From Amoebophrya sp. A120 (lineage: Eukaryota; Protista; Dinoflagellata), in assembly GCA_905178155.1 (NCBI GenBank), contig CAJINV010000009.1, positions 2,891,373 through 2,955,372 on the forward strand: a stretch of DNA of 64,000 bases, given 5' to 3'. Positions within the stretch are counted from its first letter, which is position 1, and each line of letters begins with the position of its first letter. The translations under genes and the position numbers were made by a program. The notes beneath the pieces were generated by a model. The model saw only the letters and a program-made list of their open reading frames with translations. It had not been told where the DNA came from and ran no database searches. Shown piece after piece: positions 1 to 64,000 of the stretch.

Positions 1-2128
1 TTCATTTGAAACGCCGGCTCGTATTCCAGCTCGAAGGTAAGGAAAAAGCGGACGGCAAAGCATTGCAAAGAAAAGGGCCCCCTTCCCAAATTGATGAATC
101 AACACGCATCTTCCTTCCGAAATTCTGCGAGGCGGATTTGTGGCCATAAATCTGCATTGCAAGAAGACAAATCCAGAGAGCAGTCCGCCGGCGTGTCAAT
201 ATACAACTGCAGACGAAGATTTGTAACGCTGTGAGGCCAACAGGCACAGGGCAGACCTCTGCCATAGCCGTGCTAAGTGCCTCCACAAAAAGATCCCTGC
301 CTAAGGCTTAGGTGGATCTGTGCGCAGGAGTCCTGCTCTCATCTCTACTGCAAGACAAACTCGATTTTCTCTTCCGCACGTATATGATCCCGCATCATAG
401 ATTTTGATTTCCATTCTGATATAATGGGGAGGGGGAACCTTTATTCTATATTGGGATAAAAAGACGGCAATCCCCACGTTGCCCAACAGGTAGGGTCGGC
501 TTTCGAAAATTTCTTGTTGCAGCATGGTTGATAGCGTATGCTTTGCAAAAGTATGGCATCGTACTCGTATACCTAAACCTATACATTTACATGCATTACA
601 AATTTCATGAGAATTAAAATCTGTAATGCGGATTTACCTTGAGAAGTACATTTGTAATGCATGATTGCAATTAGAATTACTACCCTACGTACGAGTACGA
701 TACTTTTGCATTGCATATAGGGCGGTCTCGGCCAACAAGTCAAAACCGGCCACCAGCGGGTATCAAATGCAAAAATGTCTGGGTCTGGAAACTTGTGATG
801 CAAGAAAGGGAGTAGTGAACTCACTCTAATGCGCTGCCAAGCATGACAAGTTTTTTCCGTGGTTCTGAGTTGCGTACCCCGCATGAGAAACTGAGTTTTT
901 GCATGACAGGGAGGAGGAGCTCCTCGCGGCCATGCAACACAGAGTTCAGAGTCACGCCAGACAAGCATGACAAATCTCGCAATCTCCCAGACCCAGACAT
1001 TTTTACATTTGATAGCGGGTCTGCGGTCACAACCTGGAAGAGGGAAGAGACGGTGCAGCAAATCAAAACCTGGTTGTAGTAGCCGTAGTATTTCTTCACT
1101 TGCTCGAAGCGGGTCAACGGCTTCTGGCCCGGCTTCTTGCTCTTCTTCTTCGTCTTCTTCGCGCCGTCACTTCGCCTCTTACGTGGGGACGATGAGGTCG
1201 AGGAGGACCTCGATCTTCCTGTATTTTTCGCGGCTTTTGTCGTTGATCCCGGCGGAGGTGATAAGTCCCCGCCGGCGTGGAGGTTTTCAGGTGGATCACC
1301 ACTACCACCATCCCCGGGTCCACCTCCGCGATCAGCGCTGGAAAACAGTATCCAAGAAAAAAACTGTGTTAGTGTAACTTTCTTTGGCTGACAGCATCAC
1401 AAATTTGCTCTACATGACACAGAAAACCTGTCATGCGGGGTTTGTAAGGGAAAACACGCATGAAATGAGGACTGCATGGCTGTCTGGCATGACAGGCGTA
1501 ACATAACTCTGTTGCATGTTCTGCATCACAGATTTACACCTACACAGTTTTTTTCTAGCATAAACAGCATACTGCCTCCATTGCTGTACTTTAACCGCAC
1601 CCAAGGTAGGGCCAACGCAAGACCGCCCGCCACGGTTTTAATAGTACCCTTCGCAGACGTCGCACCGGAGGACCCGCTGAGCTTCACGTGCAAGTCGGTG
1701 GCGCGGATTTTTATCTTTCTGGGCCGCCCGCCCGGTACTGCAGCCTCGATCGCACATCGCGCTCCTTCGGGAGTTGTTTGAGTTTTGGATCGCACCTCAG
1801 GCGGGGCGATGAGATCTCTAGTGGGACGCCGGGCCGACCACGACCACGACCACCTCGTCTCTCTCTCGCGTGGTAGTACGTCGTCGAAAAATAGCAGGCG
1901 CCTCTCCTGCTTTGACGGCAGCGCTACTGCAGTACTTCTGTAGTCCACGATACTGCCGTTGCATTTTTGTCGCGTTTCTTGCGAGAAAGATGTAGTTAAA
2001 AATCGTGGGAAGAAAGACGTACTGCATTGGCTCCTCCTCGTGGCTGTTCTCTCCGGCGCGGCCGGCAGTTCGAACTCTTGCAGTGGCGGCGGTAGCTCAA
2101 CACAGTGCCAGTAGTTGCGCATGATCAT
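1..2128 (-). CDS. Gene 1 (runs off left edge): hypothetical protein split by 4 introners
   Basis: Removing 1349-1562, 761-1014, 537-717 and 61-458 (each +5 nt) joins MIMRNYW...GSMLF/SSADRGG...VTADP/LVAGFDLLAETAL/STMLQQEIF...IAVF/AVRFFLTFELEYEPAFQM in frame. Hydrophobic stretches near the left edge; no family recognised. Confidence 0.75.
61..458. mobile_element. Introner family D (degenerate)
   Basis: Degenerate CCCCTCCCC/GGGGAGGGGG TIRs; TSD caaag/aaaag; frame restored. Confidence 0.7.
537..717. mobile_element. Introner family B
   Basis: TIR TATnnnnTGCAAAAGTAT; TSD tagcg/taggg. Confidence 0.8.
761..1014. mobile_element. Introner family A
   Basis: TIR TATCAAATGCAAAAATGTCTGGGTCTGG; TSD gcggg. 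Confidence 0.92.
1349..1562. mobile_element. Introner family C
   Basis: TIR TATCCAAGAAAAAAACTGTGT; TSD aacag. Confidence 0.92.
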
Positions 2129-3911
2129 GATGCTTTAATCTACTATTTCAATGACCAGATTCCTGTCTCTTTTGATTCATCTCCGACGCATGGATGATGT
2201 AAAGTGGCAAGCCCTTCTTCACACGAGCGGTGCTTTCACTTAGTCGTAGTGAAGATGAAGGTGATAATCACCCAGACTGACGAGGAGACCAGTTGTCCTC
2301 GTGGTCCACGACGTGGTCCTGCTATAATCATAGTCAGCTCGTCGCTCCCAGTCGGCGTGGTCGAAGAGGTCGTGCCTATCTACTATACATCCCCTGCAAA
2401 AACGAGTGCAGTTACTGACTCGAAGTCGAAGCATCGATCAGGGGCTGCGACGAGATGACGAGATCTCCTGCGGTTGTTGACGAGGACAGCACGCACATCA
2501 ATTTTTATCGACTTAGTTTCATCGAATATTTAGTACTCGTCCTGACGCGAACGGCAACTACGCACGGCATGCTGATGAAATTGAAATCATCACTACACAC
2601 ATTCAAAGTCGTGGTCACCGGTATTTTCTATCATCTCGATGAGCAGCCCCGACTTAGCTGCTCTGGCTCCAGCTAGTAGAACTTGCAGCGAGCTCCCCTT
2701 CAACATTCATTGCGACGACGAAAACGTGCGATAGGGCTACAAATAGGTAGTACGGTCACCAGGAAGGTAGCACTTCGTGATCGACATCGAGCTCGAATTT
2801 TTTGTGTAAAAATAGTTGTACATCAACTTCTCATTGTTCTCAACATCGCAAAAGCTACAGCTTTACACGGTTTATACAACCCATCTTTATTTGCTTCTCT
2901 ACTAGCATGCTTAGCACCTCCTTCTTCCGTATCCGTTTTTTTCGCATGACCAGAAAAGGAGAAGTTCTTAGTCGATGCACTTTTTATTTTTCACGACTAC
3001 ATCGAAATAATTTTTTTAAATACAAATCATGAACTTGTTAGCCTTAGCACATAGACAACTTCAACTTCAGATCGAAATAAAAAATCATCATGAGGACCAT
3101 TTGTGATTCGTGGTTTTGAGCAACTTAGGACAAAAAAAGCAAAAGCAGGCGACGCAAAACCGTCGAGCTACGCGTAGCCTACGCTCGCTAGTTCGAGCTG
3201 GTGGATACTCCAGATGACAAGAGTGACAGAAAATTATAGGGCGTATCTTTTATCAAAAATCAGACATCGCCGAGATTCCGATCTTGTCATGGTCTAGTTG
3301 TATGATCTCCACTAAATTGCGTCACTTCTGTCGTGCAGAAACATAGGAGATGAAATCATATAGCAAGTGCTGGAGGAGGTCGTGCTCTTATCATAATTTT
3401 AAGTAATTGACACGTAATATACAAAGATGCAGCATGACACGTCGCATGGTCTGTGATGCAAGAGCCCGCGAGTAGAGAGTGGAGATCTTACTGAAGCTTA
3501 ATTTCGTATGGGTAGCCTTGACTTTCCTTCCCGTACTTCTTCCGCTTCGTGCCACGCACTTCAACACTCTCTCTACGTGGGAGCACCTGCGTTATTTTCC
3601 TTCTTGTTTGTACTGTGGAACATCTCATCAAAGCGCGACCCTGCGCAATTCATTTTTTGATCTTCATCCTTACAATGTCAACACCGGCTGATTAATCGCT
3701 ATCGTAGCGTACCTGTGGTCGTGCCTTGGATATCAACATGTCGTGAAAAAAAAACCTTCATCCAGCTGAAACTATCACTATTGTCGCTTCGCGTGCAGCG
3801 ATATCTTCTATTCGTTGCTATAATAAATTAATGATGAAACTTTCTGTTGTATCAGGTCTTGTTGCCCAAAACTGAAACTGAAACGAGCTGCTTTTTGAAG
3901 ATATCTCCTAG

Positions 3912-4131
3912 TATCAAAGGAAACATGTAGCTGGGTCTGGAAACTTGTTCTACTGCTGAAGCTTGCGTCACAGAGTAGTGCCTTGTGTACGGCATAACAG
4001 TATCAAGGAATAGTTCTGCGCGGCTAGTACTTGCTCAAGAAAAGAAAAAGATTCATTAGTAAAAAACATGACAACGTATACTCAAACTTCGCATCACAAA
4101 TCCAGACCCAGATCGATATTTCCAATGCATA
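3912..4131. mobile_element. Introner family A (degenerate, outside mapped CDS)
   Basis: CTGGGTCTGGA...TCCAGACCCAG TIR cores; flanks cctag/cctcc. Confidence 0.6.
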
Positions 4132-4189
4132 CCTCCTGGCTTGATTCTACAAGATAAAAACAACCTTCGTCCCCGCGCTCCAGAGGAAC

Positions 4190-4513
4190 TATGCATTGCA
4201 AATGTGTCTGGGTGTGGAACAAGATTGCGAGATCTGTATACGCAATTTTTCCCAAGCTGCGCCAAGTTGTCTGGAATGCAGGGCTTGGCAGCCTAGGTTC
4301 ATGTTCATCTAGTACAGTCCTTTAGTATACTGAAATCATGCCTACTAGTCTGCATGCGAAATAATGAGTCCCCTTTCAGCTGCGTGGCCAGAAATGGGCA
4401 CCCTTATTTGCAGATGCAGGTCATGCAATATTACAAAGTTTTGTGTGACCCTCAACCCGCGCCATCACGATAAGTTTGCATTGTTCCAGACCCAAACATA
4501 TTTGCACTGGGTA
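4190..4513. mobile_element. Introner family A (degenerate, outside mapped CDS)
   Basis: TATGCATTGCAAATGTGTCTGGG...TTCCAGACCCAAACATATTTGCA; no clear TSD. Confidence 0.55.
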
Positions 4514-5109
4514 CAGCTTCCATATCGTAAACAGCTCTTCTACAACATAACAGGAGGCGCAATGGCTCTTCTACAACAACTCTGGTTCATACTAAATTCA
4601 AATTCAAATTCTTCAGGTCCACGTACTTGCTGTTCGGAACAATAATCAAATAAAGTGTCGGCCACGAGAACATGAATCGCGAAATAAAAATCAACGTCGT
4701 GACGCAGAGAGCATGAAAAAACTACTTCCCATAGTACCAACATCGTCGAATTACTTTTATCGGACCCAGCTGCGATATGACAGAGACAACATCAGCATTG
4801 TGCCATGCATACTAAATTCGCAAGTAGGTTCTTTCGCTTTGACAATCATATTATGGTAGTTAGGTCAGCTACGAGCTGGATTATCTTTTGCTGCAGATAT
4901 ATTATTTGTTCGTCCTCGGTCTGACAACTGAAAAACTTATGCCCGCATAAGTTGTGCGCCGTCGTCGCGTCCTTCGTGATCCTAGTTGTCGCGGCGGGGC
5001 GCGAAACGTGTGCAACGTGGTTTCTTTTCTACGTTTAGAAAAGCTTCTCTTCTTTTTATTGGGTACATATTGAAATTGATAATTGGTCTATCCAAAAATA
5101 TTAAAATCT

Positions 5110-8100
5110 TTAATCTGATGTATCGCCAACGAGCTTGATGCTGTTCGCGGCGGCCGCTCTATCCGTCGGGTCCAGCCGTGCCACAGCCTGTATCGTAGGG
5201 AAAAATCCCTCCTCCCCATATCGAAAAGGTGCGTCTCAGAAAATTTGCCATGCAGATTTGTGGCGACAAATCGTCTCTGTCATGCAAGGACGCAACTCCA
5301 CAGGCTCCGCCGCATTCTGCAGGCGGTTTGTGATGCTGTTGGCCCTACAGACTAGACGTCTGCCATGCTCAGCGCCTAGCCCAAGACCTCCCTACTCAGA
5401 CTTATTGTAGGCCTGCAGTCCTGTACTGCAAGACAAATCTGATTTGTGTACGCAAATCCAGCATCAGAAATTTCGTTTTGATGTGGGGAGGGGGATTTTT
5501 CATTGCAATAGCCTGCTGCGTGCCTCGCGTCCATCTGCCCGATTCCGTATGCCGGAAAAAAACTATGTCAGTGCAAGCTTTTTAGGCTGATACTAGCATG
5601 AAAAATTTACTCTGCATGACAGAGGAAACCTGCAATGAGCGTGGCTACCTACTACATAAAAACACACATCTATGAAAGGAGGACTTCGTGGCTGTCTGGC
5701 ATGACAAGCGTAATCTATTTTGCATTTTCTGCATCACAGACTTACACTCACACAGTTTTTTTCTTGCATACTCCGGGTCCCTCTTCCAATCGTCGAGCTT
5801 CACGTGAAACCTCTCTTCTTCGGACAAGAGCTGCTTCTCTTTCTACCAATTGCAAAAATGTCTGGGTCTGGAAGAATTCATGTTTGTCATGCTTGTCTGG
5901 CACGACTCTTAAGTCTGTCATGCACGTTACCCAAGAGCTCCGCTTTTCTGTGATGCAGAAGCGCAGTTTGTCATGCAGAATAGGCAACACCGGGGAGCTC
6001 AGACACTCGTCATGCTGAGCCAGCATTTGTAGCCTCATCATGAGACGCCACCCAGCATCACAAGTTTGAGTTTCCAGACCCAGACATTTTTACATTTGAT
6101 ACTTTCAGACTCGGCCCCACTACACCAGCCGCCTGCTGAGGATAGTACTTGTCACCGCCGCCTGAGGGCCAGGCTGTAGCTTCGCCTTCCCCCACCTCCT
6201 GTCGAGTGGTCGGCGAAGATACGAAATCCATGGTGCCCGTCATCTTCACGCGCCGAAGTCGTGCCACAATCGACTCCGCGTCCACAACCCCACTCTCGTT
6301 CGTGTGGGAGTTCTTGCCGTGCTTATTCTGGGTCGTGGTACGCTATCGACGTTGCAAATCAATGTGTCTGGGTCTGGAAAGTTCTTGTGAGACCCATAGT
6401 AGTACATGAGTTGTGTGAGTAACATCAACAAACCGAATCCCCTAGTACGCAGAGACGCACGAGAAAACGTGTGGGTAGTGCGTATTAGTATTACTACTAG
6501 CCTCTTGACGCGGGCGTCCCGGACGCCCGCTGGGCTAGTAGATGTAAAAATAATTCTAAAGACGGGAATGCGTTTAGAAGGTTTGGCTTGGAGTCGAGTA
6601 GAATGCGGCTAGAAGGTTGAAAAGCATAACGCTGCCTGCCCCGAGGAAGATCGTTGCCGCGCCTGCGCTTGCCCTAGCGGCCTCGCCGCTTTAACGCCTT
6701 TTGCGGTCCGGCGTCCAGGACACCGGCCCGCCGTCAGCCCTTTAGCCGCGTTGCCGCGCCTGCGCTTGCCCTAGCGGCATCGCCGCTTTAACGCCTTTTG
6801 CGGTCCGGCGTCCAGGACGCCGGCCCGCCGTCAGCCCTTTAGCCGCACGCGGCAAGCAAAGCGAAGGGGGCCGGTTGCGAAGCTTATTCTGGGGCGGCTT
6901 CGGCGGCCGGCGCAAACAAAACCCCCGCCCCTTGATGGGGATGAGCCTCACACTTCCGGGGGCTTGTTCGCGCGGTTTTGCCTCGCGCCCCCCCGCCCAT
7001 GCCATGCACCAGAAGCCGAGAGGGAGAGGCAAAAGCGTGCCCGGCCGGAACGAAAGAGGTGGCAAAAAGTGACTGCCTGGAAGCTCTTGGCCATCGCTCT
7101 TGCCCGGCTGCCCGATTGGAAAGCGATGGGCAAAAGTGATGGCCAAGAGCTTCCAGGCAGTCACTTTTTGCCACCTCTTTCGTTCCGGCCGGGCAACACT
7201 TTTGCGCGCGCGCCCCCGAAAGTGGTGGCCGCGGAGGTCTTGGCCAACACTTTTGCCCGCGCGGGGGGACAGTGACTGATGGCCGAAAATGACGGCCAGG
7301 CAGGGAGCTCTTGGCCATCACTTTTGCCCGACCGGAAGCAAGGCGATGGCCAAAAGTGATGGCCCGGGCAAGGAGCTCTTGGCCACCACTTTTGCCCGCC
7401 CGGAGCGAAAATGATGGCCAAAGAGTGAAGGTCAATGGTTGTGTGGCCACGGAGCTCCTGGCCACCATTTTTGCCCGACCGGAAATGGATGAGCAGGGAG
7501 CTCTCGGCCATCACTTTTGCCCGACCGGAAAGCGATGGCCAGAAGTGAGGGCCGAGGACTTTTGCATGCCCGGGCGAAAAGCGGCGGCAACGGAACTACT
7601 GGCCATCACTTTTGCCCGACAGGAAAGCGCTGGGCAATAATTGCCCAGGACGGAGCCCTTGGCCACCACTTTTGCCCGCCCGGAAAGTGACGGGCAAAAG
7701 TGATGGCCAAGGAGCGGTCGCGATGGATCGTTTCTCTTTGCCCGGCCGAAAAGTGATGGCCAGGGGGCTTCTGGCCATCACTTTTACCCGACCAGAAAGC
7801 GATGGCAAAAAGTGATGGCCGCGGAGTTCTTGGCCATCGCTCTTGCCCGTCCGACCGGAAAGCGATGGCCAAACTCTCTTTTGCCCGAACGAAAATCGAT
7901 GGCCGCGGAGCTCTTGGCCATCACCTTTGCCCGGCCGCGAAGCGATGGCCACTTTGACGGCCAGGGAGCTCTTGGCCATCACCTGCGCTCGGCCGAAAGG
8001 CGACGCCCAGGGAGCTCTTCGCCATCACTTTTGCCAGCGCTTGAAAATAAAGGGCTTCGCTTCTCGAAGAAAACCTGCTTCAAGCTCGAGGCCCCGCGCT

Positions 8101-11100
8101 GTCGTCAGGATACGCTTCGCGACAGTATCCTGACGATAGCAGGGGGATTCGGACTCGACAAAATGGCTCTCCCATTTTTCCGGTCCGAGTCCCCCTGCTG
8201 TCGTCGGGATACTGTCGCGAAGGGCTCGGGGGTGAGAGTGGTGCGCGCATTTGGGCGGCAAGTTGTGAGAACCACTGCCGCGCCCGAGTCCCCCTGTTGT
8301 CGTCAGGATACTGTCGCGAAGCCTTTCGCGACAGTATCCTGACGACAACAGGGGGGGCTCGAGGTTGGAAATGGTTTTCACGCTTGGGCTGCAAGTTGTG
8401 GAAACCGCTCTCAGGTCCGAGCCCCCCTGTTGTCGTCCGGATGCTGTCGCGAAGGCTTTCGCGACAGCATCCCGACGGCAGCAGGGGGATTCGGACTTGA
8501 GGTCGGTTGTCACAATTTGCCCGCCCAAAGTGATAGCCAGGGAGCTCGTGGCCAGTACTTCAGCCCGAGCGACCCACCGGAAAGCGATGGTTGGCCAGCG
8601 GGCTCTTGGCGAGGACTTTTGCCCGTACGGAAGGCGATGGCCAGGGAGCTCTCGGCCATCACTTTTGCCCGGCCGGGAAGTGAAGGCTCAGGGGCCCCTG
8701 GCCACCACTTTACCCGGCCGGAAAATGGTGGCACCAGAGGAGCTCTTGCCCACCATTTTTGCCCGGCCGGAAAGTCAAAATAGTGACCAAGGGCCCGACC
8801 GGAAAGTGATGCATGGCCCAGGAACTCCTGCCCTTGGCCATCATTTTTGCCCGGCGGGCCGGGAAGTGATGGCCAAAATTGATGGCCAGGCGGGAGCCCT
8901 TAGCCATCATTTTTACCTGCTCGGAAAGTCATGGCCAAGGGGCCCTCGGCCATGACTTATCATGTCCGAGCCAGCGGAAAGTGGTGGCCGACGAGCTCTT
9001 GGCCATCTCTTTTGCCCGACCCACCGGAAGCAAAGCGATGGCCGCCAAAAGTAGTGGCCGAGGAGCTGCTGCTGGGTGGCCATCACCTTGCATGCTTGCC
9101 CGGGCGGAAGGCCATGGATGGCCAAGGAACTCCTGGCCGCCATTTTTGCCCGGAGAGACAGGAAAGAACGGCGGCTCGGCCGGAAAGCGATGGCCCGGGG
9201 GCTCCTGGCCCTCGCTCTTGCCCGGCGGGCCGGAAAGTGATGGTCCCCATACTGCCACGGGATCCGTGGCTTTGCTTTGTTTAAGGTGCTGGCATTCTTT
9301 CACATGCTCGCCAGGGCGTGCAGGATAACATTTTGCACGACGGTACGGGGCACAAATAACGGGAACGCGTTCAATCTGTTACACGAAGCTTCTAGACGAG
9401 ACCTTCTAAGCACATTCGTTTAGAATTATTTTTCTAAGTGCCTCCTATAGATTATAGCAAAGGGGGAGGCAAAGTTCGTTTCACTATTATTATAATTATT
9501 ATCGATTCGCATGAGAAGTTCGCATAAGAAGTCGCAAAGAGGGAGGGGTATTTTTCCCTGACATGAGATATTTCAACGGCATGATGCGAAGCGTTCAGCG
9601 GTGGCGTAAAGAAAAGAGACACTTTTTTTTTGCAATGGAATTCTTATGCATACACTCGAGCGTGCGAAACTGCCAGCGGCGCTGCCTTCGCGCCTGTGCA
9701 GGCCCTGTGGCGGAGTGCTGGACCCGTTCCGAAATGAAGGCGAAATGCCTCCCCATCCCCATATCAAAATGGACATCAATGACGCGCGACGCGTCTCACT
9801 TCGTTTTGCATGCAGTAGAGCGCTGCACGTAGACCCTATCACGCCTTTCTGATGCAGGAGTCTGCTGGTGCGGGCCCTTAGCATGTTGGTAGACGTCTGC
9901 CCTGTAGGCCTTACAGCATCACAAACCGCCCGGATAAGAACGCGGCGGAGGAGTCTCTCGACTTTTCGCGTTCTTGCAAGACAGACAGGATTTTTGTTTT
10001 TCACCACAAATCGAAATCTGCTGCAACTTTTACTTTTCAGAAGGATGCGTTCTTCATAGATGCATATGGGGAGGGGGGATTTTCACTTGCAATAACCCGG
10101 CCTATGAACTGCAAAAGTATCGTACTCGTATAAATGCATTACAAATTTCCTCAGCATGAGAAAGAAAATTTGTAATGCGGATTTGCCTTAAGAAAAAAAT
10201 TTGTAATGCATGATTGCAGTACGATACTTTTGCACAGGATACGCCCGTGGTGACGACGACATAGCCGCGTGGTGGGTGATGATGATCCTTGTCAACATGG
10301 ATGCGGTTGTCCTTGTTATGAAATGCATAAATGTCTGGGTCTGGAAAATTGTGATGCTAAAATGTGCATGATGAAAACACTTCCGAATGCAGTCCGGCAT
10401 GACAACTTCCCAAAACGCTTTCTCATTCTCGTAGGCAATCCGCATGAGAAGCTGCGTTTTTGCATGACAAAAGAGGCTGCGACTTTTGTTGGTTACGCAA
10501 TACAGATTTTCTAGGTATGGAAAGCTAGCATTACAAGTTCCAACCTTCCAGAGGACCCAGACATTTTTACAATCCATACTTGTAATTCTGCAGCAAGTGT
10601 TGCGTGCGCGGACTGGTCTTGGGCGAGTGTTGAGGCGCACCGCCGGCGCTCCTGCTCGACACCGCGCCCGGCGAAGACGGGGGTGTGGCGGCGTCGTGTA
10701 GGCGATTTCTCGGAGACAGAGACGCGGAACGGGAGCGGTCTACCCGAAAGGAGTCACTGACAGCCGCGTCGTCGCCCCACAGCTTGAATATCCTAGTAAA
10801 GCAACAACGTCCCCAACTTACTACCCACAGATGTCATGCAAGAGTCTGCATATGCCTACAAAGTTTCTCCTGCGCAGCCACAACATGACAGGCAATTTCT
10901 ATCGTATGCAGATAGTATCTGGACGAGGGAGTTTGTTGTCATGCTAGAATCAGGATCATATTCATAAGCTAGTCAATTTGTCATGCGGTTTTTCAACAGC
11001 TAAACAGCATTGCACTACGAGCGGAAACATGTCATGCTCGACAGCCAGAACTTGTGGGTTTTTTGTGTAGCAGAAGATTCTTCATCTTGACAGACTAAAG

Positions 11101-14100
11101 GGAGGAGACTTTTTTTCTCACGATATTGAACCGGGTTTCATCATTAAGGAACGCCAGTCCCTTCTGGTCCAGCTTGCGCACCTCCTCTAACAACTCCGAT
11201 GTGCAAGAAAAAAACTGTGTAATAGTGTAATGTAACGCAGAACAGATGGAAGCAACACATTTACGCTCGTCATGTTGCCGGACAGTCATGCAGTCCACTT
11301 TTCTTCACTATGCGTTTATTTTCCACCACATGCTAGCCGTGCTTGACAGGCTCCGGCTCCCTCTGCCATGCACCGGAAGCAAATTTGTCATGCTGTCAGC
11401 CATCCACGTAAGTAGAGAATTACAACACTAAAATTAGTGTTTTCTTCCTGGAGAATATCGCACGAAAAAACTGTTTCACAGTGGTGATTTAGATTTTGCA
11501 AAATCTGCATCACAAGTTTTGTAATACGCGTGAAACTGAAAATCTGTCATGCGGGGTTCCTAGGGGAAAACACAGCTAGAAATCCATTGTCTTGCATGTG
11601 TGGCATGACGCACACTTCTGCGATCGATTTTCTGCATCACAAGTTCACAGTGAAACAGTTTTTTCTTGCGATAGATCATATCGGAGTTGATACTCAAACT
11701 GTTCAACAGCGGGTCCTCGTCTGGCTCTTGGGTTTCTTGTATAAAATGCAAAAGCATCGCACTCGTTGTATTGCAATCATACATTACAAATCTTTTTCTT
11801 AAGGTAGATCCGCATTACAAATTTTGTTTCTCATGCTGAGGACATCTGTGATGCATTTATACGAGTACGATACTTTTGCACAGGATATCTTGCAGCAGAA
11901 CGCCATCGCCATCCGAAGTATGCTCGTTTTGCCTCCTTAGACGACCGCTCTCTACTTCGTCCTCCTCCTCCACGCGGGACGACGAGCTGTACTTATTTCT
12001 CGTCGCGCTAGAAGAACTACCTCCCGTGGTCGGGGGCCCCCGCCCTGGTCGTGCCCCTGGTGCGTATGAACTGCAAAAGTAGTATCGTACTCCCTCGTAT
12101 AAAAAATGCATACACAAATTTCCTCAGCATGAGAAATAAAATTTGCAATGCGGATGTACCTTAGCAAAAGAATTTGTGATGCATGATTGCAATACAAGTA
12201 CGATACTTTTGCACAGGATACTGCGCCGTCGCTGGCCATCGCAGGACGACCACCCGATACCTCATGCAGCCGTGGTGATGCGCGGGAAAAGAAAGACATC
12301 GAGGTTGACGGAAAAAGCATTCCTATCCTGAGTAAAAACGTCCCCACACCAGAGTTGTCATGCAGATTTGCAATGACAGGAACATTTGTAATGCGCATCG
12401 CCAGGAGAGGCATTGTTAGTCGTGTTTTGGAATTTGTAATGCTGTAAACAGGATGAGTAGATGGATTTCTGATGCAGCTGGCCTTGCGAACCTGCACTAC
12501 ACTACGGACTGCAACTTGTGATGCGTGACCCCCAAAAGTTCTAGGTTTGTGTTGCAAAATCCCCATCTTGACTCTGGTGTCGGGATGTTTTTACTCAGAA
12601 TAACTCCGGCGGTCGTGTCCCCGCCGAGCGGTGGTTTCCCCGAAAAGACTTCGGCGCTGGCGTTTCTCGTCTTGCCACCTCGCAGCATCAAGTTGGTAAC
12701 GTTACTCCCGTTGTAGTACTATCCGCTGCAAAAGTTGTACTAGCGCACTAGTAAAGTAGACATGATGTTCTTGATCATGATCGCAGAGCAAATTTATTAA
12801 ACTTGATCTCATCGAGTGAGAAATCATATGAATGCGGTTGAGAAAGACATGATTCATATTCTTGAGTGACTGCATTCAGAGTTTTAGTTGTACGCAATGT
12901 ACTTTTCGCTGAACATCATACTTTTGCAATCCATATTATCCCGGCACTGCTAGAGGGGGACCCCAGCAGCGCAGTAGCATCAGCTCCCATCGCGACGGTA
13001 GACTGAGAAGAATAAGACTGCACGCCCGGCAACACCTCCCACACACTGTAGCGCCAGGGAGGGCCGTTGGAGGACACAAGACCCCTGCTCACCACGGCCC
13101 CGCCGACCGCAAAGAGCGGGCTTCTTTCCAAGTAGAAACTCCGCTCGTCGATTCTGTTCGAGGGCGAAAATATTCTGGACAGTCGGCCTGTGCTGGTGCC
13201 GGAAAATGAATTATCCCCCCGGTCGGGCTTCCGCAGCTGCGTGGAAAACGTCTCGCTCGTAGTCAGAAGACCTGCGCCCAACGTGGTACTCACGCCGTTA
13301 CTCAGTAAGTTATTTTGAAACTTCGCTTCGGTAAAGTTGCGCAACCTATCCTGTGCAAAAATATCGCACTCGTATAAATGCATTACAAATTTCCTCAGCA
13401 TGAGAAATAAAATTTGTAATGCAGATTTGCCTTGGAAACAAGATTTGTAATGCAGGACTTGCATTTATACGAGTACGATACTTTTGCACAGGATACAACC
13501 CCCCGCGCGATAAAACGAAGCGATGATTCCAGTATTCGAACTTTTTGTGCGACAGCTTCAGCGCCTTATTGCAAGCAAAAATCCCCCCTCCCCATAGCTG
13601 AAAGTTTGTCATGCATATTTGTGCCCACAAATCGGGTCTGTCTTGCCAGAAGGCACATTCAGGCTGCCCGCCACGTTAATACGCAGGCCATTTGTAATGC
13701 GGTAAGGCCTACAGGGTAGCCGTCTACCATGCTAGGCGCCTACGCCAAAAGGCCCCTGCCTAGGCTTAGGATCTGCGTGCCGTCTTCTACTGCAACACAG
13801 ATCTGATTTGTGTATCCAAATCCAGCATCAGAAATTTCGTTTTGATACGGGTAGGGGGGATATTTCCTTTTGATACGCCTGCACTGCACCATCTATCGCT
13901 TTCTCGACAGAAACACCACTGTCCTTTCGTCCTGGTCCTTCTACTTCATCGATCGAAGCTTCCGCTAGTATCCTGTGCAAAAATACTCGTACTAACAAAT
14001 TGGAATTGCGTTCTTTATACACATAGAAAAATCTACGTTGTGGGTGTCCAGGTGAGTTCGCTTTGCAAATCTCATTTATGCTGAGTCAATTTTAATTTCA

Positions 14101-17100
14101 ATTTCAATGTTTTTGTAAATGCGATTCACACAGCATTCACATTCTAGTACGATCCATTTGTAACGACCCATAGCCAGGCGCCCGCTCCAACTTTTTTCCG
14201 CTTGGTAAATTTCCTGCAGCTGAGCGCCGACCCGCCTCGCCTCCTGCTTCAGAGTGGCGAGCGCAGCTCCGGTTATGCATTGCAAATATGTCTGGCGTTT
14301 TGTCTGGAAACAGCACCTTGGTACAGCACAGTGAACGAAGAGAGCCAGCACTTGAGTTGTTAAATCAATTTTGAATGTTTTTGAATTTCTCATGCAAGGT
14401 GTCACGCATGCTTTTTGGACCTGGCATAATGAAGACGAGAAGACACACACCGAAGAATTTTTTGTCACTTGAATTAAGTAAAAAGTAGGAATCTTGTGAT
14501 GCGAAAGTTGACAGATCTGTGATGCATGGCTAGTAGTCGTGGCAACCCTTATTTCTGTCGTCAGCTGTAACTACCCAGTTTGTCATGCAAAACACGTCGG
14601 CACTAGAACGCGGAATACGAGCCGAGAAATTTGATGCCGTACACCAGAACGACCTGGCTCTGTCATGCAAAGCGCAGCAACACAAATCCGCTGCGTTTTT
14701 CCAGACACCGCAGCAGCTGACATAAGTATTTGCATTCGATATCGGTGCTGCGAAGCTGATCTTCGAGGGGTCCTGCGCCCGTGGTCTGTCTTCTTTCCTC
14801 TCCTGGGAAGAACTGTCGTGGAGAGGAAACAACCAGTCCGCGGCTGGTGCGCTCCTTGTCCTTGTCCTTGAACTCCTCCTCAAGCATGTTTTTTTCCGTT
14901 TCGCACTGCTTTTCCAACGTTTCCTTTTCGATCGCGAACTATCAAATGCAAATATGCTTGGGTCTGGAGAATTGCCAGGTTTGTCATGCATTTTTTGCAG
15001 GACCCATGAGGCCTGTCATGCATGACCTAGCATCGCGGATTTTTAGAGGACTTCCTGATGCGTATTCCGCATGAGAAATGCCCTCTCTGCGGAGCACAAA
15101 CTGGGCTCCTCTTGCTGTGGCATGCAATACAGATTTTTTTGGAATCCATATACAGCGTTACAAGTCGCCACTTTCCAGACCCAGACATATTTGCATTTGA
15201 TACGAACGCCCTCTCGAGTTCTCGTCTCTTCCGCAGCACGCTTCGTTCCGCTTCCTCGGCCACCTGGGCCAGCCTCCTATCAAATGCAAAAATGTCTGGG
15301 TCTGGAAAATTGGAACTTGTATTGCGTGTGCAGGATTCCAGAAAAATCTGTGTTGCATAAAAGCACCAAGAGCGCCGCGTTTTCATCATGAGAAAGCGCA
15401 GTTTGTAATGCGCAATAAGCATGAGAAAGTGTCTCAAAAATTTGTCATGCTCCAGTGCTCTTACAGGCGCAGTCACTCATGGCCATTCAGCATTACAGGT
15501 TTCCAGACGGAGACATATTTGCAATGCATACCTCCGCTCGGTGGCCGACAGCCGCTCCAAGCCCTCGACGAGTGCGTTCACAGCGCTGGTGTTCTCGTCC
15601 GTCGGATTCTGTTATCCTGTGCAAAACAAGTATCGTAGTCGTATAAATGCAAGTCTTGCATTACAAATACCAGCCATGCCCCGGCTGACGCCGGGGCGAG
15701 CGGCTGTTGTGGCGGGGCAGGACTATTTGCGGATCGGGCCACAGTGCCAGAGCTTTGCGCACGGCGTGATAGTTCGAAGGAAATACTGGCGCCGGTTTGC
15801 GCCATCTCAACCCGCTGGGCCTCCTGCGCGCTTCCCGCGCCTTCAGGCGCTATGCGCAGGGAGCAGCTGCAGCGAAGCTTGGGGGCGAAGAGAAGCCGCT
15901 CCGACATAGATGCCGAAGGAAGCAGAACGGGGGCCGCAATGCCCTTTTTTGATCACCCACCCGCCCCCGCCCTAAAAGCTTCTCGGCGGAAATCGCTGGC
16001 GCGAGAGGGTGGCGCGAGAGGGTGGCGCGAAAGGGCGGCGCGAGAGGGTAGCGCGGGAGGGTAGCGCGAAAGGGTGCGGGCCTGCGCGATGAAAAGGCCC
16101 AAACAAAATTGGCCGCGTGCCGGGCGGATTCGAGTTTTTGCAACCCTCTCGCAGACCCTCTTTTTCACCTCCTCCGAGAGGTGTTGCGAATAATCCGGCT
16201 ATACTCGCCGGCAGAGGTCGACAGAGGTGGCCGAGAGGTGGCCCAGAGGGTGCGCGAGAGGTTCGCCCTTATTCGCGCAACCTCTCGGCACCTCTGTCCA
16301 CCTCTCGCGTGCCCTCTTTTTTACCTCTCGGCCACCTCCGTGCCGCTTAGCGGCCCCAAAGGGTGACCCCTTCGGCGGGCTATACTCGCGCCACCTCTCG
16401 GCCACCCTCCCGAACTACCTCCCGCGCCACCTCTCCGCCTCTGTCGACCTCTTTTTGACCTCTTTTTGACCTCCCGGCCACCTCTCGTTTACCCTCTCTA
16501 GCCAATATTTTCGCATGAATTAACTACTATTAATGATGATTAAGGTCATTGAGGGGTCGTTGAGGGGTCTTCGACCCCCCGAAGGGGGTTCATTGACCCC
16601 CCTTGGGTACCCCTTCGTTTTTCGAGGCCCCCCGAAGGCCCCTCGAAGGCCCCCCAAAGGGGCTCCGTTGACCCCCCCCTTCGGGGGCTCATTGAACCCC
16701 CTTCGGGGGGCCTTCGGCGTAGTAAATTTCTGTTTTTCTCGAGGCACCCCTTCGGGGGGCCTTCGGGGGGCCTTCAGGGGGCCTTCGGGGGGCCTCCGAC
16801 CGACGGCCTTCGGGGGGCCTTCGGGGGGTCTTCGGGGGGCCTTCGGGGGGCCTTCGGGGGGTCTTCGGGGGGTCTCCGGGGGTCTTCGGGGGGTCTTCGG
16901 GGGGTCTTCGGGGGGCCTCGGGCGGACGCCGTCGAGCGACGCCAAGAAGTTTGGTTTGCAATGCGCGCGGGGTCTTCGTCTTTCTTTACGATGGCGCTGC
17001 GGGTCTCGCACTTGCGTGGGGCCGAAACAACGGCAAGACCCGAAACACCCACGGCGCCATGCCCTTCGGCGGGTTGTTCGGCCAAGCCAAAGGCTTTTTT

Positions 17101-20100
17101 CGTATGCGGGTGGGGCCGCTGCGGTCTCAAATGCGGGCGGCGCCGCCGTGGTTTCTTTCGTTTAGTTTTTGGTGCGGGCGGCGCCGCTTTTCTTTCGTCT
17201 GTAAGTACTCTTCCAAAGGCGGGCGGAGCCGCTTTAGTTTCAAGGCGGGCGGGGCCGCTTCGGCTCTTTCCGCCGCGCTACGCAGCCAACGCGCTTGCTT
17301 CTTTTTGCCTTTGCCCCTCCCCTTGCTTGCCCGACGCCTTGGCCATCGGGGCGGCTTTCGCCTTTCTTTGGGGCCGCCCGCGGCTTGCTTTGCTCTTCGG
17401 CTTCGGCCTCGGCCTCGGCCTCCCTCGGCACCGCCTTCGGCTTCGCGACCGCCACAATCTTGCTTCCTTCGCCCGCTTTGCGGCCGGCTCGGCCTCCTGC
17501 CCCTCCGGCACGCTTGAGGCACCACGCAACCGGAGGAGAGGGCGCCCCGCAGTTGCCAGTCGGCTCAACTACTACTACCAACCGCGAAGAGCGTCGCCAC
17601 AAAGGCCCAGGGTGGGCGCTGGAATGTGTGCGATTGGATTGGAGCGCAAGCGGTGCAGATGTTCGCTGCGCGCGTTCCCGTGGCCAACCCCACCACCTAC
17701 ATACAAACCAGCGCCTTGAGCCGCAGCAGCCGCCTACATTCCAGTGCTCTGGGCCACGCAAGAAGTGTCCAGGGCGGGCGCTGGAATGTAGGCGGCCGGA
17801 TTCATTTGCGCGTTCGGAAGCTGCGCGGCTGTTTGTTTTGCGAGTTTCCAAGGCCGCCAAGTCAGCCGCCTACACTCCAGCGCCCTTGGCCTCGCCAGAA
17901 TGAAGGACCAAGGGCGCTGGAACATAGCTGGCCGGAGGGATTTGAGCGCAAGTTGCGCAGATGTTCGCGCACTTTGCGAGCTTCCCTGCCAAAGCCAGCC
18001 GCCTACATTCCACCACCCTGGACCCTTCTGGTGTGGCCCATAGCGCTGGAACGAATGGAGGCGGCTGGCTTTGCGCGCGGGTAGCACGGATGTTCGCCTT
18101 GCGAGTGTCCAGGGCCAAGCCCGCCACCTAGGTAGGTTCCAGCGCTCACTCTGAACCACAGCAGAAGGGCCCAGGGCGCTGGAATTCGGGCGACTGGCAG
18201 GCTTTGGGCGCAAGCGGCGCAGGTGCTCTCTGTGCGAGTTTCCGTGCCCAAGGCCGCCGCCTACATTCCAACCAATCAAAGAACGCCCTGGGCCACGCCA
18301 GAATGAAGGGCCCGGAGCGCCTTCGCATAGGCGGCGGGCTGGAATTGGGCGCCACTTGCGCGGTTGTTCGCCGTGCGGGCTTCCGTGACCAAATCAAACG
18401 CCTATATTCCAGCGCCCTTGGCCTCAGCAGCAGGGCCCAGAGCGCTTCCTTGCAGGCGGGCGGCTGGATTTGAGCAGAAGCCGCGCAGCTGTTCGCTTCG
18501 CGAGTTGGCTTCCAAGGCCGGGCCAATCGCCTAGATTCCGGGCCGGCCGGCGCCAACTTTGAGCCGGATCAGAAGTGTCCAGGGCGCTGGAAATGTAGGC
18601 GGCTAGACTTCCGCGCAAGTTGCGTCGATGTCCCCTTTGCGCGTTTCCGTGGCCACACCAGCCGCCTACACGCACCCCAACGCCCTGAGCCCCACCAGAA
18701 GGGCCCAGGGCGCTAGAATGCAGGCGGCTGGATTTCAGCGCAGGTGACGCGGATGCTCGCTCTGCGAGTGTCTGTGGCCTGCCAAGCCAGCCGCCTGCAT
18801 TCATTCCAGCGCACCGAGCCACGCCAGGAGGGCGCAGGGTGTTGCAATGTACGTAGGCGGCTGGAGGGATTTGAGCGCAGGTGGCGCGCGTGTTCGCTCA
18901 CTCTGCAGTTGCCCGTGGCCAGCCCAGGCGCCTACATTCCCGCGCCCGCTTTGGGCCACGCCAGATGTTTCACGGGCGCTGGAGTGTAGGCGGCCGGGCC
19001 CGGTCACTTCAGCAAAAGTGGCGCAGATGTTCGCTTTGCGTGAGCCACACCCACCAGAGCGAAGGGTCAGCGAGCGGCGCTGGAGTGTGGCCGCCTGGGC
19101 TCAGTCACGCACTTGAGCAAAATTGGCGAAGATGTGCGCTGTGCGAGTTTCCGTGGCCAAACCAGCCGCCTACGTTCCAGCGCTCTGAGCCGCGCCAGAG
19201 GAGTCCAGCTAACGAGCGCGCTGGAGCATAGACGGCGGGATTTGGGCAAAGGTGGCCCAGATGTTTTCTGTGCCTCGGCTCGCCTGCGAGCTTCCGCGGC
19301 CGAGCCAGCTCTTTAAATTCCAGATCCCTGAGCCAGACCAAAAGGGCCGGCCCAAAGCGCTTGAAGGTAGCCGACGGACCACATTTGAGCGCACGGCGCG
19401 CGTGGGCGCAGATGTTCCCGTGGCCCAACCGGCCACGAACATTCCAAAGCCCTGAGCCTCGCCAGAAGAGTGCTGTCCCGGGTGCCGGAAGGTAGGCGGC
19501 CGCCCGGGCCGGCTTGGGAGCAAGAAGATGGCGCAGATGCTCGCGCTGCGAGGGGGTTTGAGCGCCCATGCCCAGGCCAACCGCCTGCATTCCCAGCGCT
19601 CTGAGCCACACCAGAAGGGCCCAGGGCGCTGGAATATAGGTGGCCGCGGCCGGAGTTGAGCCAGCGCAAGTGACGCAGATTTTCGCTGTGCGAGTTCCTC
19701 TGGGCCGCTTAAGTTTTTGGCACCCATCGGCGAGGCCGCCTCTGTTTCGCCTGGCTGGCAGACTGCCCCCAAACAAAATGGATGCCGGCCGGGGGCCGGC
19801 GCGACGGCTTGGTTGCGGTGTAATAGGGGCGGGCCCGCCTCGGTTCTCTGTCCAGGACGCCTCGGCCCTGCCGCAACATGCGGCGCGCTTCTCTTTGTTT
19901 GCGTTTGTTGACTGCCTGCGCGGGCCCCTCGCTCGGGGCCGCGGCTACAGTTCGTTGTTTGTGTGCGCGCCTGCTTGAGCGACGGGCGGGCCGGCCGCCC
20001 GGGCCTTGGTGGGCTTTCGGCGCCAGTGCCCGTTTGTTGTGGTATGCCCGGCCCGCCCAACAGGCGTCCTAGCGGAAGGGCGCGCGCGCGCGCCGGATTC

Positions 20101-23100
20101 ATCATGCCGGGGCGGTGCCAGATTGGGCGCTCCAAGCAAGGCCGGCGCCGGGCCTTGACAAGGTACGGAGACCCAGCAAGGCAGCTGGTTCCCGGTAGAA
20201 GTTCATTTATGGGCATCCGAGCCAGATGGCGCCAGGCCCTGGCCAAGCCTGCCAAACGGCCGGCGCCAGGCCCTAGCGGTGCTGGACGGTGCCCGGGGGC
20301 GCCAGGGGCGGCAGGCCGGCGCAAGATTCTGGGTGGCGAGGCCACTCAGCCTACGATCGGGCTAGCTGATGCCAGCCACCCGGCTCACTGATCGCGGCCG
20401 GGGTTGTGCGGCGCAGCTAGATTTATTTCGGCGAAGGATGGAAGCCTGCTAGCCGCGGCCAGATCCTTCCTGCCTGGCCAATGAGGCGGCTGCCACGCAC
20501 ATTGTGGCCGAGGCGGCGCAGAGCCTTTGCAGGGCCTACGAACGCCATATCCTGGTGGGCCGAGCCTGCTAGCCGATGCAAAGAAATCGAAAGCATTGCG
20601 CGAGGGAGGCAGTCTGGCATAGGCCTTGGGGAGGCGGAGCAAAGGCCTTGGGAAAGGTCTCGGGGCTTGCCTGCGCTCGCAAAGCCGCTCGCGCTGTCCT
20701 CGGGGACAAGCCCTGGCGGGGCCTCGGGGGCATATGGCCGCTGGGGTTTATGTTTCTTTCGAAGTCAAGTCGCCCTCTTCTTGGGGCCGTTTTTTCTAGC
20801 TGCCCACTGTCCATCAAGATAGGGTCGGCCAAACGGCCGACCCCCATCTTGTATAATAGATAGTAATTTTTCTTAAGGTAAATCAGCATGACATCCATTA
20901 TTTTTAATTTACCTATAAATACAATATTTCCTATCATGTTTCTTAACTTTCCTCTTTTGCTATAGAATACAGAGTTTTTTTTCTCATGCTGAGAAAATTT
21001 GTAATGCATTTATACGAATAGGATAGTACCTTTACAGTTCATATCTGTTTCTGCAGCTCTTCGACCTGGACGAGTTCGTTCGCTTTTTCGTGACATTTTT
21101 CCCAGGATTTTGCCCAGTTTTTCTTCTTCGTCTCGAAATCGCGCTCCAAAACCTGCAGCTCGGGATCGTTGATCATGTTGTTCGGCAAGATGGAAAACTT
21201 TTGCTCCAAGGCGGAGAAAGCTTTTTTCTGTTTTTCCTTATCAAATGTAAAAATGTCTGAGCCTAGAAGAATGCAAGTTTGTCATGCTTGTCTGGCATGA
21301 CTCTTAAACCTGTCATGCACATTACCAAAGAGCCCCACTTTTGTGTTATGCAGAAACGTAGTCTGTCATGCAGAGTAGGCAACACCTAGAAGCTCAGAAA
21401 CTTGTCATGCTGAGCCAGCACTTGTGGCTCCGCATGATACGCCACCCAGCATCACAAGTTTCCAGACCCAGACATTTTTGCATTTGATATTCCTGCAACA
21501 GACGCACCGCGGCTTCCTTTTCCAGCTGCAACCGCTGGCGTTCCGACTCGATAGAAGTACCTGTTTTCGGGTCCTCTTCTAGCAGCCCACCTGGACGATT
21601 TTCTTCTTCATCTGGGTGTTTCTTCTGCCCCCTCAGCTGCTCCTTAAGTCCCCGCATTACCTGCTCCAGCCCGGTCATCCGCGCTTTCAACTCGGACTCC
21701 TGCTCTAGCATCTTCTCCTTTTCAGCGGGCAAAGTCCACTTCTCACGGTAGATGTGAAACAACGGCGCGGAGGAAAGACTTGATGCGGCGGGGGGTGCTA
21801 GAAGTTATCAAATGTAAAAATGTCTGGGTCTGGAAGATTGCCAGCTTCGTCATGCAGGTTTTCCATGACGCGCGCGATCTGGTATGCACGGCCTAGCATG
21901 ACAGATACTGTGAGATCTCTATCATGCCTTTCCTGCATGAGAAACTGCCTCTAGGCACTTGTTAAAAAGTGGACAACTTTTGGTAATCATGCAACACAAA
22001 TTTCTTCACGATCCAAATGTAGCATGACAAGTTACACTCTTCCAGACCCAGACATTTTTACAGTTGATACCAGTACTTCCCCAACAACATCTTCCTCGCT
22101 GGTGGGCACCAACTGCAGAACGGCCCCGACCGCCCGGCGCGCCGTGTGCAGATTTCGCCTGGCTTCCTGGAATTTCTTCTTGATCTCCCCATTGCTCAAA
22201 GGGGGGTTTTTAATTATATCAGGGTTGATTGCATCGTCCAGATCTGTCGCAAGAGGAAGGAGTAGTTCCTCCCCGGCGACTACTGCGAGGAAAAATCCCC
22301 CCACCCCATATTGAAGAAGTATATTCCTAAAAATTTGCGATGCCGATTCGTGGCCACAAATCCGGCCTCTCTTGCAAGAAGGCAAATCCAAAGGCAAAGA
22401 ATCCGCCGCCTTATGGGGGTGATTTGTATTGCTGTTTCACCTACAAACATGGGCATGGCAGGCCTCTGCTATGCTAACCTCCTACAACAAAACACCCCTA
22501 CGCAGGCTGAGACTTTGCCCGTAGTGCCTCACTGCAAGACAGGGCTGATTTGTGTACTTACACAAATCCAGCAACAGAAGTTTCCGTGTCAATATGGGGA
22601 CGAGGGGGGATTTTTCACTTTGATAGCAACTACTGGCGCCTTGTGGATCAGATTTTCTTCGAGCTCCAGCACGCGCGGATCGTTGCAGTCGTGTGCGGTG
22701 CTGCCCAACAGCTCACCCATCAGCCCCCGCACGTTGACAAATAGCCCGGCCTTATTCTGGGGAAAAACGTCCCCACCCCAGAGTTGTCATGCTAAACAAA
22801 ATGCGACACACTTTGCCCCCCCCATTGTACCATCGCCGCAGATGGCTTGGCACGCAGGGCGGGTGGGTCAGGCGGACACCGAAGTGCCATCACCATCATC
22901 TCCCGGCCACTATACCCCAGAGTTGTCATGCAAATCTGCACGGCAAAAAAGTTTCTCACGAGGAGCCCCATGAGAAGCATTCCCTAGTCGTGTTTTGGAA
23001 TTTGCGATGCTATAATCGGCGTGATGTGCTAGCTCTGTGATGCTGCTGGAGCTACCTAAACAGGAATACACTACGAGGCCAAACTTGTCATGCACAACAA

Positions 23101-26100
23101 CCAAAGTTGGCCGATTTGTCTAGCGAAATTCCCATCTGGACTATGGGGCGCGGACGTTTTTGCTCAGGATAAGCCCTCGTTTTGTGGCCCACGAGCTCGC
23201 TGAAACTGTGATCTAAATGAGCCACGTTGGTAACCACTTGCTTCGCCAGCCGCGGTGTGCACGGTTCGAACCGCAACAGGCCGTGGACCGTCGCGTGTAA
23301 TTCGCCCGGCTTTTCGGGTTCGAACTTTTCTACGTGGATTTTTTTCGGCCCCGATAGGAGGATATCAACTGCAAATATGTCTGGGTCTGGAAGATTTCGA
23401 GATTTGTCATGCATCTCGCGGACTACGCACATAGTCTGGAATGCACACAGAAGCATCACAGATTTTGCGAGACCTTCCTCATGGCTATTCGGCATGAGAA
23501 ATCCGCCTTTTGCCTAGCAAGAATTGGGCAACTTTTGGCGTTCATGCAATACAGATTTTTTTGGGCTCGAGACATAGCACGACAAGTTGCGATGGATCGT
23601 CCAGACCCAGACATATTTGCAATGCATAGAGGAGGTCCTCGCTCCTGCCTGTCCACCCGGGGCTTTGACTCCGGCTGGTCGGGCTGAAAAACTATGCATT
23701 GCAAATTGTATCGTACTAGTCATCAAATTTCTACTATAGTGAACAAAAATGCAGTTTCTCATACGGATTCAAGTAGATAAAAAACCGAATCTGTCATGAT
23801 GCATGGGTGCAATTAGTACGACTACGAGTACGACATCACTTAAATTTTGCCCGATGCATAAAAACCTTGCCCGATTTACGTTCGAGGTCGTGCTGTCTTT
23901 GGAAAGAGCCACTACAGGCTATCAAATGCAAAAATGTCTGGGTCGGGAAGAATGCAAGTCTGTCATGCTTGTCTGGCATGACTCGAGAATCTGTGTTGCA
24001 TAGGCACGAAAGAGCCCTCTTAACTGTCACGTTGCGAAAAGGCAGTTTGCCATGCAGAATACACAAGACATGGCGGCCACAAAATTTGTCATGCATAGCT
24101 GCGTATTGCGGCACATCTATCATTCACTTTTAGCATTACAAGTTTCCAGACCCAGACATGATACTTGCAATCCATACAGGCGATACGTACACAACCCTGC
24201 TAGCGTTGGTTTTGGGCGTGCCGGGAAAACCGCCATCTTCTTGTGAGCGAACGAAGTCTACTTCGGGTACGAGGTTGGCATTGTTGGCACCATCTCGTCC
24301 TGCTCGGTTTGCGTCTGTAGGTCCCATCCTTCGGCCGCGCCGACTTGCAGCGCTCCTCTGCCGCGGTCTACTTCCGCCGAGCTGCGAGCCAAGCGCCGTT
24401 CCGGGAGATATCAAATGCAAATATGTCTGGGTCTGGAAAGAGTGTAAACTTGTCATGCAGGTTTTCCATGACCCATGAGGTCTGGAATGCGGGACCTAGC
24501 ATGACAGAGTCTGCGAGGTCTCTGCCGTGCCTGTCCTGCATGAGAAACTCCCTCCCAACTTGTTCGAAAGTGGACAGCTTTTGGCACTGATGCAACACAG
24601 ATTTTTGCATTATTCGGATTCAGCATGACAAGCTGCAATCTTCCAGACCCAGACATTTTTGCAATCCATAGGAGAGGAAGGCGAACGAATGCTCGCCGTG
24701 GTCAGCGCCGGGCTATTTTTAACCCGGAGAGCTGCAGTATCCAAGAAAAAAACTGTGTGTGTGTAACTTTGTGTTGCAGAAAATGCAAAACTGTATACAC
24801 TTGTCATGCTGGACATGCATCAGAGGCTCTTTTCGTGCGTGTTCTCCCGCGCTAGCTACGCATTACAGGTTTTCTCTGTCATGCAGAGCAAACCTGTGAT
24901 GCTGTTCCTCCAAGAAAGTTACACTGACACAGTTTTTTTCTTGCATATGCAGCACCAGGGGAACCACCTCTGCTGGCCGGGAGAAGTTGTTCTCCACTTG
25001 CTTCGAACCCGGGCGGGGCCGCAAGCAGTTTCAACAACCGCAAATCCTCTTGCAAGGGCGCGATTCGTATCAAATGCAAACACGTCTGGGTCTGGAAAAC
25101 AAAGTGGAACTTGTGTTGCATCCCTAGCATTCCTGAAAAATCTGTGTTGCACAGCCAGCAAAGGCGTTGCTTTTTTGTCATGCAAAGACGCAGCATGTCA
25201 TGCGTGCCACGCATCAGTAGACGGCGTCAAATAAATTTGTCATGCACGGCTGCAGTTGAAAGCACCAGACTGATCCATGCTTTAGCATCACAAGTTTCCA
25301 GTCCCAGACATATTTGCAATGGATAATTCGCAGCTTCAGTTTCTCGGTTTCTTTCCGGTAGTTTTCTCCCAGGTCAAAGACATAAGCCCGCATGTCCGCC
25401 GAGACCTGCACATGGTCCGGAGAATCCGCCCATCAAATGCAAAAATGTCTGGGTCTGGAAGAGTGCGCGATTTGTCATGCAGTTTTTCCATGACCCATGA
25501 GATCTGGAATGCTGCAGGACCTAGCATGACAGATGCTGCCCGATCTCTCTCATGCCTATCCTGCATGAGAAACTCCCTCCCGACTTGGTCAAAACTGGAC
25601 GAGCGATTTTTGATAATCATGCAACACAGATTTTTGCATGCTTCAGATTTAGCATGACAAGCTGCATTCTTCCAGACCCAGACATTTTTACACTTGATAC
25701 CGCCGGCGGTAGGACGACGGCCCGGATGGATTGCAGCTATCCTGAGCAAAAATGTCCCCAGTTGTCATGCAGATTTGCAGCTACAGAAAGATTTGCAATG
25801 CGCATCCCCATGAGAGGCATTTCCAATCGCGTTTTGCACTTTGTAATTCTGTCGACGGGATGAGTAGATGGATTTGTGTTGCGGCTGTACTTCTACTTGC
25901 TAAACTGCCCTACAATACAGAGACGAACTTGTCATGCTCGACCCCCAAAACTTCTCGATTTGTGTTGCGAGATCCCCATCTTGACTCTGGTGTGGGAATG
26001 TTTTTACATAGGATAGCAGCTCGCTCAGATACACCTTCTGCTGGTTTTGCAGCTCCTGCTTCAGCTGCTGGATTTCGGCCTGAATCAAGCTCCGCTCTTG

Positions 26101-29100
26101 CAGTTGGTCGTCATGTTTCGCTGGATTTCGCATATTCATCCGAGCATTTTTATGCTCTTCCGCATTAGCTGCAAAAATGGGCAGCGAAGAGTTCAAGTTC
26201 GCGATTCTCTTGCCCGACGACGAGACCAGTGGCGGCGTCACAAGTGGCTGGATGAAAGTGGAGGTATTCGGCTCACTGAACGCAGATGTGGTCGTCATGG
26301 GCAACGGCATATCGAATGCAAAAGTGTCTGGGTCTGGAAACTTGTAATGCTGCGTTGGGAATAGTGAATGCTCTGTAATGCACAGGCAAGCATGAGAAAT
26401 ATCTGCGCTTCTTTGTGTTGCGTTTTTCGCCTGACAAACTGCGTTTTTGCATGACAGGCAAAAGGGCCTCTTCTTCCTTGGACACGCATCACAAATTTTT
26501 TGGCCATGCCAGACAAGCATGACAAACAAGGCCCACCCGAGCGTGGGGACAGGGTCCCCACGCTGGGGCCTTGTGCCCGTCCCTAGTGGCGCTAGTGGGG
26601 GAAGGGTGTTCGGCATCGGGGCGGACAGCGTCCGCCCCTCGCCTCACACCAGGCGCGCGCATAGTGGCCTAGTGCGCGAAGCGCTAGTGGGGGAAGGGTG
26701 TTCGGCATCGGGGCGGACAGCGTCCGCCCCTCGCCTCACACCAGGCGCGCGCATAGTGGCCTAGTGCGCGAAGCGCGAGTGGGGGCAGGGTGTTCGGCAT
26801 CGGGGCGGACAGCGTCCGCCCCTCGCCTCACACCAGGCGCGCGCATGGTGGCTTAGTGCGCGAAGCGCTAAAGGCAAAAGGATGAACAGGGTGCCCTACA
26901 TTTTGCAACACAAAACAAAAATGGAAGTCAAGGAAATAGGTCGGCATGGCTGCAGATAAATTCTGTAATATTGCGCCGCAATTCATTTCCCATGACGCAG
27001 GGCAATGTAAGTAAGTAAGCAGCTATCTCCTGGATCTGCGTTGTGGAGATAAGCGCTTTCCGATTTTTGCCTGGCAGCGCAAATATTGTTCCTTTCTCTG
27101 TGGAGGCAGTTGCTTTGCGTTTTTGCGCTTTTATCTTTTTCATTTCGGTGGTGATAAGTTGAAACACTATTCGCCAGCTATTTACAAGCAGGAACATAGA
27201 AAGTACGCTAAACAGTTACTCGCTCGCCTGAAGAAGCGAGCACCCGATTGATTTTCTCCGTCGCTTTTTTTTTTTTGCGCTTTTATCTTTTCCATTTTTC
27301 ATCGTGTCGCAAATATTTCCTTTGCGTGTCTTCATAAATGACATTAGCGCTTAGGCCACCTGTCGAGGTCACCTGTCCAGGTCACCTGTCAAGGTCACCT
27401 GTCAAGGTCACCTGTCAAGGTCACCTGTCAAAGTCACCTGTCAAGTTCACCTGTCGCCGGGGGTATGCCGTACCAGAACCCGGAAGTCAAGCAATGTAAA
27501 TATTAATCTCGCAATCTTCCAGACCCAGATCTTTTTGCATTTGATAGTGGTCACCGCCCACTTGTCCCGAACGCGCGATCGTTTTCAGTTCCTCTTGCAG
27601 GATATAACCTGCTCAGGTGTTACAAAAATCTCAAGCGTTACAATAGAATATGGAAATCTGTAATGCAAGAGTGCATGATCTAGCCAACTCTTATAGGATT
27701 GCGCATGACAAGTTCCGGAGCCCCGAACCCCAATACAATCTGGCGACAATTGTATTGCAAAAAGTGGAACGCTGTGCGAGTCTGTCATGCTCATCATGCA
27801 ACACACATTCCAAATTCTATTCGTAACGTTTGAGATTGTAACGTTTGAGCAGGTCATACAGCAGCCGACTTGCTTCGAAGTCGGAAGTGATGTCTTCCGC
27901 CTGGTCCTTGAGCCGCTTTCTTGTGTCCACCCGCTCAGCTTGTTGCTTCATCACGTCCACGCTGCTATCAAGCACCTGTTTCAAGTCGTTCAGGCGCTTT
28001 TGCCGCATTTGATCTTTTATGCATTGCCAAAGTATCGTATTAGTCTGTTGAATCGCATCACAAATTAGCCCAGCATGAGAAATGGAATTTGTCATGCTGA
28101 TTCATTCACCTTGGGATGAAAATTTGTGATGCATGATTGCGATTTTTACTACGGCTACGATACTTTTGCACAGGATATTTTTCCATTCCTCGTCTCGCTT
28201 CAAATTCAGCTTATGAACTGCAAAAGTATCGTACTCGTATAAATGCATTACAAATTTTCTCAGCATGAGAAATAAAACTTGTAATGCAGACTTGCCTTGG
28301 AAACAAGATTTGCAATGCAAGACTTGCATTAGCATTTGTACGAGTACGATACTTACTTTTGCACAGGATACAGCTCCATATTGTGCAAGTCTTGCTTGAA
28401 CTGATTCTTCAGATTGTGCAGCTGGTGCTTCAAATCGAGTGCAAATATGTCTGGTTTGTAATGCTGATCTGCCATGGCCCTTAAATCTGTACTGCGTGGC
28501 CACAAACAGCCTCTCTCGCCTGTCATGCAAAAACGCAGATTCTCATGCAGAACAATACGCAGCACAGAAGCACGACAAAACGTGTCATGCTTGGCGGCGC
28601 ATTAGATAGAGTGCGTTTTTTATTGACTGACCTGCATCACAAGTTTCCAGACCCAGACATATTTGCAATGCATACTTCAAATCTTCGTTCTCGATCTGCC
28701 GTTTCCGCAAGTTACTCAGCGCGATCTCCTATCAACTGTAAAATGTCTGGGTCTGGAAGGATGCGAACTTGTCATGCAGATTTTACATGGCCCGTGACGT
28801 CTGTGATCATGTATTCCCTGGAATCACAGATTTTCTGAGTGCTTCCTGATGCCTATTTCGCATGACAAATGGCCTCCCCGCGTAGCAGAAATTAAACTCC
28901 TCTTCTGCTGGTCATGCAATACAGATTTTTCTAGAATCCAAAGTTAGCATCACAAGTTCCAACTTTCCAGACCCAGACATTTTTGCAGTTGATATCTCCT
29001 TCAAGTACTCCTTCCTTTCCTTCCGGAGCTTCTCGATTTCCCTGGAGTAGCCAGCATCTACTAGCGCCTGTGTGTTATTATCGCGGCCGCGAGAACGGTG

Positions 29101-32100
29101 GTGATGGTGGTGCTTGTGCTCTTTTTTCCTTCGGCCGCGGCCGCGAGAACTTGACGAGCTTGCTTCCTCGTCTTTATTTTTCCTTTTCGCTTTATTTCTC
29201 GTTGACCCGCCGTGGTGCCGGCGTTCTTTACCGCCGCCTCTGCTACTGGCCGAGCGATGATCTCTATGCAAAGAAAAAAGTGTTACAGTTACACATTTGT
29301 TGTCAATTCTGCATGAGAAAGAAAACTTGCAATGCAGAAATCCTACGCGAAAACACCCATGAAACGAGGCTGCTATGCATATCCGGCATGATGACAGAGC
29401 TTGTCTATCTTGCTTGGCCTGCAACACAATGTGTAACTGTAACACTTTTTTCTCGCAATAATCTCCTGATCGGGCCTGCTGTCGCTCGAAGTGCTCCCGC
29501 GGCGTGCTTCTTTCGCTCCCCGCACTCAATGGCTCACGACCATTTGCGCTGCTCGTCCCGCTTGCCGAGCCAGCCACGTCCGCGCCACTCTTTCCCTGTC
29601 CCTGTCGAGGAGATGTTGAAGCCTTTTTCTTTTTCTTTCGCCTCTTTTTCCGCGAGCCGGCGGCCCTCCTGTCTGCTTTCTCGCTTTCGCTCATCGGACC
29701 ACCTCCCTTCAGATTCTCCACCCTAGCAAGTACCTCCTTGCGATTCTTGTCGCGAGCGCGGCGGTATGAAATGTAAAAATGTCTGGGTCTGGAAGATTGC
29801 AACCCGTCATGCTAAATCTGCAGCATGCAAAAATCTGTGTTGCATGATTACCAAAATTCGTCCATTTTTGATCAAGTCGGGAGGGAGTTTCTCATGCAGG
29901 ATAGGCATGAGAGAGGTCTCGCAGAATCTGTCATGCTAGGTCCTGCATTCCAGACCTCATGGGTCATGGAAAAGCAGCATGACAAATCGCGCACTCTTCC
30001 AGACCCAGACATTTTTGCATTTGATAGGCGGCGGTACGCCAGGCGGTGCGGACTGGTGCTGCTTAAAGAGGTCGTGGAGCTCCCACTAGCGGTCCGAGAT
30101 TCCTCGGAAGTTAAGATGGGAGTTATTGCAAGGAAAAATCCCCCCTCCCCATATCAAAACGGAAATCTGTGATGCAGATTTGTGGTCACAAATCAGCTTT
30201 GTGATGCTAGAAGGCAAAAGATGCGGACTGTAGTGGTGTCTAAGGGTGGGAAAGCCTTGCAGCTCCAGGATGAGAGGAGGCAACTGGAAGTGGGAAACAG
30301 CATGACAGATTGCCTGCAATGTAGGCTGCAGCTTCGTCTCTTGGCCTTCTAGCAATACAAGTCGATCTGTGTACTCAAATACAGCATTACAAATTCGCGC
30401 ATCTTCCGTTTCCGATATGGGGTGGGGGCTTTTTTCACTTTGATAGGAGTGGACGAGAGACTGTAGGCGTCCAGCATCTGCGTCAGCTCGGGCGAGCGGG
30501 GGGCGAGTCTGATTTGCATTTAGATTGTGGGATGTTGGTCCTCGTGGAGACAGGAGACAAAGAACAAGCGCAGTGGACTTATTGTCGCATACTCAACTTC
30601 TTTCGGTTTCATTTTTTTCTTTTGCATTGTTGTTCTGCAAGCATGACAAAAATACCGAATTGAATTGGCAATAGCGTTGGCCAGAAAAATGAATCATAAT
30701 GAAGTACTTTGCCTTCTCCCTTTTCATCTGTTCCCGGAGCGTTTCCTTCTGAGAGGGGATTCGCGACTCCAGCTGTTCCAACAATTCATCTTCAGCCGAG
30801 AAACGCTCGCGGCCCTTGCCTTCATCCCGTGATTCTCTTTTCATAATTTTCGACGCAGATACAACTGTAGACGAAGACTTCCGCTTCAGATCTTCGTCGT
30901 CCTCTTCTTCGTCAGACACGCGGGTTTCGGGCTTGGCGAGGTAGTTCTTATCCACTGTCATTTCCCTTTTTCTGCTTCGTTCTTTGTTCCCGCGCATGAG
31001 GTCCTATGAACTGCAAAAATATCGCACTCGTATAAATGCATTACAAATTCCTCAGCATGAGAAATGAAATTTGTAATGCGGATTTGCCTTAACGTAATGC
31101 ATGATTGCAATACGAGTACGATACTTTTGCACAGGATAGGTCCGACAGCTGCGCCCTGTGCTCGTCCAAGAGCAGCTCAGGCCCCCTCGCACTCACCGCG
31201 GCATCAAGAGCGCTGGTGGACAGTCCACTTTGCAGGTCTGACACCATCTTCTGCTTGTTCTCCCGACCCGCCGCGCTGGGCCTTTTTTGTCCTCGCGGCG
31301 CGCGGTCTTTGGAAACGGTGGCGATGTGGCCTTCCCGCATGATGCGCGGAATTCGGCCGCGGAAGGGGGCGTAGCCGGTGCCCGCCCCCCGGTGCCCGAA
31401 CACGTCCGGAATCTTGGCCATTGCGTGCTTGAACTCGCCCAGCAACTGCGGACTGCGATCGCCGATATGCAGTGCCAATATGTCTGGGTCTGGAAGGATG
31501 TCTTGCAGATATTTGTCATGCTGTTTTTCCATGACCCAGCAGGTGTGGCATGCAAGGTCTAGCTAGCGTTACAGGTTTGAGAAGGTGCGCCGATGGTGCC
31601 TAAACCGCATGACGTGTCAACTGCTTTATTGCCGGGGACAAAAATAAATGGGCAAGCGGAAGCTTAAGCTTTGCTGTCCATGCATGAGAGATCTTATGTG
31701 TGTTGTGAAATTCGCATATACAAATTCCACCCTTCCCGACCCAGTAGACTCATCTTTGCAATGGATAGCCGAGCTGCGTCAGCAGCATTTCCTCTTCGTC
31801 GTGGGGATCCCCGGACTCCGCAAGAAACGGGTGCTGCACCTCGCCCTCTGCTTTGCGTCTGCTTCGGGGTTGTTTCTTGTTTCTACCAGACGAAGAAACT
31901 TGCTGCACTTGCTGCTGTAGTAAAGAGGCCTCAGCATGATCCTGCAAGAGCTGCGAATCGTCCACATGGTCGCGCATCTCTAGTCGCGCCGGCAGCTGTT
32001 GCTCGTACTCGGTGACCATCTCCGTCTCTTTCGCCTGCTGGTCCACGTCCACGTCCTTCGAGCTCGCTCCCGTGAGAGAGGATGATGCAGTAGAGCATCA

Positions 32101-35100
32101 TAATGAAAAATCCAACCTCCCAATATCAAAAAAACAGGAAGTCGGTGCTTCGGGATTTGTGTACTACGCAAGTCCAAGTCAGCAGCTTTATTGCCTTTCA
32201 GTAGAAGACTGCAGGGAGACGCAACGCTTGGACAGTGATGTTGTGAGGTACTAGGTGCCTAGCACGACAATAAACGTCCGCCGTGTACGTAGGGCTAACA
32301 GCATCTTCCCAAAGCGCCTGCATAAAAAATGCGGCGGACTTGCTAGTACATTTGCCTTCTTGCAATTCAGACGCGATCTGTGGCCACAAATCAACATGAT
32401 CACAAATTTATTTCAGAAGCATGCCATGCCGTTTCAAAATGGCGTGTATTTCATTCTGAGAGGGAGTTACTTATTTTTCCCTCGCGATAAAGAAGAATCT
32501 TTTTTCTTCCTCCCCTTCGGCACGGACGCTGAGCGGCTGGCCCGGGAGTGTGTCGCGGCCGAGGTGCGAATCTTTGATATCGACTTGCGCTTCGTCTCTT
32601 CTTGCGCTCGAAACTTTTCCTCGAGGACCTGCTGCATTTTGGACGACGAGGAGGAAGAAGCGCGCGGATGTTTCATGTTTTGCGGCTGAGCAGTAGTTCT
32701 TTGGGCAACAACTACATCCGACGCTCTTGTCCGGCGGTTTGCTTTCGCAAGCTCTATCCAGGAAAAAAACTGTGTAAGTGTAAATTCGTGTTGCAGACGA
32801 TGCAAGACACTTACACCTGTCATGCTGGACATGCGTAAGGGGCTCTTTTTGTACGTGTTTTCACATTCACGTACTAGGAACGCATGACAGGAGGTTTTCT
32901 GTGCCATGCAGAGCAAACTTGTGATGCTGTTCCTCCAAGAAAGTTACACTTACACAGTTTTTTTCTTGCATAAGCTCCTCCTGGTAATCATAGTTTTCCG
33001 CCCCCGGCCGGAAGGGATGCTGCGCAGACTTTCTTCGGCCGTGGTCCTGCTGGTCCTGAAGACTTCGAGATGATCTCCTACTTCTTCCACCCGCACGCTC
33101 TTGCGAAGGTCCAGGGCTCCTTCGGGAGGAACTTCTCCTATGTCCTCTTCCTCCCTTGGAGGTACTAGCCCCCTCGATTTTCTTGCCGTCCACTCCTTCA
33201 TCCACCTCCACCGGCCCATACAGCCGCCTCCTCTCCATCTCGCTCTTCTGCCGCAGCAGCGCCGCCAGCTTGTCACGCTGCGCGTCGGAGAGCTCCTGCA
33301 CCTTGTTGTCGACCGTGACCTCCAACCCGTGAACCAGCTCCGTCGTGGTTCCCTCCGTTAACTGCCGCAGCAGATCGAGATAGGCGTCCTCACCACCATA
33401 CTCCTCGTCCAGTATCCTGTGCAAAAGTATCGCACTCGTAATAGTAATCGCATACGCATTCATGCATATACAAATCTCACTCTCAAGGTAAATCCGCATA
33501 ATTTTACAAATTTTATTCCTCATACATGCTGTTGCTGAGGAAATTTCAATTTGTCATTTGTCATGCGGTTTATACTAGTACGATACTTTTGCAAGAATGC
33601 ATATCCAGAAGGTCGCGCTTATTACCCTGCGACCCCTCGGCCTTCCGCACTCTGCTCCGCGGCGACTCGTGCTTGCTACCCCGAAACAGCGGCTTTCTCT
33701 ATGACAATGCACAACTACCCCTCCCCCTCATTTCTATAGCATGAACGGCAATACAAGCATCAGCAAGAATGCCAGTTTTGCATGACAGACACAGATTTGC
33801 GCCGGAGTATAGTGCTATTTGGGCTACCAGAACTTGTCATGCAAACAGTGCCAAGAAGCAACGGGTGGATTGGGTATTTTGCATGACAAATGAGGGGGAG
33901 GGGGAGTTGTGCACTTTCATATTCTCTGCGCCGAAGTGACGGGCTCGTGATCGGCCGCGTAAATGACGCGGGAGATCAGACTGCCCCGCGAGTCAGACGA
34001 TTTCTTCTGCTTCTTTTCCACTTCTTTCATCTTCGCGCCAGCACCTGTAGAAGTACTGGCGGAGGCGGCGGAGGCAGCGCTAGCATTCATCATTTTTCTC
34101 CGCTTCATTTCAAAGAGCAGCAACTCTTCCGCCCCGCGCTCCAACAGTTTCTGTTTCGCAACGTCGTCCCGCAGGTGGCGGTGCCGCTCGAACGCCTCGT
34201 GCTTCTTATGAACTGCAAAAGTATCGTACTCCTACTCGTATAAATGCATATACAAATTTCCTCAGCATGACAAATAGGATTTGTCATGCTGATTTGCCTT
34301 GCTCTAATGCAGGATTTGCATTCATACGTCGAGTACGAGACTTTTGCACAGGATACTTCTGGCGCGGCGACAGCTCCACGGCGTCTTCTATCAGGGTGTA
34401 CTTCGAGCCCAGCTCGCGCATCCGCCGTTTTCGGTCTTGATCTGCCTCCACCCGTCTGCGCTCCGCAGCAAGCACTGCGGGGTCGATCTCTTCCTCGAAC
34501 TCCTCATCGTCAAGACCTGGTCCATTCCCGCTTCTCTCCGCAGCGCTAGCCCTCGTGACACCAGCTGCTATCCGCGACAAATGTTTATTTCCCGAACCCA
34601 CTTACAAATTGAACATATGCTGAGTCGTCCGCATGACAAAAGTTCTCCACCAGCTTGCTCAGCATGACAAATCAAACGGACTCTTCATCGCGTTGGCAAA
34701 GTCATGTGCATTTATTTTTTGTACGTGTTGTAGTAAGTTGTACGGGAAATACTTTGTATTGCGTACCACCTCGACCTCCTCGTCGGCCGGTATAATTCCC
34801 GCGCCCCGCGCCAGCTGCTAAGTGTTCGCCAAAATCGTATTTGTTGCCCTTGTACTTATCACTTTTCCCGCTGGTTGTGTCCTCCGAGCTGGCAGAAATT
34901 TCGTTTTCCCGGCTGTCGCGCCTTATTTTGCGGCCCTTTTTCCCAATCTTTCCGTGATACCAAGACGGTTTCAGAACGCTGCCCGCCTGCGTTTGCGGGG
35001 AAAGAGCAGATGTAGTTGCAGTAGGTCCACCTCTGCCTGCAGCTCCTGTTGCCGATGCTCCGGCGGCCCCCGCGGAGGAACTCGTGGGAAAAGCGCCTTC

Positions 35101-38100
35101 ACCTGCAGCTTTATTCGGTGAGAGCATTTGTGCGGCGTTTTGTTTTTTTCTTTTCCTCATAGCATCGTCTTTGTCATCGCCCCTCTCTAGTACTTCTTCA
35201 CGAAGAGGAACTAAATCCTGCCCGCTATCATCCTCCTTCCTGCTGCTACTTTGGCTTTCCCCTTCCGACGGTCTCGTTTTGCGACTTACCCGCTTCATGA
35301 TCTTTTGCTTTCGCTTCTCATTCTTCCTCGCGGTCTTGGTACTCTCGCGACGTTTCTTTTCGGGCTGCCTATCTGGTCCATGGGAAGTAGAAGCTTCAGC
35401 AGACGAGGAAGCTGCGCTGCTGCTGATCGTACTCGCACTATTGCTGCTCACGACCGTGTTTTCAACATCGGCTCCCGACGGTCCACCCACATCGGCTAGC
35501 GAGTACTGTATTCCCTGGGCTTCCAGACTTTCCCGCGTCAGCCTTTTTCGAAAAGCGTCTTCCGTCTCTTCAGGTTTTCGCACCGCATTCCTGTTGCCGA
35601 TTTGCGACACGTCTTGTCCGCCTTTCGCGATCGCCTCTCTCCGCCGGTCTCGCACTTCTTGCTCGGTAAATTTCGTGCTGAGAAACGGTGATTGCTCGGG
35701 AAGTGGATAAAAACCTTCGGCTTCTTCTGCTTGTTCTTCTTTCTCTTTGTTCATTTCGTAGTGGTGCAGCAGGTCTTTGGCCGAAAGCGAAGACAGGTTC
35801 TTTTGCACAGAATTCATCTTTTTGTCATTCTGTTCTTTCCCAAGCACAGCGGACGCACGGGTTTTCCTAGCGGGAACAGCAAGACGAGCGGATGTTGAAA
35901 CTTGCTGTGAAGAGGACGACGCACGTTCTTTGTGTTGTCCAGCGTGCTCCTGCCCTTCACTTCCGGTGCGGTCCAGGGCGGATGTCGTGCTGCTCTCGTC
36001 GGAGGAAAGCCCGGGACGAAAATCTTCTCCAGGGGGCTCACGTTGGCCTGCATCTGCAATAGGCTGCAGGCGTTCCGCTGCACTGGAACGCGGAGCTCGT
36101 CCTTGACCTGCTGCTGCAACTACTACGTCCTCGGAGGTATCTGCCCCTGTGCCTGTTTCAACAAGATTTCCGGTATATTGAAAGGAAAAACTCCCCCTCC
36201 CCATACCAAAACGGGATACTTCTGGAAATTTGTGATGCTGATTTGAGGTCACAAATCGTCTCTGTATTGTAAGAAGGCAAATCCAAAACCCCGCCGCGTT
36301 CTGCAGGCAGATTGTAATGCTGCATGTCCTACGGAGGATATGCCTGCCTTGCTAGGCGCCTACACCAAAACGCCCCTACTCCGGCTTTGTATGTGCCTGC
36401 AGTCTTCTACTGCAAGACAAAGCCGATTTGTGTACACAAATCCCGCATCACAGATTTCAATTTCGATATGGGGAGGGGGGATTTTTCCTTTTGATACGGT
36501 ACGAGATTTCTTTTCCCGTTTCTTCCTTTTCCTTCTCCGTTCGGCTCCACTATCATCGTCCTCTGATCTTCCCTGATCAGGAGCTAGAGCGGCTTGATCA
36601 CCGCCCTTTTCCACAGCTGCGGCGCCGTTCGAAGTTGTACTAGCAGACATCGAGGTCGTACTAGCATCAATCACAGAAGCAGAAGGCACAGAAGGCGACG
36701 AAGCCGTATCTTGTTCACTTACAGAGTCATCGTCGCCCTTCTTCATGCTATGCCCGTGCTTACCGTGTTTCTTCTCCCTCTTGACACGCCGCGCCTGCTG
36801 CTCTCTACTTCTGTCCTCTCGGTACCCGAGGGATTCTAAAAGGATTTTTTCCCTGTCCTTATCCATCTCTTCTTGCGTCTTCCCGATCTGCGAGGGCCTT
36901 TTTTCCCTCTGTGGGAAAAATTTCCCGTCGACCACCCGGCTCTGCCACGCTTCCAGGTCCGGGGGGGCGCCGTCGAGCCCGCCGAGCTCCTTATCGGGCA
37001 GGAAGCCGGTATCCTGAGTAAAAACGTACCCACACCAGAGTCAGGATGGGGATTTTGCAACACAAACCTAGGAGTTTTGTGAGCCACGCATGACAAGTTG
37101 CACTCTGCAGTGTAGTGCAGGTTAGCAAGTGCAGCCGCGTCACAGATTCATCTGCTCATCCTGTTCACAGCATCACAAATTCGAATTCCAAAACACGATT
37201 GGAAAAGGAAATGGCTCTCATGGGGATGCGCATTACAAGTCTTCCTGTCTTTGCAAATCTGCATTACAACTCTGGTGTGGGTACGTTTTTACTCAGGATA
37301 GCCGGCTTGCTGCTGGTAGTCGTCGGCAGGCTTGTGTCCAAGACAAAAACTGTGTTAGTGTACTAACTATCTATGTTTGGCTGACAGCATCACAAATTTG
37401 CTCTACATGACTGAGTAAACCTGTCATGCGTGGCATGTAAGGGAAACACACAGACATGAAATGAGGACTTCGTGTTTGTCTGGCATGACAGATGTAACTC
37501 TGTTGCGTGTTCTGCATTTTTACAGAGTTACACTTACACAGTTTTTTTCTTGCATAGCTTGCTTTCGTCTGGCAACGAGTACTCCACACCCTGCAGCCGC
37601 ATCTGTTCCCGGAGGAAGTCGGATTTATTTGCGTATCGTGTGTAAAAATGTCCCCACCCTGTGGCTGTCATGCAAATCTGCATGCTTAAAATGTCCGTCA
37701 TGCGGATTCCAATGAGACGCTTTTTCTCCTGCTGCTTTGAAATTTGTGAAGCTCGAAGCAGCATGAGAAGCTAGATTTGTGATGCTGCTGCACAAGCTCA
37801 GCGCGATTATTACATTGCACGCCCAAACTTGTCACGCGCGACAGCCAAAGCTTCTTGATTTGTCTTGCAGATCTCCCAGCTTGATGACTATGGGGCGGGG
37901 GCGTTTTTACAAATGATACTGCAACTTTTTTCCCCACTGGCTTCAAACCGGGCTCGTTTTTCGTGATGATCGTCCGCATTTCGTCGTATCAAATGTATAA
38001 AATGTCTGGGTCTGGAAGATTTTGAGACTTGTCATGCACGTTTAGCATGAGCCGTGATGTCTGTGATGCAGGCCCTAGCATGACAGATCTTCTGAGGACT

Positions 38101-41100
38101 TCCTGATGCCTATCCTGCATGAGAAATGCCCTCTCCACGTGGCAAAAACTGGTCTCCTATTGCTTGTCATGCAACACAGATTTTTTTAGAATCCAAAAAC
38201 AGCATCACAAGTTGCAACCTTCCACACCCAGACATTTTTGCAATCCATACGTCGTGGAGAGAAACCACTGCCGGAGACTGGGAAGTAGCGGAGCCACGTT
38301 CTACTTTTGAGCGCTTGTGGTCTCGTGAGGAGGAATGTTTTCTTCTTTTTCCGCTCCTCCTCTTAGACGCCCGTCTGCTGGAAGATGAAGCTCTGGACGA
38401 ACTTCCACTGCGCGCCGACGGGCCTCGAACTTGTTCTCTCGCCTCGTCCCCACTATCAAATGTAAAAGTGTCTGGGTCTGGAAGATTGCCAGGCTTGTAA
38501 TGCATTTTTTGCATGACGCCTGATGCCTGTAATGCATGATCTAGCAACACAGATTTCTAGAGGGCTTCTCAATGCCTATTCCGCATGAGAAATGCCCTCT
38601 CCGCGTAACACAAACTGGAGTCCTGTTGCTGATCATGCAATACAGATTTTTTTGGAATCCAAAGACAGCATTACAAGTTGCAATCTTCCAGACCCAGACA
38701 TTTTTGCAATCCATACCCACGACCTTGCTGCAAGAATCGTTCCGACTTCCGTATGTTGCTGCTCACCCGGTCTTATGCATTGCAAATATGTCTGGGTCTG
38801 GAAGGATGCAACTTCTGATGCTGTCTTCGGATTCTAAACAAATCTGTGTTGCATGACCAGCAAGAGGAGTCGACTTTGTGCTACGCGGTGGAGAGGGCAT
38901 TTGTCATGCAGTGCACGCATCAGAAAGCCCTCAAAAAGCCTGTGATGCTAGGGCATGCATCACAAACATCATGCCTCATGCAAAAGTGCATGACAAGTTC
39001 CAGACCCAGACATATTTGCATTTGATAGGTCTCGCGCTTTCTCCAACTTGTTTCCGACCCGCTCCATGCGCTTTTCGGAGGTGCTCTCCCCCAGCTTCCT
39101 ACTCATTTTTTGCTCCGCCGTTTTGCGCAACGCATCGCTGACCTTGTCCGCCGCCTCCGTTTGCTGCTGCCTGGCGCGGATCGCTTGCGATGCGAATCTG
39201 TCGTCGTTCATGGCTGTCGGCTCGTCGGTTACAGGGATATTTTCACCAGCATCGTCTTCGCCGATAGTACTGGATGATGAGGACGAAGATATCGAAGCTG
39301 TTGCGTTAATATCTCCTTTTCTTCGCTTTGATGCTCTTTTCCTGTTTTCTTTCTGCTTTGCTAAAAATTCCTCGTGTCTGGCATCAAACCCCGTGGCGAA
39401 TTCTTCCAGTATCAAAAGGAAAAATCCCCCCTCCCCATATCAAAACGAAACGTCTGGCCCTGGATTTGAGTACACAAATCAGATTTGTCTTGCTGAAGAG
39501 GACTGCAGACCCATATCCAGCCTGAGTAGAGAGGCTTTGGCCTAGGCGCTCAGCATAAATAACGTCCGCGCTGTAGGCCAAACAGCATGACAAACCGACT
39601 GCATAACGCGGCGGAGCCGGTGGAGTTGCCGTCTTGCAAAACAGACACGATGTGTGGTCACAAATCAGCATCACAAATTTTCGAAAACCTACCTCGTCAA
39701 TATGGGGAGGGGGGATTTTTCCTTGCGATATCCAGCGCTATTTGCTTTTGCCGCTCCCTTTCCTCCCTGTCCCGCTGCTGTTTCTCTTGCAAAGCCTGCA
39801 GAGCCGGGGGCGTTATATGAATTGCATAAGTTGTATCGTGCGTGTAGTATTACACTACAAATTAGCTCAGCATGACAAAAGGACTCGGCCGTGCTGATTT
39901 ACCTTGGAGTGTTGTAATACATGACTTCGATTAGTTTTAGTAGGAGTACGATACTTTTGCACAGGATACGTGCTCGGCGAGAGCAACTGCGCGCTGGACT
40001 CCAGCTGAGTCCGCAGCGACGACAACGCGGAGCCGGGCGAACCAGACTGGAGTTGTGGGCCACTTCTTTGGAAAGGCAGTCCCCTGCTGTCGCTAAAGGT
40101 AGTTCCGGTACTAGACGCTGCAAGGATTTTTTGGCCCCGGGACAACTGGGAAGGTGAAGACGGATGCTGGTTGTGTATCAAATGCAAATATGTCTGGGTC
40201 TGGAAGAATGCGAGATACGTCATGCTCGTCTGGCATGACACTGAGCTCTGTATTGCGTGGCCAGCAAGAGATCCTCTAGTCTGTCACGCAAAATCGCTGT
40301 CTGTCATGCGGAATACGCAACACAGAGCCACGAAAAAGTCTGTCATGCTTGGCAGTGCATTACAGTGCGATTTCTATTCCTTGACATGCATCACAACTTT
40401 TCACCAGACCCAGACATTTTTACAATCCATATTGTAAGCCGCAGTTCGACTTCCTCCGCCCGCATACCGGATCGAAGGTGAGGAGGAAAGGATGCTCCTT
40501 TCTGTATCCTGTGTAAAAACATCCCCACCTCCCCAAAGTTGTAATGCAAATCTGCATGCTGAAAATGTTTCTCATGCGGAGACCCATGAGAGGCGACGTT
40601 TTCCAGTTGCGATTTCTGATTTGTCATGCTCCGATCAGCATGACAGACTGGGTCTGTGATGCTGGAGAACTAGCTAAACACGACTAAACTGCGAGCCCGA
40701 ATTTGTCATGCGCGACAGCCAAAGCTCACGAATTTGTGTAGCAGATTTCCAATGTTGACTATGGTGTGGGGACGTTTTTACTCAGGATATTCTGACGATC
40801 CTGAGAAACTCTGGCTGGCCGAGCGAGAGGCGAGAATCTCTCGCGCACGCTCGACGGTCTTGCTTTCGCGCACACTGCGCAGATACTGCATTTCTTCAAC
40901 ACGACCCGGACTTGGTCCTTTAGACCTCTCCGATAATTTCTTCTGTTTCATGGCCTGCAGCATGGCAAAGTCTTTCTGTCGTTGCGCTTCTTTCCTGGCT
41001 TTCATCTGTTGTAACATGGACAGTTCGTCCCGTCGCTTTTCCTCCTTCTCCTCGGTCTCCTTCCCCCGCATACTTGTTTCCTCGAACCGCATGTAGCCAT

Positions 41101-44100
41101 TCACAGACATGTGCGAGGAGAGGTTCGATTGCGGCGCCGGGAAAGAGCTGGCGTCAACGTCATCCTGCGAGGACCCGTAGCGGCGATTCAGGTACAGCGT
41201 ATCGTAGTTCGCGGCTTGGGAGCTTTCTTGGGACCCAGGTTTGATGGTAAGGTGCGCCGGATCGGGTATCGTCGAGCTCGTGGACGATGATGGTGACTCA
41301 TCTGGGGACTTTTCGTCCTGCTCGTCCTCTAGGTTCATCTTACCGCCTGTGTGGAGCGCTGCTCCTTTTTGGGACAGATGTGCGAGTGCATCCACTTCGG
41401 CAGTTTCTGGCTCTACTGCCATAGCAGCAGCAGCAGCAGCCTGATACTCCTTTTTCACGACCGAATCTGGGATCGCGTCGGCGACGTCTTTTCTTGTCCC
41501 CGTGCGGTAATCCAAAACCCCGTCGCCGTGCAGAGCCACGCCCAGTCTTGTGAAGTAGCTGTGCCGCCCGCCCTGGTTCTCTTCATTTTCTTTTCGCCGT
41601 TCTACTTGACCACTTCGTTCAGAAGCAGTACTCCTGCCTTGCTGTTTCTGACCTTTATGTCCCTTCACTGTATTCTTGTCCTCTTGTTGTGTTGGCGTCA
41701 GTGCTGTCAACAGCCCAGAGGACGTTAGTGTTTCCTTAGACAGAACAGTCGGCGGGTCATATTCATCGTTTTTGGTGTCCTTCTTGTACCGGTCTACCAA
41801 CACTGTCGGCGGAGATGTCAGCAGATGCTCTTGAAGACTTCCTGGCTCCAAAATCCGCCGTCTTTCATCTTCGTCAGAGGCGGTCGCCATGTGGTCTGCT
41901 TATCAAATGCAAAAGTGTCTGGGTCTGGAAGATTGTAACTTGTCATGCTAAATCTGAAGCATGCAAAAATCTGTGCTGCATGATTACCAAAAGTCGTCCA
42001 GTTTTGACCAAGTGGTCGGGAGGGAGTTTCTCATGCAGGGTAGGCATGAGAGAGATTGCACAGAATCTGTCATGCTAGGTCCTGCATTCCAAGCTTCATG
42101 GGTCATGGCAAAGCTGCATGACAAATCGCGCATTCTTCCAGACCAAGACATTTTTGCATTTGATACTGCTCTCGGATTCGCGAAAGAGGCCGTAGAACTC
42201 CTTTGACTTGACGTCCCCGCCGCGGGTAACGGAGCAGCGGCCTGACTTTGCCGTGGACTGCGGCTGTGTCGCGGATTTCGCTTCGGGACGCGAATGCCGT
42301 GTTGACCTCCACTGGTCATTTTGTCTTTCTTGTCACCACGACGACTGGACGAGGTGGCACCAGAAGACGACAGAGATTTGGAGCTAGAGTCACTACGTTA
42401 TCGTAAGGAAAAATCCCCCCTCCCCATATCAAAACGGAACGTCTGATGCTGGATTTGTGTACACAAATCAGCTGTGTATTGCAGGAAGGCACTGAGGCCA
42501 GATCCCCGGGCTAGGTAGGGGCGTATGGGTCTAGTTGTTCAGCATGACAAACGGCACACCTTTGGGCCCAACAGCATAACAAATCGACTCCATAATAAGT
42601 AGGGCGGAACCTTCTGCCCTTGTCTTCTTGCAAGACAAATGCGATTTGTGCCCTCAAATCAGCAACACAAATTTTCGGAAACAAACCGTTTTTCCTTTCC
42701 AGATATGGGGAGGGGGGATTTTTCCTTTCGATATACGTCCTTCACGTCCCGAGCGGATAAAGATCTCCTCCATTCTTTCCTAAGGAAAAACGTTCCCATC
42801 CCAGAGTCAAGATGGGGATCTCGCAACACAAATCCAGAAGTTTTGGATGTATCGCATGACAAGTTGCCGTCCGTAGTGTAGTGCAGGTTAGCAAAGGCAT
42901 CTGCATTACAGACCCAGCTGCTTATCCCGTTTACACCATTACAAATTTTCAAACACGCCTGCAAATGCCTTTCATGGGGATGCGCATCACAAATTGTCTT
43001 GTCATTGCAAACCTGCATGACAACTGTATGGGGGGAGGACGTTTATTTACTCAGGATACATTCTTTCCCGTCTCGCCTGGTCTCTTACCGTCGACTGCGG
43101 ATGGTTCAGACCGACGACTTCCGTTGTCATATTGCCGTCCCGCTGCGTGCTCTTCTATCGCAAGAAAAAACTGTTTCACTGTGAACTTGTCATGCAGTGA
43201 ACGAAACACCAACGTGTTTGTCTTGCTACACCTGCAACCCAATGGATTTTTAAGCGTGTTTTCCCTTCTTGGGAAACGCACATGGCAAATTTTCTGTGTC
43301 ATGTGTAGCAAACTTGTGATGCAGATCTTGCAAAACCATCACAGTGAAACACTTTTTTCCTGTGATATCTTCCTCGCTTTCGTTAAAGCCAAGTTGGACG
43401 TCCTTCTCGCCACTTCGAAATTAGTACGGTTGGAAGGTGTATCAAATGCAAACTGGTCCGGTGTTCCGGAAACTTGTGAGGCTGCATGGCCCATAGACGA
43501 GCCGTGGTGCACGTTTAAGTTCAGTAAAAGCATGGCAAATTGAAATTTTTCATATAAAGGCTCTGTTCTCATAAATCGCGATCGCACGCATTCGCATTCA
43601 ACTCAAAAAATAAACCGCGTACTTGCATGACGAAAGTGTGAAGGCGCTGTTCTTGCTTTTATGCATACAGAAATCCAATTTTTCAACAGAAATGCGCGAC
43701 ACGCAATAGAGATTCAAGAACCTTTCCAAACCCAAAGACAGATGTGCGATGCATAAGTTCCCGGCCGCGTGTTTTTGTTCTTCACCAAATCCAGGAGCTC
43801 GTCGGGCAGCATATGACTTGCTCAAACGTTACAATCTCAAACGTTACAATAGAATGTGGAATTTGTGTTATATGATGAGCATGACAGACTCGCACAGCTT
43901 TCCACCTTTTGCAATACAAATTTAGCCAGATTGTAGTGAGGTTTGGGGATCCGGAACTTGTCATGCGCAATCCTGTGGGAGTAGGCTAGGTCATGCACTC
44001 TTGCATCACAGATTGCCATATTCTATTGTAACGTTTGAGATTGTAACACCTGAGCGGGTTATACAGCATCCTCCGCGTGTCTTCCTTTTTCGAGTCGATA

Positions 44101-47100
44101 AACTCATCCAGATCTTTTCTGTGCCGGCGGGAAGGCTGATCCGAAGGGAACGAGCGGTCTTTCTCTTTCGCTTTTTCCTTCATATCCGCAACATTTTCAC
44201 CCCAGCTTACCTCGTCCGTACCGGCTTCCACGCCTTGTTGATGATGCTCTTGATTCCCGCTGCCCTCGGCACGGAGCCGCCTTGAAGTAGATGCTGACGC
44301 GGAGGCAGAGGTGGGTCCATTTCCTTCCTGTTCTTGCGCGGAGCCGCTCGCGCTGGAAGATGGAGCAGCACTAGAAGAAGCAGAACCCCATTAATTCAGT
44401 AGAAATCAATATGTCCTCTGGTCGTGTTTTGGAAGAATGCAAGATTTGTGTTTCTTGTCAGTGTGCTTTATTCCTTCGGGTTCATACAACTCAATTTTTT
44501 CGTCCCCTAGAGGACTTCGCATGTCGACAAGCTACATTCTATTTCCAGTCTCGCCAGATAATATATTTGCAATGCGTAACCACCTCCTCCCGCGAGCAAT
44601 TTGGTCGCGGCTGCCACAACGGCTTTCGGAGTTTGTCCTGTATCGTCCAAACTGTAGACCCGCGGAGAAGCTGTCGTCAAAGTTACCGGGACGATCTCCC
44701 CCCCGACCCGTGCGATGTCGATTCCCAGCTTCTTCTATGCATTGCAAAAGTATCGCACTCGTATAAGTATAAATGCATTTACAAATTCCCTCAGCATGAG
44801 AAATAGAATTTGTAATGCGGATATAGCTGCAGAAAAAAAATTGTAATGCATGACTGCAATTACTACGGGTACGATACTTTTGCACAGGATAGCTTCATAC
44901 CCGTGACCATTTTCGCCTCTTTCTCGGCTTGTTTATCGCAAGAAAAAACTGTTTCACTGTGAACTTGTGATGCATAGAATGGAGCACAGAACTATTTGTC
45001 TTGCTACACCTGCAAGACCTTGACTCTTGAAAGGCGTTTTCCCTTTGGAAGCGCGCATGCCAAATTTTCTGCGTCATGTGTAAGAAACTTGTGATGCAGA
45101 ACTTGCAAAATCATCAGTGAAACAGTTTTTTCGTGGGATATTGTTTCAGCTTCGCCGAATCCGAGTGCAAAAAACCCCGCCTGCCCCTGGCTGGAAACTA
45201 TTTGGGCAGCTCCCGAACCTGTCATGCGAATACTTGATTAATACAGGCAAGATTTTGTTTTTAATACTTTGGCACTTTGCATGGCAAATGAGGGGAAGGG
45301 CAAGAAGTTGTGCACCACCATACGCCTCCAAGTCATGATACTGAGCGGAACGCGGCGACACCGGCTCCGCCGGCGCCTTTTGAATGTACGGACTGTTCAG
45401 ATACTTACTGGTGGAGTCGCTGGCTGGCTTTTCATACATCCCTATCCACCGAAAAAAATGTTACAGATTTCTTGTTGTAAAAACTTTCTTTCTCTGCCTT
45501 CCAATGAAGGAAAACACATGTGAGTAGAGTGGGTTCTTGTGCATATCCGGTATGACGAAGCGTGTTCTTTGTCTTGCTTGGTATAATGCAACACAATGTA
45601 ACTGTCACGCTTTTTTCTTTGCATACACCCGTGCTTGTCCGTTCGATTTTTGAACTTCTCCGGCAAACCAGAGCCATCCCGCTCCCGGATCTGCTCGATG
45701 GTGAGTTTGGGTTTTTTCTTTCTCAAAAATTCCTTTTCCTGTCGGGCCAGCATCTTGTCCAAATCGACATCCGAAGATGAGGACGAGGTAGAAGCAGACG
45801 AAGAAGTTGGCCCAGCACCACGCGAAGCAGACGCGGTAGCAGCCGAGGGTCGTCGCGCTTTCGGCTTGGCCTTGGGGCGGCGGTTGGGTATGAGGCCGGT
45901 GTCCCATTTCGCGGCGACGACGTGATCCACAGCCGCGCGGCCCGCGCCGTCGTAGTACAGGAAGGGCTGGTCGTGGTCTACAGCCTCGCAATGATCTACT
46001 TCTCCCGCCTGGGGAACAGCTGCGACAACGGTGGCTTTTGTGTCGTGGCCGTGGTCCGCACCAACCGAAACATCTTTTTTTCCAACACAAGACGTTGATG
46101 CAATTTTTTCACCGCCAGCAGCTCCTGCGTCCACCTTGTTGTCCATGAAGCTGGCAGTCGTGTTGTCTGCGTTCTTCTTTCCCGTCTCAACATCTGCTCG
46201 GGTCTGCTCCTGCTTCGCCTTGTCTTTCCGATTTCGGGAGAGCGCAAGACGGATGCTGCTATTCGTAGAGGCAGAACAGGAGTGGCTATTCGACTGGCTG
46301 TATGCGTTGCAAAAGCTGCGTCGCGCTTTAGTTAGAAAAAGTGAACGTCGCATGACAATTTTTTTCGAAAGAAGAAAAGCAATTTCTCATGGCACATGTG
46401 CAGGTAAATAAGTTGTAGTATAGCTGTCATATGCAAAGCTAGCACTTCCAGACTTACACCAGTAAAACAATACTTTTGCAAAGGATAGGCCGCCTGTCGC
46501 CGTCCTTTGACGTCCGCGAGGACCATCTCCATTAGCAGCGTCTACAAGGTGTTGTCCCCTGGTGCCAGACGTTGAACAACCAGAATCGTTTTTCTGCAAG
46601 TTTTTACAACTCGACACACTCCGTCGCGCTTCAGATCGGTCGCGCTTCAGAGTGAAGACATAAGGTCTGCGGTGTAATTTCGACTGGGGCGATTCGTATT
46701 TTGGAACAGCGAAAGGATCACTGCTGTCGTTTTCCGCTTTCTTTTCCATCTCCTCCTGTTGCCGCACCCACTCAGCGAAGGAAGAGACCTGGAATTTTTC
46801 TTCCCCGCCGGGCGGGGGCGCGGTGTCATGGCTAGCAGCGGGTCGTGGAATGATTTCTTGGTTCTTTTCCATGGTCGTGCAGGAGGTCGCAGCTGAGCCG
46901 GTCGCGGAAGCAGAGCAACTGCTTTCTCCCGCCTGTTCCGCGTCTGCTGCGCGGAAGAGGATTAAGCAAAAAAGTCAGTGCTGACGTCAACGGCTTTGGC
47001 TTTCTCGATCACAGCTTGGCGACGTCACGACGCATGACAAACTTTGGCGAGCTTGCATGCTACGCAGCACGACACCATGTTTCATCACTTACACTTTCAG

Positions 47101-47489
47101 TGTTCCATCAAAAACGTCATCACACTACTTCTTTTTCCTGTGATAAAGAGCACGCGGGTAGGTGTATCATCGTCGTTGTCGTGTTGCGGGTGGACGCGTG
47201 CTGCAACTGGAACAGTTGACACCGATCCTGTTTCTTCTTTTCTGGAAGCAGCATTATCACGTGCAAGAACTGCTGGTTCCACAGTCGCTCCACTTGCTTT
47301 CGCGTTTATGTTCTCTTCAGCCGCCTCGTCGTGTTTATCTTGATCCACGACCAGTGCCTCGACGATTTCCGAGTGGACAAAGCGAAAGTTACTATCGTCG
47401 TCCCCAGCTGCATGAGGCTCATCTGCTACATCCTTCATAGTAGCAGCCTCGTCGTCCTCGTCGCACTCGGACGGGGATTTGATTTTCAT
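5110..47489 (-). CDS. Gene 2: giant (~4,746 aa) low-complexity / coiled-coil hypothetical protein, 75 exons
   Basis: ATG at 47489 (MKIKSPSECDED..., in-frame TGA immediately upstream) to TAA at 5112-5110 (...NSIKLVGDTSD*). All 74 junctions checked by hand for codon phase. Span 42,380 minus introns (elements + 5 nt each; one GT-AG intron) = 14,241 nt, divisible by 3. S/R/K/E/A/G-rich with Q/E/K/L heptad-like segments; no domain recognised. Confidence 0.82.
5191..5510. mobile_element. Introner family D
   Basis: TIR TATnnnnnGGAAAAATCCCCCTCCCCATAT-like; TSD gcctg. Confidence 0.9.
5548..5770. mobile_element. Introner family C
   Basis: C-type TIRs; TSD ttccg/ctccg. Confidence 0.85.
5844..6101. mobile_element. 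Introner family A
   Basis: A-type TIRs (left starts TAC); TSD ctttc. Confidence 0.9.
6652..6846. repeat. Two-copy tandem repeat, ~97 bp unit
   Basis: cgttgccgcgcctgcgcttgccctagcggc...gtcagccctttagccg occurs twice back to back. Confidence 0.85.
7020..9250. repeat. Degenerate array of short palindromic units
   Basis: Dozens of GCAAAAGTGATGGCC-(AGGGAGCTCTT)-GGCCATCACTTTTGCCCG units or half-units. Confidence 0.88.
8085..8500. repeat. Cluster of long palindromes
   Basis: CCCCCTGTTGTCGTCAGGATACTGTCGCGAA-gcct-TTCGCGACAGTATCCTGACGACAACAGGGGG (8290-8355) plus related copies at ~8095, ~8190 and ~8422. Confidence 0.88.
9727..10094. mobile_element. Introner family D (left end degenerate)
   Basis: TSD acccg. 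Confidence 0.78.
10103..10241. mobile_element. Introner family B
   Basis: B TIRs; TSD cggcc/cgccc. Confidence 0.87.
10317..10578. mobile_element. Introner family A
   Basis: A TIRs; TSD cttgt. Confidence 0.9.
10789..11125. mobile_element. Introner family E (degenerate)
   Basis: TATCCTAGTAAA...CGTCCCCA; TSD ttgaa. Confidence 0.8.
11200..11680. mobile_element. Introner family C containing a nested family F element
   Basis: Starts TGTGCAAGAAAAAAACTGTG; TSD tccga/tcgga; frame restored. Confidence 0.78.
11456..11673. mobile_element. Introner family F nested in the tip of a family C element
   Basis: TIR TATCGCA.GAAAAAACTGTTTCAC; flanks gagaa/gatca. Confidence 0.85.
11740..11887. mobile_element. 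Introner family B
   Basis: TSD tcttg. Confidence 0.9.
12065..12220. mobile_element. Introner family B (opposite orientation to 11740)
   Basis: TSD gtgcg/ctgcg. Confidence 0.88.
12324..12602. mobile_element. Introner family E
   Basis: TIR TATCCTGAGTAAAAACGTCCCCACACCAGAG; TSD attcc/actcc. Confidence 0.9.
12720..12935. mobile_element. Introner, B-like (degenerate)
   Basis: TATCCGCTGCAAAAGT...ACTTTTGCAATCCATA; TSD eroded (agtac/ttatc) but 5-nt register keeps frame. Confidence 0.72.
13347..13495. mobile_element. Introner family B
   Basis: TSD caacc. Confidence 0.92.
13567..13875. mobile_element. Introner family D
   Basis: TSD cgcct. Confidence 0.9.
13969..14172. mobile_element. Introner family B (degenerate)
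   Basis: TSD gctag/gccag; frame restored. Confidence 0.75.
14274..14741. mobile_element. Introner family A (degenerate, expanded)
   Basis: TSD ccggt/tcggt; frame restored. Confidence 0.78.
14940..15202. mobile_element. Introner family A
   Basis: TSD cgaac. Confidence 0.92.
15278..15530. mobile_element. Introner family A
   Basis: TSD cctcc. Confidence 0.92.
16551..16920. repeat. G-rich ~11-bp minisatellite with inverted copies
   Basis: (YCTTCGGGGGG)n tandem from ~16749; CCCCCGAAGG inverse copies upstream. Confidence 0.9.
17595..19710. repeat. Degenerate tandem array, ~16 units of ~125-145 bp, each internally palindromic
   Basis: Recurrent GGCGCTGGAATGTAGGCGGCTGG...CCAGCCGCCTACATTCCAGCGC at ~17615, 17777, 17913, 18042, 18175 ... 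19625. Confidence 0.87.
21239..21489. mobile_element. Introner family A
   Basis: TSD ttcct. Confidence 0.92.
21806..22069. mobile_element. Introner family A
   Basis: TSD gaagt/ccagt; frame restored. Confidence 0.88.
22281..22625. mobile_element. Introner family D
   Basis: TSD gcgac/gcaac. Confidence 0.87.
22753..23171. mobile_element. Introner family E with internal ~140-bp insertion
   Basis: TSD ggcct/agccc; ACCCCAGAGTTGTCATGC present twice (~22775, ~22914). Confidence 0.82.
23363..23628. mobile_element. Introner family A
   Basis: TSD gagga. Confidence 0.92.
23693..23860. mobile_element. Introner, B-like
   Basis: TSD aaaac. Confidence 0.82.
23920..24176. mobile_element. Introner family A
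   Basis: TSD caggc. Confidence 0.9.
24409..24670. mobile_element. Introner family A
   Basis: TSD ggaga. Confidence 0.92.
24738..24947. mobile_element. Introner family C
   Basis: TSD tgcag. Confidence 0.92.
25068..25325. mobile_element. Introner family A
   Basis: TSD attcg. Confidence 0.9.
25431..25699. mobile_element. Introner family A
   Basis: Left end CAT variant; TSD ccgcc. Confidence 0.9.
25738..26015. mobile_element. Introner family E
   Basis: TSD gcagc. Confidence 0.9.
26593..26868. repeat. Tandem repeat, 3 x 92 bp
   Basis: Units start 26593, 26685, 26777. Confidence 0.93.
27353..27456. repeat. Tandem repeat, 8 x 13 bp (AGGTCACCTGTCA)
   Basis: Directly visible. Confidence 0.93.
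27603..27858. mobile_element. Introner family H
   Basis: TIR TATRACCTGCTCA...GTTACAATCTCAA; TSD cagga/cagca. Confidence 0.88.
28018..28177. mobile_element. Introner family B
   Basis: TSD tcttt/ttttt. Confidence 0.83.
28212..28370. mobile_element. Introner family B
   Basis: TSD cagct. Confidence 0.92.
28433..28674. mobile_element. Introner family A
   Basis: Left end AAT variant; TSD cttca. Confidence 0.87.
28730..28994. mobile_element. Introner family A
   Basis: TSD tctcc. Confidence 0.92.
29265..29460. mobile_element. Introner family G
   Basis: TIR TATGCAAAGAAAAAAGTGTTACAGTTACAC; TSD atctc. Confidence 0.9.
29765..30026. mobile_element. Introner family A
   Basis: TSD ggcgg. Confidence 0.92.
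30124..30445. mobile_element. Introner family D
   Basis: TSD ggagt. Confidence 0.9.
30509..30707 (-). other. Canonical GT-AG intron (199 nt)
   Basis: Minus strand GTACTTC...CTAAATGCAAATCAG; removal joins REKA-K-LAPRSPELTQM in frame and skips in-frame stops. Confidence 0.72.
31005..31138. mobile_element. Introner family B
   Basis: TSD ggtcc. Confidence 0.92.
31466..31767. mobile_element. Introner family A (diverged)
   Basis: TSD gccga. Confidence 0.85.
32096..32489. mobile_element. Introner family D (degenerate)
   Basis: TSD tagag/aagaa; frame restored. Confidence 0.75.
32755..32972. mobile_element. Introner family C
   Basis: TSD agctc. Confidence 0.92.
33413..33603. mobile_element. Introner family B
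   Basis: TSD tccag. Confidence 0.88.
33700..33921. mobile_element. Introner family K
   Basis: TIR TATGA...TGCACAACT.CCCCTCCCCCTCATTT; TSD ttctc. Confidence 0.88.
34207..34355. mobile_element. Introner family B
   Basis: TSD cttct. Confidence 0.9.
34569..34765. mobile_element. Introner family L (degenerate)
   Basis: Related to 62363-62542; TSD eroded (gctgc/ccacc) but phase kept. Confidence 0.72.
36176..36496. mobile_element. Introner family D
   Basis: TSD cggta. Confidence 0.92.
37010..37300. mobile_element. Introner family E
   Basis: TSD gccgg. Confidence 0.92.
37335..37556. mobile_element. Introner family C
   Basis: Left end TGT variant; TSD gcttg. Confidence 0.88.
37634..37918. mobile_element. 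Introner family E
   Basis: TSD ttgcg/ctgca. Confidence 0.85.
37987..38249. mobile_element. Introner family A
   Basis: TSD cgtcg. Confidence 0.92.
38454..38715. mobile_element. Introner family A
   Basis: TSD cccac. Confidence 0.92.
38774..39027. mobile_element. Introner family A
   Basis: TSD ggtct. Confidence 0.92.
39410..39730. mobile_element. Introner family D
   Basis: TSD tccag. Confidence 0.92.
39816..39968. mobile_element. Introner family B (diverged)
   Basis: TSD cgtta/cgtgc. Confidence 0.82.
40176..40431. mobile_element. Introner family A
   Basis: TSD ttgtg/ttgta. Confidence 0.9.
40505..40789. mobile_element. Introner family E
   Basis: TSD ttctg. Confidence 0.92.
41901..42165. 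mobile_element. Introner family A
   Basis: TSD ctgct. Confidence 0.92.
42399..42733. mobile_element. Introner family D
   Basis: TSD tacgt. Confidence 0.92.
42776..43058. mobile_element. Introner family E
   Basis: Left end TTT variant; TSD cattc. Confidence 0.87.
43156..43367. mobile_element. Introner family F
   Basis: TSD tcttc. Confidence 0.92.
43440..43755. mobile_element. Introner family A (degenerate)
   Basis: TSD aggtg/agttc; frame restored. Confidence 0.78.
43812..44063. mobile_element. Introner family H (opposite orientation to 27603)
   Basis: TSD cagca. Confidence 0.92.
44390..44578. mobile_element. Introner family A (highly degenerate)
   Basis: TSD acccc/accac; frame restored. 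Confidence 0.7.
44736..44891. mobile_element. Introner family B
   Basis: TSD tcttc/gcttc. Confidence 0.9.
44934..45140. mobile_element. Introner family F
   Basis: TSD ttgtt. Confidence 0.92.
45158..45322. mobile_element. Introner family K (degenerate)
   Basis: TSD cgccg/cgcct; frame restored. Confidence 0.75.
45443..45625. mobile_element. Introner family G (degenerate)
   Basis: TSD atccc/caccc. Confidence 0.8.
46301..46487. mobile_element. Introner, B-like (degenerate)
   Basis: TATGCGTTGCAAAAG...CTTTTGCAAAGGATA; TSD ggctg/ggccg. Confidence 0.78.
46960..47145. mobile_element. Introner family I (degenerate)
   Basis: TSD aagag; frame restored. Confidence 0.75.
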
Positions 47490-48250
47490 TCATGATCTCA
47501 ATGTTTTATATATACCACTGCCCTGCAGCTGCAGCAGTGTAGCGCTTTCGCTGCTTGTTCGATTAGGAAGACCTTTTTAAGTACTTAGTACCAGATATTC
47601 GACCAATACAAACGGGCCCGATTTATAATACGGACGGAGAAGTAAAAGGCGGCTGGTGACCGATGCAGTCTCTCTTTTTTGTCAACATCTAGTACAACTT
47701 CACCCAGCACAACCCGTTTCAACTTATTCCTGCCTCATCTTGAACCAGCACGGCTCGGTGCGGGGGATGACACGAGTTTTCATATTTGGTTTTGATGCGG
47801 CGAGCATTAGCAGCCGCCCCGCAAGTTCTTGTAGTTGCAACGGCGAAGGGAAGAATCTCAGTTGTTTCATGATCTCTCCGATCTCTGTCTATCGATCTTC
47901 CGCATCACGACCAGATCTTCCGGTCACGGCGTCAGACTTCTGGTCGTTCTCTAGTACTATCTCTGCCACATGCATTGAATATAACAAGCGTCTCTTCACT
48001 CATCATGCGCCGGCTGCAAAGAAACCACAGAGTTGTCAGAAGACAAAGACTACATCTTCACGCCAGTAAAACAATTGCTATCGCCCGCCCGGAAAGTTGT
48101 TAGTCGCAGTCTTTACCAGTTGTATTCAATGCGTACACAGTCTTACTTATATTGTTTTCGTTTCTTCAAATCATCGGGTCACATCATCAAAATCTCAGTT
48201 ATGCTTATGCACATGATCGTCTGTGGTTCGTCCTAAAACTGTAGAGCAGA

Positions 48251-48487
48251 TATGAAAAGAAAAAGCTTCGTCCTCACAGTCATACATTCATTACTTTGCA
48301 GGTTTTGCATGACAAAATTTTCGCGCCGCAGCGCAGCTTTTTCTTTTCGTGCACAATCACAAGCCAAATCGCGTATGAAAGACTGTGAAGATGCATTCTG
48401 CTTAAGCATGACAGGAGGTAGGTCTAATTTTGTATTCTGCATAAATGCGCATGAGTCGTGATCGTGACGAACTTTTTTTACTCGATA
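48251..48487. mobile_element. Introner-like element (singleton TIR), outside mapped CDS
   Basis: TATGAAAAGAAAAAGCTTCGTC...GACGAACTTTTTTTACTCGATA; TSD gcaga/gtaga. Confidence 0.72.
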
Positions 48488-48591
48488 GTAGAAGAAATTC
48501 CTTCAATGAAATCCGGCATCAAGGAAGTCGGCAGTCGCGCTTATTAGTCCGGAAGGCTGCAAGTGGAGCGGTTTGGTCAAAAGAAACAGGG

Positions 48592-48906
48592 TATCCTACA
48601 GAAAAGGACACCCGTACCACAAGAAACTACTGGTAATTGTGTTTCTGAATTGCTGTAGTCAGCACCAAAAACTCTGTTGCAAAAATGCAGAGACCAAAGA
48701 ATCGGGGGAATTTTATTCTGTCATGCAGGCTCAACGCAGCTTGCAATGCTACCTAGCGACTAGAGGGCGACCAAAAAATAGTTTGTCATGCCAAGCACAA
48801 GCAGCCGAAAGCAGTTTTCTTGCATAGTTGGAATCTCCCTAAGGTAAAAACCGCAACACAAATTTCGTTGTTTCTAAAGTATTTGTGCACTTTTCTGTCT
48901 TGGATA
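48592..48906. mobile_element. Introner-like element (singleton TIR), outside mapped CDS
   Basis: TATCCTACAGAAAAG...CTTTTCTGTCTTGGATA; TSD caggg. Confidence 0.72.
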
Positions 48907-49351
48907 CAGGGTCCCAAAGGTGAATCATTCGCCTGGATTCTGGACTTGAATTCTCTTGAAACCCACACTCCCACGCAAGCCCCGTCCGGATCTAGGGATT
49001 GCTATTCGTACTGGCAAGAAGGCAACATCAGTGGAAACGTTGTAGTCGTAGTTGTAAGTACCTGGTGCAACTTCCAATACTGCAAAAAGTAGCGCTTGCG
49101 CTAGAATTTAATTTTCGTCGTGCTAGTAGTAAAAAAAATCAACTATATATCGTCTTTTCGATTTGTTCGTTTCGTCAGTCAACATCAAACTTCTTCCTCC
49201 CAAGAATTATAGTGCTCGTCTTTATTGTTTCTAAGTGAAAATTTTTGAAGATGAGCACTGGTCGCGTTTTCTGTCCAGAAGAGCGTGAAGTCGAGATATT
49301 ACAGGTTTGCGGCCATTTAAAGATGAACTACAGCATCTACTACCACCGCGC

Positions 49352-49735
49352 CTAATTTTCATCACCACCTGTTGCTGTTACTGTTGCTCTTTCGGAAGGG
49401 GGGATGTATCTCTTCCGGATGTGGTTGCCGGCCGGGAGGATGATGTCACCGGTCTTTTTATTGCGAAAGTGCTCCGCCGGCTTCCACTTCTTACTTTTTT
49501 CATCGTACACCCAACGCGCAAACTCAAGCTGCTCGTGCACCAGAAGATGCGCACGTAGAACATCCGGCTGGCACTCAAAAGTGATACCACAACGGACACA
49601 ACAGTAGCTATCCCCCCCGTTGTGCCGCACATGCACTTTTCTGTAGGCGGAAGCACTGCTGGAGGAAGAAGATCGGCATACTTCTCACAATACAACTCCC
49701 ACGGCGTCCGGTGCGCTATCACTGTGGCGTACGGG
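49352..49735 (-). pseudogene. Frameshifted fragment with a C2H2 zinc-finger-like motif
   Basis: CVRCGITFECQPDVLRAHLLVH in ORF 49352-49636; its apparent N-terminal part (TPWELYCEKYADLLPP) is in another frame; flanked by direct repeats. Confidence 0.4.
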
Positions 49736-49828
49736 TTGCGGCCATTTAAAGATGAACTACTACTGCCTAATTTTCATCACCACCTGTAGGTAGGCACAAA
49801 CGAGGGTAATTAGTGTTGACCTATCGCA

Positions 49829-50048
49829 TATGCAAAGAAAAAAGCGTTACTACAGTTACACACTCTGATGGAAGACAAGCAAGACAGACAACCTCTGTCA
49901 TGCAGGAAATGCTTGCCAGCCTTATTTCATTCCTGTTTTCCCGTATAGACATAGTCTGCGCATCACAGGTTTTCTTTGCTATGTCGAGCAACTTTGTGAT
50001 GCAGAAACTCCAACAAATGTGTAACTGTAACACTTTATTCGTGGGATA
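49829..50048. mobile_element. Introner family G, outside mapped CDS
   Basis: TSD tcgca. Confidence 0.85.
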
Positions 50049-51344
50049 TCGCACTTCATCCAGGCAAGCGGACGTGAAAAGAAGGACGAGATTCGTAGAG
50101 CTGCTGTAGTAAGTCGGCAACACTTGTCTTGGAGTGGTATGGGTAATAATATGCTTGTTAGTTTTTGGAATTTCAATCACACAAGAATGACACCTCAATT
50201 CTCATCGTGAATCATAAGCATGGGGTGCGTAATTCTGGAAATGAAAATGATACTCGACGGCCTGTTGGTAAAATAGACATGACAAAAAAAACACTAAAGT
50301 AATTCCAGATCCACTTTGACGTTGAAAATCTGTCATGAAAAAGCTCTACGCCATGGCGAGCGTTCTTGTTCAAAACATCATGAGCTGCATGAAGCTAGTA
50401 CTAGTTCATCTATCTCCTCGGCACATCATGCATTAAATTTCCTTGTTTGTTTCGTGTGTTGTAAAAATCATAGAACCATATCGACATGTCTGTTAGTTGA
50501 CAGCACAAGAGTTGTATGCACACTTGCTAAATCGCGACAGTGCCTCTTGATTGATGACTGTTGTTCTTCGAGTTAAAATTTCTATTGCTATCCAGCACGT
50601 TTTTTATAGATTGATAATTTCTCCTCACTTGACTGTCGTCCGGCAGGTGGTCGGAAGGCCACTGGAATTGCCCGCACGATCGCGGAGGACACACGACACT
50701 ACACAAAACCTGTATTGACATTATGCGGCCAAGCAAGCCTTTCTGTCTGTCGTCCGGCCAGCTGCCACTTTGCATAGTCGCATAGTCGCAAGAGGAAGAG
50801 AGGCAGACAAGAATAAAAATCACTTTTGAAACATTTCCATCGATAGTTGTACCCGCTTTCACCTTCACTTTGCAGAGCAGGAGCCGAGTGGCATAATAAA
50901 TAAATAGATACAGGCAGCTATTTCTAGTACCAACTTTTTGAAGATAATTTTTTCGCATCGGATCATTTTGCTACACACGAAAACTGCAATTTATTTGTCA
51001 TCCCGCCCCTAGGATACATAAACAAATGCATGAAATTGTTGTTCTTCTGACGAAGCTGCAAATTTGTTCCGCTTGCACTTGCTGTGCTATCAACCTCGTC
51101 CTTCATTGCAGCTCTCTGAAGTAGATCTTGTAAAAATTGAGGGTGACAGACCCTATGGGAAGCTATTTGTTTGGCACATAACCTGCTAGTATCTTCTTTC
51201 TATACGCAAAGAATACTTGCAGCTCCATAACTATGCCCTTATTGCCCCTTGTTCCTCGTTTTTAGTATTTCATCTCCAATCCGAGCTAGTACAAACTTTA
51301 GCTCTAGCTCTTATGTCTTGGAGCGGAGTTCCTGAAGCGAGTTC

Positions 51345-51665
51345 TATTGAGAGGAAAAATCCCCCCTCCCCATATCGAAAAGGTATGTTTGCGAAAATTT
51401 GCGTTGCTGATTTGAGACCACAAATCGCATCTGTCTTGCAAGGAGGCAACTCCACAAGCTCCGCAGCATTGTGCAGGCGGTTTGTGATGCTGATGGGCCT
51501 ACAGAACGGACGTTCCTCATGCTAGACGCCTAGGCCAAAACCTATCTACTTAGGCTGAGTATGGGCCTGCATTTCTCTCCAGCAAGACAGATCCGATCTG
51601 TGTACGCAAATCCTGCATCAGAAACTTCGTTTTGATATGGGGAGGGGGGATTTTTCCTTTTGATA
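51345..51665. mobile_element. Introner family D, outside mapped CDS
   Basis: TSD agttc. Confidence 0.9.
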
Positions 51666-52297
51666 AGTTCGTCGTCTTGTTCTGCCTGATCGATATAATC
51701 GATGGAGATCATGACCTTCTCACTAGAAGTATTTGACCACTACAAGGTGGCCAAAAATTACCAAGACCAACAACTTCATCGCGCACGATAGCGATCATGT
51801 TGGCCCATTTTCATTTTCTAATTCTAAGCAAAATTTGATACAGCGCATAATGTCGCATAATAATTTCGCAAACAGGAAAGGCATTGTTGATCTCTATTGA
51901 TGGCTGCACTTCTGATAGAAGTCACAGCTTAGACTTAGTACGTGCTATGTATAACTCGGAGGCTCGTTTTTTACACGTTCGGCTGCAGAAGCGTTGTATC
52001 CACGCCTGATGTCTGAAACTGAATCTGCAACACCTTCCTCCACTGTTTGAGCCAAGAAGTGCAGCCAAACTTAAAAAGTAAGTACGTACTATCATTGCAA
52101 AAAGCTTGCAGGCAAAGAATAAGAAACATTGATTCAGCACATCATTCGACTGTATGCCCCTTCTTGCAGAATGAATGCACACCTGCGAAGATCCTGGGTG
52201 ACTAGTAGTTCAACGTCTATAGTCGATTCTGACTCATATTACGATAGCGCAAGATTGTATTCGTAAATAACATCGGAAATGGGTGCGCCAGCACCTT

Positions 52298-52555
52298 TAT
52301 CCAATGCAAATAGGTCTGGGTCTGGAAGGTTGTGGTGCTAAAATTGGCTATAGGCGCACAGTAGTAGTGCGCTGCTATGCATGACAAAATTTTGGGCTGC
52401 TATGGCAAACTGCGTTTCTGTATGACAGCAGCTGAGAGGAACTTTTCGTGCCCATGCATCTGCATCACAGAGTTTCCAGTCATGCTCATGCCAGACCTAC
52501 AACATGAGAAGCCTTACATTCTTCCAACTAGGCCCAGACATAATTGCGATGCGTA
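52298..52555. mobile_element. Introner family A, outside mapped CDS
   Basis: TSD acctt/gcctt. Confidence 0.8.
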
Positions 52556-53018
52556 GCCTTTGCGCGATAATTTTCATCGTGGCCCTCCCGACGTCTCGAG
52601 CCGCTTATCGTTACCAAAATCTTGACTACTGGTAGCGCAGGTAAAACCATTGTGGAGATCTACTCGTCGGGGATCCTGACGTGCGAGCGGATATATTGAT
52701 ACTACTGACAAACTTGTAGCCGCGTCTAAAAAGTAGATTGCTCAGATTGCAGAAAACAAAATCGTGGCGTTTCTTGGATTTTTTGGCAGTAGGTAGTACA
52801 GCAATATCATGCAAGTAGCAGTAGCAGTAAAAAGAACAGTATACAACTTTTCGATTTTGATTTTCCTTTCTCATTTTTTAGCAGTGGGTGTAAGTGTATA
52901 CAATTGTCGTATAGCATGCAACAGTTTTCAAGATTAGCTTCTGGTTCAATATCAATTCTGATTCTACTGTTTTTCTGAACTACAATTATCCCTAGTACGT
53001 ACGAATAATGCAATAGAT

Positions 53019-56000
53019 TTATTCTCGAAGGATGCAGCTTCGCAAAATGTTAAGTATTATCAAGTCGATTCCGAGAATGCGGGTCGTGCCGTCGAGACCG
53101 AGAATGCAGGCCAGCGCCAGGTCGTTGTTTGTATGACCACATGAGCTGCATTTTTTTAAAACCGGTTTAACCGGCTCGCTTTTCCGGAGGAACAATGCCC
53201 CCCCGACGAACATGAAGCAGGGGGCAGCGGGGGAGTACCAGATGGGCACCTTGATCCCCTCGTTACCGGAAACGAACATAGAAATCGCGTACCGTTTCCG
53301 CGGCAAGGAGTCCTCCGTTAGCGGGTCAACATAGCCGGGCGGGGGCTGCTGCTCGTTGCCGACGTGCTGGGGTCGTTGTGCTACTTGTTCCCCGCCTCCA
53401 AAAGCACCACCGGCACCCCCCGGTTGCTGCATCGGTTCCTCGAGCTCCTTAAATTCCAGCACACCTTGGCAGTAGCTCGTACTGTGACAAGAATTATCCA
53501 CGCTGCTGCTCGTCCCAGTGACGCAAGCTTCGCCCTTCAGCGTGCAGGCCAACGCTTCCTGCTGTTGCCGGTCTTCCACGGTTTGGTCCACCTGCAGCTC
53601 CTTCCCCCGCTTGAGGCCAATCACCCGGTCCCCGAATATCCGGAAGCCAACGTATCCTGTTGAAAAAACTCCCCGCCCCAGAGTCAAGTTGGGAAGTGCG
53701 CAACACAAATCCAGAAGCTGAGGGAGCCACGCATGCCAAGTTTATTTCATCTGTAGTGTAGTGCACGTTAACAATGATAGGCAGCATCACAAAGCAATCA
53801 GCTTATTTACTGTTGACAGCATCACAGATTCCGAAACTGAAAAAAGTTTGCCTCTCATGGAGATCCATCATCATCATCATCATCATCAGTGAATCGGCTC
53901 TGCCGACCGGGCAACCCAACGCGAACGCCTAGCATACAAATCTTCCTATAGATGCAATTCTGCATGACACCTCTGGGCGGGACGTGGGGACGTTTTTCCA
54001 TATGATACAACCGTGAGTTTCTTCATTTTTTCCGGGAGATCTTCCTCTACATCTTCTTCGTCGAATTGGAGCTGCACTTTTTCCCAAATCCCCGTTAGAT
54101 CGTAAATCGAAAAAAGCCGGTTTATCAGCAGCCGCTGCATATTCACATCCGCATCCTGACTTACTCCGAACAGTTCCGCTTCGGAGAAAAACCGCAATGA
54201 CGGGGTTTTTTGCCGGTAATAGGAAATCTGCGCAGGCAACTCCGGAGTAGGGTGGGGCTGGGGAGGGGATGCAGGCGATTGCACGGCTACGGCGCCTTGG
54301 CTTTCCTCCCCGCCCCTCCTGTTACTTCGCCGCCGGCCTCTGCCCCGGTCGTCTTGCGGGTTGTTGGAAGCCCTCGCCTGCTCCACCCGAGGTGGTTGCG
54401 GCTGGGTGAAATAGTACATCTTCGGTATTCGGCGGAGCATGACTGGAATCGTCCTGTCTTGCATCGTCAGAATCTCCTGCCCATCCTATTACAATGAAAA
54501 ATGCCCCCACTCCCCAACTTGGGTGGAGCATTTGTATTGCAAACCTTTCCAAGTGAGACACTCGCCCTCTTGCGTCTATCAGCATCACAGATCTACTTCA
54601 ATTGTGAATAGTCAACATTTGTATTGCAAAAGATCCCAGCAAGAGCGGCGCCTGTCATGCAAGCGGTGCGATACACGCCTAGACCCTTCATCAGAGAGGT
54701 AATTCACACTCCTTTCATGCATGACAAAAAGTTTTGATTTGGAAACTTCGCATAAAAAATTTTTGCAACTGTGGGGGTCGTGGGGGCATTTTTCATTGTA
54801 ATACATCCTCTGTCGGCACCGATTTGAAATTGTCGCCAAAGCTGAAAACCTCCATGACCGCCTTCGGCGTTTGCATCAGCGGGAGCTGCATCTGCTTCGT
54901 TAACGGGACTGGCGCCCGGTGGGACAGCGCGCCGGGAGAACCACCCTGGTCGCGGCCTCCATGGGGACCACTAGTACTAGAACCGCCGCTTTCTTCGGAA
55001 TTATTCCCAAGTGCAGCAGCAGCAGCAGCACCAGCGCCTGAAGATGAAGATGCTGCCCCACGATCTCTACTTGCACGACGGCTTTTTCCTATCCTGAGTA
55101 AAAACGTACCCACACCAGAGTCAGGATGGGGATTTGCAACACAAACCTAGGAGTTTTGTGTGTCACGCATGACAAGTTTCAGTCCGTAAGGTAGTGCAAG
55201 TTAGCAAGGAAAGCCGCATCACAAATCGACCTTCGGATCCTGTTTACAGCATTACAAGTTCCCAAAGACGATTGAAAATGCCTGTCATGGGGTTGCGCAT
55301 CACAAATGTTCCTGTCATGGCAAATCTGCATGACAACTCTGGGGTGGGTACGTTTTTACTCAGGATATTTCCTTTCTTCTCGTCTTCCTTCGCTTTCGTT
55401 TTCAAACCGTTCCGGTCCAAGTTTTTACTCTTGGACAGGGTGACGGCGAAGGGAGACGGTATCAAACAAAAAAGTGTTAACGTTAAGACGGTTTATCAAT
55501 ATGCATGTCAGATTTTGCCCAGCATGCATGCTAAGCATGACAAATTTGGGCACGTTTTGTGATGCATTATCGCATCACAAATTCCGTTAACGTTAACACT
55601 TTTTCCCGTGATAAAAGGAGCCGTCACGTGATGATCCTGCATGTGGGTGAAGTCGAACATTTTGGTCTTCAGAGCTTTCTCTGCCAGCGCCTGCTTATGC
55701 CCGACGGAGGCCTGTGCGGACGACGACCCTGACGATGTTCCCGCAAGTGTGTTCGAGGACGGTTGGGAGGTAAGCACTGCTCCTCCTCCAGCCTCGCCGA
55801 CTACCAAACTGGGCATCGTCAAGGCGTGGCCAATTTTGTTCGGTTCGATCTTCAGAGCGTTTCGATCAAAAACCAGCTCCGCGTTGTTTAAAAGTTCGTT
55901 GTTATTCCCGTGAAGTACATCGCGCTCCACCGTCTGTGCCGTCTCGCCGAGTACAGAGCATCCGTGCGTCGCATTGTGAGGAAACATCCCACCTCCCTGT

Positions 56001-59000
56001 ATCAAAACGAAGCTTCTGACGCTGGATTTCCCGTACACAAATCAGAGCTGTCTTGCAGTACAGGATTGGAGGCATATAATGCCGTGCCTGAGTACAGAGC
56101 CTCTAACGTGGACGCTTAGCGTCACAAATGTATATGCTGTAGCCCAAGCAGCATCACAAACCGTTCGCATAATGCGGCGGAGACTGTAGAGTTGCCTTCT
56201 TACAAGACAAATGGAGCTGTGATTTAATCAGCAACGCAAATTTTCGGAGACATACCTTTTCAATATGGGGAGGGGGGATTTTTCCTTTCAATACGTCGCG
56301 AGCCTTTCTCTGCGGACCCCGAACGCGGTGTTGGCCATCCACATAGCGTAGCGGTGCTGCAGCTTGTCCAGCCATTTCAGCAGCTTTTTCTTCCCGCTCA
56401 GCGTATCATCGTCAAACCCGGTGGGCAAATTCGGATAGTTTTGGTTGATAATTCGGTAGGTCAGGTCGCCATGAAGCGAAACCTCCCCGCCAAAAATTTC
56501 CAGAACCGGGGGATCCATATCCTGTGCAAAAGTATCGCACTCGTAGTAATCGCAAGCATGCATTACAAATCTCCTTTCCAAGGTAAAACAGCACGACAAA
56601 TTTCATTTCTCATGCTGAGCAAATTTGTCATGCGATTCATACTTACTAGTTAGTACGATACTTTTGCATTGCATAATCCAGATAGTTCGGCAGCTCTCGG
56701 TAGACCGCGGCCGGTTCTTGATGAAAATGTTGTCCTGGTGCCGAAGAAGAGGAGGACGCAGGTAAAGAAGAGCCTGCAGCTCCCCGTGCAGGTCCCGCCG
56801 CCTGACTACCTTGCGCGGCTTGCCCGCCTGTTTGTGCTTGTGCCATCCTAGCCGGTGAATTATCCTCCTCGCTGGAGAGGCTGAAGAAAGAACTTGCGGT
56901 CCACTTCTTTCCGTTTTTTTCTGCATACTGCGCCTCCAATTCGCGCAGCAGTTGCTTGCGTTCCTCTTTCGTCATGGGAATCCCACAGAAATAAAACTGT
57001 GTTAGTGTAGGCGTCTTCTTGGGGTGACAGCATGACAAATCCACACTGCATAACAGAGAAAGCCTGTCATGCACATCTAGCACGCGATGTGGAAAACCAA
57101 AACACATATGAATAAAACTTCATAGCTGGCTAGCATGACAAGCGTAACTGTGTTGCAGGCTTTGCATCACAGAGTTACACTATACACAGCCTTTTTCTTG
57201 CATAATTGGGTCGGAGGAATCGTTTGAAGAGCTGTCCTCGTCGGACTGGTCGCTATTTTCGTCCCCTGTTTCCTCCAGATCCTTCTTCTTCAAGAACACC
57301 GGCACCCGTTCCCACACCCCCGCGAACCAGAGCTGCTGTGCGGTCACTGGGAACAGGGAGTCCAGGTCGTCGATCACCTGATAGGTCGGTTCCTCCACAG
57401 ATTGCAGGACGGACGCCTCCCGCAAAACAGCCTGCATTACCTCCCCGGGGTCGAGATTCATGGTGCGCTGCTGTTGCTGCGCCGCCGCGGGGGTTCCGGA
57501 AATGGGGAACAGCACGTCGCTAATGTCCTTGGTCGACGCGATCCGCATCACCTTTGCGTACTGTTCCACTCTGCCTGGCCGGAAAATCTTATGCATTGCA
57601 ATTGTGTCTGGGATCTTGTGATGCCAGTCTGCGAGTGGTGGGCGCACTGCAATTCGCAGCCACGCATGACAACATTTTGCGCCGTTATGTGTTTCGCTTT
57701 TGGCATGGCAAACTGCATTTTTGCATGACAGACAGGCAAGCGCAAGAAGCTCTTATTTTGCCTCTCATCCATTACAGATTTGACTTTGAGAGCCATGTGA
57801 GACAAGCATGACAAACTTGCGCTCTCCCAGACCCAGACATATTTGCAGTGGATAAATCTTGTGCGCGATCGAGTCGTGGTTTTCCTGGCCGTTGTTGAGC
57901 CGCTCCAGCATCGAGTAAAACGAGTCTTGCAGCTCTGCAAAGACGTGCTCCGGGCGGGTTAAGATCATGTGCTCGCGCCGGATGTCGGATTTTCGTCGTA
58001 GCTGCAACCGCTCGTTGTCCGGTCCGAGCAAATTGTTCCGCGAATTTACGCGGGCGGCTCTGTCACCGTTGTTATTCGCCTGCGGATCATTATTTCGGCG
58101 GAAGTTCGCCACCTGGTTCTCGACCGCAACCAGGGGCTGGTAGCAGTCGTTTTCTAAAACGAGAAAGCTGGCGGTACTGATGCAAGATTTATCCGTCATG
58201 GTGGGCTGCAGCAGAGATAACTGCGGCAACCCGTTGTGCAGCTTTTTCTTTTTCAAATTGCTCATTGACTCCACCGCCTGTAGCTCCCGCATTTGCCTCG
58301 GCGTCACTTTCGCGAACTTTTTCCGTTTGTCGTTGCCCCGGAATTCTTCGTAGTCTTCGCATTTCTTCGGCTATCCAAGAAAAAAAATGTGTAAGTGTAA
58401 CTTCGTAGGAAGAACAGCATCACAAATTCGTTTTGCAGTGCAGGGAAAACCTGCCATGCCCAGCTGGTACGTTAAAAAACGTATGAAAGTTGCCTATGAC
58501 GCACATCCAGCATTTTTCCAAGCGTATACAGTTTTGCATTTCCAGCATCACAGACTTACACTTACACAGTTTTTTTCTTGCGTATCGGAATTTTCAGGTA
58601 CTTGATCGCCTCCCCGGGGTTATCCCGTGTAAAAACGTCCTCGCCCCATAGCTGTCATGCAATTCTGCATGCCAAAAAAGTTTCTCATGCGGAGACCTAT
58701 GAGACGCCTTTTGTATTCGTGTTCTGGAATTTGTGATGCTATAATCAGCACGCTAGGCGAGATCTGTGATGCTTCTGAACTAGCTGAGCAGGATTACACT
58801 ATAAGGACAAATTTGTCATGCGAAGAAGCCAAAGCTGCATGATTTGTCTAGCAGATTTCCCATCTTGACTCTGGTGTGGGGACATTTTTACTCAGGATAG
58901 GGGTGAAGCTGCAGAATCGCCGACCAGATATTCATGGGCGCCTTATCAAATGCAAATATGTTTGGGTCTGGAAGATTGCCAGGTTTGTCATGCATATTTT

Positions 59001-62000
59001 GCATGACCAATGACGCCTGTAATGCATGCCCTAGCATCCCGGATTTTTAGAAGGCTTCCCGATGCTTATTCCGCATGAGAAACGCCTTCCCCTTGTAGCA
59101 CAAACTGGACTCTTTTTGCTAGTCATGCAATACAGATTTTTTTGGAATCCAAAGACAGCATCACAACTTACCACCTTCCACACCCAGACATTTTTGCACT
59201 TGATACACCTCGTCCGCATCAAATTCGTCTGGGATGAGGTCCTCTGGCTTGACAATGGTACTCTGTTCCAGCCCGCTGGCAGAGCAACCTCCTTTCGACG
59301 AGCCGCTCTGCTTATCAAATGCAAAAATGTCTGGGTCTGGAAGATTTTTAGATTTGTCATGCATATTTTCCATGATCCATGTCGTCTGGAATGCAGGGCC
59401 TAGCATGACAGACTCTGCCAGATCCCTATCATTCCTATCCTGCATGAGAAACTGCCTCGCGATTAGGTCAAAAGTGGACAGCTTTTGGCAATCACGCAAC
59501 ACAGATTCTTACATGATTCAGATTTAGCATGACAAGTTGCTTTGTTTCAGACCCAGACATTTTTGCATTTGATACTGCTGCAGCTGCTCCTGGTACTGGC
59601 AGTTTTCCGAGACTGCTCCTAGTGGATGGGTCGTCGCCGTCTCATATCCTATGGAAAAACGCCCCCACGCTAGGGTTAAGATGGGGATCTCGCAACACAA
59701 GTCACGACGTTTTTGGAGTCACGCATGACAAGCTCCTCTCTGTGGTGTATGGCAATGGAATGCGGGTTAAGTAGCAAGAACAGGCGCATTACAAATCCCG
59801 ATGCTCATCCTGTTTAAAGCATCACAAATACCAAAACACGACCGAAAATGTACATGTATATGTAATGCTTATGCTTGGTATGGGGATGCGCATGACAAGT
59901 TTTTCTTTTTATTTTCTGTTATTGCAAATCTACATGACAACTATCTGGTGGGGACGGAGTTTTTACACAGGATATCTCACTGCCTTCAGACATCCAAAAA
60001 TGGGGGTCGCGCAGCAGCAATCTATTCGCGGAGCTCCCGTGCGACGGGCGGGAGGAGGATCTATTGGACCCATGCGAAAGACGGTTGGTGCCGGGATTGC
60101 TACAGAAGGAGCTTGCACCGCCGGTGGTGGCAAAGAGCGCACTCATCGCGGAATTCGTGCGGGGAATGGTGGCCGTCTATTCTGAGTAAAAACGTCCACA
60201 CCCCAGAGCTGTCATGCAAATCTGCGTGCCAAAAAAGTTTCTCATGCGGAGCCCCATGGGAAGGTTTTATTTTCTAGGGACGTTTTGGAGTTTGTGATGC
60301 TACAATCAGCATGAAATGCTAGAACTGTGATGCTGCTAATCTAGCTAAACAGGATCACGCAATGAGGGCAAGCTTGTCATGGGAAACAACCAAAGCTGGT
60401 TGATTTGTCTAGCAGATTGGCCATCTTGACTCTGGTGTGGGGACGTTTTTGCTCAGGATACCGTCTCTGCTGATGAACTCATTGTCATCGGGAAACAAAG
60501 CCTGCTGCCCTTCCTGCTGCCCGCTGGTGTCACTGCTCGCATACATAGCATAGGAATCTCGCTCGGACATGTCGCCCGACGCGGCTTTCGCCACGTGGTT
60601 TTGGTACTGGAGGTCCGCCTGCGCTTGTTGCACATGGTTCAGCAAGTTGCGCTCCGCGACCTTTTGTGCTTTCACATTCAGCCTTCCCGGGTCGCCGTTG
60701 TATTCGTGTATCTGTGGGTATCCTGAGTAAAAACGTCCCCGCCCCAGAGTTGTCATCCAGATTTGCAGTCACAGGAAGATTTGTAATGTGCATCCCCATG
60801 AGAGGCATTTCCAATCCATCGTGTTTTGTGCTTTGTAATGCTGTAAACAGGATGACTAGATGGATTTGTGTTGCGGCTGTACTTGCAGCTAAACTGCCCT
60901 ACAATACAGAGAGGAACCTGCCATGCTTGACTCCCAAAACTTCTCGATTTGTGTTGCGATTTCCCCTTGACTCTGGGGCGTTTTATGTACTGGAAAAGAC
61001 CAAAATTAAAGCACGGAGGCCAAAATTAAAGCACTTGACTCTGGGGTGGGAGCGTTTTTGATCAGGATAGTGGGTCGTCGTTCTTGTTCCCCTGATGCTC
61101 GAGCAACTGCGAGTTGGCGCACATCTCCTGGAGTTCCTCCTGCGACAGGTGTTCGGCGCGGGTATCAAGTGCAAATATGTATGGGTCTGAAAATTTGTGA
61201 TGCTAAAATGTGCATGATGAAAACACTTCCTCATGCAGAAAAGCAGGACAAGTCTGCAAAACGCGTTATCAACATACAAACTCCGCATGAGAAACTGCGT
61301 TTTTGTATGACATGAGAGGCTGCCACTTTTGTTGGTCATGCAATACAGATTTCACAGGAATGCAAGACCAGCATTACCAGTTCCAACTTTCCAGACCCAG
61401 ACATATTTGCATTTGATAGCGAGCTTGTTCCAATAACGTATCCGGGTCCTCGGAGAGGTAAACACCAGCGCGCCGTTGCTGGCCGTCGTAGCGATGAGGA
61501 TGATGATCCACCTTCGCAGTGGAACTACTAGCACTAGCTCGTGTGCTCGTCGTCTTTTCGTCTAGCTTCTGGATGTCGCGTGCTGCCCGGGTGTTGGTCA
61601 CCTGCTGTTGCTTCCTCAAAAGGGACATCGAGGACACGGTGCTGTCCCGCGGACTGTCATGCGCACTGTAGGTCCCGACGTCGACCAAAACCTCCTGTTT
61701 TGCGGTGGGCGGCCTGATGTGCAAATCGGCAAAAGCACGCATAATCTGGTCCATCTCCGGCTCGGAAAGCTGCCTTCTACGGTCTCTCGCTTGCGATTCG
61801 GTCGTTAACTGTCGCTCCGTATCAAGTGCAATTATGTCTGGGTGTGCACGAAGCCTGCATGTTTGTCATGCTTGTCTGGCATGACTCTGAAATCTGTCAT
61901 GCACGTTACCCAAGAGCCTCATTTTTCTGCCATGCAGAAGCGCAGTTTGTCACGCAGAATAGGCAACACCTAGAAGCTCAGAAACTTGTCATGCTGAGCC

Positions 62001-64000
62001 AGCACTTGTGGCCTCCTCATGATACGCCACCCAGCATCACAAGTTTATTCCAGATCCAGACATATTTGCAATGCATACTCCGGGCGGACAAACTCCCCGA
62101 TGTACTCGTCCATGTGCATTTCGTATCCAACAAAAAAACGTTGTTAGTGTAAACTTGTGATGCGCAACATGCAAATTGATTGCGCCTGTTATGCTGTGTC
62201 TGCATAGTAGGGTTCATTCAAGGGCGTTTTCGCGTACTAACTGCGCATGACAGGTTTTTGCTGTCATGCGAGAGATATTTGTCATGCTAATCCTCCAAGA
62301 AAGTTACATCTACAATCTTTTTTTCGTGGATATTTCGGGTAGCATCTCCAGCTCTCTGGAGCTATCCACAATAAGTCTCCCGTACAACACGTACAATTTC
62401 AATGAGTATACAAATGCGGTCTCTGCATGACAAAACTTGGCTCCGATCCTAGTTTAGCATGACAAGGGTTGCACTCCAAATTGGTGAAATTTATTGTGAT
62501 GCATCTTGTACATGTAGTACGGGTGGAAATTTGTATTGCATAGGAGCCGCGGTGCTGCAGCACATTTTGCTCCGTTAAGGGCATTTGCTTGTGTGTACCA
62601 TCTCGATCCCCCCCTGCCCCAGGAGGCGATACGAAAACGTGGTCCCCGGGAGTTGTAGAAGACGCCGCCGTGTACGGTCCGCTTTGCGCTAGATGCTCTA
62701 CATGATTCTGTTGTTTCTCGAGGAGTTGAGGACCACCAGAGGAACTGCCAGCGCTGCTACCCGCTCTGGCTGCGAGCTGCAGCAGATTGCTCACACCCAC
62801 TCCAGCCCTGGTTGTGCTCGAGCTCAACCTTGGGCTCGCCGAGGTGCTACCGCTCACTTGCCGACTGTACTCGACTTGCTTCTGCAGCTCTTCCAATCTT
62901 TGCTGCCCAAATTCTGTCGTCGAGACGTTCATCAGGTCTGTGTTGCGATGAACAATCCAAGTCGGATCAACCTGCTGCACGAGCACACACGGGTCTTCCT
63001 GTCCCGGCTGGCGGTGGTGGTTCATCCCCGACGAGCCAGAAGGTCCGCCGCACCCCGCCGCGTTCCTGGAAAAGCGGGCTTTATCCCCGTGCGGTCCACC
63101 AGCACCAGCGCCGGTTGTCTCCGCCGGGCTGTGCGCAGAGCCAGACGCGGAACTCGATGCCACCGAGCTAGACTGGATCTGGAAATTCGCACAATCGAGC
63201 CCGTTCATGTTCATGCTCATGGTGTCGAAAACGCCTGCCTGCGGCTATCAACTGTAAAAGTGTCCGGGTCTGGAACATTCTGACGCTTGTCATGCACGTT
63301 TTGCATGAGCCCGGATGTCTGTGATGCATGCCCTAGCATCACAGATTTTTTCAGAGCTTCTTGATGCCTATGCCGAGTGACAAATGCCCTCTCCGCGTAG
63401 CAAAAGTTACACTCCTTTTGGTACTCATGCAGTACAGATTTTTCTGGAATCCAAATGCAGCATGACAAGTTCGCACTCTTCCAGACCCAGACATTTTTAC
63501 ATTTGATAGCGGCCCACCCTGCGCAAGTAGCTGCCCGTTCCAAAGCCAGTCCTGGTTCGGTCTGCTCGTCCCCTGGCCGCCGGCGCCCCCACTCTGGCAG
63601 CTCATGCCCCTCGACGGCCCGCTAGTACTCATTTTTGCACTGACCGCCTCGGCGGAAATGAGAGAAGAGCTCACCTGCGAGAGCGTGCAGACACTCCCAG
63701 GGTCGCGTGTCGGGGCTTGGTCCGTTATGCATTGCAAATATGTCTGGGTCTGGAAGAGTCGGGGTTTGCCATGCACATTTTGCATGACCAGTGTTGTCTC
63801 TGATGCTGATGCTAGCATCACAGATTTTTTGAGAGCTTCTTGATGCTGATTACGCATGAGAAATGCCCTCTCCGCGTGCCAAAAACTGCACTCCTCTTGC
63901 TGTTCATGCAACACAGATGTTTTCAGAATCCGCAGACAACATTACAAGTTCCACTCTTCCAGACCCCGACATATTTGCACCTGTTATCCGTCGTAGTCGT
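53019..64000 (-). CDS. Gene 3 (starts beyond right edge): large hypothetical protein split by 21 introners
   Basis: Junction phases are consistent after element+5 nt removal, except for a 1-nt discrepancy near 60161-60177. Last exon ...TVGFRIFGDRVIG...RSCILRE* ends at 53019. No family recognised. Confidence 0.75.
53653..54007. mobile_element. Introner family E with internal (CAT)n expansion
   Basis: TSD caacg/caacc. Confidence 0.85.
54487..54803. mobile_element. Introner family J
   Basis: TIR TATTACAATGAAAAATGCCCCCAC; TSD catcc. Confidence 0.92.
55090..55367. mobile_element. Introner family E
   Basis: TSD tttcc. Confidence 0.92.
55460..55613. mobile_element. Introner family I
   Basis: TIR TATCA....AAAAAGTGTTAACGTTAA; TSD gacgg/aaagg. 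Confidence 0.85.
55972..56293. mobile_element. Introner family D
   Basis: Left end CAT variant; TSD cgtcg. Confidence 0.87.
56518..56675. mobile_element. Introner family B
   Basis: TSD atcca. Confidence 0.9.
56979..57204. mobile_element. Introner family C
   Basis: TSD atggg/attgg. Confidence 0.82.
57590..57854. mobile_element. Introner family A
   Basis: TSD aatct. Confidence 0.88.
58372..58584. mobile_element. Introner family C
   Basis: TSD tcggc/tcgga. Confidence 0.88.
58621..58899. mobile_element. Introner family E
   Basis: TSD ggggt. Confidence 0.92.
58944..59205. mobile_element. Introner family A
   Basis: TSD cgcct/cacct. Confidence 0.9.
59313..59574. mobile_element. Introner family A
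   Basis: TSD ctgct. Confidence 0.92.
59645..59974. mobile_element. Introner family E
   Basis: TSD tctca. Confidence 0.88.
60178..60460. mobile_element. Introner family E
   Basis: TSD ccgtc. Confidence 0.9.
60719..61069. mobile_element. Introner family E with internal duplication near right end
   Basis: TSD gtggg; CTTGACTCTGGGG and CCAAAATTAAAGCAC each occur twice. Confidence 0.87.
61163..61418. mobile_element. Introner family A
   Basis: TSD gcggg/gcgag. Confidence 0.9.
61820..62077. mobile_element. Introner family A
   Basis: TSD ctccg. Confidence 0.88.
62124..62332. mobile_element. Introner family C (diverged)
   Basis: TSD tttcg. Confidence 0.85.
62363..62542. mobile_element. Introner family L
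   Basis: TATCCACAATAAG..CCCGTAC / GTACGGG..TTTGTATTGCATA; TSD ggagc. Confidence 0.83.
63246..63508. mobile_element. Introner family A
   Basis: TSD gcggc. Confidence 0.92.
63726..63986. mobile_element. Introner family A
   Basis: TSD tccgt. Confidence 0.88.

Follow-up and report, generated by a model that had tools for sequence, protein, structure and literature searches.

The insertions that fill much of a 64,000-base stretch of DNA from the plankton parasite Amoebophrya sp. A120 (hereafter the window, meaning the whole stretch analyzed) are mini-transposons with terminal inverted repeats (TIRs) and target-site duplications (TSDs) that act as introns without GT-AG boundaries. They share a common anatomy and a 5-bp duplication, lie in both orientations, restore the coding frame on removal, lack GT-AG and show a TA dinucleotide constrained on one side. 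On the strength of these sequence features, we would give about an even chance to the reading that A120 introners are non-autonomous TA…TA transposons, probably excised from pre-mRNA along with exactly one duplication copy, and that the excising machinery probably recognizes a UA at their upstream end.

An automatic search for TAT…ATA ends with a TSD returned 88 candidates, against 9–17 in five shuffles, and its strict set 51 against 0–1. Curation yielded 105 TAT…ATA elements, 104 outer and one nested, in agreement with the approximately 106 TIR elements with 5-bp TSDs reported in a preliminary description of this DNA. The outer elements, which span 61–63986 and are listed without strand, each with an exact or decayed 5-bp direct repeat, lie at 61–458, 537–717, 761–1014, 1349–1562, 5191–5510, 5548–5770, 5844–6101, 6344–9652, 9727–10094, 10103–10241, 10317–10578, 10789–11125, 11200–11680, 11740–11887, 12065–12220, 12324–12602, 12720–12935, 13347–13495, 13567–13875, 13969–14172, 14274–14741, 14940–15202, 15278–15530, 15613–21043, 21239–21489, 21806–22069, 22281–22625, 22753–23171, 23363–23628, 23693–23860, 23920–24176, 24409–24670, 24738–24947, 25068–25325, 25431–25699, 25738–26015, 26310–27546, 27603–27858, 28018–28177, 28212–28370, 28433–28674, 28730–28994, 29265–29460, 29765–30026, 30124–30445, 30508–30698, 31005–31138, 31466–31767, 32096–32489, 32755–32972, 33413–33603, 33700–33921, 34207–34355, 34569–34765, 36176–36496, 37010–37300, 37335–37556, 37634–37918, 37987–38249, 38454–38715, 38774–39027, 39410–39730, 39816–39968, 40176–40431, 40505–40789, 41901–42165, 42399–42733, 42776–43058, 43156–43367, 43440–43755, 43812–44063, 44390–44578, 44736–44891, 44934–45140, 45158–45322, 45443–45625, 46301–46487 and 46960–47145; then, outside the three coding frames, in UTR or intergenic DNA (48251–52555, no strand), the five elements 48251–48487, 48592–48906, 49829–50048, 51345–51665 and 52298–52555; and finally 53653–54007, 54487–54803, 55090–55367, 55460–55613, 55972–56293, 56518–56675, 56979–57204, 57590–57854, 58372–58584, 58621–58899, 58944–59205, 59313–59574, 59645–59974, 60178–60460, 60719–61069, 61163–61418, 61820–62077, 62124–62332, 62363–62542, 63246–63508 and 63726–63986. 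The remaining 99 outer elements are within coding frames, and for 16 of these, whose ends are decayed, placement was manual and guided by the frame.

The median element length is 258 bp, and 35,646 of the 64,000 bases are occupied. TAT-N7-AAA was present at one end or more in 93 of the 104 outer elements and at both ends in 64. A perfect 5-bp direct repeat flanked 64 of the 99 genic elements, and perfect direct repeats of 4, 6, 7, 8 or 9 bp flanked none of the 99. Clustering produced seven multi-member families and 25 singletons, with identities of up to 92% between separate copies within families and mixed orientations (17:11, 10:3, 8:5, 7:5 and 5:5). The elements thus combine the characters of MITEs: TIRs, a TSD of fixed length, no coding capacity and insertion in either orientation. 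An internal motif, GCAT[GCT]A[CG]A, was found in 364 of 375 elements, equally on both strands, and was absent from 14.6 kb of gene B exons. Among minus-strand elements, the one at 15613–21043 (5,431 bp) keeps an exact 5-bp duplication around a filling of GC-rich simple and dispersed repeats, whose frames have no recognizable coding character; that at 6344–9652 (3,309 bp) is repeat-filled with a duplication of 3/5; and that at 26310–27546 (1,237 bp), which belongs to the largest family, has a tandem-repeat filling, intact TIRs and a duplication of only 1/5. The strongly decayed element at 30508–30698 (minus strand) has uncertain boundaries, picked to fit the frame. The nested element (11456–11673, minus strand) forms an intron within an intron: it lies in the older element 11200–11680, 7 nt in from the latter's transcript-5′ end.

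Removal of each element plus 5 nt kept the frame at 98 of the 99 genic junctions, distributed over three minus-strand genes; this agrees with the 97 of 98 counted previously. Gene B (5110–47489), running from the ATG at 47489 to the stop at 5110–5112, becomes a 4,747-aa ORF once 74 elements, one more than in the preliminary description, are removed with 5 nt each. Its product is low-complexity/coiled-coil-like, with no Pfam family above the cut-off in the 34 exons scanned; the exon searched in full matched only short protein fragments, compared with a frame of 4,747 aa. Gene A (53022–63999) stays open over its 21 elements except for a single frame break, and its start is outside the window; protein searches found one partial model in it, and its segment 53184–55411 is identical to P0001, an annotated protein of 421 aa that carries the label Amoebophrya sp. 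A120. Gene C (3–2134), a 355-codon open frame with four elements, runs off the window edge. The single failing junction is that of the element at 60178–60460 (minus strand), where +5 does not restore the frame and the coding score switches frame; it needs 0 mod 3, or a nearby 1-nt indel or assembly error.

Frame alone cannot separate +5 from +2. The +2 rule also leaves gene B open (4,821 aa), and the flanking exons by themselves require k, the number of additional nucleotides, to be 2 mod 3 at 26 junctions, are compatible with this value at 72 and contradict it at 1. The choice of +5 over +2 or +8 is supported at three junctions by P0001, from an annotation built from transcript alignments, which is an exact substring only with k = 5, and at two by bacterial homologues. 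The latter belong to a fatty-acid-oxidation gene (locus L031) that aligns gap-free to five of them, with k = 5 scoring best at both junctions (1159 versus 1112–1136). Among possible cut registers inside the duplication, L031 rules out only one, that at the start of the upstream copy, and does so at one junction.

The window elements belong to an already known class, the introners that Farhat et al. described in 2021 (PMC7789003), because exon 54015–54485 of gene A is 100% identical to an NCBI protein named Amoebophrya sp. A120; together with the TAT-N7-AAA ends, this bears out the assignment in the preliminary description. The available text of that paper describes TAT-N7-AAA inverted repeats, lengths of about 240–260 nt, repeated families, no GT-AG, 29,850 reported copies and direct repeats of 3–5 nt with a 5-bp example, the 5-bp repeat appearing already in the legend of its Fig. 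S19. Whereas splice motifs and repeat positions both vary in its account, one element+5 rule fits here, and that text does not mention the one-sided TA constraint or the common internal motif. In a second assembly, where at least 4/5 matching positions were required, the 5-bp repeat was exact in 277 of 348 elements and a 6-bp repeat occurred in 0 of 348; 80 of the 105 window elements matched second-assembly copies over 80% of their length. The additions beyond the known class are the evidence for +5, an explanation of the published motifs by sliding, and the one-sided TA.

The available part of Gozashti 2025 (PMC12130899) likewise describes A120 families of TIR DNA transposons of 150–350 bp with tens of copies per gene, but with automated, mixed TSD lengths (2–5) and ‘co-opt/carry’ splice-site mechanisms, as opposed to 5 bp here. 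On the mobilizing transposase, which the preliminary description took as not yet known, that paper already includes an A120 TIR introner (family 38) carrying an ORF similar to integrases; no such ORF was seen in the window elements. Farhat et al., in the text available, argue against transposase mobilization (PMC7789003). Neither the window nor 545 kb of related loci contained an autonomous element with the same ends; the longest other element has 834 bp and a 137-aa frame without Pfam match. IS3EU/GingerRoot transposons, as described in the part of PMC10045372 available, share TA..TA termini and TIRs and have an integrase-related transposase, but their usual TSD is 6 bp, in contrast to the strict 5 bp here (6 bp in 0/99 and 0/348), and no transposase of this type was found among the elements of the window and the 545 kb.

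The claim that the junctions have no fixed GT/AG dinucleotides held: GT-AG was available in any of six registers at only 4 of 99 window junctions and 13 of 277 in the second assembly, and G[TCA]-AG at 13 of 99. G was not enriched before TA (35/99; 93/277), nor AG at any register in either set, and a branch-point consensus near the 3′ end was no commoner than on the other strand (CTAAC in 21 versus 19 of 375 elements). Two sequence features of a major (U2) spliceosomal intron, a GT/GC donor with AG acceptor and a branch-point consensus, are lacking as a rule. Sliding the junction inside the duplication, whose sequence is arbitrary in both assemblies, yielded 7 of the 9 splice motifs that were published as ‘diverse’, so a single rule may lie behind them. 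Simulated sliding gave 28% GT and 16% AT donors and 27% AG and 25% AC acceptors, close to annotated A120 introners in the largest of 22 of the 58 rows of PMC12130899 (donors about 27% GT, 18% AT; acceptors 30% AG, 19% AC).

A fixed, strand-polarized dinucleotide does exist: TA at the transcript-5′ end. In the window, TA was kept at this end in 99 of 99 elements and at the 3′ end in 85 (non-TA ends, 0 versus 14; p = 1.2e-4); when a TSD of at least 4/5 was required, non-TA ends numbered 0 versus 12 of 86; the rest of the TIR decays alike at both ends (344 versus 380 mismatches). In the second assembly, where the detector ignored the terminal 3 nt and the strand was called without reference to the element, TA was kept at 278 of 279 5′ ends and 265 of 279 3′ ends (loss 1 versus 14, p = 0.001). 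The clear 5′ exception is L032:5233–5477. The strand of 15 informative loci was called from the coding model only, because Pfam matched 0 of 83 flanking frames. Pooled, TA was lost at 1 (5′) versus 28 (3′) ends of 378 elements, following the direction of transcription. Since families contain both orientations, the elements themselves are not the source of the polarity, and the same sense-strand changes occur right beside the 5′ TA (T to C at position 3 in 8/378), so mutation bias does not explain it. This asymmetry suggests that the machinery likely reads a one-sided RNA signal and not only a hairpin.

It appears very unlikely that curation or strand-biased mutation produced the one-sided TA as an artefact, the system being just as published. 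Window curation did use the frame, informative ends are few (29) and the second-assembly filter was chosen post hoc, after the list was seen; before filtering of false or misregistered calls the counts were 8 versus 13, then 5 versus 13, not significant. Against this, the search rules were symmetric for both ends, non-TA ends already numbered 0 (5′) versus 6 (3′) among the 84 elements present before frame-guided curation, the direction was the same at 56 of 56 filter settings (p < 0.05 in 51), and errors in strand calling would dilute a skew, not create it. The preliminary description had the junction set by paired-TIR geometry, with no fixed sequence read and no polarity; the arbitrary duplication and the likeness of TIR positions 3–16 at both ends in the second assembly would suit such a mechanism, which the TA counts now render improbable. 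Nor was an RNA-pairing signature seen: G-U versus A-C in TIRs was 66:72 in the window and 220:193 in the second assembly, without transcribed-strand G-U excess, and 0 of 15 position-3 changes were compensatory, tests of low power if only overall stability matters. One-sided TA loss without G-U bias argues against both pure hairpin geometry and programmed or somatic DNA excision before transcription, offered previously as an alternative. Loss of one copy of a 5-bp duplication is what precise DNA excision would give, but RNA-seq defined 55,290 and 66,565 introns in genomes from which they are not missing (PMC7789003, available text), both assemblies hold the elements in place, and the constraint goes with the transcript although the two ends would look the same to a DNA transposase; this disfavored route is highly improbable.

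A stronger contender, though still unlikely, is excision independent of the spliceosome, in which TIR pairing would direct a nuclease or RNA catalysis and an RtcB-type ligase, as in SOS or Euglena splicing but with lineage-specific precision, UA being the first cleavage determinant. Pairing of the ends is predicted for 81 of 95 elements, GT, AG and branch consensus are lacking, repeat-filled elements of 1.2–5.4 kb still obey the +5 rule, and U1 was not detected in A120 (PMC7789003, available text). In SOS splicing (Zhao et al. 2025; PMC12779559, in the part available), shown in animals, DNA transposons leave mRNA at or near their ITRs without GU-AG, which is rarely used; the process needs ITR pairing and requires AKAP17A, CAAP1 and RTCB. 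It is, however, imprecise and leaves indels, whereas here a single fixed offset preserves the frame at 98 of 99 junctions and removal is polarized; the absence of G-U excess and compensation and the 8 of 95 elements with ends predicted not to pair also stand against this route. ‘RTCB’ had 0 matches in the available part of the Farhat supplement (PMC7789003). The Euglena non-conventional introns, in the available parts of PMC12501133 and PMC11282704, are similar in their MITE-like origin, TIRs, TSD-like junction repeats, coexistence with GT-AG introns and the short motif that they need at a constant spacing from the cut. They differ in their signature, N3CDG…CHG N5-6|R, in leaving as circles and in that pairing was shown to matter, in contrast to the TA…TA ends and one-sided constraint found here. 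Fritillaria introns, in the available parts of PMC11282704 and PMC13326754, are TIR/TSD transposon-derived, predominate in the genome and do without GT-AG. They are attributed to an altered U2 spliceosome and prefer AG-AC and AG-AT, whereas no fixed 3′ dinucleotide is needed here.

In the favored account, removal by a UA-reading machinery, insertion would be by a DDE transposase of integrase-related kind that may bind the short internal motif common to all families. RNA-level removal would give back the pre-insertion sequence, so insertions would be nearly neutral and accumulate. The upstream UA would serve as donor signal, most simply as +2/+3 of an N-UA donor, that is, GUA with a free first base, possibly read by a modified spliceosome with U2/U5/U6 kept and no detected U1. 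Of 89 spliceosomal proteins A120 has 83, along with U2, U4, U5 and U6 (PMC7789003, available text), and in tunicates introns without GT/AG are handled by an altered spliceosome. The 3′ cut would need no AG; its place would be set by a constant spacing from the opposite TIR end, which pairing or a bound protein would bring close. The N|UA donor is a best guess, one of several readings of the cut register. UA could equally be a nuclease site, and the predicted TIR pairing suits a hairpin-triggered route as well.

The removal of more than 60% of Amoebophrya introns without GT-AG has called for an explanation since 2021. Somewhat short of an even chance is given to a second exact splicing code, in which any TA…TA transposon would be cut out with one target copy, only the upstream UA being read and the 3′ cut measured from the far TIR, with no G+1, AG or branch consensus, by a U1-less spliceosome dispensing with terminal Gs or by a precise SOS-type splicing. 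If this is true, about 30,000 exonic insertions would be scarless. If the variety of motifs is an alignment effect of the element+5 rule and a single upstream UA is the conserved signal, how these introns are removed becomes a matter for a handful of direct experiments. The element+5 rule, if true, would allow automatic annotation, and the common internal motif with the TA..TA/5-bp signature provides a handle on the missing transposase.

The exon at 54015-54485 matches, with 100% identity, a protein recorded at NCBI under the name Amoebophrya sp. A120, and introners of this organism have been described by Farhat et al. 2021 (PMC7789003), the available text of which reports 65% of introns as non-canonical, 29,850 introners, inverted repeats starting TAT-N7-AAA and direct repeats of 3-5 nt, with 5-bp repeats named in the legend of Fig. 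S19. The elements are thus real and belong to a class that is already known, as the preliminary description had supposed. Amoebophrya ex Karlodinium and AT5 have GT-AG introns, so the non-canonical intron system is limited to part of Amoebophrya; the elements of A25 are TTA-ended. The preprint of Roy et al. 2023 (Curr Biol) contains no mention of the genus.

When the window was searched for TAT…ATA pairs whose ends are inverted and which are flanked by a direct repeat of 5 bp, 88 candidates emerged, compared with 9-17 in five shuffles; strict limits left 51, compared with 0-1. The same elements were recovered by a general TIR/TSD scan lacking the TAT rule. Four automatic calls were discarded as spurious (27314-27502, 49459-49680, 51694-52221 and 58091-58930). 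A symmetric, relaxed search contributed 12 elements in which one end is altered, and a further 16, decayed or very long, were positioned manually from what remains of their ends, guided by the frame. The resulting catalogue comprises 104 outer elements plus a nested one, and 99 elements lie in coding frames; families occur both ways round. The duplication was exact at 5 bp in 64 of the 99 genic elements and at 4, 6, 7, 8 or 9 bp in none. The observation of TIR mini-transposons flanked by a 5-bp duplication is confirmed. A duplication match is not required, since element 26310-27546 retains only 1/5 matching positions with intact TIRs.

The nested element (11456-11673) is the younger and lies 7 nt in from the upstream end of 11200-11680; the frame is compatible with removal of the outer element plus 5 nt, either in one step or following removal of the inner one. 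Three elements carry kilobase-scale, GC-rich, non-coding filling (15660-20850, 6400-9600 and 26520-27500) made of 11-, 13-, 68-, 92- and 97-bp tandem units and dispersed palindromic repeats, which may be mobile or satellite DNA of another kind. Outside the catalogue, two members of the largest family, both decayed and with poor or absent duplication, lie between genes B and C (3912-4131 and 4190-4513), and an AT-rich stretch of ~60 bases is duplicated between genes A and B (49309-49368 and 49717-49787). At 60539-60552, within an exon and in frame, GCATA-CATA-GCATA resembles a 5-bp duplication around 4 bases, a possible excision footprint.

A replicate set was obtained by matching the TIR pattern against metagenome contigs, which yielded 149 loci totalling 545 kb; these belong to another assembly and carry the same families. 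Genes A, B and C, which the window elements interrupt, are all on the minus strand. Upon removal of 74 elements with 5 nt each, the boundary of 30508-30698 being fitted, gene B (5110-47489) reads as 4,747 aa from a start at 47489 to a stop at 5110-5112. The same removal leaves gene A open over its 21 elements and gene C over its 4, except at 60178-60460 in gene A, the sole junction needing a different offset, where the coding score switches frame exactly. Frame restoration by element + 5, as first proposed, therefore held at all but one of the 99 genic junctions. Judged from the flanking exons alone, the +5 offset class was obligatory at 26 junctions, permitted at 72 and excluded at 1. Because gene B stays open with +2 too, frame cannot separate the two offsets. 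P0001, an annotated 421-aa protein matching gene A at 53184-55411, is an exact substring of spliced gene A for +5 only (three junctions); the underlying annotation was built from transcript alignments. Likewise, a fatty-acid-oxidation enzyme from one replicate locus (L031) gave, with +5 at both of its junctions, a gapless alignment to five bacterial homologues, and it scored lower with +2 or +8; 11 more matches did not span the junctions. A glycine kept in all five homologues derives from the upstream duplication copy, so that this cut is not at the start of that copy. Removal with +2 (N-element-N), hinted at by the NT-AN motifs in Table S4 of Farhat et al., was ruled out at 5 junctions. These data demonstrate element + 5 as a single junction rule.

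The gene B protein is of low complexity, and none of its 74 introns needs to be a GT-AG intron. Looking for further annotated proteins that span mismatched duplications gave no match among longer proteins for exons 57861-58370 and 45631-46299 and only two within-exon fragments for exon 40796-41899; protein searches with two gene B exons found no full-length model. No Pfam family was above cut-off among 51 host exons scanned, Rfam gave no match in the window, and Atlas provided no usable lead for P0001. Window exons had no homologous exon among the 149 loci, and hence no empty site was seen.

GT-AG was available in any of six equivalent registers at only 4 of 99 window junctions and 13 of 277 in the second assembly, and G preceding TA and AG following ATA were at background level, in agreement with the absence of fixed GT/AG reported in the preliminary description. 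Aligners were assumed to prefer the register nearest GT-AG or CT-AC; a sliding simulation in which the junction was moved within the duplication and that register retained was run on 234 elements with exact duplication. Its top ten motifs included seven of the nine commonest A120 motifs listed in Table S4 (GT-AC, CT-AG, AT-AG, GT-CG, GT-AA, CT-AC, AT-AT, AT-AC and TT-AG; PMC7789003), and the window gave a similar list. The simulated shares (GT 28, AT 16, AG 27 and AC 25%) were near those of family 16 as given in the available part of Gozashti et al. 2025 (PMC12130899; GT 147, AT 101, AG 166 and AC 106 of 547). One junction rule can thus underlie most of the published motif variety.

The two element ends differ. 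All 99 genic window elements have TA at the transcript-5' end, whereas TA is lost at the 3' end in 14 (p=1.2e-4); with a duplication match of at least 4/5 (n=86) losses were 0 versus 12. By contrast, TIR positions 4-25 decay alike at both ends (344 vs 380 mismatches). In the second assembly, a detector blind to the terminal three bases called 348, then 375 elements, and on 269 kb of shuffled sequence its first version made 3 false calls; strands were assigned by a coding model blind to the element, which Pfam, matching 0 of 83 flanking frames, could not confirm. Unfiltered losses, which took in calls misplaced at both ends or shifted by one base, were 8 (5') versus 13 (3'), then 5 versus 13, not significant. 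A filter set after seeing the list (both ends at least 20/27, duplication at least 4/5, in-register TIRs) dropped 45 of the 375 elements, and 51 had no strand call (one with a non-TA end); in the remaining 279, losses were 1 versus 14 (p=0.001, post hoc filter). The direction was the same at 56 of 56 filter settings, with p<0.05 at 51, and pooling with the window gave 1 versus 28 of 378. The polarity signal is therefore replicated, but of modest size. A single element (L032:5233-5477, in a replicate locus) has an upstream end other than TA; it lies within an 11-nt direct repeat, its first six bases matching the exon bases beyond the downstream repeat, which may suggest a conversion or assembly effect. 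No such polarity was reported in the text covered by the literature searches; outside that text, figures 3 and S21-S25 in Farhat et al. could bear on it.

By folding, the ends were predicted to pair in 81 of 95 elements and hardly at all in 8. Mismatches giving G-U on the transcript showed no advantage over those giving A-C (66:72 and 220:193), and compensation was seen for 0 of 15 position-3 changes. The motif GCAT[GCT]A[CG]A occurred in 364 of 375 elements and was absent from 14.6 kb of gene B exons; its equal presence on both strands points to a putative DNA-level role such as transposase binding. An A three bases from the 3' end (373/378, the other 5 being G) is only suggestive of a branch A. 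Placing the cut from duplication mismatches, as had been advised, settled no register in window or loci: no register created a stop in the window, AT drift (23 vs 12) was not significant, and a synonymous excess at positions 2-3 (12/19 at third codon positions in the window) was dropped, not being repeated in the loci (8/18). The overall third-position excess in the loci (30/51 mismatches) fits a fixed or a variable cut. Non-synonymous mismatches occur in the window at duplication position 1 (45158-45322), 2 (46301-46487), 3 (10103-10241), 4 (12324-12602 and 58944-59205), 5 (44736-44891, 12065-12220 and 14274-14741) and both 4 and 5 (45443-45625). Insertion phase was uneven (123, 75 and 64 in 262 oriented elements of the loci; 37, 36 and 25 in the window), perhaps because a weak preference for palindromic targets acts together with codon structure.

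The elements resemble IS3EU/GingerRoot, which are marked by TA..TA ends according to the portion available of PMC10045372, and differ in their 5-bp duplication, 6 bp being usual in that group. These ends point to insertion that would be performed by an integrase-related DDE transposase. Mobilisation of A120 introners by a transposase is argued against in the accessible text of Farhat et al. 2021 (PMC7789003), whereas that of Gozashti et al. 2025 (PMC12130899) assigns many A120 families to the TIR DNA transposons and describes one that carries an integrase-like ORF. Neither the window nor the 149 loci yielded an autonomous element, viral contigs gave no match to the TIR pattern, and the large inserts, considered as autonomous elements, held only repeat-derived frames. 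An 834-bp element of the largest family (L025:632-1465) is flanked by an exact duplication and contains a frame of 137 aa that matched no Pfam family.

Removal would take place at the RNA level, with the upstream UA recognised and the 3' cut positioned by distance from the far TIR. UA constitutes positions +2/+3 of a GUA donor. A modified spliceosome is placed first, at about an even chance, because UA fits these positions with four duplicated bases left upstream, an arrangement described in the available text of Farhat et al. (PMC7789003), because the elements are removed exactly, and because most spliceosomal parts are retained; U1 was not detected according to the same text. The main rival, tentative and clearly less probable, is a precise route like SOS splicing or that of Euglena: the accessible part of Zhao et al. 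2025 (PMC12779559) describes SOS splicing as ITR-triggered and spliceosome-independent but imprecise, and Euglena introns, in the accounts available, show a short motif at a fixed spacer.

A junction set purely by the geometry of paired TIRs, as originally put forward, is improbable given the one-sided TA loss. That this polarity is itself an artefact appears very unlikely; the significance in the second assembly came with a post hoc filter, and its direction was constant across settings. Excision of the elements from DNA, the alternative raised at the outset, is held the least probable of all. What this analysis adds is the single junction rule, an explanation of motif variety, the polarity signal and an internal motif that the elements share; in combination, these bring the mechanism of intron removal within reach of tests.

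Follow-up and report, generated by a model that had tools for sequence, protein, structure and literature searches.

Introner-like elements and their ends

A 64,000-nt stretch of the Amoebophrya sp. A120 genome (the window) raises the question of what reads a motif that recurs inside otherwise unrelated families of small inserted elements, and whether it is read in DNA or in RNA. A total of 94 elements with terminal inverted repeats (TIRs) were called (Table 1), present in both orientations, inserted within minus-strand genes, and grouped into 23 families by interior similarity, which linked three families at an E value of 1e-4. The elements are short and noncoding and have TIRs, 5-bp target site duplications (TSDs; perfect in 64 of 94 elements, with one mismatch in 19), and many similar copies, the features that define MITEs. 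In a position weight matrix (PWM) of the ends, derived with a caller seeded on the TAT...AAA pattern, the first three positions were T (.97), A (.98), and T (.96), and positions 11 to 13 were A (.94 to.96). Each position of TAT was retained at at least 373 of 389 ends. The sequence-only reading of this DNA had stated that the families have different TIRs, which was half right, as TAT-N5-G-N-AAA ends and the 5-bp TSD are common to all families. This sharing of ends and TSD length indicates common ancestry or a common mobiliser. A second set of 370 elements in 25 families, taken from other contigs (a sample of approximately 0.7 Mb), was scored with the PWM frozen from the window. A search of viral contigs for the family A end pattern returned no matches.

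Judged by their sequence, the window elements appear to fit the published description of A120 introners (PMC7789003, PMC12130899). The accessible portions of these accounts describe inverted repeats that start with TAT, followed by seven looser bases and AAA, together with a 3- to 5-nt direct repeat, noncanonical ends, a length of ~240 nt, and co-oriented genes, all as found here; all nine predominant noncanonical sites start with NT, like the putative donor here. The same portions describe no shared internal motif, 32-bp pair, or fixed cut geometry, unlike what was found or is proposed here, and state no family-specific inverted-repeat motif and no transposase.

An internal motif shared among families

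The strict motif GCAWBACA was found 320 times in the 20,089 bp of interior sequence from the 94 elements, compared with 10.3 ± 3.2 (maximum, 20) in 200 dinucleotide shuffles, an enrichment of approximately 30-fold. It was present in 90 of 94 elements and 20 of the 23 families, and a strict site was kept in 366 of the 370 elements of the second set. By EM the motif was approximately (W)GCAWBASARRT, without resemblance to any TIR subsequence, and elements carried two to nine sites spread over the whole interior, not confined near the ends. Of the 347 strict sites in the window, 321 fell within the called elements; on inspection, 20 of the remaining 26 belonged to compound or uncalled elements, which left 6 elsewhere in the intragenic DNA of this one window. 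No strict site was present in the 8,600 bp of GC-rich inserts scanned. Both the recurrence of the motif across families and its rarity outside the elements, as proposed from the sequence alone, were thereby borne out. The papers searched contained no description of the motif or of the 32-bp pair reported below.

Direct pairs with a constant pitch

Using the window PWM, 127 direct pairs spaced 30 to 33 bp apart were identified in 13 of 23 families and 71 of 94 elements, a result reached by none of 500 null sets. In the second set, 514 direct pairs at 31 to 33 bp were distributed over 15 of 25 families and 321 of 370 elements (0 of 300 null sets). When both sets were pooled, the top direct spacing was 32 bp (0 of 200 null sets after taking the maximum). 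The 31- to 33-bp pitch, equal to three helical turns, was kept across 18 groups, and the spacers inside direct pairs from different TIR groups were 34% alike, versus 30% when shuffled. In elements of 109 to 112 bp, a single 32-bp pair is all that is present (3 of 3 members of the family). The shared grammar of the families is therefore a direct pair 31 to 33 bp apart with unrelated spacer sequence; only 246 of 486 window PWM sites lie inside a 30- to 33-bp pair, and pair number, place, and orientation vary between families.

An inverted pair with a 7-bp spacer had been suggested as the common form. It showed no peak in either set and is minor and not significant, with 11 pairs in 11 of 94 elements from 3 of 23 families (matched by 105 of 500 null sets) under the window PWM and 46 pairs (2 of 25 families; matched by 96 of 300 null sets) in the second set. 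Strict inverted pairs numbered two, three, and seven at spacers of 6, 7, and 8 bp, respectively. The four examples originally quoted have correct coordinates and 7-bp spacers, but in three of them the second half is not GCAWBACA (Table 1), and the site map of the family D element at 55090 to 55367 contains no inverted pair. Overlapping inverted matches at 1 and 6 bp arise because TGCA and CATG are self-complementary. At a low threshold, 5 of 18 groups share an inverted site located 15 bp upstream of a direct pair, an arrangement that is thus at most secondary. Inverted pairs as halves of a 32-bp lattice were also considered and rejected, since just 16 of the 57 inverted pairs at 15 bp lie inside a direct pair.

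TABLE 1 Elements and motif pairs in the window
Feature	Position	Strand	Observation
TIR elements (n = 94), 134 to 468 bp	761..63986		TAT...ATA ends, 5-bp TSD
Family A example	59313..59574		Direct pairs 59355/59387 (32 bp, minus) and 59496/59527 (31 bp, plus)
Family D example, six same-direction motifs	55090..55367	+	Pairs 55136/55167, 55216/55249, and 55297/55328 (31, 33, and 31 bp)
Family D element, no sense motif	53653..54007		Joined out in 4/4 RNA-type runs; skip 360 = 355 + 5
Family D element, opposite orientation, 6/7 sites sense	58621..58899		Joined out in 2/4 runs; skip 284 = 279 + 5
Element with mismatched TSD copies, no 31- to 33-bp pair	52298..52555		Joint places intron start at least 1 nt before terminal T
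Element with mismatched TSD copies	58944..59205		Joint limits intron-start shift to 1 nt
Decayed element, two sites, none sense, no pair	48251..48487		Joined out in 4/4 runs; skip 242 = 237 + 5
Quoted inverted 7-bp pair, family A	21280..21302		Second half one mismatch off GCAWBACA
Quoted inverted pair, family C	24802..24824		Second half GCATCAGA
Quoted inverted pair, family H	27783..27805		Sole strict one of the four; first half also in 32-bp direct pair 27751/27783
Quoted inverted pair, family J	54653..54675		Second half no match; first half in 33-bp direct pair 54620/54653
Old element	14274..14741		5 strict and 6 PWM sites, no intact pair
Old family E element	32096..32489		0 strict sites, 1 PWM site
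Old element	43440..43755		0 strict sites, 4 PWM sites, no pair
Old element without any motif site	12720..12935		Inside reading frame open on its removal

Conservation between subfamilies and decay within copies

The majority frequency was 0.906 for motif columns, 0.909 for the TIR, and 0.778 for other columns, and motif conservation followed that of the TIR with rising divergence. No strand bias was identified, with 248 of 486 sites in the window and 769 of 1,578 in the second set in the sense direction; all 14 subfamilies were found in both orientations, and sense and antisense sites had similar change rates.

Among individual copies, rare changes affected 100 of 5,655 motif core positions (1.8%), 5 of 247 acceptor-end Ts (2.0%), and none of 247 donor Ts, while TSDs differed at 54 of 1,225 positions pairwise, or ~2.2% per copy. 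The motif core differed from the donor T (P = 0.022) and not from the acceptor T (P = 0.63), in comparisons where the sites are not independent. The donor-end T was changed in none of 389, and the T at the other end in 14. Private changes were about half as frequent in the motif (1.5%) as in other columns (3.5%), a difference that could also come from post-insertion selection. Copies with TSD mismatches showed no excess of motif changes in the rare-change comparison (1.7% versus 1.8%); in two other comparisons, TSD-mismatched copies did carry more motif changes. Site density fell with age in the window (rho = −0.28, P = 0.006), with a weak trend of the same sign in the second set of elements (rho = −0.09, P = 0.09).

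Persistence of the motif in three old elements had been taken to favor a host-required role. Two of these elements lack any strict site, the third has five, and none has an intact 31- to 33-bp pair (Table 1). The element at 14274 has 1.3 sites per 100 bp, versus 2.2 in perfect-TSD copies, and in that at 32096, 6 of 26 motif columns were changed versus 5 of 64 other conserved columns. The host-required role is unsupported, because the single-copy motif decays at the neutral rate (1.8% versus 2.0%) while the donor T is spared; the expected 7-bp peak is also absent. As each element has two to nine redundant sites, the array as a whole may have a host role.

Removal from transcripts

In RNA-type contigs from one sample, whose RNA status is presumed, 12 of the 15 listed joints remove the element plus 5 nt, and contigs of set X1 contain the elements in place. 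Open reading frames (ORFs) of 1,675, 1,281, and 680 amino acids are open only upon removal of the element plus 5 nt, and removal of the element plus 6 nt breaks the frames. At least two PWM sites were present in all 14 joined-out elements, and a 31- to 33-bp pair was absent from 6 of them. In raw RNA under the same species label, run X9 yielded 17 reads, all on elements and 95 to 99% alike, and run X10 yielded none. Ciliate-type excision at the DNA level was considered and rejected, because the X1 contigs still carry the elements and the asymmetry at the donor end runs with the direction of transcription.

Splicing would be read separately from the motif, from the element ends. The putative donor is N-T-A-T, which resembles GT except that the first base is free, and the acceptor would lie 4 nt beyond the terminal ATA, giving a 1+4 cut geometry in which donor and acceptor are probably brought together through TIR pairing. 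In its accessible portions, the description of Euglena nonconventional introns (PMC12501133) similarly includes free boundary bases, paired ends, and cuts placed at a constant distance from a terminal motif that is paired; it differs in the CAG/CTG signature, with no such internal repeat described.

What reads the motif

We consider it likely that the motif functions as a site in double-stranded DNA, within nonautonomous TIR transposons, and is bound by one mobiliser of all families, for which an integrase-type DDE transposase or a DNA-binding partner is predicted. That most families have the same motif at the same pitch argues for a single mobiliser of the many families. Two protomers, separated by three turns, would bind one helix face and thereby assist pairing of the element ends. 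Only site-keeping copies would found new subfamilies, so that the motif would be kept along transposing lineages and decay after insertion. The earlier proposal that one trans factor reads a common cis-code is supported to this extent, including its DNA-binding, transposase-type half; the inverted unit and the host-required half are not.

Short mixed-orientation repeats in a nonautonomous TIR element are also known from Emigrant/Lemi1 (PMC1636448) and Muta1 (PMC5499845), where transposase binds the subterminal repeats cooperatively and excision is raised. As in transposase-bound MITEs, the repeats here are conserved like the TIR across subfamilies. Unlike those of Emigrant and Muta1, the repeat is not a TIR subsequence, fills the interior, and keeps a 31- to 33-bp pitch over 18 groups, in an element that doubles as an intron. 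TA...TA termini are shared with IS3EU/GingerRoot, in which the TSD is usually 6 bp rather than 5 bp (PMC10045372, PMC6839031), and a 5-bp TSD is shared with TDD-4 and TDD-5 of Ginger2/TDD (PMC2836005); Ginger ends are TGT, whereas those here are TAT. For A120 fam38, TA termini and a 5-bp TSD were noted as "Ginger," and an integrase-like enzyme was suggested. No transposase was reported for A120 by Farhat et al. (PMC7789003), and none of 65 long ORFs (60 of the 123 longest in the second set and 5 in the window) matched a transposase Pfam, with no Pfam match of any kind for the 5 window ORFs. Elements of 813 and 834 bp have no long ORF of their own, and no integrase-like DDE ORF was found in six second-set elements of >500 bp from the ~0.7-Mb sample.

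The failure to find a transposase and the dissimilarity of motif and TIR are also what would be seen if the elements had co-opted an ordinary DNA-bending or chromatin protein of the host (e.g., of the AP2 type) as a cofactor for transposition or protection. ApiAP2 proteins bind TGCATGCA, and such a protein predicts the same conservation pattern as a transposase; however, near absence of the motif from host DNA (only 6 of 347 sites lie outside elements, in the intragenic DNA of one window) would be odd for a general factor, making this decidedly unlikely. Passive descent of the motif pairs from one element ancestral to all families would account for the shared ends and TSD length and for the three linked families. 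It is very improbable, as the spacer sequence is randomised with motif and length kept, pair number, place, and orientation vary by family, and shared variants occupy 12 of 240 motif columns versus 171 of 853 others, which largely refutes it.

Action in RNA, whether as a branch point (the motif contains UNAC), as a splicing enhancer of the UGCAUG type, or as a long-hairpin stem, is extremely improbable. In predicted folds of five of six multicopy families, pairing between motifs involves 38 to 58% of motif bases, and throughout family A a sense copy is present about 40 to 48 nt from the 3′ end. However, family D, with all sites in one direction and 15% motif-motif pairing in the predicted fold, is joined out in both orientations, and the elements at 53653 and 48251 are joined out in every run without a sense site. 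A is very rare at position 5 (4 versus 278), unlike in CURAY, and sense-only action is contradicted by the similar change of sense and antisense sites. Strand symmetry fits a mark at the DNA level, in which a host factor or domesticated transposase bound to the motif array would mark introns for cotranscriptional removal in place of the reportedly missing U1 snRNA, with redundancy masking selection on single sites. Such a mark agrees with the two or more sites in every joined-out element, the strict site in nearly all second-set elements, the failure to detect U1 (PMC7789003), and the fewer private changes at the motif. It is nevertheless unlikely, as the motif core changes like the neutral proxies and more than the donor T, the 31- to 33-bp pair is absent from 6 of 14 joined-out elements, the siteless element at 12720 sits in a frame opened by its removal, and the expected asymmetry is found at the donor T alone. 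In its specific form, a domesticated transposase on the 32-bp pair would define tens of thousands of noncanonical introns during transcription and replace U1; this is quite improbable, although if true, one protein would both spread introns and get them spliced.

Implications for introner biology

The results bear on how the roughly 30,000 introners of Amoebophrya move and how they are spliced without U1 (PMC7789003). In the published view, transposase-driven spread is ruled out; a single motif with a single pitch argues against this. The 109-bp minimal element with its 32-bp pair would provide a defined bait for the predicted mobilising protein. For annotation of these introns, a rule would come from the donor-end T together with the 1+4 geometry, which would also set the splicing signal apart from the mobility signal.

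The introner elements and their shared motif

The window was scanned for target-duplicated elements with TAT-N7-AAA ends, giving 104 candidates. The working set of 94 elements comprises 85 of these calls, scoring at least 22 (one 87-nt partial call was left out), and nine added by hand. They form families of 27, 13, 13, 13, 9, and 2 members plus 17 singletons, share a common terminal pattern, and carry a 5-bp target site duplication (TSD) that is perfect in 64, has one mismatch in 19, and more in 11. They match the A120 introners as described in the text of Farhat et al. 2021 (PMC7789003), a likeness by which the host is assigned to Amoebophrya.

The strict motif, GCAWBACA, occurs 320 times in 20,089 bp of element interiors versus 10.3 ± 3.2 times in shuffles, which bears out the sequence-only reading that the introners share an enriched motif. 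The window holds 347 strict sites in all: the 94 elements account for 321, another 20 were placed by inspection in compound or uncalled elements, and the other 6 fall elsewhere; a host count of 3 in 27.7 kb is too low, as motif-bearing fragments had been masked. The EM motif approximates (W)GCAWBASARRT, with 486 sites at 8 bits in the window. Using the family A end pattern, a metagenome scan identified a second set (at least 166 loci, 704 kb, contigs named JACKZZ01). Among the matches listed there were 370 elements of ≤500 bp, none more than 94.7% alike to a window element, with 200 assigned to family A owing to the family A bait; 1,327 strict sites were present in 73,982 bp, and 366 of the 370 elements carried one. 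The second-set elements add copies to the families seen in the window and do not represent a distant lineage.

Features observed in the window and in the second-set loci (L-numbers)
Feature	Position	Strand	Observation
Host genes	304-64000	minus	Long, low-complexity, co-oriented; Pfam match in 0 of 5 exon ORFs tested
AT-rich stretch	48906-53022		About 4 kb with RNA-type contig coverage; elements still precisely removed; no long ORF even with elements taken out
GC-rich inserts	about 6337-9630, 15613-21043, 26310-27546		Large, tandemly repetitive, nested in introners, giving introns of 1.2 to 5.4 kb; Helitron-like (hairpin then CTAG at one end, by eye)
GC-rich insert portion	15997-16473		87% alike to L023:1020-1498
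Family A ends	59313-59574, 63246-63508		Reads with different flanks in X9
Minimal elements	L025:12050-12158, L051:2473-2581, L053:1008-1119		Two TIRs and one 32-bp pair
Long family A elements	L018:1537-2349, L032:632-1465		813 and 834 bp; foreign interior of about 560 to 580 bp; no long ORF
Neighboring ORFs	L020:2627-6082		Two, with C-5 cytosine methylase domains

X9, a run under the same species label, is apparently from another strain, and its reads indicate that family A sits at other sites there.

Geometry of the motif pair

In the window, family-weighted same-direction spacing peaked at 31 to 33 bp (17.1 versus a null maximum of 5.6 ± 0.9; 0 of 500 null sets), while the best inverted spacing, 14 to 16 bp, was matched by 86 of 500. 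With the PWM frozen, the second-set matches listed gave 514 direct pairs in 15 of 25 families and 321 of 370 elements (0/300 null); the 8-bp inverted and 9-bp tail-to-tail spacings each reached 1/300 before correction. A maximum-based test was applied at two thresholds to 464 pooled elements in 38 groups (second-set share from the matches listed); 32 bp passed at both (0/200), and the second significant peak was tail-to-tail at 35 bp (0 to 1 of 200; 5 to 7 groups). The inverted pair with a 7-bp spacer, previously described as frequent, gave no peak: 46 pairs in two families among the second-set matches listed (96/300 null) and 181/200 in the pooled test at 5 bits. The motif itself stands, with its geometry corrected to a direct 31- to 33-bp pair, which is its shared grammar. 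Spacer similarity was 63% for members of one class and 34% across groups, against 30% after shuffling. In the smallest family (109 to 112 bp), all three copies hold one 32-bp pair between the TIRs, and these minimal elements are good baits. Three turns of B-DNA span 31.5 bp, and the paired sites are predicted to be bound on the same helix face.

Removal from transcripts

Elements are in place in the DNA-like run X1 and are excised precisely from RNA-type contigs. Four RNA-type contig sets from one sample yielded 25 joints; among the 15 listed, the skipped length in 12 is exactly that of the element plus 5 nt, and the other 3 connect copies of elements to one another; one additional row implies removal of the elements at 44934 and 45158. 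In-script removal of the element plus 5 nt produced minus-strand frames of 1,675, 1,281, and 680 aa spanning 17, 14, and 15 elements, versus at most 524 aa with 0, 3, or 6 extra bases.

Six joints have TSD copies that differ, and each is consistent with an intron whose start lies 1 nt ahead of the terminal T and whose end lies 4 nt beyond the far ATA; a shift of 0 is excluded only by joint 52293 and a shift of 2 only by 58938 and 48244. The donor would read N-T-A-T, a fixed noncanonical geometry, and the acceptor would sit 4 nt beyond ATA, its sequence unconstrained (joints at 44934-59205; all element ends). This donor agrees with Table S4 of Farhat et al. (PMC7789003), where the nine predominant A120 noncanonical pairs all open with GT, CT, AT, or TT and vary at the 3' end. 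Predicted folds pair 15 to 21 of the 25 terminal bases, and TIR pairing would bring the intron ends together.

Level of action and selection on the motif

The motif probably acts as DNA rather than RNA: sites are split evenly by strand, and elements lacking a sense site are still joined out (two cases). Sense sites numbered 248 of 486 in the window and, among the second-set matches listed, 769 of 1,578 in the 292 of 370 elements oriented with a codon model, which placed 94 of 97 window elements on the minus strand. In family D every site has the same direction, and elements are joined out in both orientations. Of 14 RNA-joined elements, 6 lack the 31- to 33-bp pair and all retain at least two sites.

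Between subfamilies the motif is conserved as much as the TIR, a value inflated by defining motif columns from the same sequences; shared variants occupied 12/240 motif columns versus 171/853 others. Rare changes were counted in subfamilies of at least six members (247 of 386 oriented elements, second-set share from the matches listed). Motif positions G1, C2, A3, and A8 changed at a neutral-like 100/5,655 (1.8%), about the rate of the acceptor-end T (5/247) and half that of TSD mismatch (54/1,225), unlike the donor-end T (0/247). In the full set of 389 oriented elements, a changed first T was seen at 0 donor versus 14 acceptor ends (P = 1.2 × 10^-4), with 0 versus 7 in both the window and the second-set matches listed; the zero takes one element end as 32489, and 32488 would give a single donor change. 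The donor T is a positive control, showing that these data can reveal postinsertion selection. Acceptor-end positions 2 and 3, changed in only 4/389 each, are perhaps a further constraint.

The motif decays in single copies; among 16 old elements, two keep an intact pair and two have no site. Against decay, TSD-mismatched copies show no extra motif change in the rare-change count, the motif-age trend is weak among the second-set matches listed, and private changes remain only about half as frequent in motif columns as in others, a deficit that unsampled lineages may account for. The host-required role suggested by the sequence-only reading is not supported.

Relation to known elements

Transposase-binding internal repeats have been described in Emigrant (PMC1636448) and Muta1 (PMC5499845), and by analogy the introners work like a MITE with internal, putatively binding, repeats. 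No superfamily is assignable, because the TA ends fit IS3EU/GingerRoot as described in PMC10045372 and PMC6839031 but the TSD there is usually 6 bp rather than 5, and Ginger ends are given as TGT (PMC2836005), unlike TAT here. In Gozashti et al. 2025 (PMC12130899), A120 fam38 is labeled "Ginger, 5-bp TSD, TA/TA termini"; Copia/Gypsy-like similarity is also noted. The long family A elements are close in length to the published fam38 (808 to 810 bp); since they hold a foreign interior without a long ORF, fam38 may be a nested insertion, not a coding element. No account of the motif or its pitch was found in the literature searched, including the text of PMC7789003, PMC11282704, and PMC9860276; it could be shown in Roy et al. 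2023 or in the figures of Farhat et al., such as the logos and example elements. The motif pair makes the search for the mobilizer testable.

What the first reader, a model, noticed from the sequence alone, without database searches (positions are those of the whole stretch)
15613..21043. Nested intron: two Helitron-like elements expand a ~150-bp introner to 5.4 kb
Seen: the two halves of a family B element, with perfect TSD tctgt, enclose element 2 (minus; TC...hairpin-CTGG). Element 2 is interrupted at an A|T, 9 nt from its 5' end, by element 3 (plus; TT...hairpin-CTTG). The exons still join in frame. All four Helitron-like inserts in the window lie inside introners. Inference: introners are safe havens for other elements, and end recognition works over more than 5 kb of structured GC-rich RNA.
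Basis: partly seen in the sequence, partly recalled or inferred. Interest (0 to 1): 0.75.

Follow-up and report, generated by a model that had tools for sequence, protein, structure and literature searches.

The report
Nested transposons inside a spliced introner
In a marine parasite whose genes are full of transposon-made introns, two likely rolling-circle transposons sit one inside the other within such an intron and stretch it about 35-fold to 5.4 kb, yet assembled transcripts still lack it exactly; this is ordinary nesting, useful mainly as a natural test of this organism's unexplained splicing.

Summary
The structure is real. The gene is Amoebophrya sp. A120 protein P0001. A TAT…ATA introner (15613-21043, perfect 5-bp TSD) holds element 2 (minus, 865 bp), which is interrupted by element 3 (plus, 4,332 bp). 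Two spliced contigs from one sample have exactly the length expected if 5,436 nt are removed, and the public protein joins the same exons.

Corrections: empty-site spacing (7 of 7 sister copies) puts element 2's 5' end at 20866, so it starts TT, not TC, and is interrupted 15 nt in, not 9. The host halves total 234 bp, including an unnoticed 79-bp AT-rich insert.

The elements work like non-autonomous Helitrons (3' hairpin, A|T target, no TSD) but miss the canonical TC start, and element 3 ends CTTG.

'Safe haven' holds only as tolerance. Introners are at least 71% of non-coding DNA here, so 3 of 3 host events in introners has P≈0.36.

Side result: 11 of 11 informative junctions fit one splice register, 1 nt before TAT and 4 nt after ATA. 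No read bridging the inner junctions and no intact element 2 were seen.

The parts
15608..15612 (.). Left copy of the 5-bp target-site duplication
15613..15669 (-). Left half (57 bp) of the family-B introner; 3' arm of the intron on the coding (minus) strand
15670..16519 (-). Element 2, 3' part (850 bp, GC 0.64): ends in an 8-bp hairpin and CTGG; holds 11-13-bp tandem units and inverted repeats
16520..20851 (+). Element 3 (4,332 bp, GC 0.65): starts TT after an A, ends in a 9-bp hairpin and CTTG before a T; 11-bp tandem array and long degenerate internal repeats; no Pfam hit in 7 long frames tested; likely low-copy repeat
20852..20866 (-). Element 2, 5' terminus (15 bp, starts TT); boundary set by empty-site spacing of sister copies
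20867..21043 (-). Right half (177 bp) of the family-B introner; 5' arm of the intron
20896..20974 (.). Extra 79-bp AT-rich segment inside the right half, absent from 12 other family-B copies; origin unexplained
21044..21048 (.). Right copy of the target-site duplication
15609..21044 (-). Most likely intron as spliced (5,436 nt, ends AT..AG), by the 1-nt/4-nt register inferred from other junctions of the gene
15531..15608 (-). Downstream exon (77 nt net) of the host gene P0001
21045..21238 (-). Upstream exon (190 nt net) of the host gene P0001
26527..27506 (-). Element 4 (980 bp): TT start, hairpin-CTTG end, at A|T in a family-A introner (26310-27546); flanks rejoin like a sister copy
6497..9480 (-). 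Element 1 (about 3 kb; 5' end not fixed): hairpin-CTAG end, inside degenerate introner 6344-9652 of the same gene

Best explanation
A small TAT…ATA introner in a gene of Amoebophrya sp. A120 carries two nested inserts that are likely non-autonomous Helitron-type elements, and assembled transcripts lack the whole 5.4-kb intron exactly, probably because the splice signals lie only in the introner's outer arms. Likely order of events (inferred): (1) a ~155-bp family-B TIR element inserted into an exon with a 5-bp duplication and became an intron; (2) element 2 inserted at an A|T in its AT-rich middle without duplication; (3) element 3 inserted at an A|T in element 2's AT-rich 5' tip; a 79-bp AT-rich segment was added at an unknown time. 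Splicing likely cuts at a fixed register, 1 nt before the opening TAT and 4 nt after the closing ATA, whatever the terminal dinucleotides; the two arms are predicted to pair and loop out the interior. The inserts would persist because they are removed from the mRNA, as in any intron, with no sign that they target introners.
For: Shown: perfect TSD. Spliced contigs: X5 contig 10 has 147 nt between window 14934 and 21044, and X3 contig 9 has 337 nt between 14934 and 21490; both equal the model built from the TSD list before any tuning. Public protein P0001 matches the spliced model at 1,755 of 1,760 residues without gaps and has no hit in the intron interior. Hairpin-CTDR|T ends at 4 loci against 0.55 expected. 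Restored host spacing for element 2 (7 of 7 copies) and element 4. Element 3's start resembles element 2's 5' tip (5 of 1,920 A|TT sites score as high). X1 contigs on element 3 have depth 64-119 with base differences, against 39-45 on unique DNA. One register fits 11 of 11 informative imperfect-TSD junctions. Predicted: arms pair at -28.2 kcal/mol against -13.2±3.3 for shuffles; the full-length fold keeps the outer stem, keeps it with the interior shuffled (34 pairs) and loses it with the 3' arm shuffled (0 pairs; one run each). A 3-nt exon is kept in P0001, which favours recognition across introns.
Against: No bridging DNA contig or read over the inner junctions was displayed, and X1 differs from the window at several places inside the inserts. 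The junction is read from contig lengths, not displayed letters. Both RNA contigs come from one sample, which is not shown to carry this expansion at this locus, and P0001 may rest on the same RNA. The 5' TC is absent in elements 2, 3 and 4, and CTTG is not CTRR. No RepHel partner and no intact element 2 were seen. The 5' arm pairs more strongly with 10 of 11 other family-B 3' arms in the window (up to -67) than with its own, so pairing strength alone cannot choose the partner. Folding 5.4 kb by minimum energy is unreliable. The register is inferred from a gene model at protein level.
Confidence: 0.75

Rival explanations
1. Splicing is exact, but the two ends are recognised separately across the short flanking exons (exon definition) or by proteins binding each TAT/ATA arm; pairing of the arms is incidental and intron length is irrelevant for that reason.
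For: Flanking exons are 77 and 190 nt, median 94 nt in this gene. This copy's arms are among the weaker pairs (10th weakest of 41 at 40 nt), and several spliced introns pair more weakly still. Better-pairing arms elsewhere in the transcript cause no skipping in the two contigs.
Against: A 3-nt exon is retained. The outer stem is predicted at full length. The elements are spliced in both orientations, as symmetric arms would allow.
Confidence: 0.3
2. Helitron-like elements prefer introners as targets, or survive in them better than in intergenic DNA (strong 'safe haven').
For: 4 of 4 loci, 3 of 3 independent events, lie in introners.
Against: Introners are at least 0.71 of non-coding DNA in the window; P(3 of 3)=0.36, P(4 of 4)=0.25. 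The share is a rough lower bound from an automatic pick.
Confidence: 0.1
3. Elements 2 and 3 are not nested rolling-circle elements but a head-to-head pair, one composite unit, or unclassified repeats with chance hairpins.
For: No uninterrupted element 2 seen. The four inserts share no alignable sequence. TC is missing and element 3's left boundary has no empty site to confirm it.
Against: Hairpin-CTDR|T hits fall only at insert ends. Elements 2 and 4 restore their hosts at A|T. The 15-nt piece resembles element 3's own 5' end.
Confidence: 0.12
4. The inserts are an assembly artefact, or are absent in the cells whose RNA was sequenced, so the long intron is never spliced.
For: No bridging record displayed; X1 letters differ from the window inside the inserts; RNA and DNA runs are different samples.
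Against: Junctions follow A|T logic and restore host spacing, which misassembly would not be expected to do. X1 has depth in all 30 bins. X3 exon pieces match the window at 2,109 of 2,109 displayed bases, and X3 holds low-depth contigs on element 3 with the same variant letters as X1 at 16894 and 19777.
Confidence: 0.08

Closest known systems
Amoebophrya A120 introner elements (Farhat et al. 2021, PMC7789003; abstract, sections 5, 10, 11, 16, 34, passages and supplement text search seen)
   Same: Arm begins TAT + 7 nt + AAA; direct repeat of 3-5 nt; non-canonical ends; proposed hairpin; U1 snRNA not detected in the organism. The gene model already spans this intron (P0001), and Table 1 lists introns up to 35,152 bp.
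   Different: The paper's intron analysis covered 40-1,000 bp only. [quoted passage not shown] 'Helitron' does not occur in its main text or supplement text.
Canonical Helitrons (HLE1), non-autonomous (definitions from passages of PMC4067079 and PMC11417382)
   Same: GC-rich hairpin just before the 3' end, A|T target, no TSD, no terminal inverted repeat, no coding capacity detected.
   Different: 5' TT instead of TC; elements 3 and 4 end CTTG; no RepHel partner shown.
HELPO2 Helitrons of Pleurotus ostreatus (passages of PMC4289320)
   Same: CTTG 3' end, A|T insertion and subterminal hairpin.
   Different: HELPO families are described with T[C/G] 5' ends and Rep/helicase ORFs; relatedness was not tested.
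Secondary TE insertion into existing introns (passages of PMC9860276); Helitron self-insertion (passages of PMC5148889)
   Same: TE insertion inside intron interiors is treated as a common background that introner surveys filter out; nested Helitrons are proposed in Fusarium.
   Different: Here the host intron is itself an introner with non-canonical ends and grows about 35-fold.
Euglenid non-conventional introns (passages of review PMC11282704)
   Same: TIR-based structure joining the ends, TSD-like repeats, lengths up to several thousand nt.
   Different: Unrelated lineage; described as released as circles by an unknown mechanism.

Membership tests
A120 introner element | Arm motif TAT + 7 nt + at least 3 A | tested here: met
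   Left end at 15613 (definition); the right arm is more degenerate
A120 introner element | Direct repeat of 3-5 nt at the boundaries | tested here: met
   5-bp TCTGT on both sides
A120 introner element | Complementary 5' and 3' ends | tested here: met
   Duplex -28.2 vs -13.2±3.3 kcal/mol for 300 shuffles; weak for its family
A120 introner element | Repeated family | tested here: met
   12 other family-B copies aligned from the window
A120 introner element | Removed from the transcript | tested here: met
   Contig lengths 147 and 337 nt equal the model; P0001
Canonical Helitron (HLE1) | 5' TC | tested here: not met
   Elements 2, 3, 4 start TT; element 1's start not fixed
Canonical Helitron (HLE1) | 3' CTRR | tested here: inconclusive
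   Element 2 CTGG and element 1 CTAG meet it; elements 3 and 4 end CTTG, as reported for HELPO2
Canonical Helitron (HLE1) | 16-20-nt palindrome about 11 bp from the 3' end | tested here: met
   20-nt and 22-nt hairpins ending 8 nt from the end in elements 2 and 3
Canonical Helitron (HLE1) | Insertion between A and T without TSD | tested here: met
   Elements 2 and 4 by comparison with sister host copies; element 3 is flanked by A and T but has no empty site; a 1-2 nt A duplication cannot be told apart
Canonical Helitron (HLE1) | RepHel gene, or shared ends with an autonomous partner | not testable with these tools
Canonical Helitron (HLE1) | Dispersed copies with shared ends | tested here: inconclusive
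   X1 depth and variants point to extra copies; their ends were not seen
HLE2 (Helentron/Helitron2) | Subterminal inverted repeat of 11 nt or more | tested here: not met
   Longest exact inverted repeats 5, 7 and 4 nt for elements 2, 3, 4
HLE2 (Helentron/Helitron2) | Insertion between T and T | tested here: not met
   A|T at elements 2, 3, 4

The most novel reading that the evidence does not exclude
A120 removes its introners by a U1-independent ruler built on the transposon's own terminal repeats: cut 1 nt before TAT and 4 nt after ATA on a paired stem, blind to terminal dinucleotides and to intron length. Every introner is then a portable, expandable intron, and an undescribed TT…CTTG/CTRR Helitron lineage of Syndiniales lives inside them.
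Probability: 0.35. Interest if true: 0.68.

Novelty: new member of a known kind. Interest (0 to 1): 0.4.

Why it matters
How Amoebophrya removes tens of thousands of non-canonical introns without a detected U1 snRNA is open (PMC7789003, sections 10 and 16). This locus is a natural perturbation: a 35-fold expansion with weakly pairing arms still appears to be removed exactly, so models that need a short local hairpin are disfavoured. The fixed 1-nt/4-nt register gives a sharp prediction that existing RNA reads can test. The nesting itself is ordinary transposon biology, and the public gene model already contains the intron.

Tried and rejected

No RNA holder was listed as such by the run search. 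X3 and X5 proved to be spliced when laid. Raw RNA run X9 gave 43 partly fitting reads and no exon coverage, which says nothing about this locus.

A close-up view of read support at the inner junctions was not obtained, so these junctions rest on sequence logic.

A 24-nt motif of element 2 gave 0 matches in JGI metagenome contigs; this is weak, since the strain need not be there. Earlier scan notes gave nothing in 3 look-ups. Pfam gave no hit for 7 insert frames or for P0001.

One search used element 3 and 4 coordinates that were off by one base; one search corrects them. Searches used the earlier values, which shifts lengths by 1 bp. The 7 of 7 gap matches include intervals adjusted after seeing the contig gaps; only the 14934-21490, 14934-21044, 21801-22071 and 24403-26016 matches were untuned.
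Full report
Setting. The window is packed with short elements that begin TAT, end ATA and carry 5-bp target-site duplications (41 in the host gene and 47 more picked automatically outside it). One exon (21490-21801, minus) matched a single protein at 100%: P0001, 1,924 aa, labelled Amoebophrya sp. A120. The arm motif matches the published A120 introner motif (PMC7789003 section 11). P0001 has no Pfam hit.

Outer element. 15613-21043 has a perfect TSD, and both ends hit family-B copies. Alignment with 12 other copies shows that the halves are collinear with the family but that the right half has an extra 79-bp AT-rich segment. In 7 of 7 copies examined the insertion site has 9 nt between two conserved blocks. 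The halves are then 57 and 177 bp, about 155 bp without the AT-rich segment.

Inner elements. A scan of both strands for a GC-rich hairpin followed by CTDR|T gave 6 hits at 4 loci (two loci hit on both strands), against a mean of 0.55 in 20 shuffles. All four are ends of GC-rich inserts. Element 2 (minus) is 15670-16519 plus 20852-20866, 865 bp, starting TT and ending CTGG. Element 3 (plus) is 16520-20851, 4,332 bp, starting TT and ending CTTG. Its first 15 nt resemble element 2's 5' tip better than all but 5 of 1,920 A|TT sites, itself included, which weakly supports both boundaries. Element 4 (26527-27506) has the same TT…CTTG design and restores a family-A host like a sister copy. The four inserts share no alignable sequence. 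Seven of 31 long frames overlapping the region were scanned and gave no Pfam hit. In run X1, unique DNA has contig depth 39-45, while contigs on element 3 have 64-119 with base differences, and one on element 2 has 350. This suggests further copies, though such depths are not copy numbers.

Splicing. In one search, X5 contig 10 has 147 nt between window 14934 and 21044, and X3 contig 9 has 337 nt between 14934 and 21490. The model built from the TSD list gave 147 and 337 before any tuning. After adjusting other, degenerate introns, 7 of 7 gaps matched and one frame stayed open. P0001 aligns to the full model without gaps at 1,755 of 1,760 residues, also across the 3.3-kb and 1.2-kb introns that hold elements 1 and 4. 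RNA depth over most of element 3 is zero or near zero. Limits: the junction is read from lengths; X3 and X5 are one sample; P0001 may rest on the same RNA; no record bridging the inner DNA junctions was displayed; and the RNA sample is shown to match the exons (2,109 of 2,109 displayed bases) and to hold some element-3 sequence, but not to carry the expansion at this locus.

Splice register. Where the two TSD copies differ, P0001 reveals which copy each base came from. Of 16 such introns, 11 were informative. Only one offset fits all 11: the intron starts 1 nt before TAT and ends 4 nt after ATA. Under it, position +1 and the last four positions are mixed, and 41 introns show 31 different end pairs with only 1 GT-AG; the invariant TAT is partly by construction. 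This fits the published lack of a dinucleotide signature but not the statement that sites are variable relative to the hairpin (PMC7789003 section 10). For the long intron it gives 15609-21044, AT..AG. This is an inference from one gene model.

Mechanism. The arms pair better than shuffles (-28.2 vs -13.2±3.3) but weakly for the family. A full-length fold keeps the outer stem, keeps it with the interior shuffled and loses it with the 3' arm shuffled (one run each), so the predicted stem does not depend on the inserts folding on themselves. A retained 3-nt exon favours recognition across introns. Against a purely thermodynamic model, the 5' arm pairs better with 10 of 11 other family-B 3' arms than with its own; first-come pairing during transcription would reconcile this (inference). 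Exon definition remains a rival, since the flanking exons are 77 and 190 nt.

Safe haven. The four inserts are three independent host events. Introners make up at least 0.71 of non-coding DNA in the window, giving P=0.36 for 3 of 3. No preference is shown. All three events fall in one gene, whose introners are 0.33 of the non-coding DNA (P≈0.04, noticed after the fact); this is unexplained.

Comparison with what is known. The host meets the A120 introner tests. The inserts work like non-autonomous canonical Helitrons but fail the 5' TC test, so I file them as Helitron-like only (definitions: passages of PMC4067079 and PMC11417382; CTTG precedent: passages of PMC4289320). Secondary TE insertion in introns is treated as common background in introner surveys (passages of PMC9860276); nested Helitrons are proposed in Fusarium (passages of PMC5148889). 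A120's annotation lists introns up to 35 kb, but the RNA-validated intron analysis covered 40-1,000 bp. I found no report of Helitrons inside Amoebophrya introners: searches (listings only), 0 occurrences in PMC7789003's main text and supplement text, and PMC12130899's passages assign A120 introners to retrotransposons and TIR elements. Supplementary figures, the datasets of PMC12130899 and Roy et al. 2023 (seen only in reference lists) were not seen and may bear on this.

Verdict. A real, apparently well-spliced nested intron made of known kinds of parts, with corrected boundaries and no evidence for targeting. Its value lies in constraining an open splicing mechanism. Interest 0.4.

Noticed in passing
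window 5191-30445 (host gene P0001, 41 introns): One splice register (1 nt before TAT, 4 nt after ATA) fits 11 of 11 informative imperfect-TSD junctions.
   Followed up: partly
window 5191-30445: The coding-strand 5' TAT is intact in 41 of 41 introners, while the 3' ATA positions deviate in a few (39, 40 and 38 of 41 intact), hinting at stronger constraint on the 5' end.
   Followed up: no
window 11200-11680: An introner (11456-11673) appears nested inside another introner; removing both as one intron fits the contig gap and P0001.
   Followed up: partly
window 10095-10102: A 3-nt exon between two introners is kept in P0001.
   Followed up: partly
window 6546-6582 and 9398-9435: Element 1 holds an inner inverted-repeat pair of about 35 bp around its GC-rich repeat body, suggesting a further TIR or foldback element nested in it; a 97-bp tandem pair lies at 6652-6846.
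   Followed up: no
window 6344-27546: All hairpin-CTDR|T inserts of the window fall in one gene (P≈0.04 post hoc), although they share no sequence.
   Followed up: partly
window 20896-20974: 79-bp AT-rich segment in the introner's right half, with a short ACA repeat at its edges and no copy among the aligned family members.
   Followed up: no
window 15985-16076: 13-bp tandem unit in element 2 has very high summed depth in X1 (34,804 at 16011), pointing to an abundant satellite-like repeat.
   Followed up: no
window 26589-26870 and 27353-27455: Element 4 carries a 92-bp tandem (3.1 copies, 97%) and a 13-bp tandem (7.9 copies).
   Followed up: no

What the first reader, a model, noticed from the sequence alone, without database searches (positions are those of the whole stretch)
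25431..30026. The same element is removable in either orientation
Seen: A copies at 24409 and 25431 are reverse complements of those at 29765 and 41901. The same holds for B (11740 vs 12065), H (27603 vs 43812), F (11456 vs 43156), D (5191 vs 39410) and E (12324 vs 37010). All are in one minus-strand gene. Established: spliceosomal, group I and group II introns are polar. Inference: the signal is symmetric (TIRs and palindromic motifs), with no fixed branch point or polypyrimidine tract.
Basis: partly seen in the sequence, partly recalled or inferred. Interest (0 to 1): 0.78.

Follow-up and report, generated by a model that had tools for sequence, protein, structure and literature searches.

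The report
Two-way transposon introns without GT-AG
Dozens of small transposon-like inserts in one long gene, likely of the parasitic dinoflagellate Amoebophrya, are missing precisely from likely-RNA contigs whichever way round they sit, and where the cut can be placed it lies one base before and four bases after their inverted ends rather than at GT-AG, which narrows how this known but unexplained intron class is likely spliced.

Summary
Real and mostly as described. All six cited pairs are reverse complements with non-palindromic cores. The elements (TAT...ATA inverted ends, 5-bp direct repeats, ~260 nt) match the published non-canonical introner elements of Amoebophrya A120 (PMC7789003). 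One likely-RNA contig bridges ~10-30 kb with element plus 5 nt removed in both orientations; removal opens a 4,118-codon minus-strand frame across 64 elements. Corrections: D 5191 is not shown to be in that frame; F 11456 is nested inside a larger intron. The signal is symmetric in DNA, but the cut is polar on the RNA: all 10 junctions with diverged repeats fit '1 nt + element + 4 nt', 7 of them exclude the mirror cut; U+2/A+3 are invariant (87 of 87), ends are not GT-AG. Likely mechanism: an altered spliceosome reading the inverted ends (0.5); rival: Euglena-like stem-guided excision (0.35). Either-orientation introners are known (Polarella, Aureococcus) but with canonical sites; I found no statement of orientation or a fixed register for the Amoebophrya class. 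The scan noted similar introns in other genomes (unchecked), none on orientation.

The parts
25431..25699 (+). Family A element, orientation 1 (CAT...ATA ends, 5-bp repeat CCGCC); inferred intron on minus strand 25427-25700
   Evidence: removal implied by record arithmetic; long terminal stem z -8.9
24409..24670 (+). Family A element, orientation 1
   Evidence: contig piece stops at 24403 and arithmetic fits
29765..30026 (-). Family A element, orientation 2
   Evidence: contig piece stops at 29759 with 64 nt left, as predicted if skipped (the joint itself was among rows not shown); stem z -8.65
41901..42165 (-). Family A element, orientation 2
   Evidence: removal supported by reading frame only
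15278..15530 (-). Family A element, orientation 2, junction seen directly
   Evidence: joint 15272>15531 in X1-X4
21806..22069 (+). Family A element, orientation 1, diverged repeats fix the cut exactly
   Evidence: joint 21801>22071, no slide
11740..11887 (-). Family B element, orientation 2, junction seen directly
   Evidence: joint 11734>11888
12065..12220 (+). Family B element, orientation 1, junction seen directly
   Evidence: joint 12060>12222
12324..12602 (+). Family E element, orientation 1, junction seen directly
   Evidence: joint 12318>12603
37010..37300 (-). Family E element, orientation 2
   Evidence: frame only
27603..27858 (+). Family H element, orientation 1
43812..44063 (-). 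Family H element, orientation 2
   Evidence: frame only
11200..11680 (.). Composite intron: F-type outer element with F copy 11456-11673 inserted 2 nt from its end
   Evidence: joint 11194>11681
43156..43367 (-). Family F element, orientation 2
   Evidence: frame only
5191..5510 (+). Family D element, orientation 1; in a minus-strand frame (6342-5113) not shown to be joined to the long gene
39410..39730 (-). Family D element, orientation 2
   Evidence: frame only
12720..12935 (.). Unassigned element whose flanking repeats agree at 1 of 5 bases, still cut at the same register
   Evidence: joint 12715>12937, no slide
26310..27546 (+). 1,237-nt composite with family A ends and tandem repeats inside; flanks agree at 1 of 5 bases; removed as element + 5
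15613..21043 (.). 5,431-nt composite with family B ends and a perfect 5-bp repeat; removed as element + 5
   Evidence: zero depth 16244-20239 in X1-X4
30509..30707 (-). Candidate canonical GT-AG intron
   Evidence: X1 contig piece stops exactly at 30708 beside the GT; acceptor inferred from frame
34601..34766 (-). Candidate canonical GT-AG intron (donor uncertain among several in-frame GTs)
   Evidence: frame only
9647..45197 (-). Host gene: 4,118-codon frame, 67 exons (median 100 nt), Ser/Arg/Ala/Glu-rich low-complexity protein, no Pfam family at cut-off in 8 exons tested; start codon not fixed

Best explanation
These are small non-coding transposon-derived inserts, matching the introner elements described for Amoebophrya A120, that are missing from likely-RNA contigs in both orientations together with 5 flanking bases, most likely because an altered spliceosome reads only their inverted ends and cuts one base before the first TAT and four bases after the last ATA. 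Shown: two-way insertion, removal of element + 5 nt, no GT-AG, no target-site preference, independence from length (134 to 5,431 nt) and from the two flanking repeats being alike. Strongly inferred: the fixed 1+4 register follows the direction of transcription, and since 1+4 equals the 5-bp duplication made on insertion, any landing site in either orientation restores the old mRNA. Inferred, untested: the inverted ends pair and bring the cut sites together; N-U-A-U serves as a donor with a free first base; the 3' cut is counted from the A at -7 used as branch point.
For: Joints: 15 of 15 shown skip element + 5; record positions match the model with a constant offset at 8 of 8 anchors (X1), 7 of 7 (X3), 5 of 5 (X2) across 34 elements, no other letters or gaps in the listed pieces. 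Retaining any one element breaks the frame in 63 of 64 cases; removing element + 0,1,3,4,6,7 leaves it open in only 2-3 of 64 (+2 and +8 are frame-neutral and are excluded by the joints). Register: 10 junctions have diverged repeats; all 10 admit 1+4, 3 fix it exactly, 7 of 7 that can tell exclude the mirror 4+1. Both orientations fold into one long terminal stem (z -8.9, -8.65; median 25 and 24.5 of the first 30 nt paired). For a spliceosome: U+2 and A+3 invariant in 87 of 87 while their stem partners vary (6 and 3 of 87), A-7 kept in 86 of 87, G.U not favoured over A.C in the stem (64 vs 61), and stem positions 4-7 pair in only 33-56 of 87, so sequence and RNA direction seem to count more than pairing. 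In print: A120 keeps 83 of 89 spliceosomal proteins and U2, U4, U5, U6 but no detected U1 (PMC7789003 sect. 10); all nine top A120 and all nine top A25 non-canonical types have T at +2 (Table S4); Giardia uses a VTATGTT donor and a fixed branch-to-3' distance (PMC6679479 passages); Fritillaria TIR introns are reported spliceosomal (review PMC11282704 sect. 6).
Against: No lariat, branch or snRNA data. The bases around A-7 do not resemble a branch consensus (positions -9/-8 vary), and donor and candidate branch would be buried in the same stem. The 5'/3' asymmetry is modest (p=0.036, one of several tests; 5 of the 10 deviating ends come from copies I added by hand). All register data come from one minus-strand gene and four runs of one sample; the 3 exact junctions are orientation-1 or unassigned copies, the reversed copies give only ranges (0-2, 0-2, 1-4, 1-5), and no single family separates the two registers. 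Eight of the nine top A120 types in Table S4 also have A at -2, which fits strand mixing or a mirror cut equally. X1-X4 are labelled RNA only as a guess; contigs cannot show efficiency or rare retention. Reversed E and H copies, 41901, 39410 and 43156 rest on the frame alone. The organism is inferred from motif match, not from a protein hit.
Confidence: 0.55

Rival explanations
1. Same facts, but removal is by a structure-guided, spliceosome-independent or second machine, as proposed for euglenid nonconventional introns: the paired inverted ends are recognised, cuts are measured from the stem (1 nt and 4 nt), exons are ligated and the intron leaves as a circle.
For: Long stem in both orientations; no G+1 or AG preference (33 and 10 of 91, near background); length-independent; Euglena code also has an offset stem (3 nt / 5-6 nt) and needs pairing (PMC12501133 passages), with circles instead of lariats (PMC11282704 sect. 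6); U1 undetected in Amoebophrya.
Against: No excess of G.U over A.C pairs on the sense strand (64 vs 61), weak pairing at stem positions 4-7, and 5'-biased conservation of U-A. The Euglena CAG/CTG signature is absent.
Confidence: 0.35
2. The elements are cut out of DNA (ciliate IES-like elimination, or an insertion-free strain), and X1-X4 are DNA of the cleaned genome.
For: TA-like symmetric ends; orientation independence is natural for double-stranded DNA; X1-X4 are RNA only by guess; joined forms in DNA runs could not be looked up (table 5b not given).
Against: X5 contigs run from exon into element at depth 25-34; an X1 contig also stops exactly at a GT donor where no inverted end fits (30708); the cut is asymmetric in one direction at 7 of 7 junctions; mixed repeats at diverged flanks rule out an empty ancestral site; A120 introns were validated with RNA-seq in print.
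Confidence: 0.05
3. The junctions are reverse-transcriptase template switches across a hairpin between direct repeats (false introns), and the elements are retained in vivo.
For: Hairpin plus 5-bp direct repeat is the recalled recipe for this artefact (search listing only: PMC4176328).
Against: Junctions with no slide at all (12720, 21806, 26310; flanks 1/5 to 3/5 alike) are skipped at the same register; 34 elements, one of 5.4 kb, are gone from one contig; retention breaks the frame in 63 of 64 cases.
Confidence: 0.02

Closest known systems
Non-canonical introner elements (IEs) of Amoebophrya A120 (Farhat et al. 2021, PMC7789003; read: abstract, passages, sections 10-12 and 16, supplement search and part 3 of 5; figures not seen)
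   Same: Inverted ends starting TAT, seven looser bases, then an A-run; 5-bp direct repeats; repeated families; about 240-260 nt; no GT-AG; many per gene; hairpin.
   Different: The paper calls splice positions relative to the hairpin variable or unknown and says nothing on element orientation in the parts read; here both orientations are removed and the register looks fixed at 1+4.
Either-orientation introners of Polarella glacialis and Aureococcus anophagefferens (bioRxiv 10.1101/2020.10.14.339549, passages; Huff et al. 2016 known only through that text)
   Same: DNA-transposon-derived introns with target duplications that make introns in either orientation and restore the mRNA.
   Different: Those take G(T/C/A) and AG from the element end or the duplication, so they need particular target sites and show orientation bias; here neither site is canonical, targets look unconstrained and no bias is significant in 84 copies.
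Euglenid nonconventional introns (PMC12501133 passages; PMC11282704 section 6)
   Same: Ends joined by a stem, frequent direct repeats, non-canonical borders, cuts offset from the stem with the longer overhang on the 3' side, wide length range, likely MITE origin.
   Different: Signature N3-CDG...CHG-N5-6 then purine, against N-TAT...ATA-N4 here; circles reported there, unknown here; 'orientation' does not occur in the Euglena paper's text.
Fritillaria borealis MITE-derived non-canonical introns (through review PMC11282704 and passages of PMC13326754)
   Same: TIR and TSD introns without GT-AG in large numbers.
   Different: Preferred AG-AC/AG-AT ends and conserved U1 there; no preferred end dinucleotide here beyond T at +2, and U1 undetected in Amoebophrya.

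Membership tests
Amoebophrya A120 introner element (IE) | Inverted repeat joining the two intron ends | tested here: met
   1063 of 1392 Watson-Crick pairs over end positions 1-16 in 87 elements; folds
Amoebophrya A120 introner element (IE) | Ends start TAT, seven looser bases, then three or more A | tested here: met
   TAT at end positions 1-3, A in 82-85 of 91 at positions 11-13; the catalogue was seeded on TAT/ATA, the A-run was not required
Amoebophrya A120 introner element (IE) | 3-5 nt direct repeat at the borders | tested here: met
   5 of 5 alike in 59, 4 in 17, 3 in 9, 1 in 2 of 87; selection used this feature, but joints confirm element + 5
Amoebophrya A120 introner element (IE) | Repeated families | tested here: met
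   six families, 82 of 97 catalogued copies, 15 singletons
Amoebophrya A120 introner element (IE) | Removed from transcripts at non-GT-AG borders | tested here: met
   runs are RNA by guess, supported by a stop at a GT donor
Amoebophrya A120 introner element (IE) | Host organism is Amoebophrya A120 | tested here: inconclusive
   no genome held, no protein hit; inferred from motif, length (mean 255 nt without those over 1 kb) and all-minus gene layout
Either-orientation introners of Polarella/Aureococcus type | Introns made in both orientations | tested here: met
Either-orientation introners of Polarella/Aureococcus type | Canonical-type sites G(T/C/A)-AG carried or recruited from the duplication | tested here: not met
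   2 of 91 GT-AG and 10 of 91 G(T/C/A)-AG in any equivalent register; 1 of 91 GT-AG at the inferred register
U2-type spliceosomal intron | GT/GC...AG ends | tested here: not met
U2-type spliceosomal intron | Donor U+2 and purine +3 | tested here: met
   87 of 87, given the inferred register
U2-type spliceosomal intron | Lariat at a branch adenosine; dependence on U2/U6 | not testable with these tools
   A-7 kept in 86 of 87; YTRAY at -45..-10 in only 5 of 50 and 12 of 34 copies
Euglenid nonconventional intron | Stem joining the ends | tested here: met
Euglenid nonconventional intron | CDG at +4..6, CHG near -8, purine at first exon base | tested here: not met
   +4 is T in 89 of 91; first exon base purine in 56 of 91
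Euglenid nonconventional intron | Excised as full-length circle | not testable with these tools
   contigs only; raw RNA runs X8, X9 did not cover the gene
MITE (non-autonomous TIR transposon) | TIR, target duplication, short, no transposase | tested here: met
   0 of 12 frames inside the two largest composites hit Pfam
MITE (non-autonomous TIR transposon) | Autonomous partner with the same ends | not testable with these tools
   no genome held; superfamily not assigned
Ciliate-type internal eliminated sequence | Absent from a somatic DNA form | tested here: inconclusive
   X5 pieces keep the elements; joined forms in DNA not listed, only 15 of 3117 joints shown

The most novel reading that the evidence does not exclude
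Amoebophrya has a splicing route that needs no splice-site dinucleotides, no particular target and no orientation: it reads a pair of inverted transposon ends and cuts at a fixed 1+4 spacing that exactly matches the 5-bp duplication, a general 'undo' for this transposon class, run either by a U1-less spliceosome or by an undescribed enzyme.
Probability: 0.6. Interest if true: 0.75.

Novelty: new variant of a known kind. Interest (0 to 1): 0.55.

Why it matters
How tens of thousands of GT-AG-free introns are removed in Amoebophrya was left open in 2021, with the borders called variable. A fixed 1+4 rule that ignores orientation, target sequence and length turns that into a testable code: it tells where to look for a branch or circle, which bases to mutate, and how to annotate these genes. 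It also explains how a transposon can fill coding exons in all three phases (25/16/25 of 66 junctions) without harm. The elements themselves and two-way introners as such are already in print, which caps the score.

Tried and rejected
No genome was held, so no genome-wide orientation count and no plus-strand gene as control. No holder on record as RNA was listed. Contig depths were not used to compare orientations or parts of the gene. G.U versus A.C test for selection on RNA pairing: null (64 vs 61). Target-site preference for G+1 or AG: none. Thirty trial ends for the 6344 insert: those that keep the frame to 5113 have 0-2 of 5 repeat matches, so the link to D 5191 was left open. Host protein: 0 of 8 exons reach a Pfam cut-off, 0 of 16 other frames, 0 of 176 candidates in one homolog search with an exon of the neighbouring gene (weak evidence). 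Eight automatic calls were dropped as overlapping or implausible before counting and 18 decayed or composite copies were added by hand, one of them (11200) absorbing 11456; a further decayed copy (44390-44578) was assumed for the frame only. The last element (63726) is off by one base in the table because the window ends; one search has it right. Huff et al. 2016 is not held; Henriet et al. 2019 and the journal version of Roy et al. were not seen; figures S19-S25 and Fig. 3-4 of PMC7789003 were not visible and may show orientation or register; supplement 3 of PMC12130899 gave no hit for the genus name or a family A motif. Earlier scan notes: none for this genome or sequence.
Full report
Observation. 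The window (50.7% G+C) holds about 100 elements bounded by inverted ends TAT...ATA and a 5-bp direct repeat. Clustering on cores with 35 nt trimmed from each end gave six families and 15 singletons among 97 copies, with no orientation conflict in 413 edges. Orientation counts are A 19/11, E 9/5, B 10/4, F 6/7, D 5/6, H 1/1, none significant.

Gene. Removing each element plus 5 nt opens long minus-strand frames. With two assumed GT-AG introns and one assumed decayed element they fuse into 4,118 stop-free codons, 45197 to 9647, across 64 elements. Retaining one element breaks the frame in 63 of 64 cases. So 'one gene' is right for most cited copies; D 5191 is not shown to belong and F 11456 is nested in a larger intron. 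The protein is low-complexity and unassigned.

Transcript evidence. Seven runs were laid. X5 contigs run from exon into element. X1-X4 (one sample, RNA by guess) skip them: 15 of 37 joints were shown and all 15 equal element + 5. A 4,804-nt X1 contig matches the model with offset 0 at 8 of 8 anchors from 12.6 to 29.8 kb; X3 and X2 contigs agree at 7 of 7 and 5 of 5 anchors. Anchors constrain sums between them, not each junction, but the listed pieces have no other letters or gaps and the frame stays open. In this span lie A 8/6, B 5/2, D 2/1, F 1/2, E 4/0, H 1/0 copies by orientation; joints are shown directly for B 11740 and 12065 and for A 15278 against 10317, 14940 and 21806. That X1 is RNA is supported by a contig piece ending exactly beside a GT donor at 30708, where no inverted end fits, and by zero depth over 16.2-20.2 kb in all four runs. 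Raw RNA runs X8 and X9 did not cover the gene.

Where the cut lies. A perfect 5-bp repeat hides the cut, but 10 junctions have diverged repeats. All 10 admit an intron of 1 nt + element + 4 nt on the sense strand; 12720, 21806 and 26310 fix it; 7 of 7 that can tell exclude the mirror image. If the register were tied to the element's own direction, about half should show the mirror (my estimate of the chance of 7 alike is about 0.02). Limits: one gene, one strand, and reversed copies give ranges only. At this register the intron reads N-U-A-U-(C/G)...A-run at the 5' end and U-run...A-U-A-N4 at the 3' end in either orientation; +1 is G in 33 of 91, the last two bases are AG in 10 of 91, and only 2 of 91 can be GT-AG in any equivalent register. 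Flanks 1 of 5 alike are cut the same way, so the repeat itself is not read, which also rejects template switching.

Mechanism. Both orientations of family A fold into one long terminal stem. Yet G.U is not favoured over A.C (64 vs 61), positions 4-7 pair poorly, and the 5' TAT is better kept than the 3' ATA (2 vs 10 of 261, p=0.036): U+2 and A+3 never change in 87 copies, A-7 changes once. This leans towards sequence-reading with RNA polarity, as by a spliceosome with a free +1 and a counted 3' cut. Precedent: Giardia's VTATGTT donor and fixed branch spacing (PMC6679479, passages). A120 keeps most of the spliceosome but no detected U1 (PMC7789003 sect. 10). Table S4 there has T at +2 in all top non-canonical types of both strains, which supports a cut one base outside TAT but cannot show polarity. 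I put the spliceosomal route at about 0.55, a Euglena-like stem-guided route at 0.35, DNA elimination at 0.05 and artefact at 0.02. No branch, lariat or circle was observed.

Known versus new. The elements fit the A120 IE description point by point (PMC7789003 sect. 11; Fig. S19 legend); the organism is inferred from that match. Gozashti et al. 2025 note tens of introners in single A120 genes (PMC12130899, passages). Two-way introners are described for Polarella and Aureococcus, with canonical-type sites (bioRxiv 10.1101/2020.10.14.339549, passages), and Gozashti et al. 2022 allowed opposite-orientation matches in their search (PMC9860276, passages). I found no statement on orientation or a fixed register for Amoebophrya IEs: sections 10-12 and 16 read whole, 'strand' 0 hits in the main text (12 of 20 places shown), the supplement's orientation hits shown concern gene order, searches, passages of PMC11282704, PMC11453091, PMC12501133, PMC13326754. 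Figures and subscription papers were not visible. Earlier scan notes report similar TIR introns in other genomes, one with a position-set 3' cut (unchecked, seen after my reading was formed).

Verdict. Observation confirmed with two small corrections; interpretation partly supported: symmetric signal yes, non-polar removal no. A known element class with an unreported, testable rule. Novelty: new variant of a known kind. Interest 0.55.

Noticed in passing
window 15613-21043: A 5,431-nt stretch with family B ends, a perfect 5-bp repeat and GC-rich repeat tracts inside is removed whole as element + 5; no Pfam hit in 8 frames inside.
   Followed up: partly
window 26310-27546: 1,237-nt composite with family A ends, 92-nt and 13-nt tandem arrays inside, flanks only 1 of 5 alike, still cut at the same register.
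   Followed up: yes
window 11200-11680: An F copy inserted 2 nt from the end of an older F element in the opposite orientation; one-step or two-step removal unknown.
   Followed up: partly
window 6344-9652: A-type start followed by 3.3 kb with 45-97-nt tandem arrays; far end unclear. One X1 contig is predicted to begin at 9655, while an X4 contig runs about 1,250 nt further.
   Followed up: partly
window 30509-30707 and 34601-34766: The two candidate GT-AG introns hold 1 and 2 copies of the elements' sub-terminal motif (0 in 12,347 exon bases), as if they were old elements that acquired canonical ends.
   Followed up: partly
elements throughout: A 9-nt sub-terminal motif shared across families occurs 231 times in 85 elements (79 have at least one), pointing inward near both ends; possibly transposase binding sites.
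   Followed up: partly
window 60103-60638: After removal, frames 64000-60103 (599 codons) and 60638-53022 (1,281 codons) overlap out of frame near element 60178; two close genes or one junction that breaks the rule.
   Followed up: no
window 45149-47489 and 304-2134: Further minus-strand frames (590 and 389 codons) with the same elements; all long frames in the window are on the minus strand.
   Followed up: no
window 8126-8443: Nested GC-rich inverted repeats starting TAT with inverted, not direct, flanks inside the 6344 insert.
   Followed up: no
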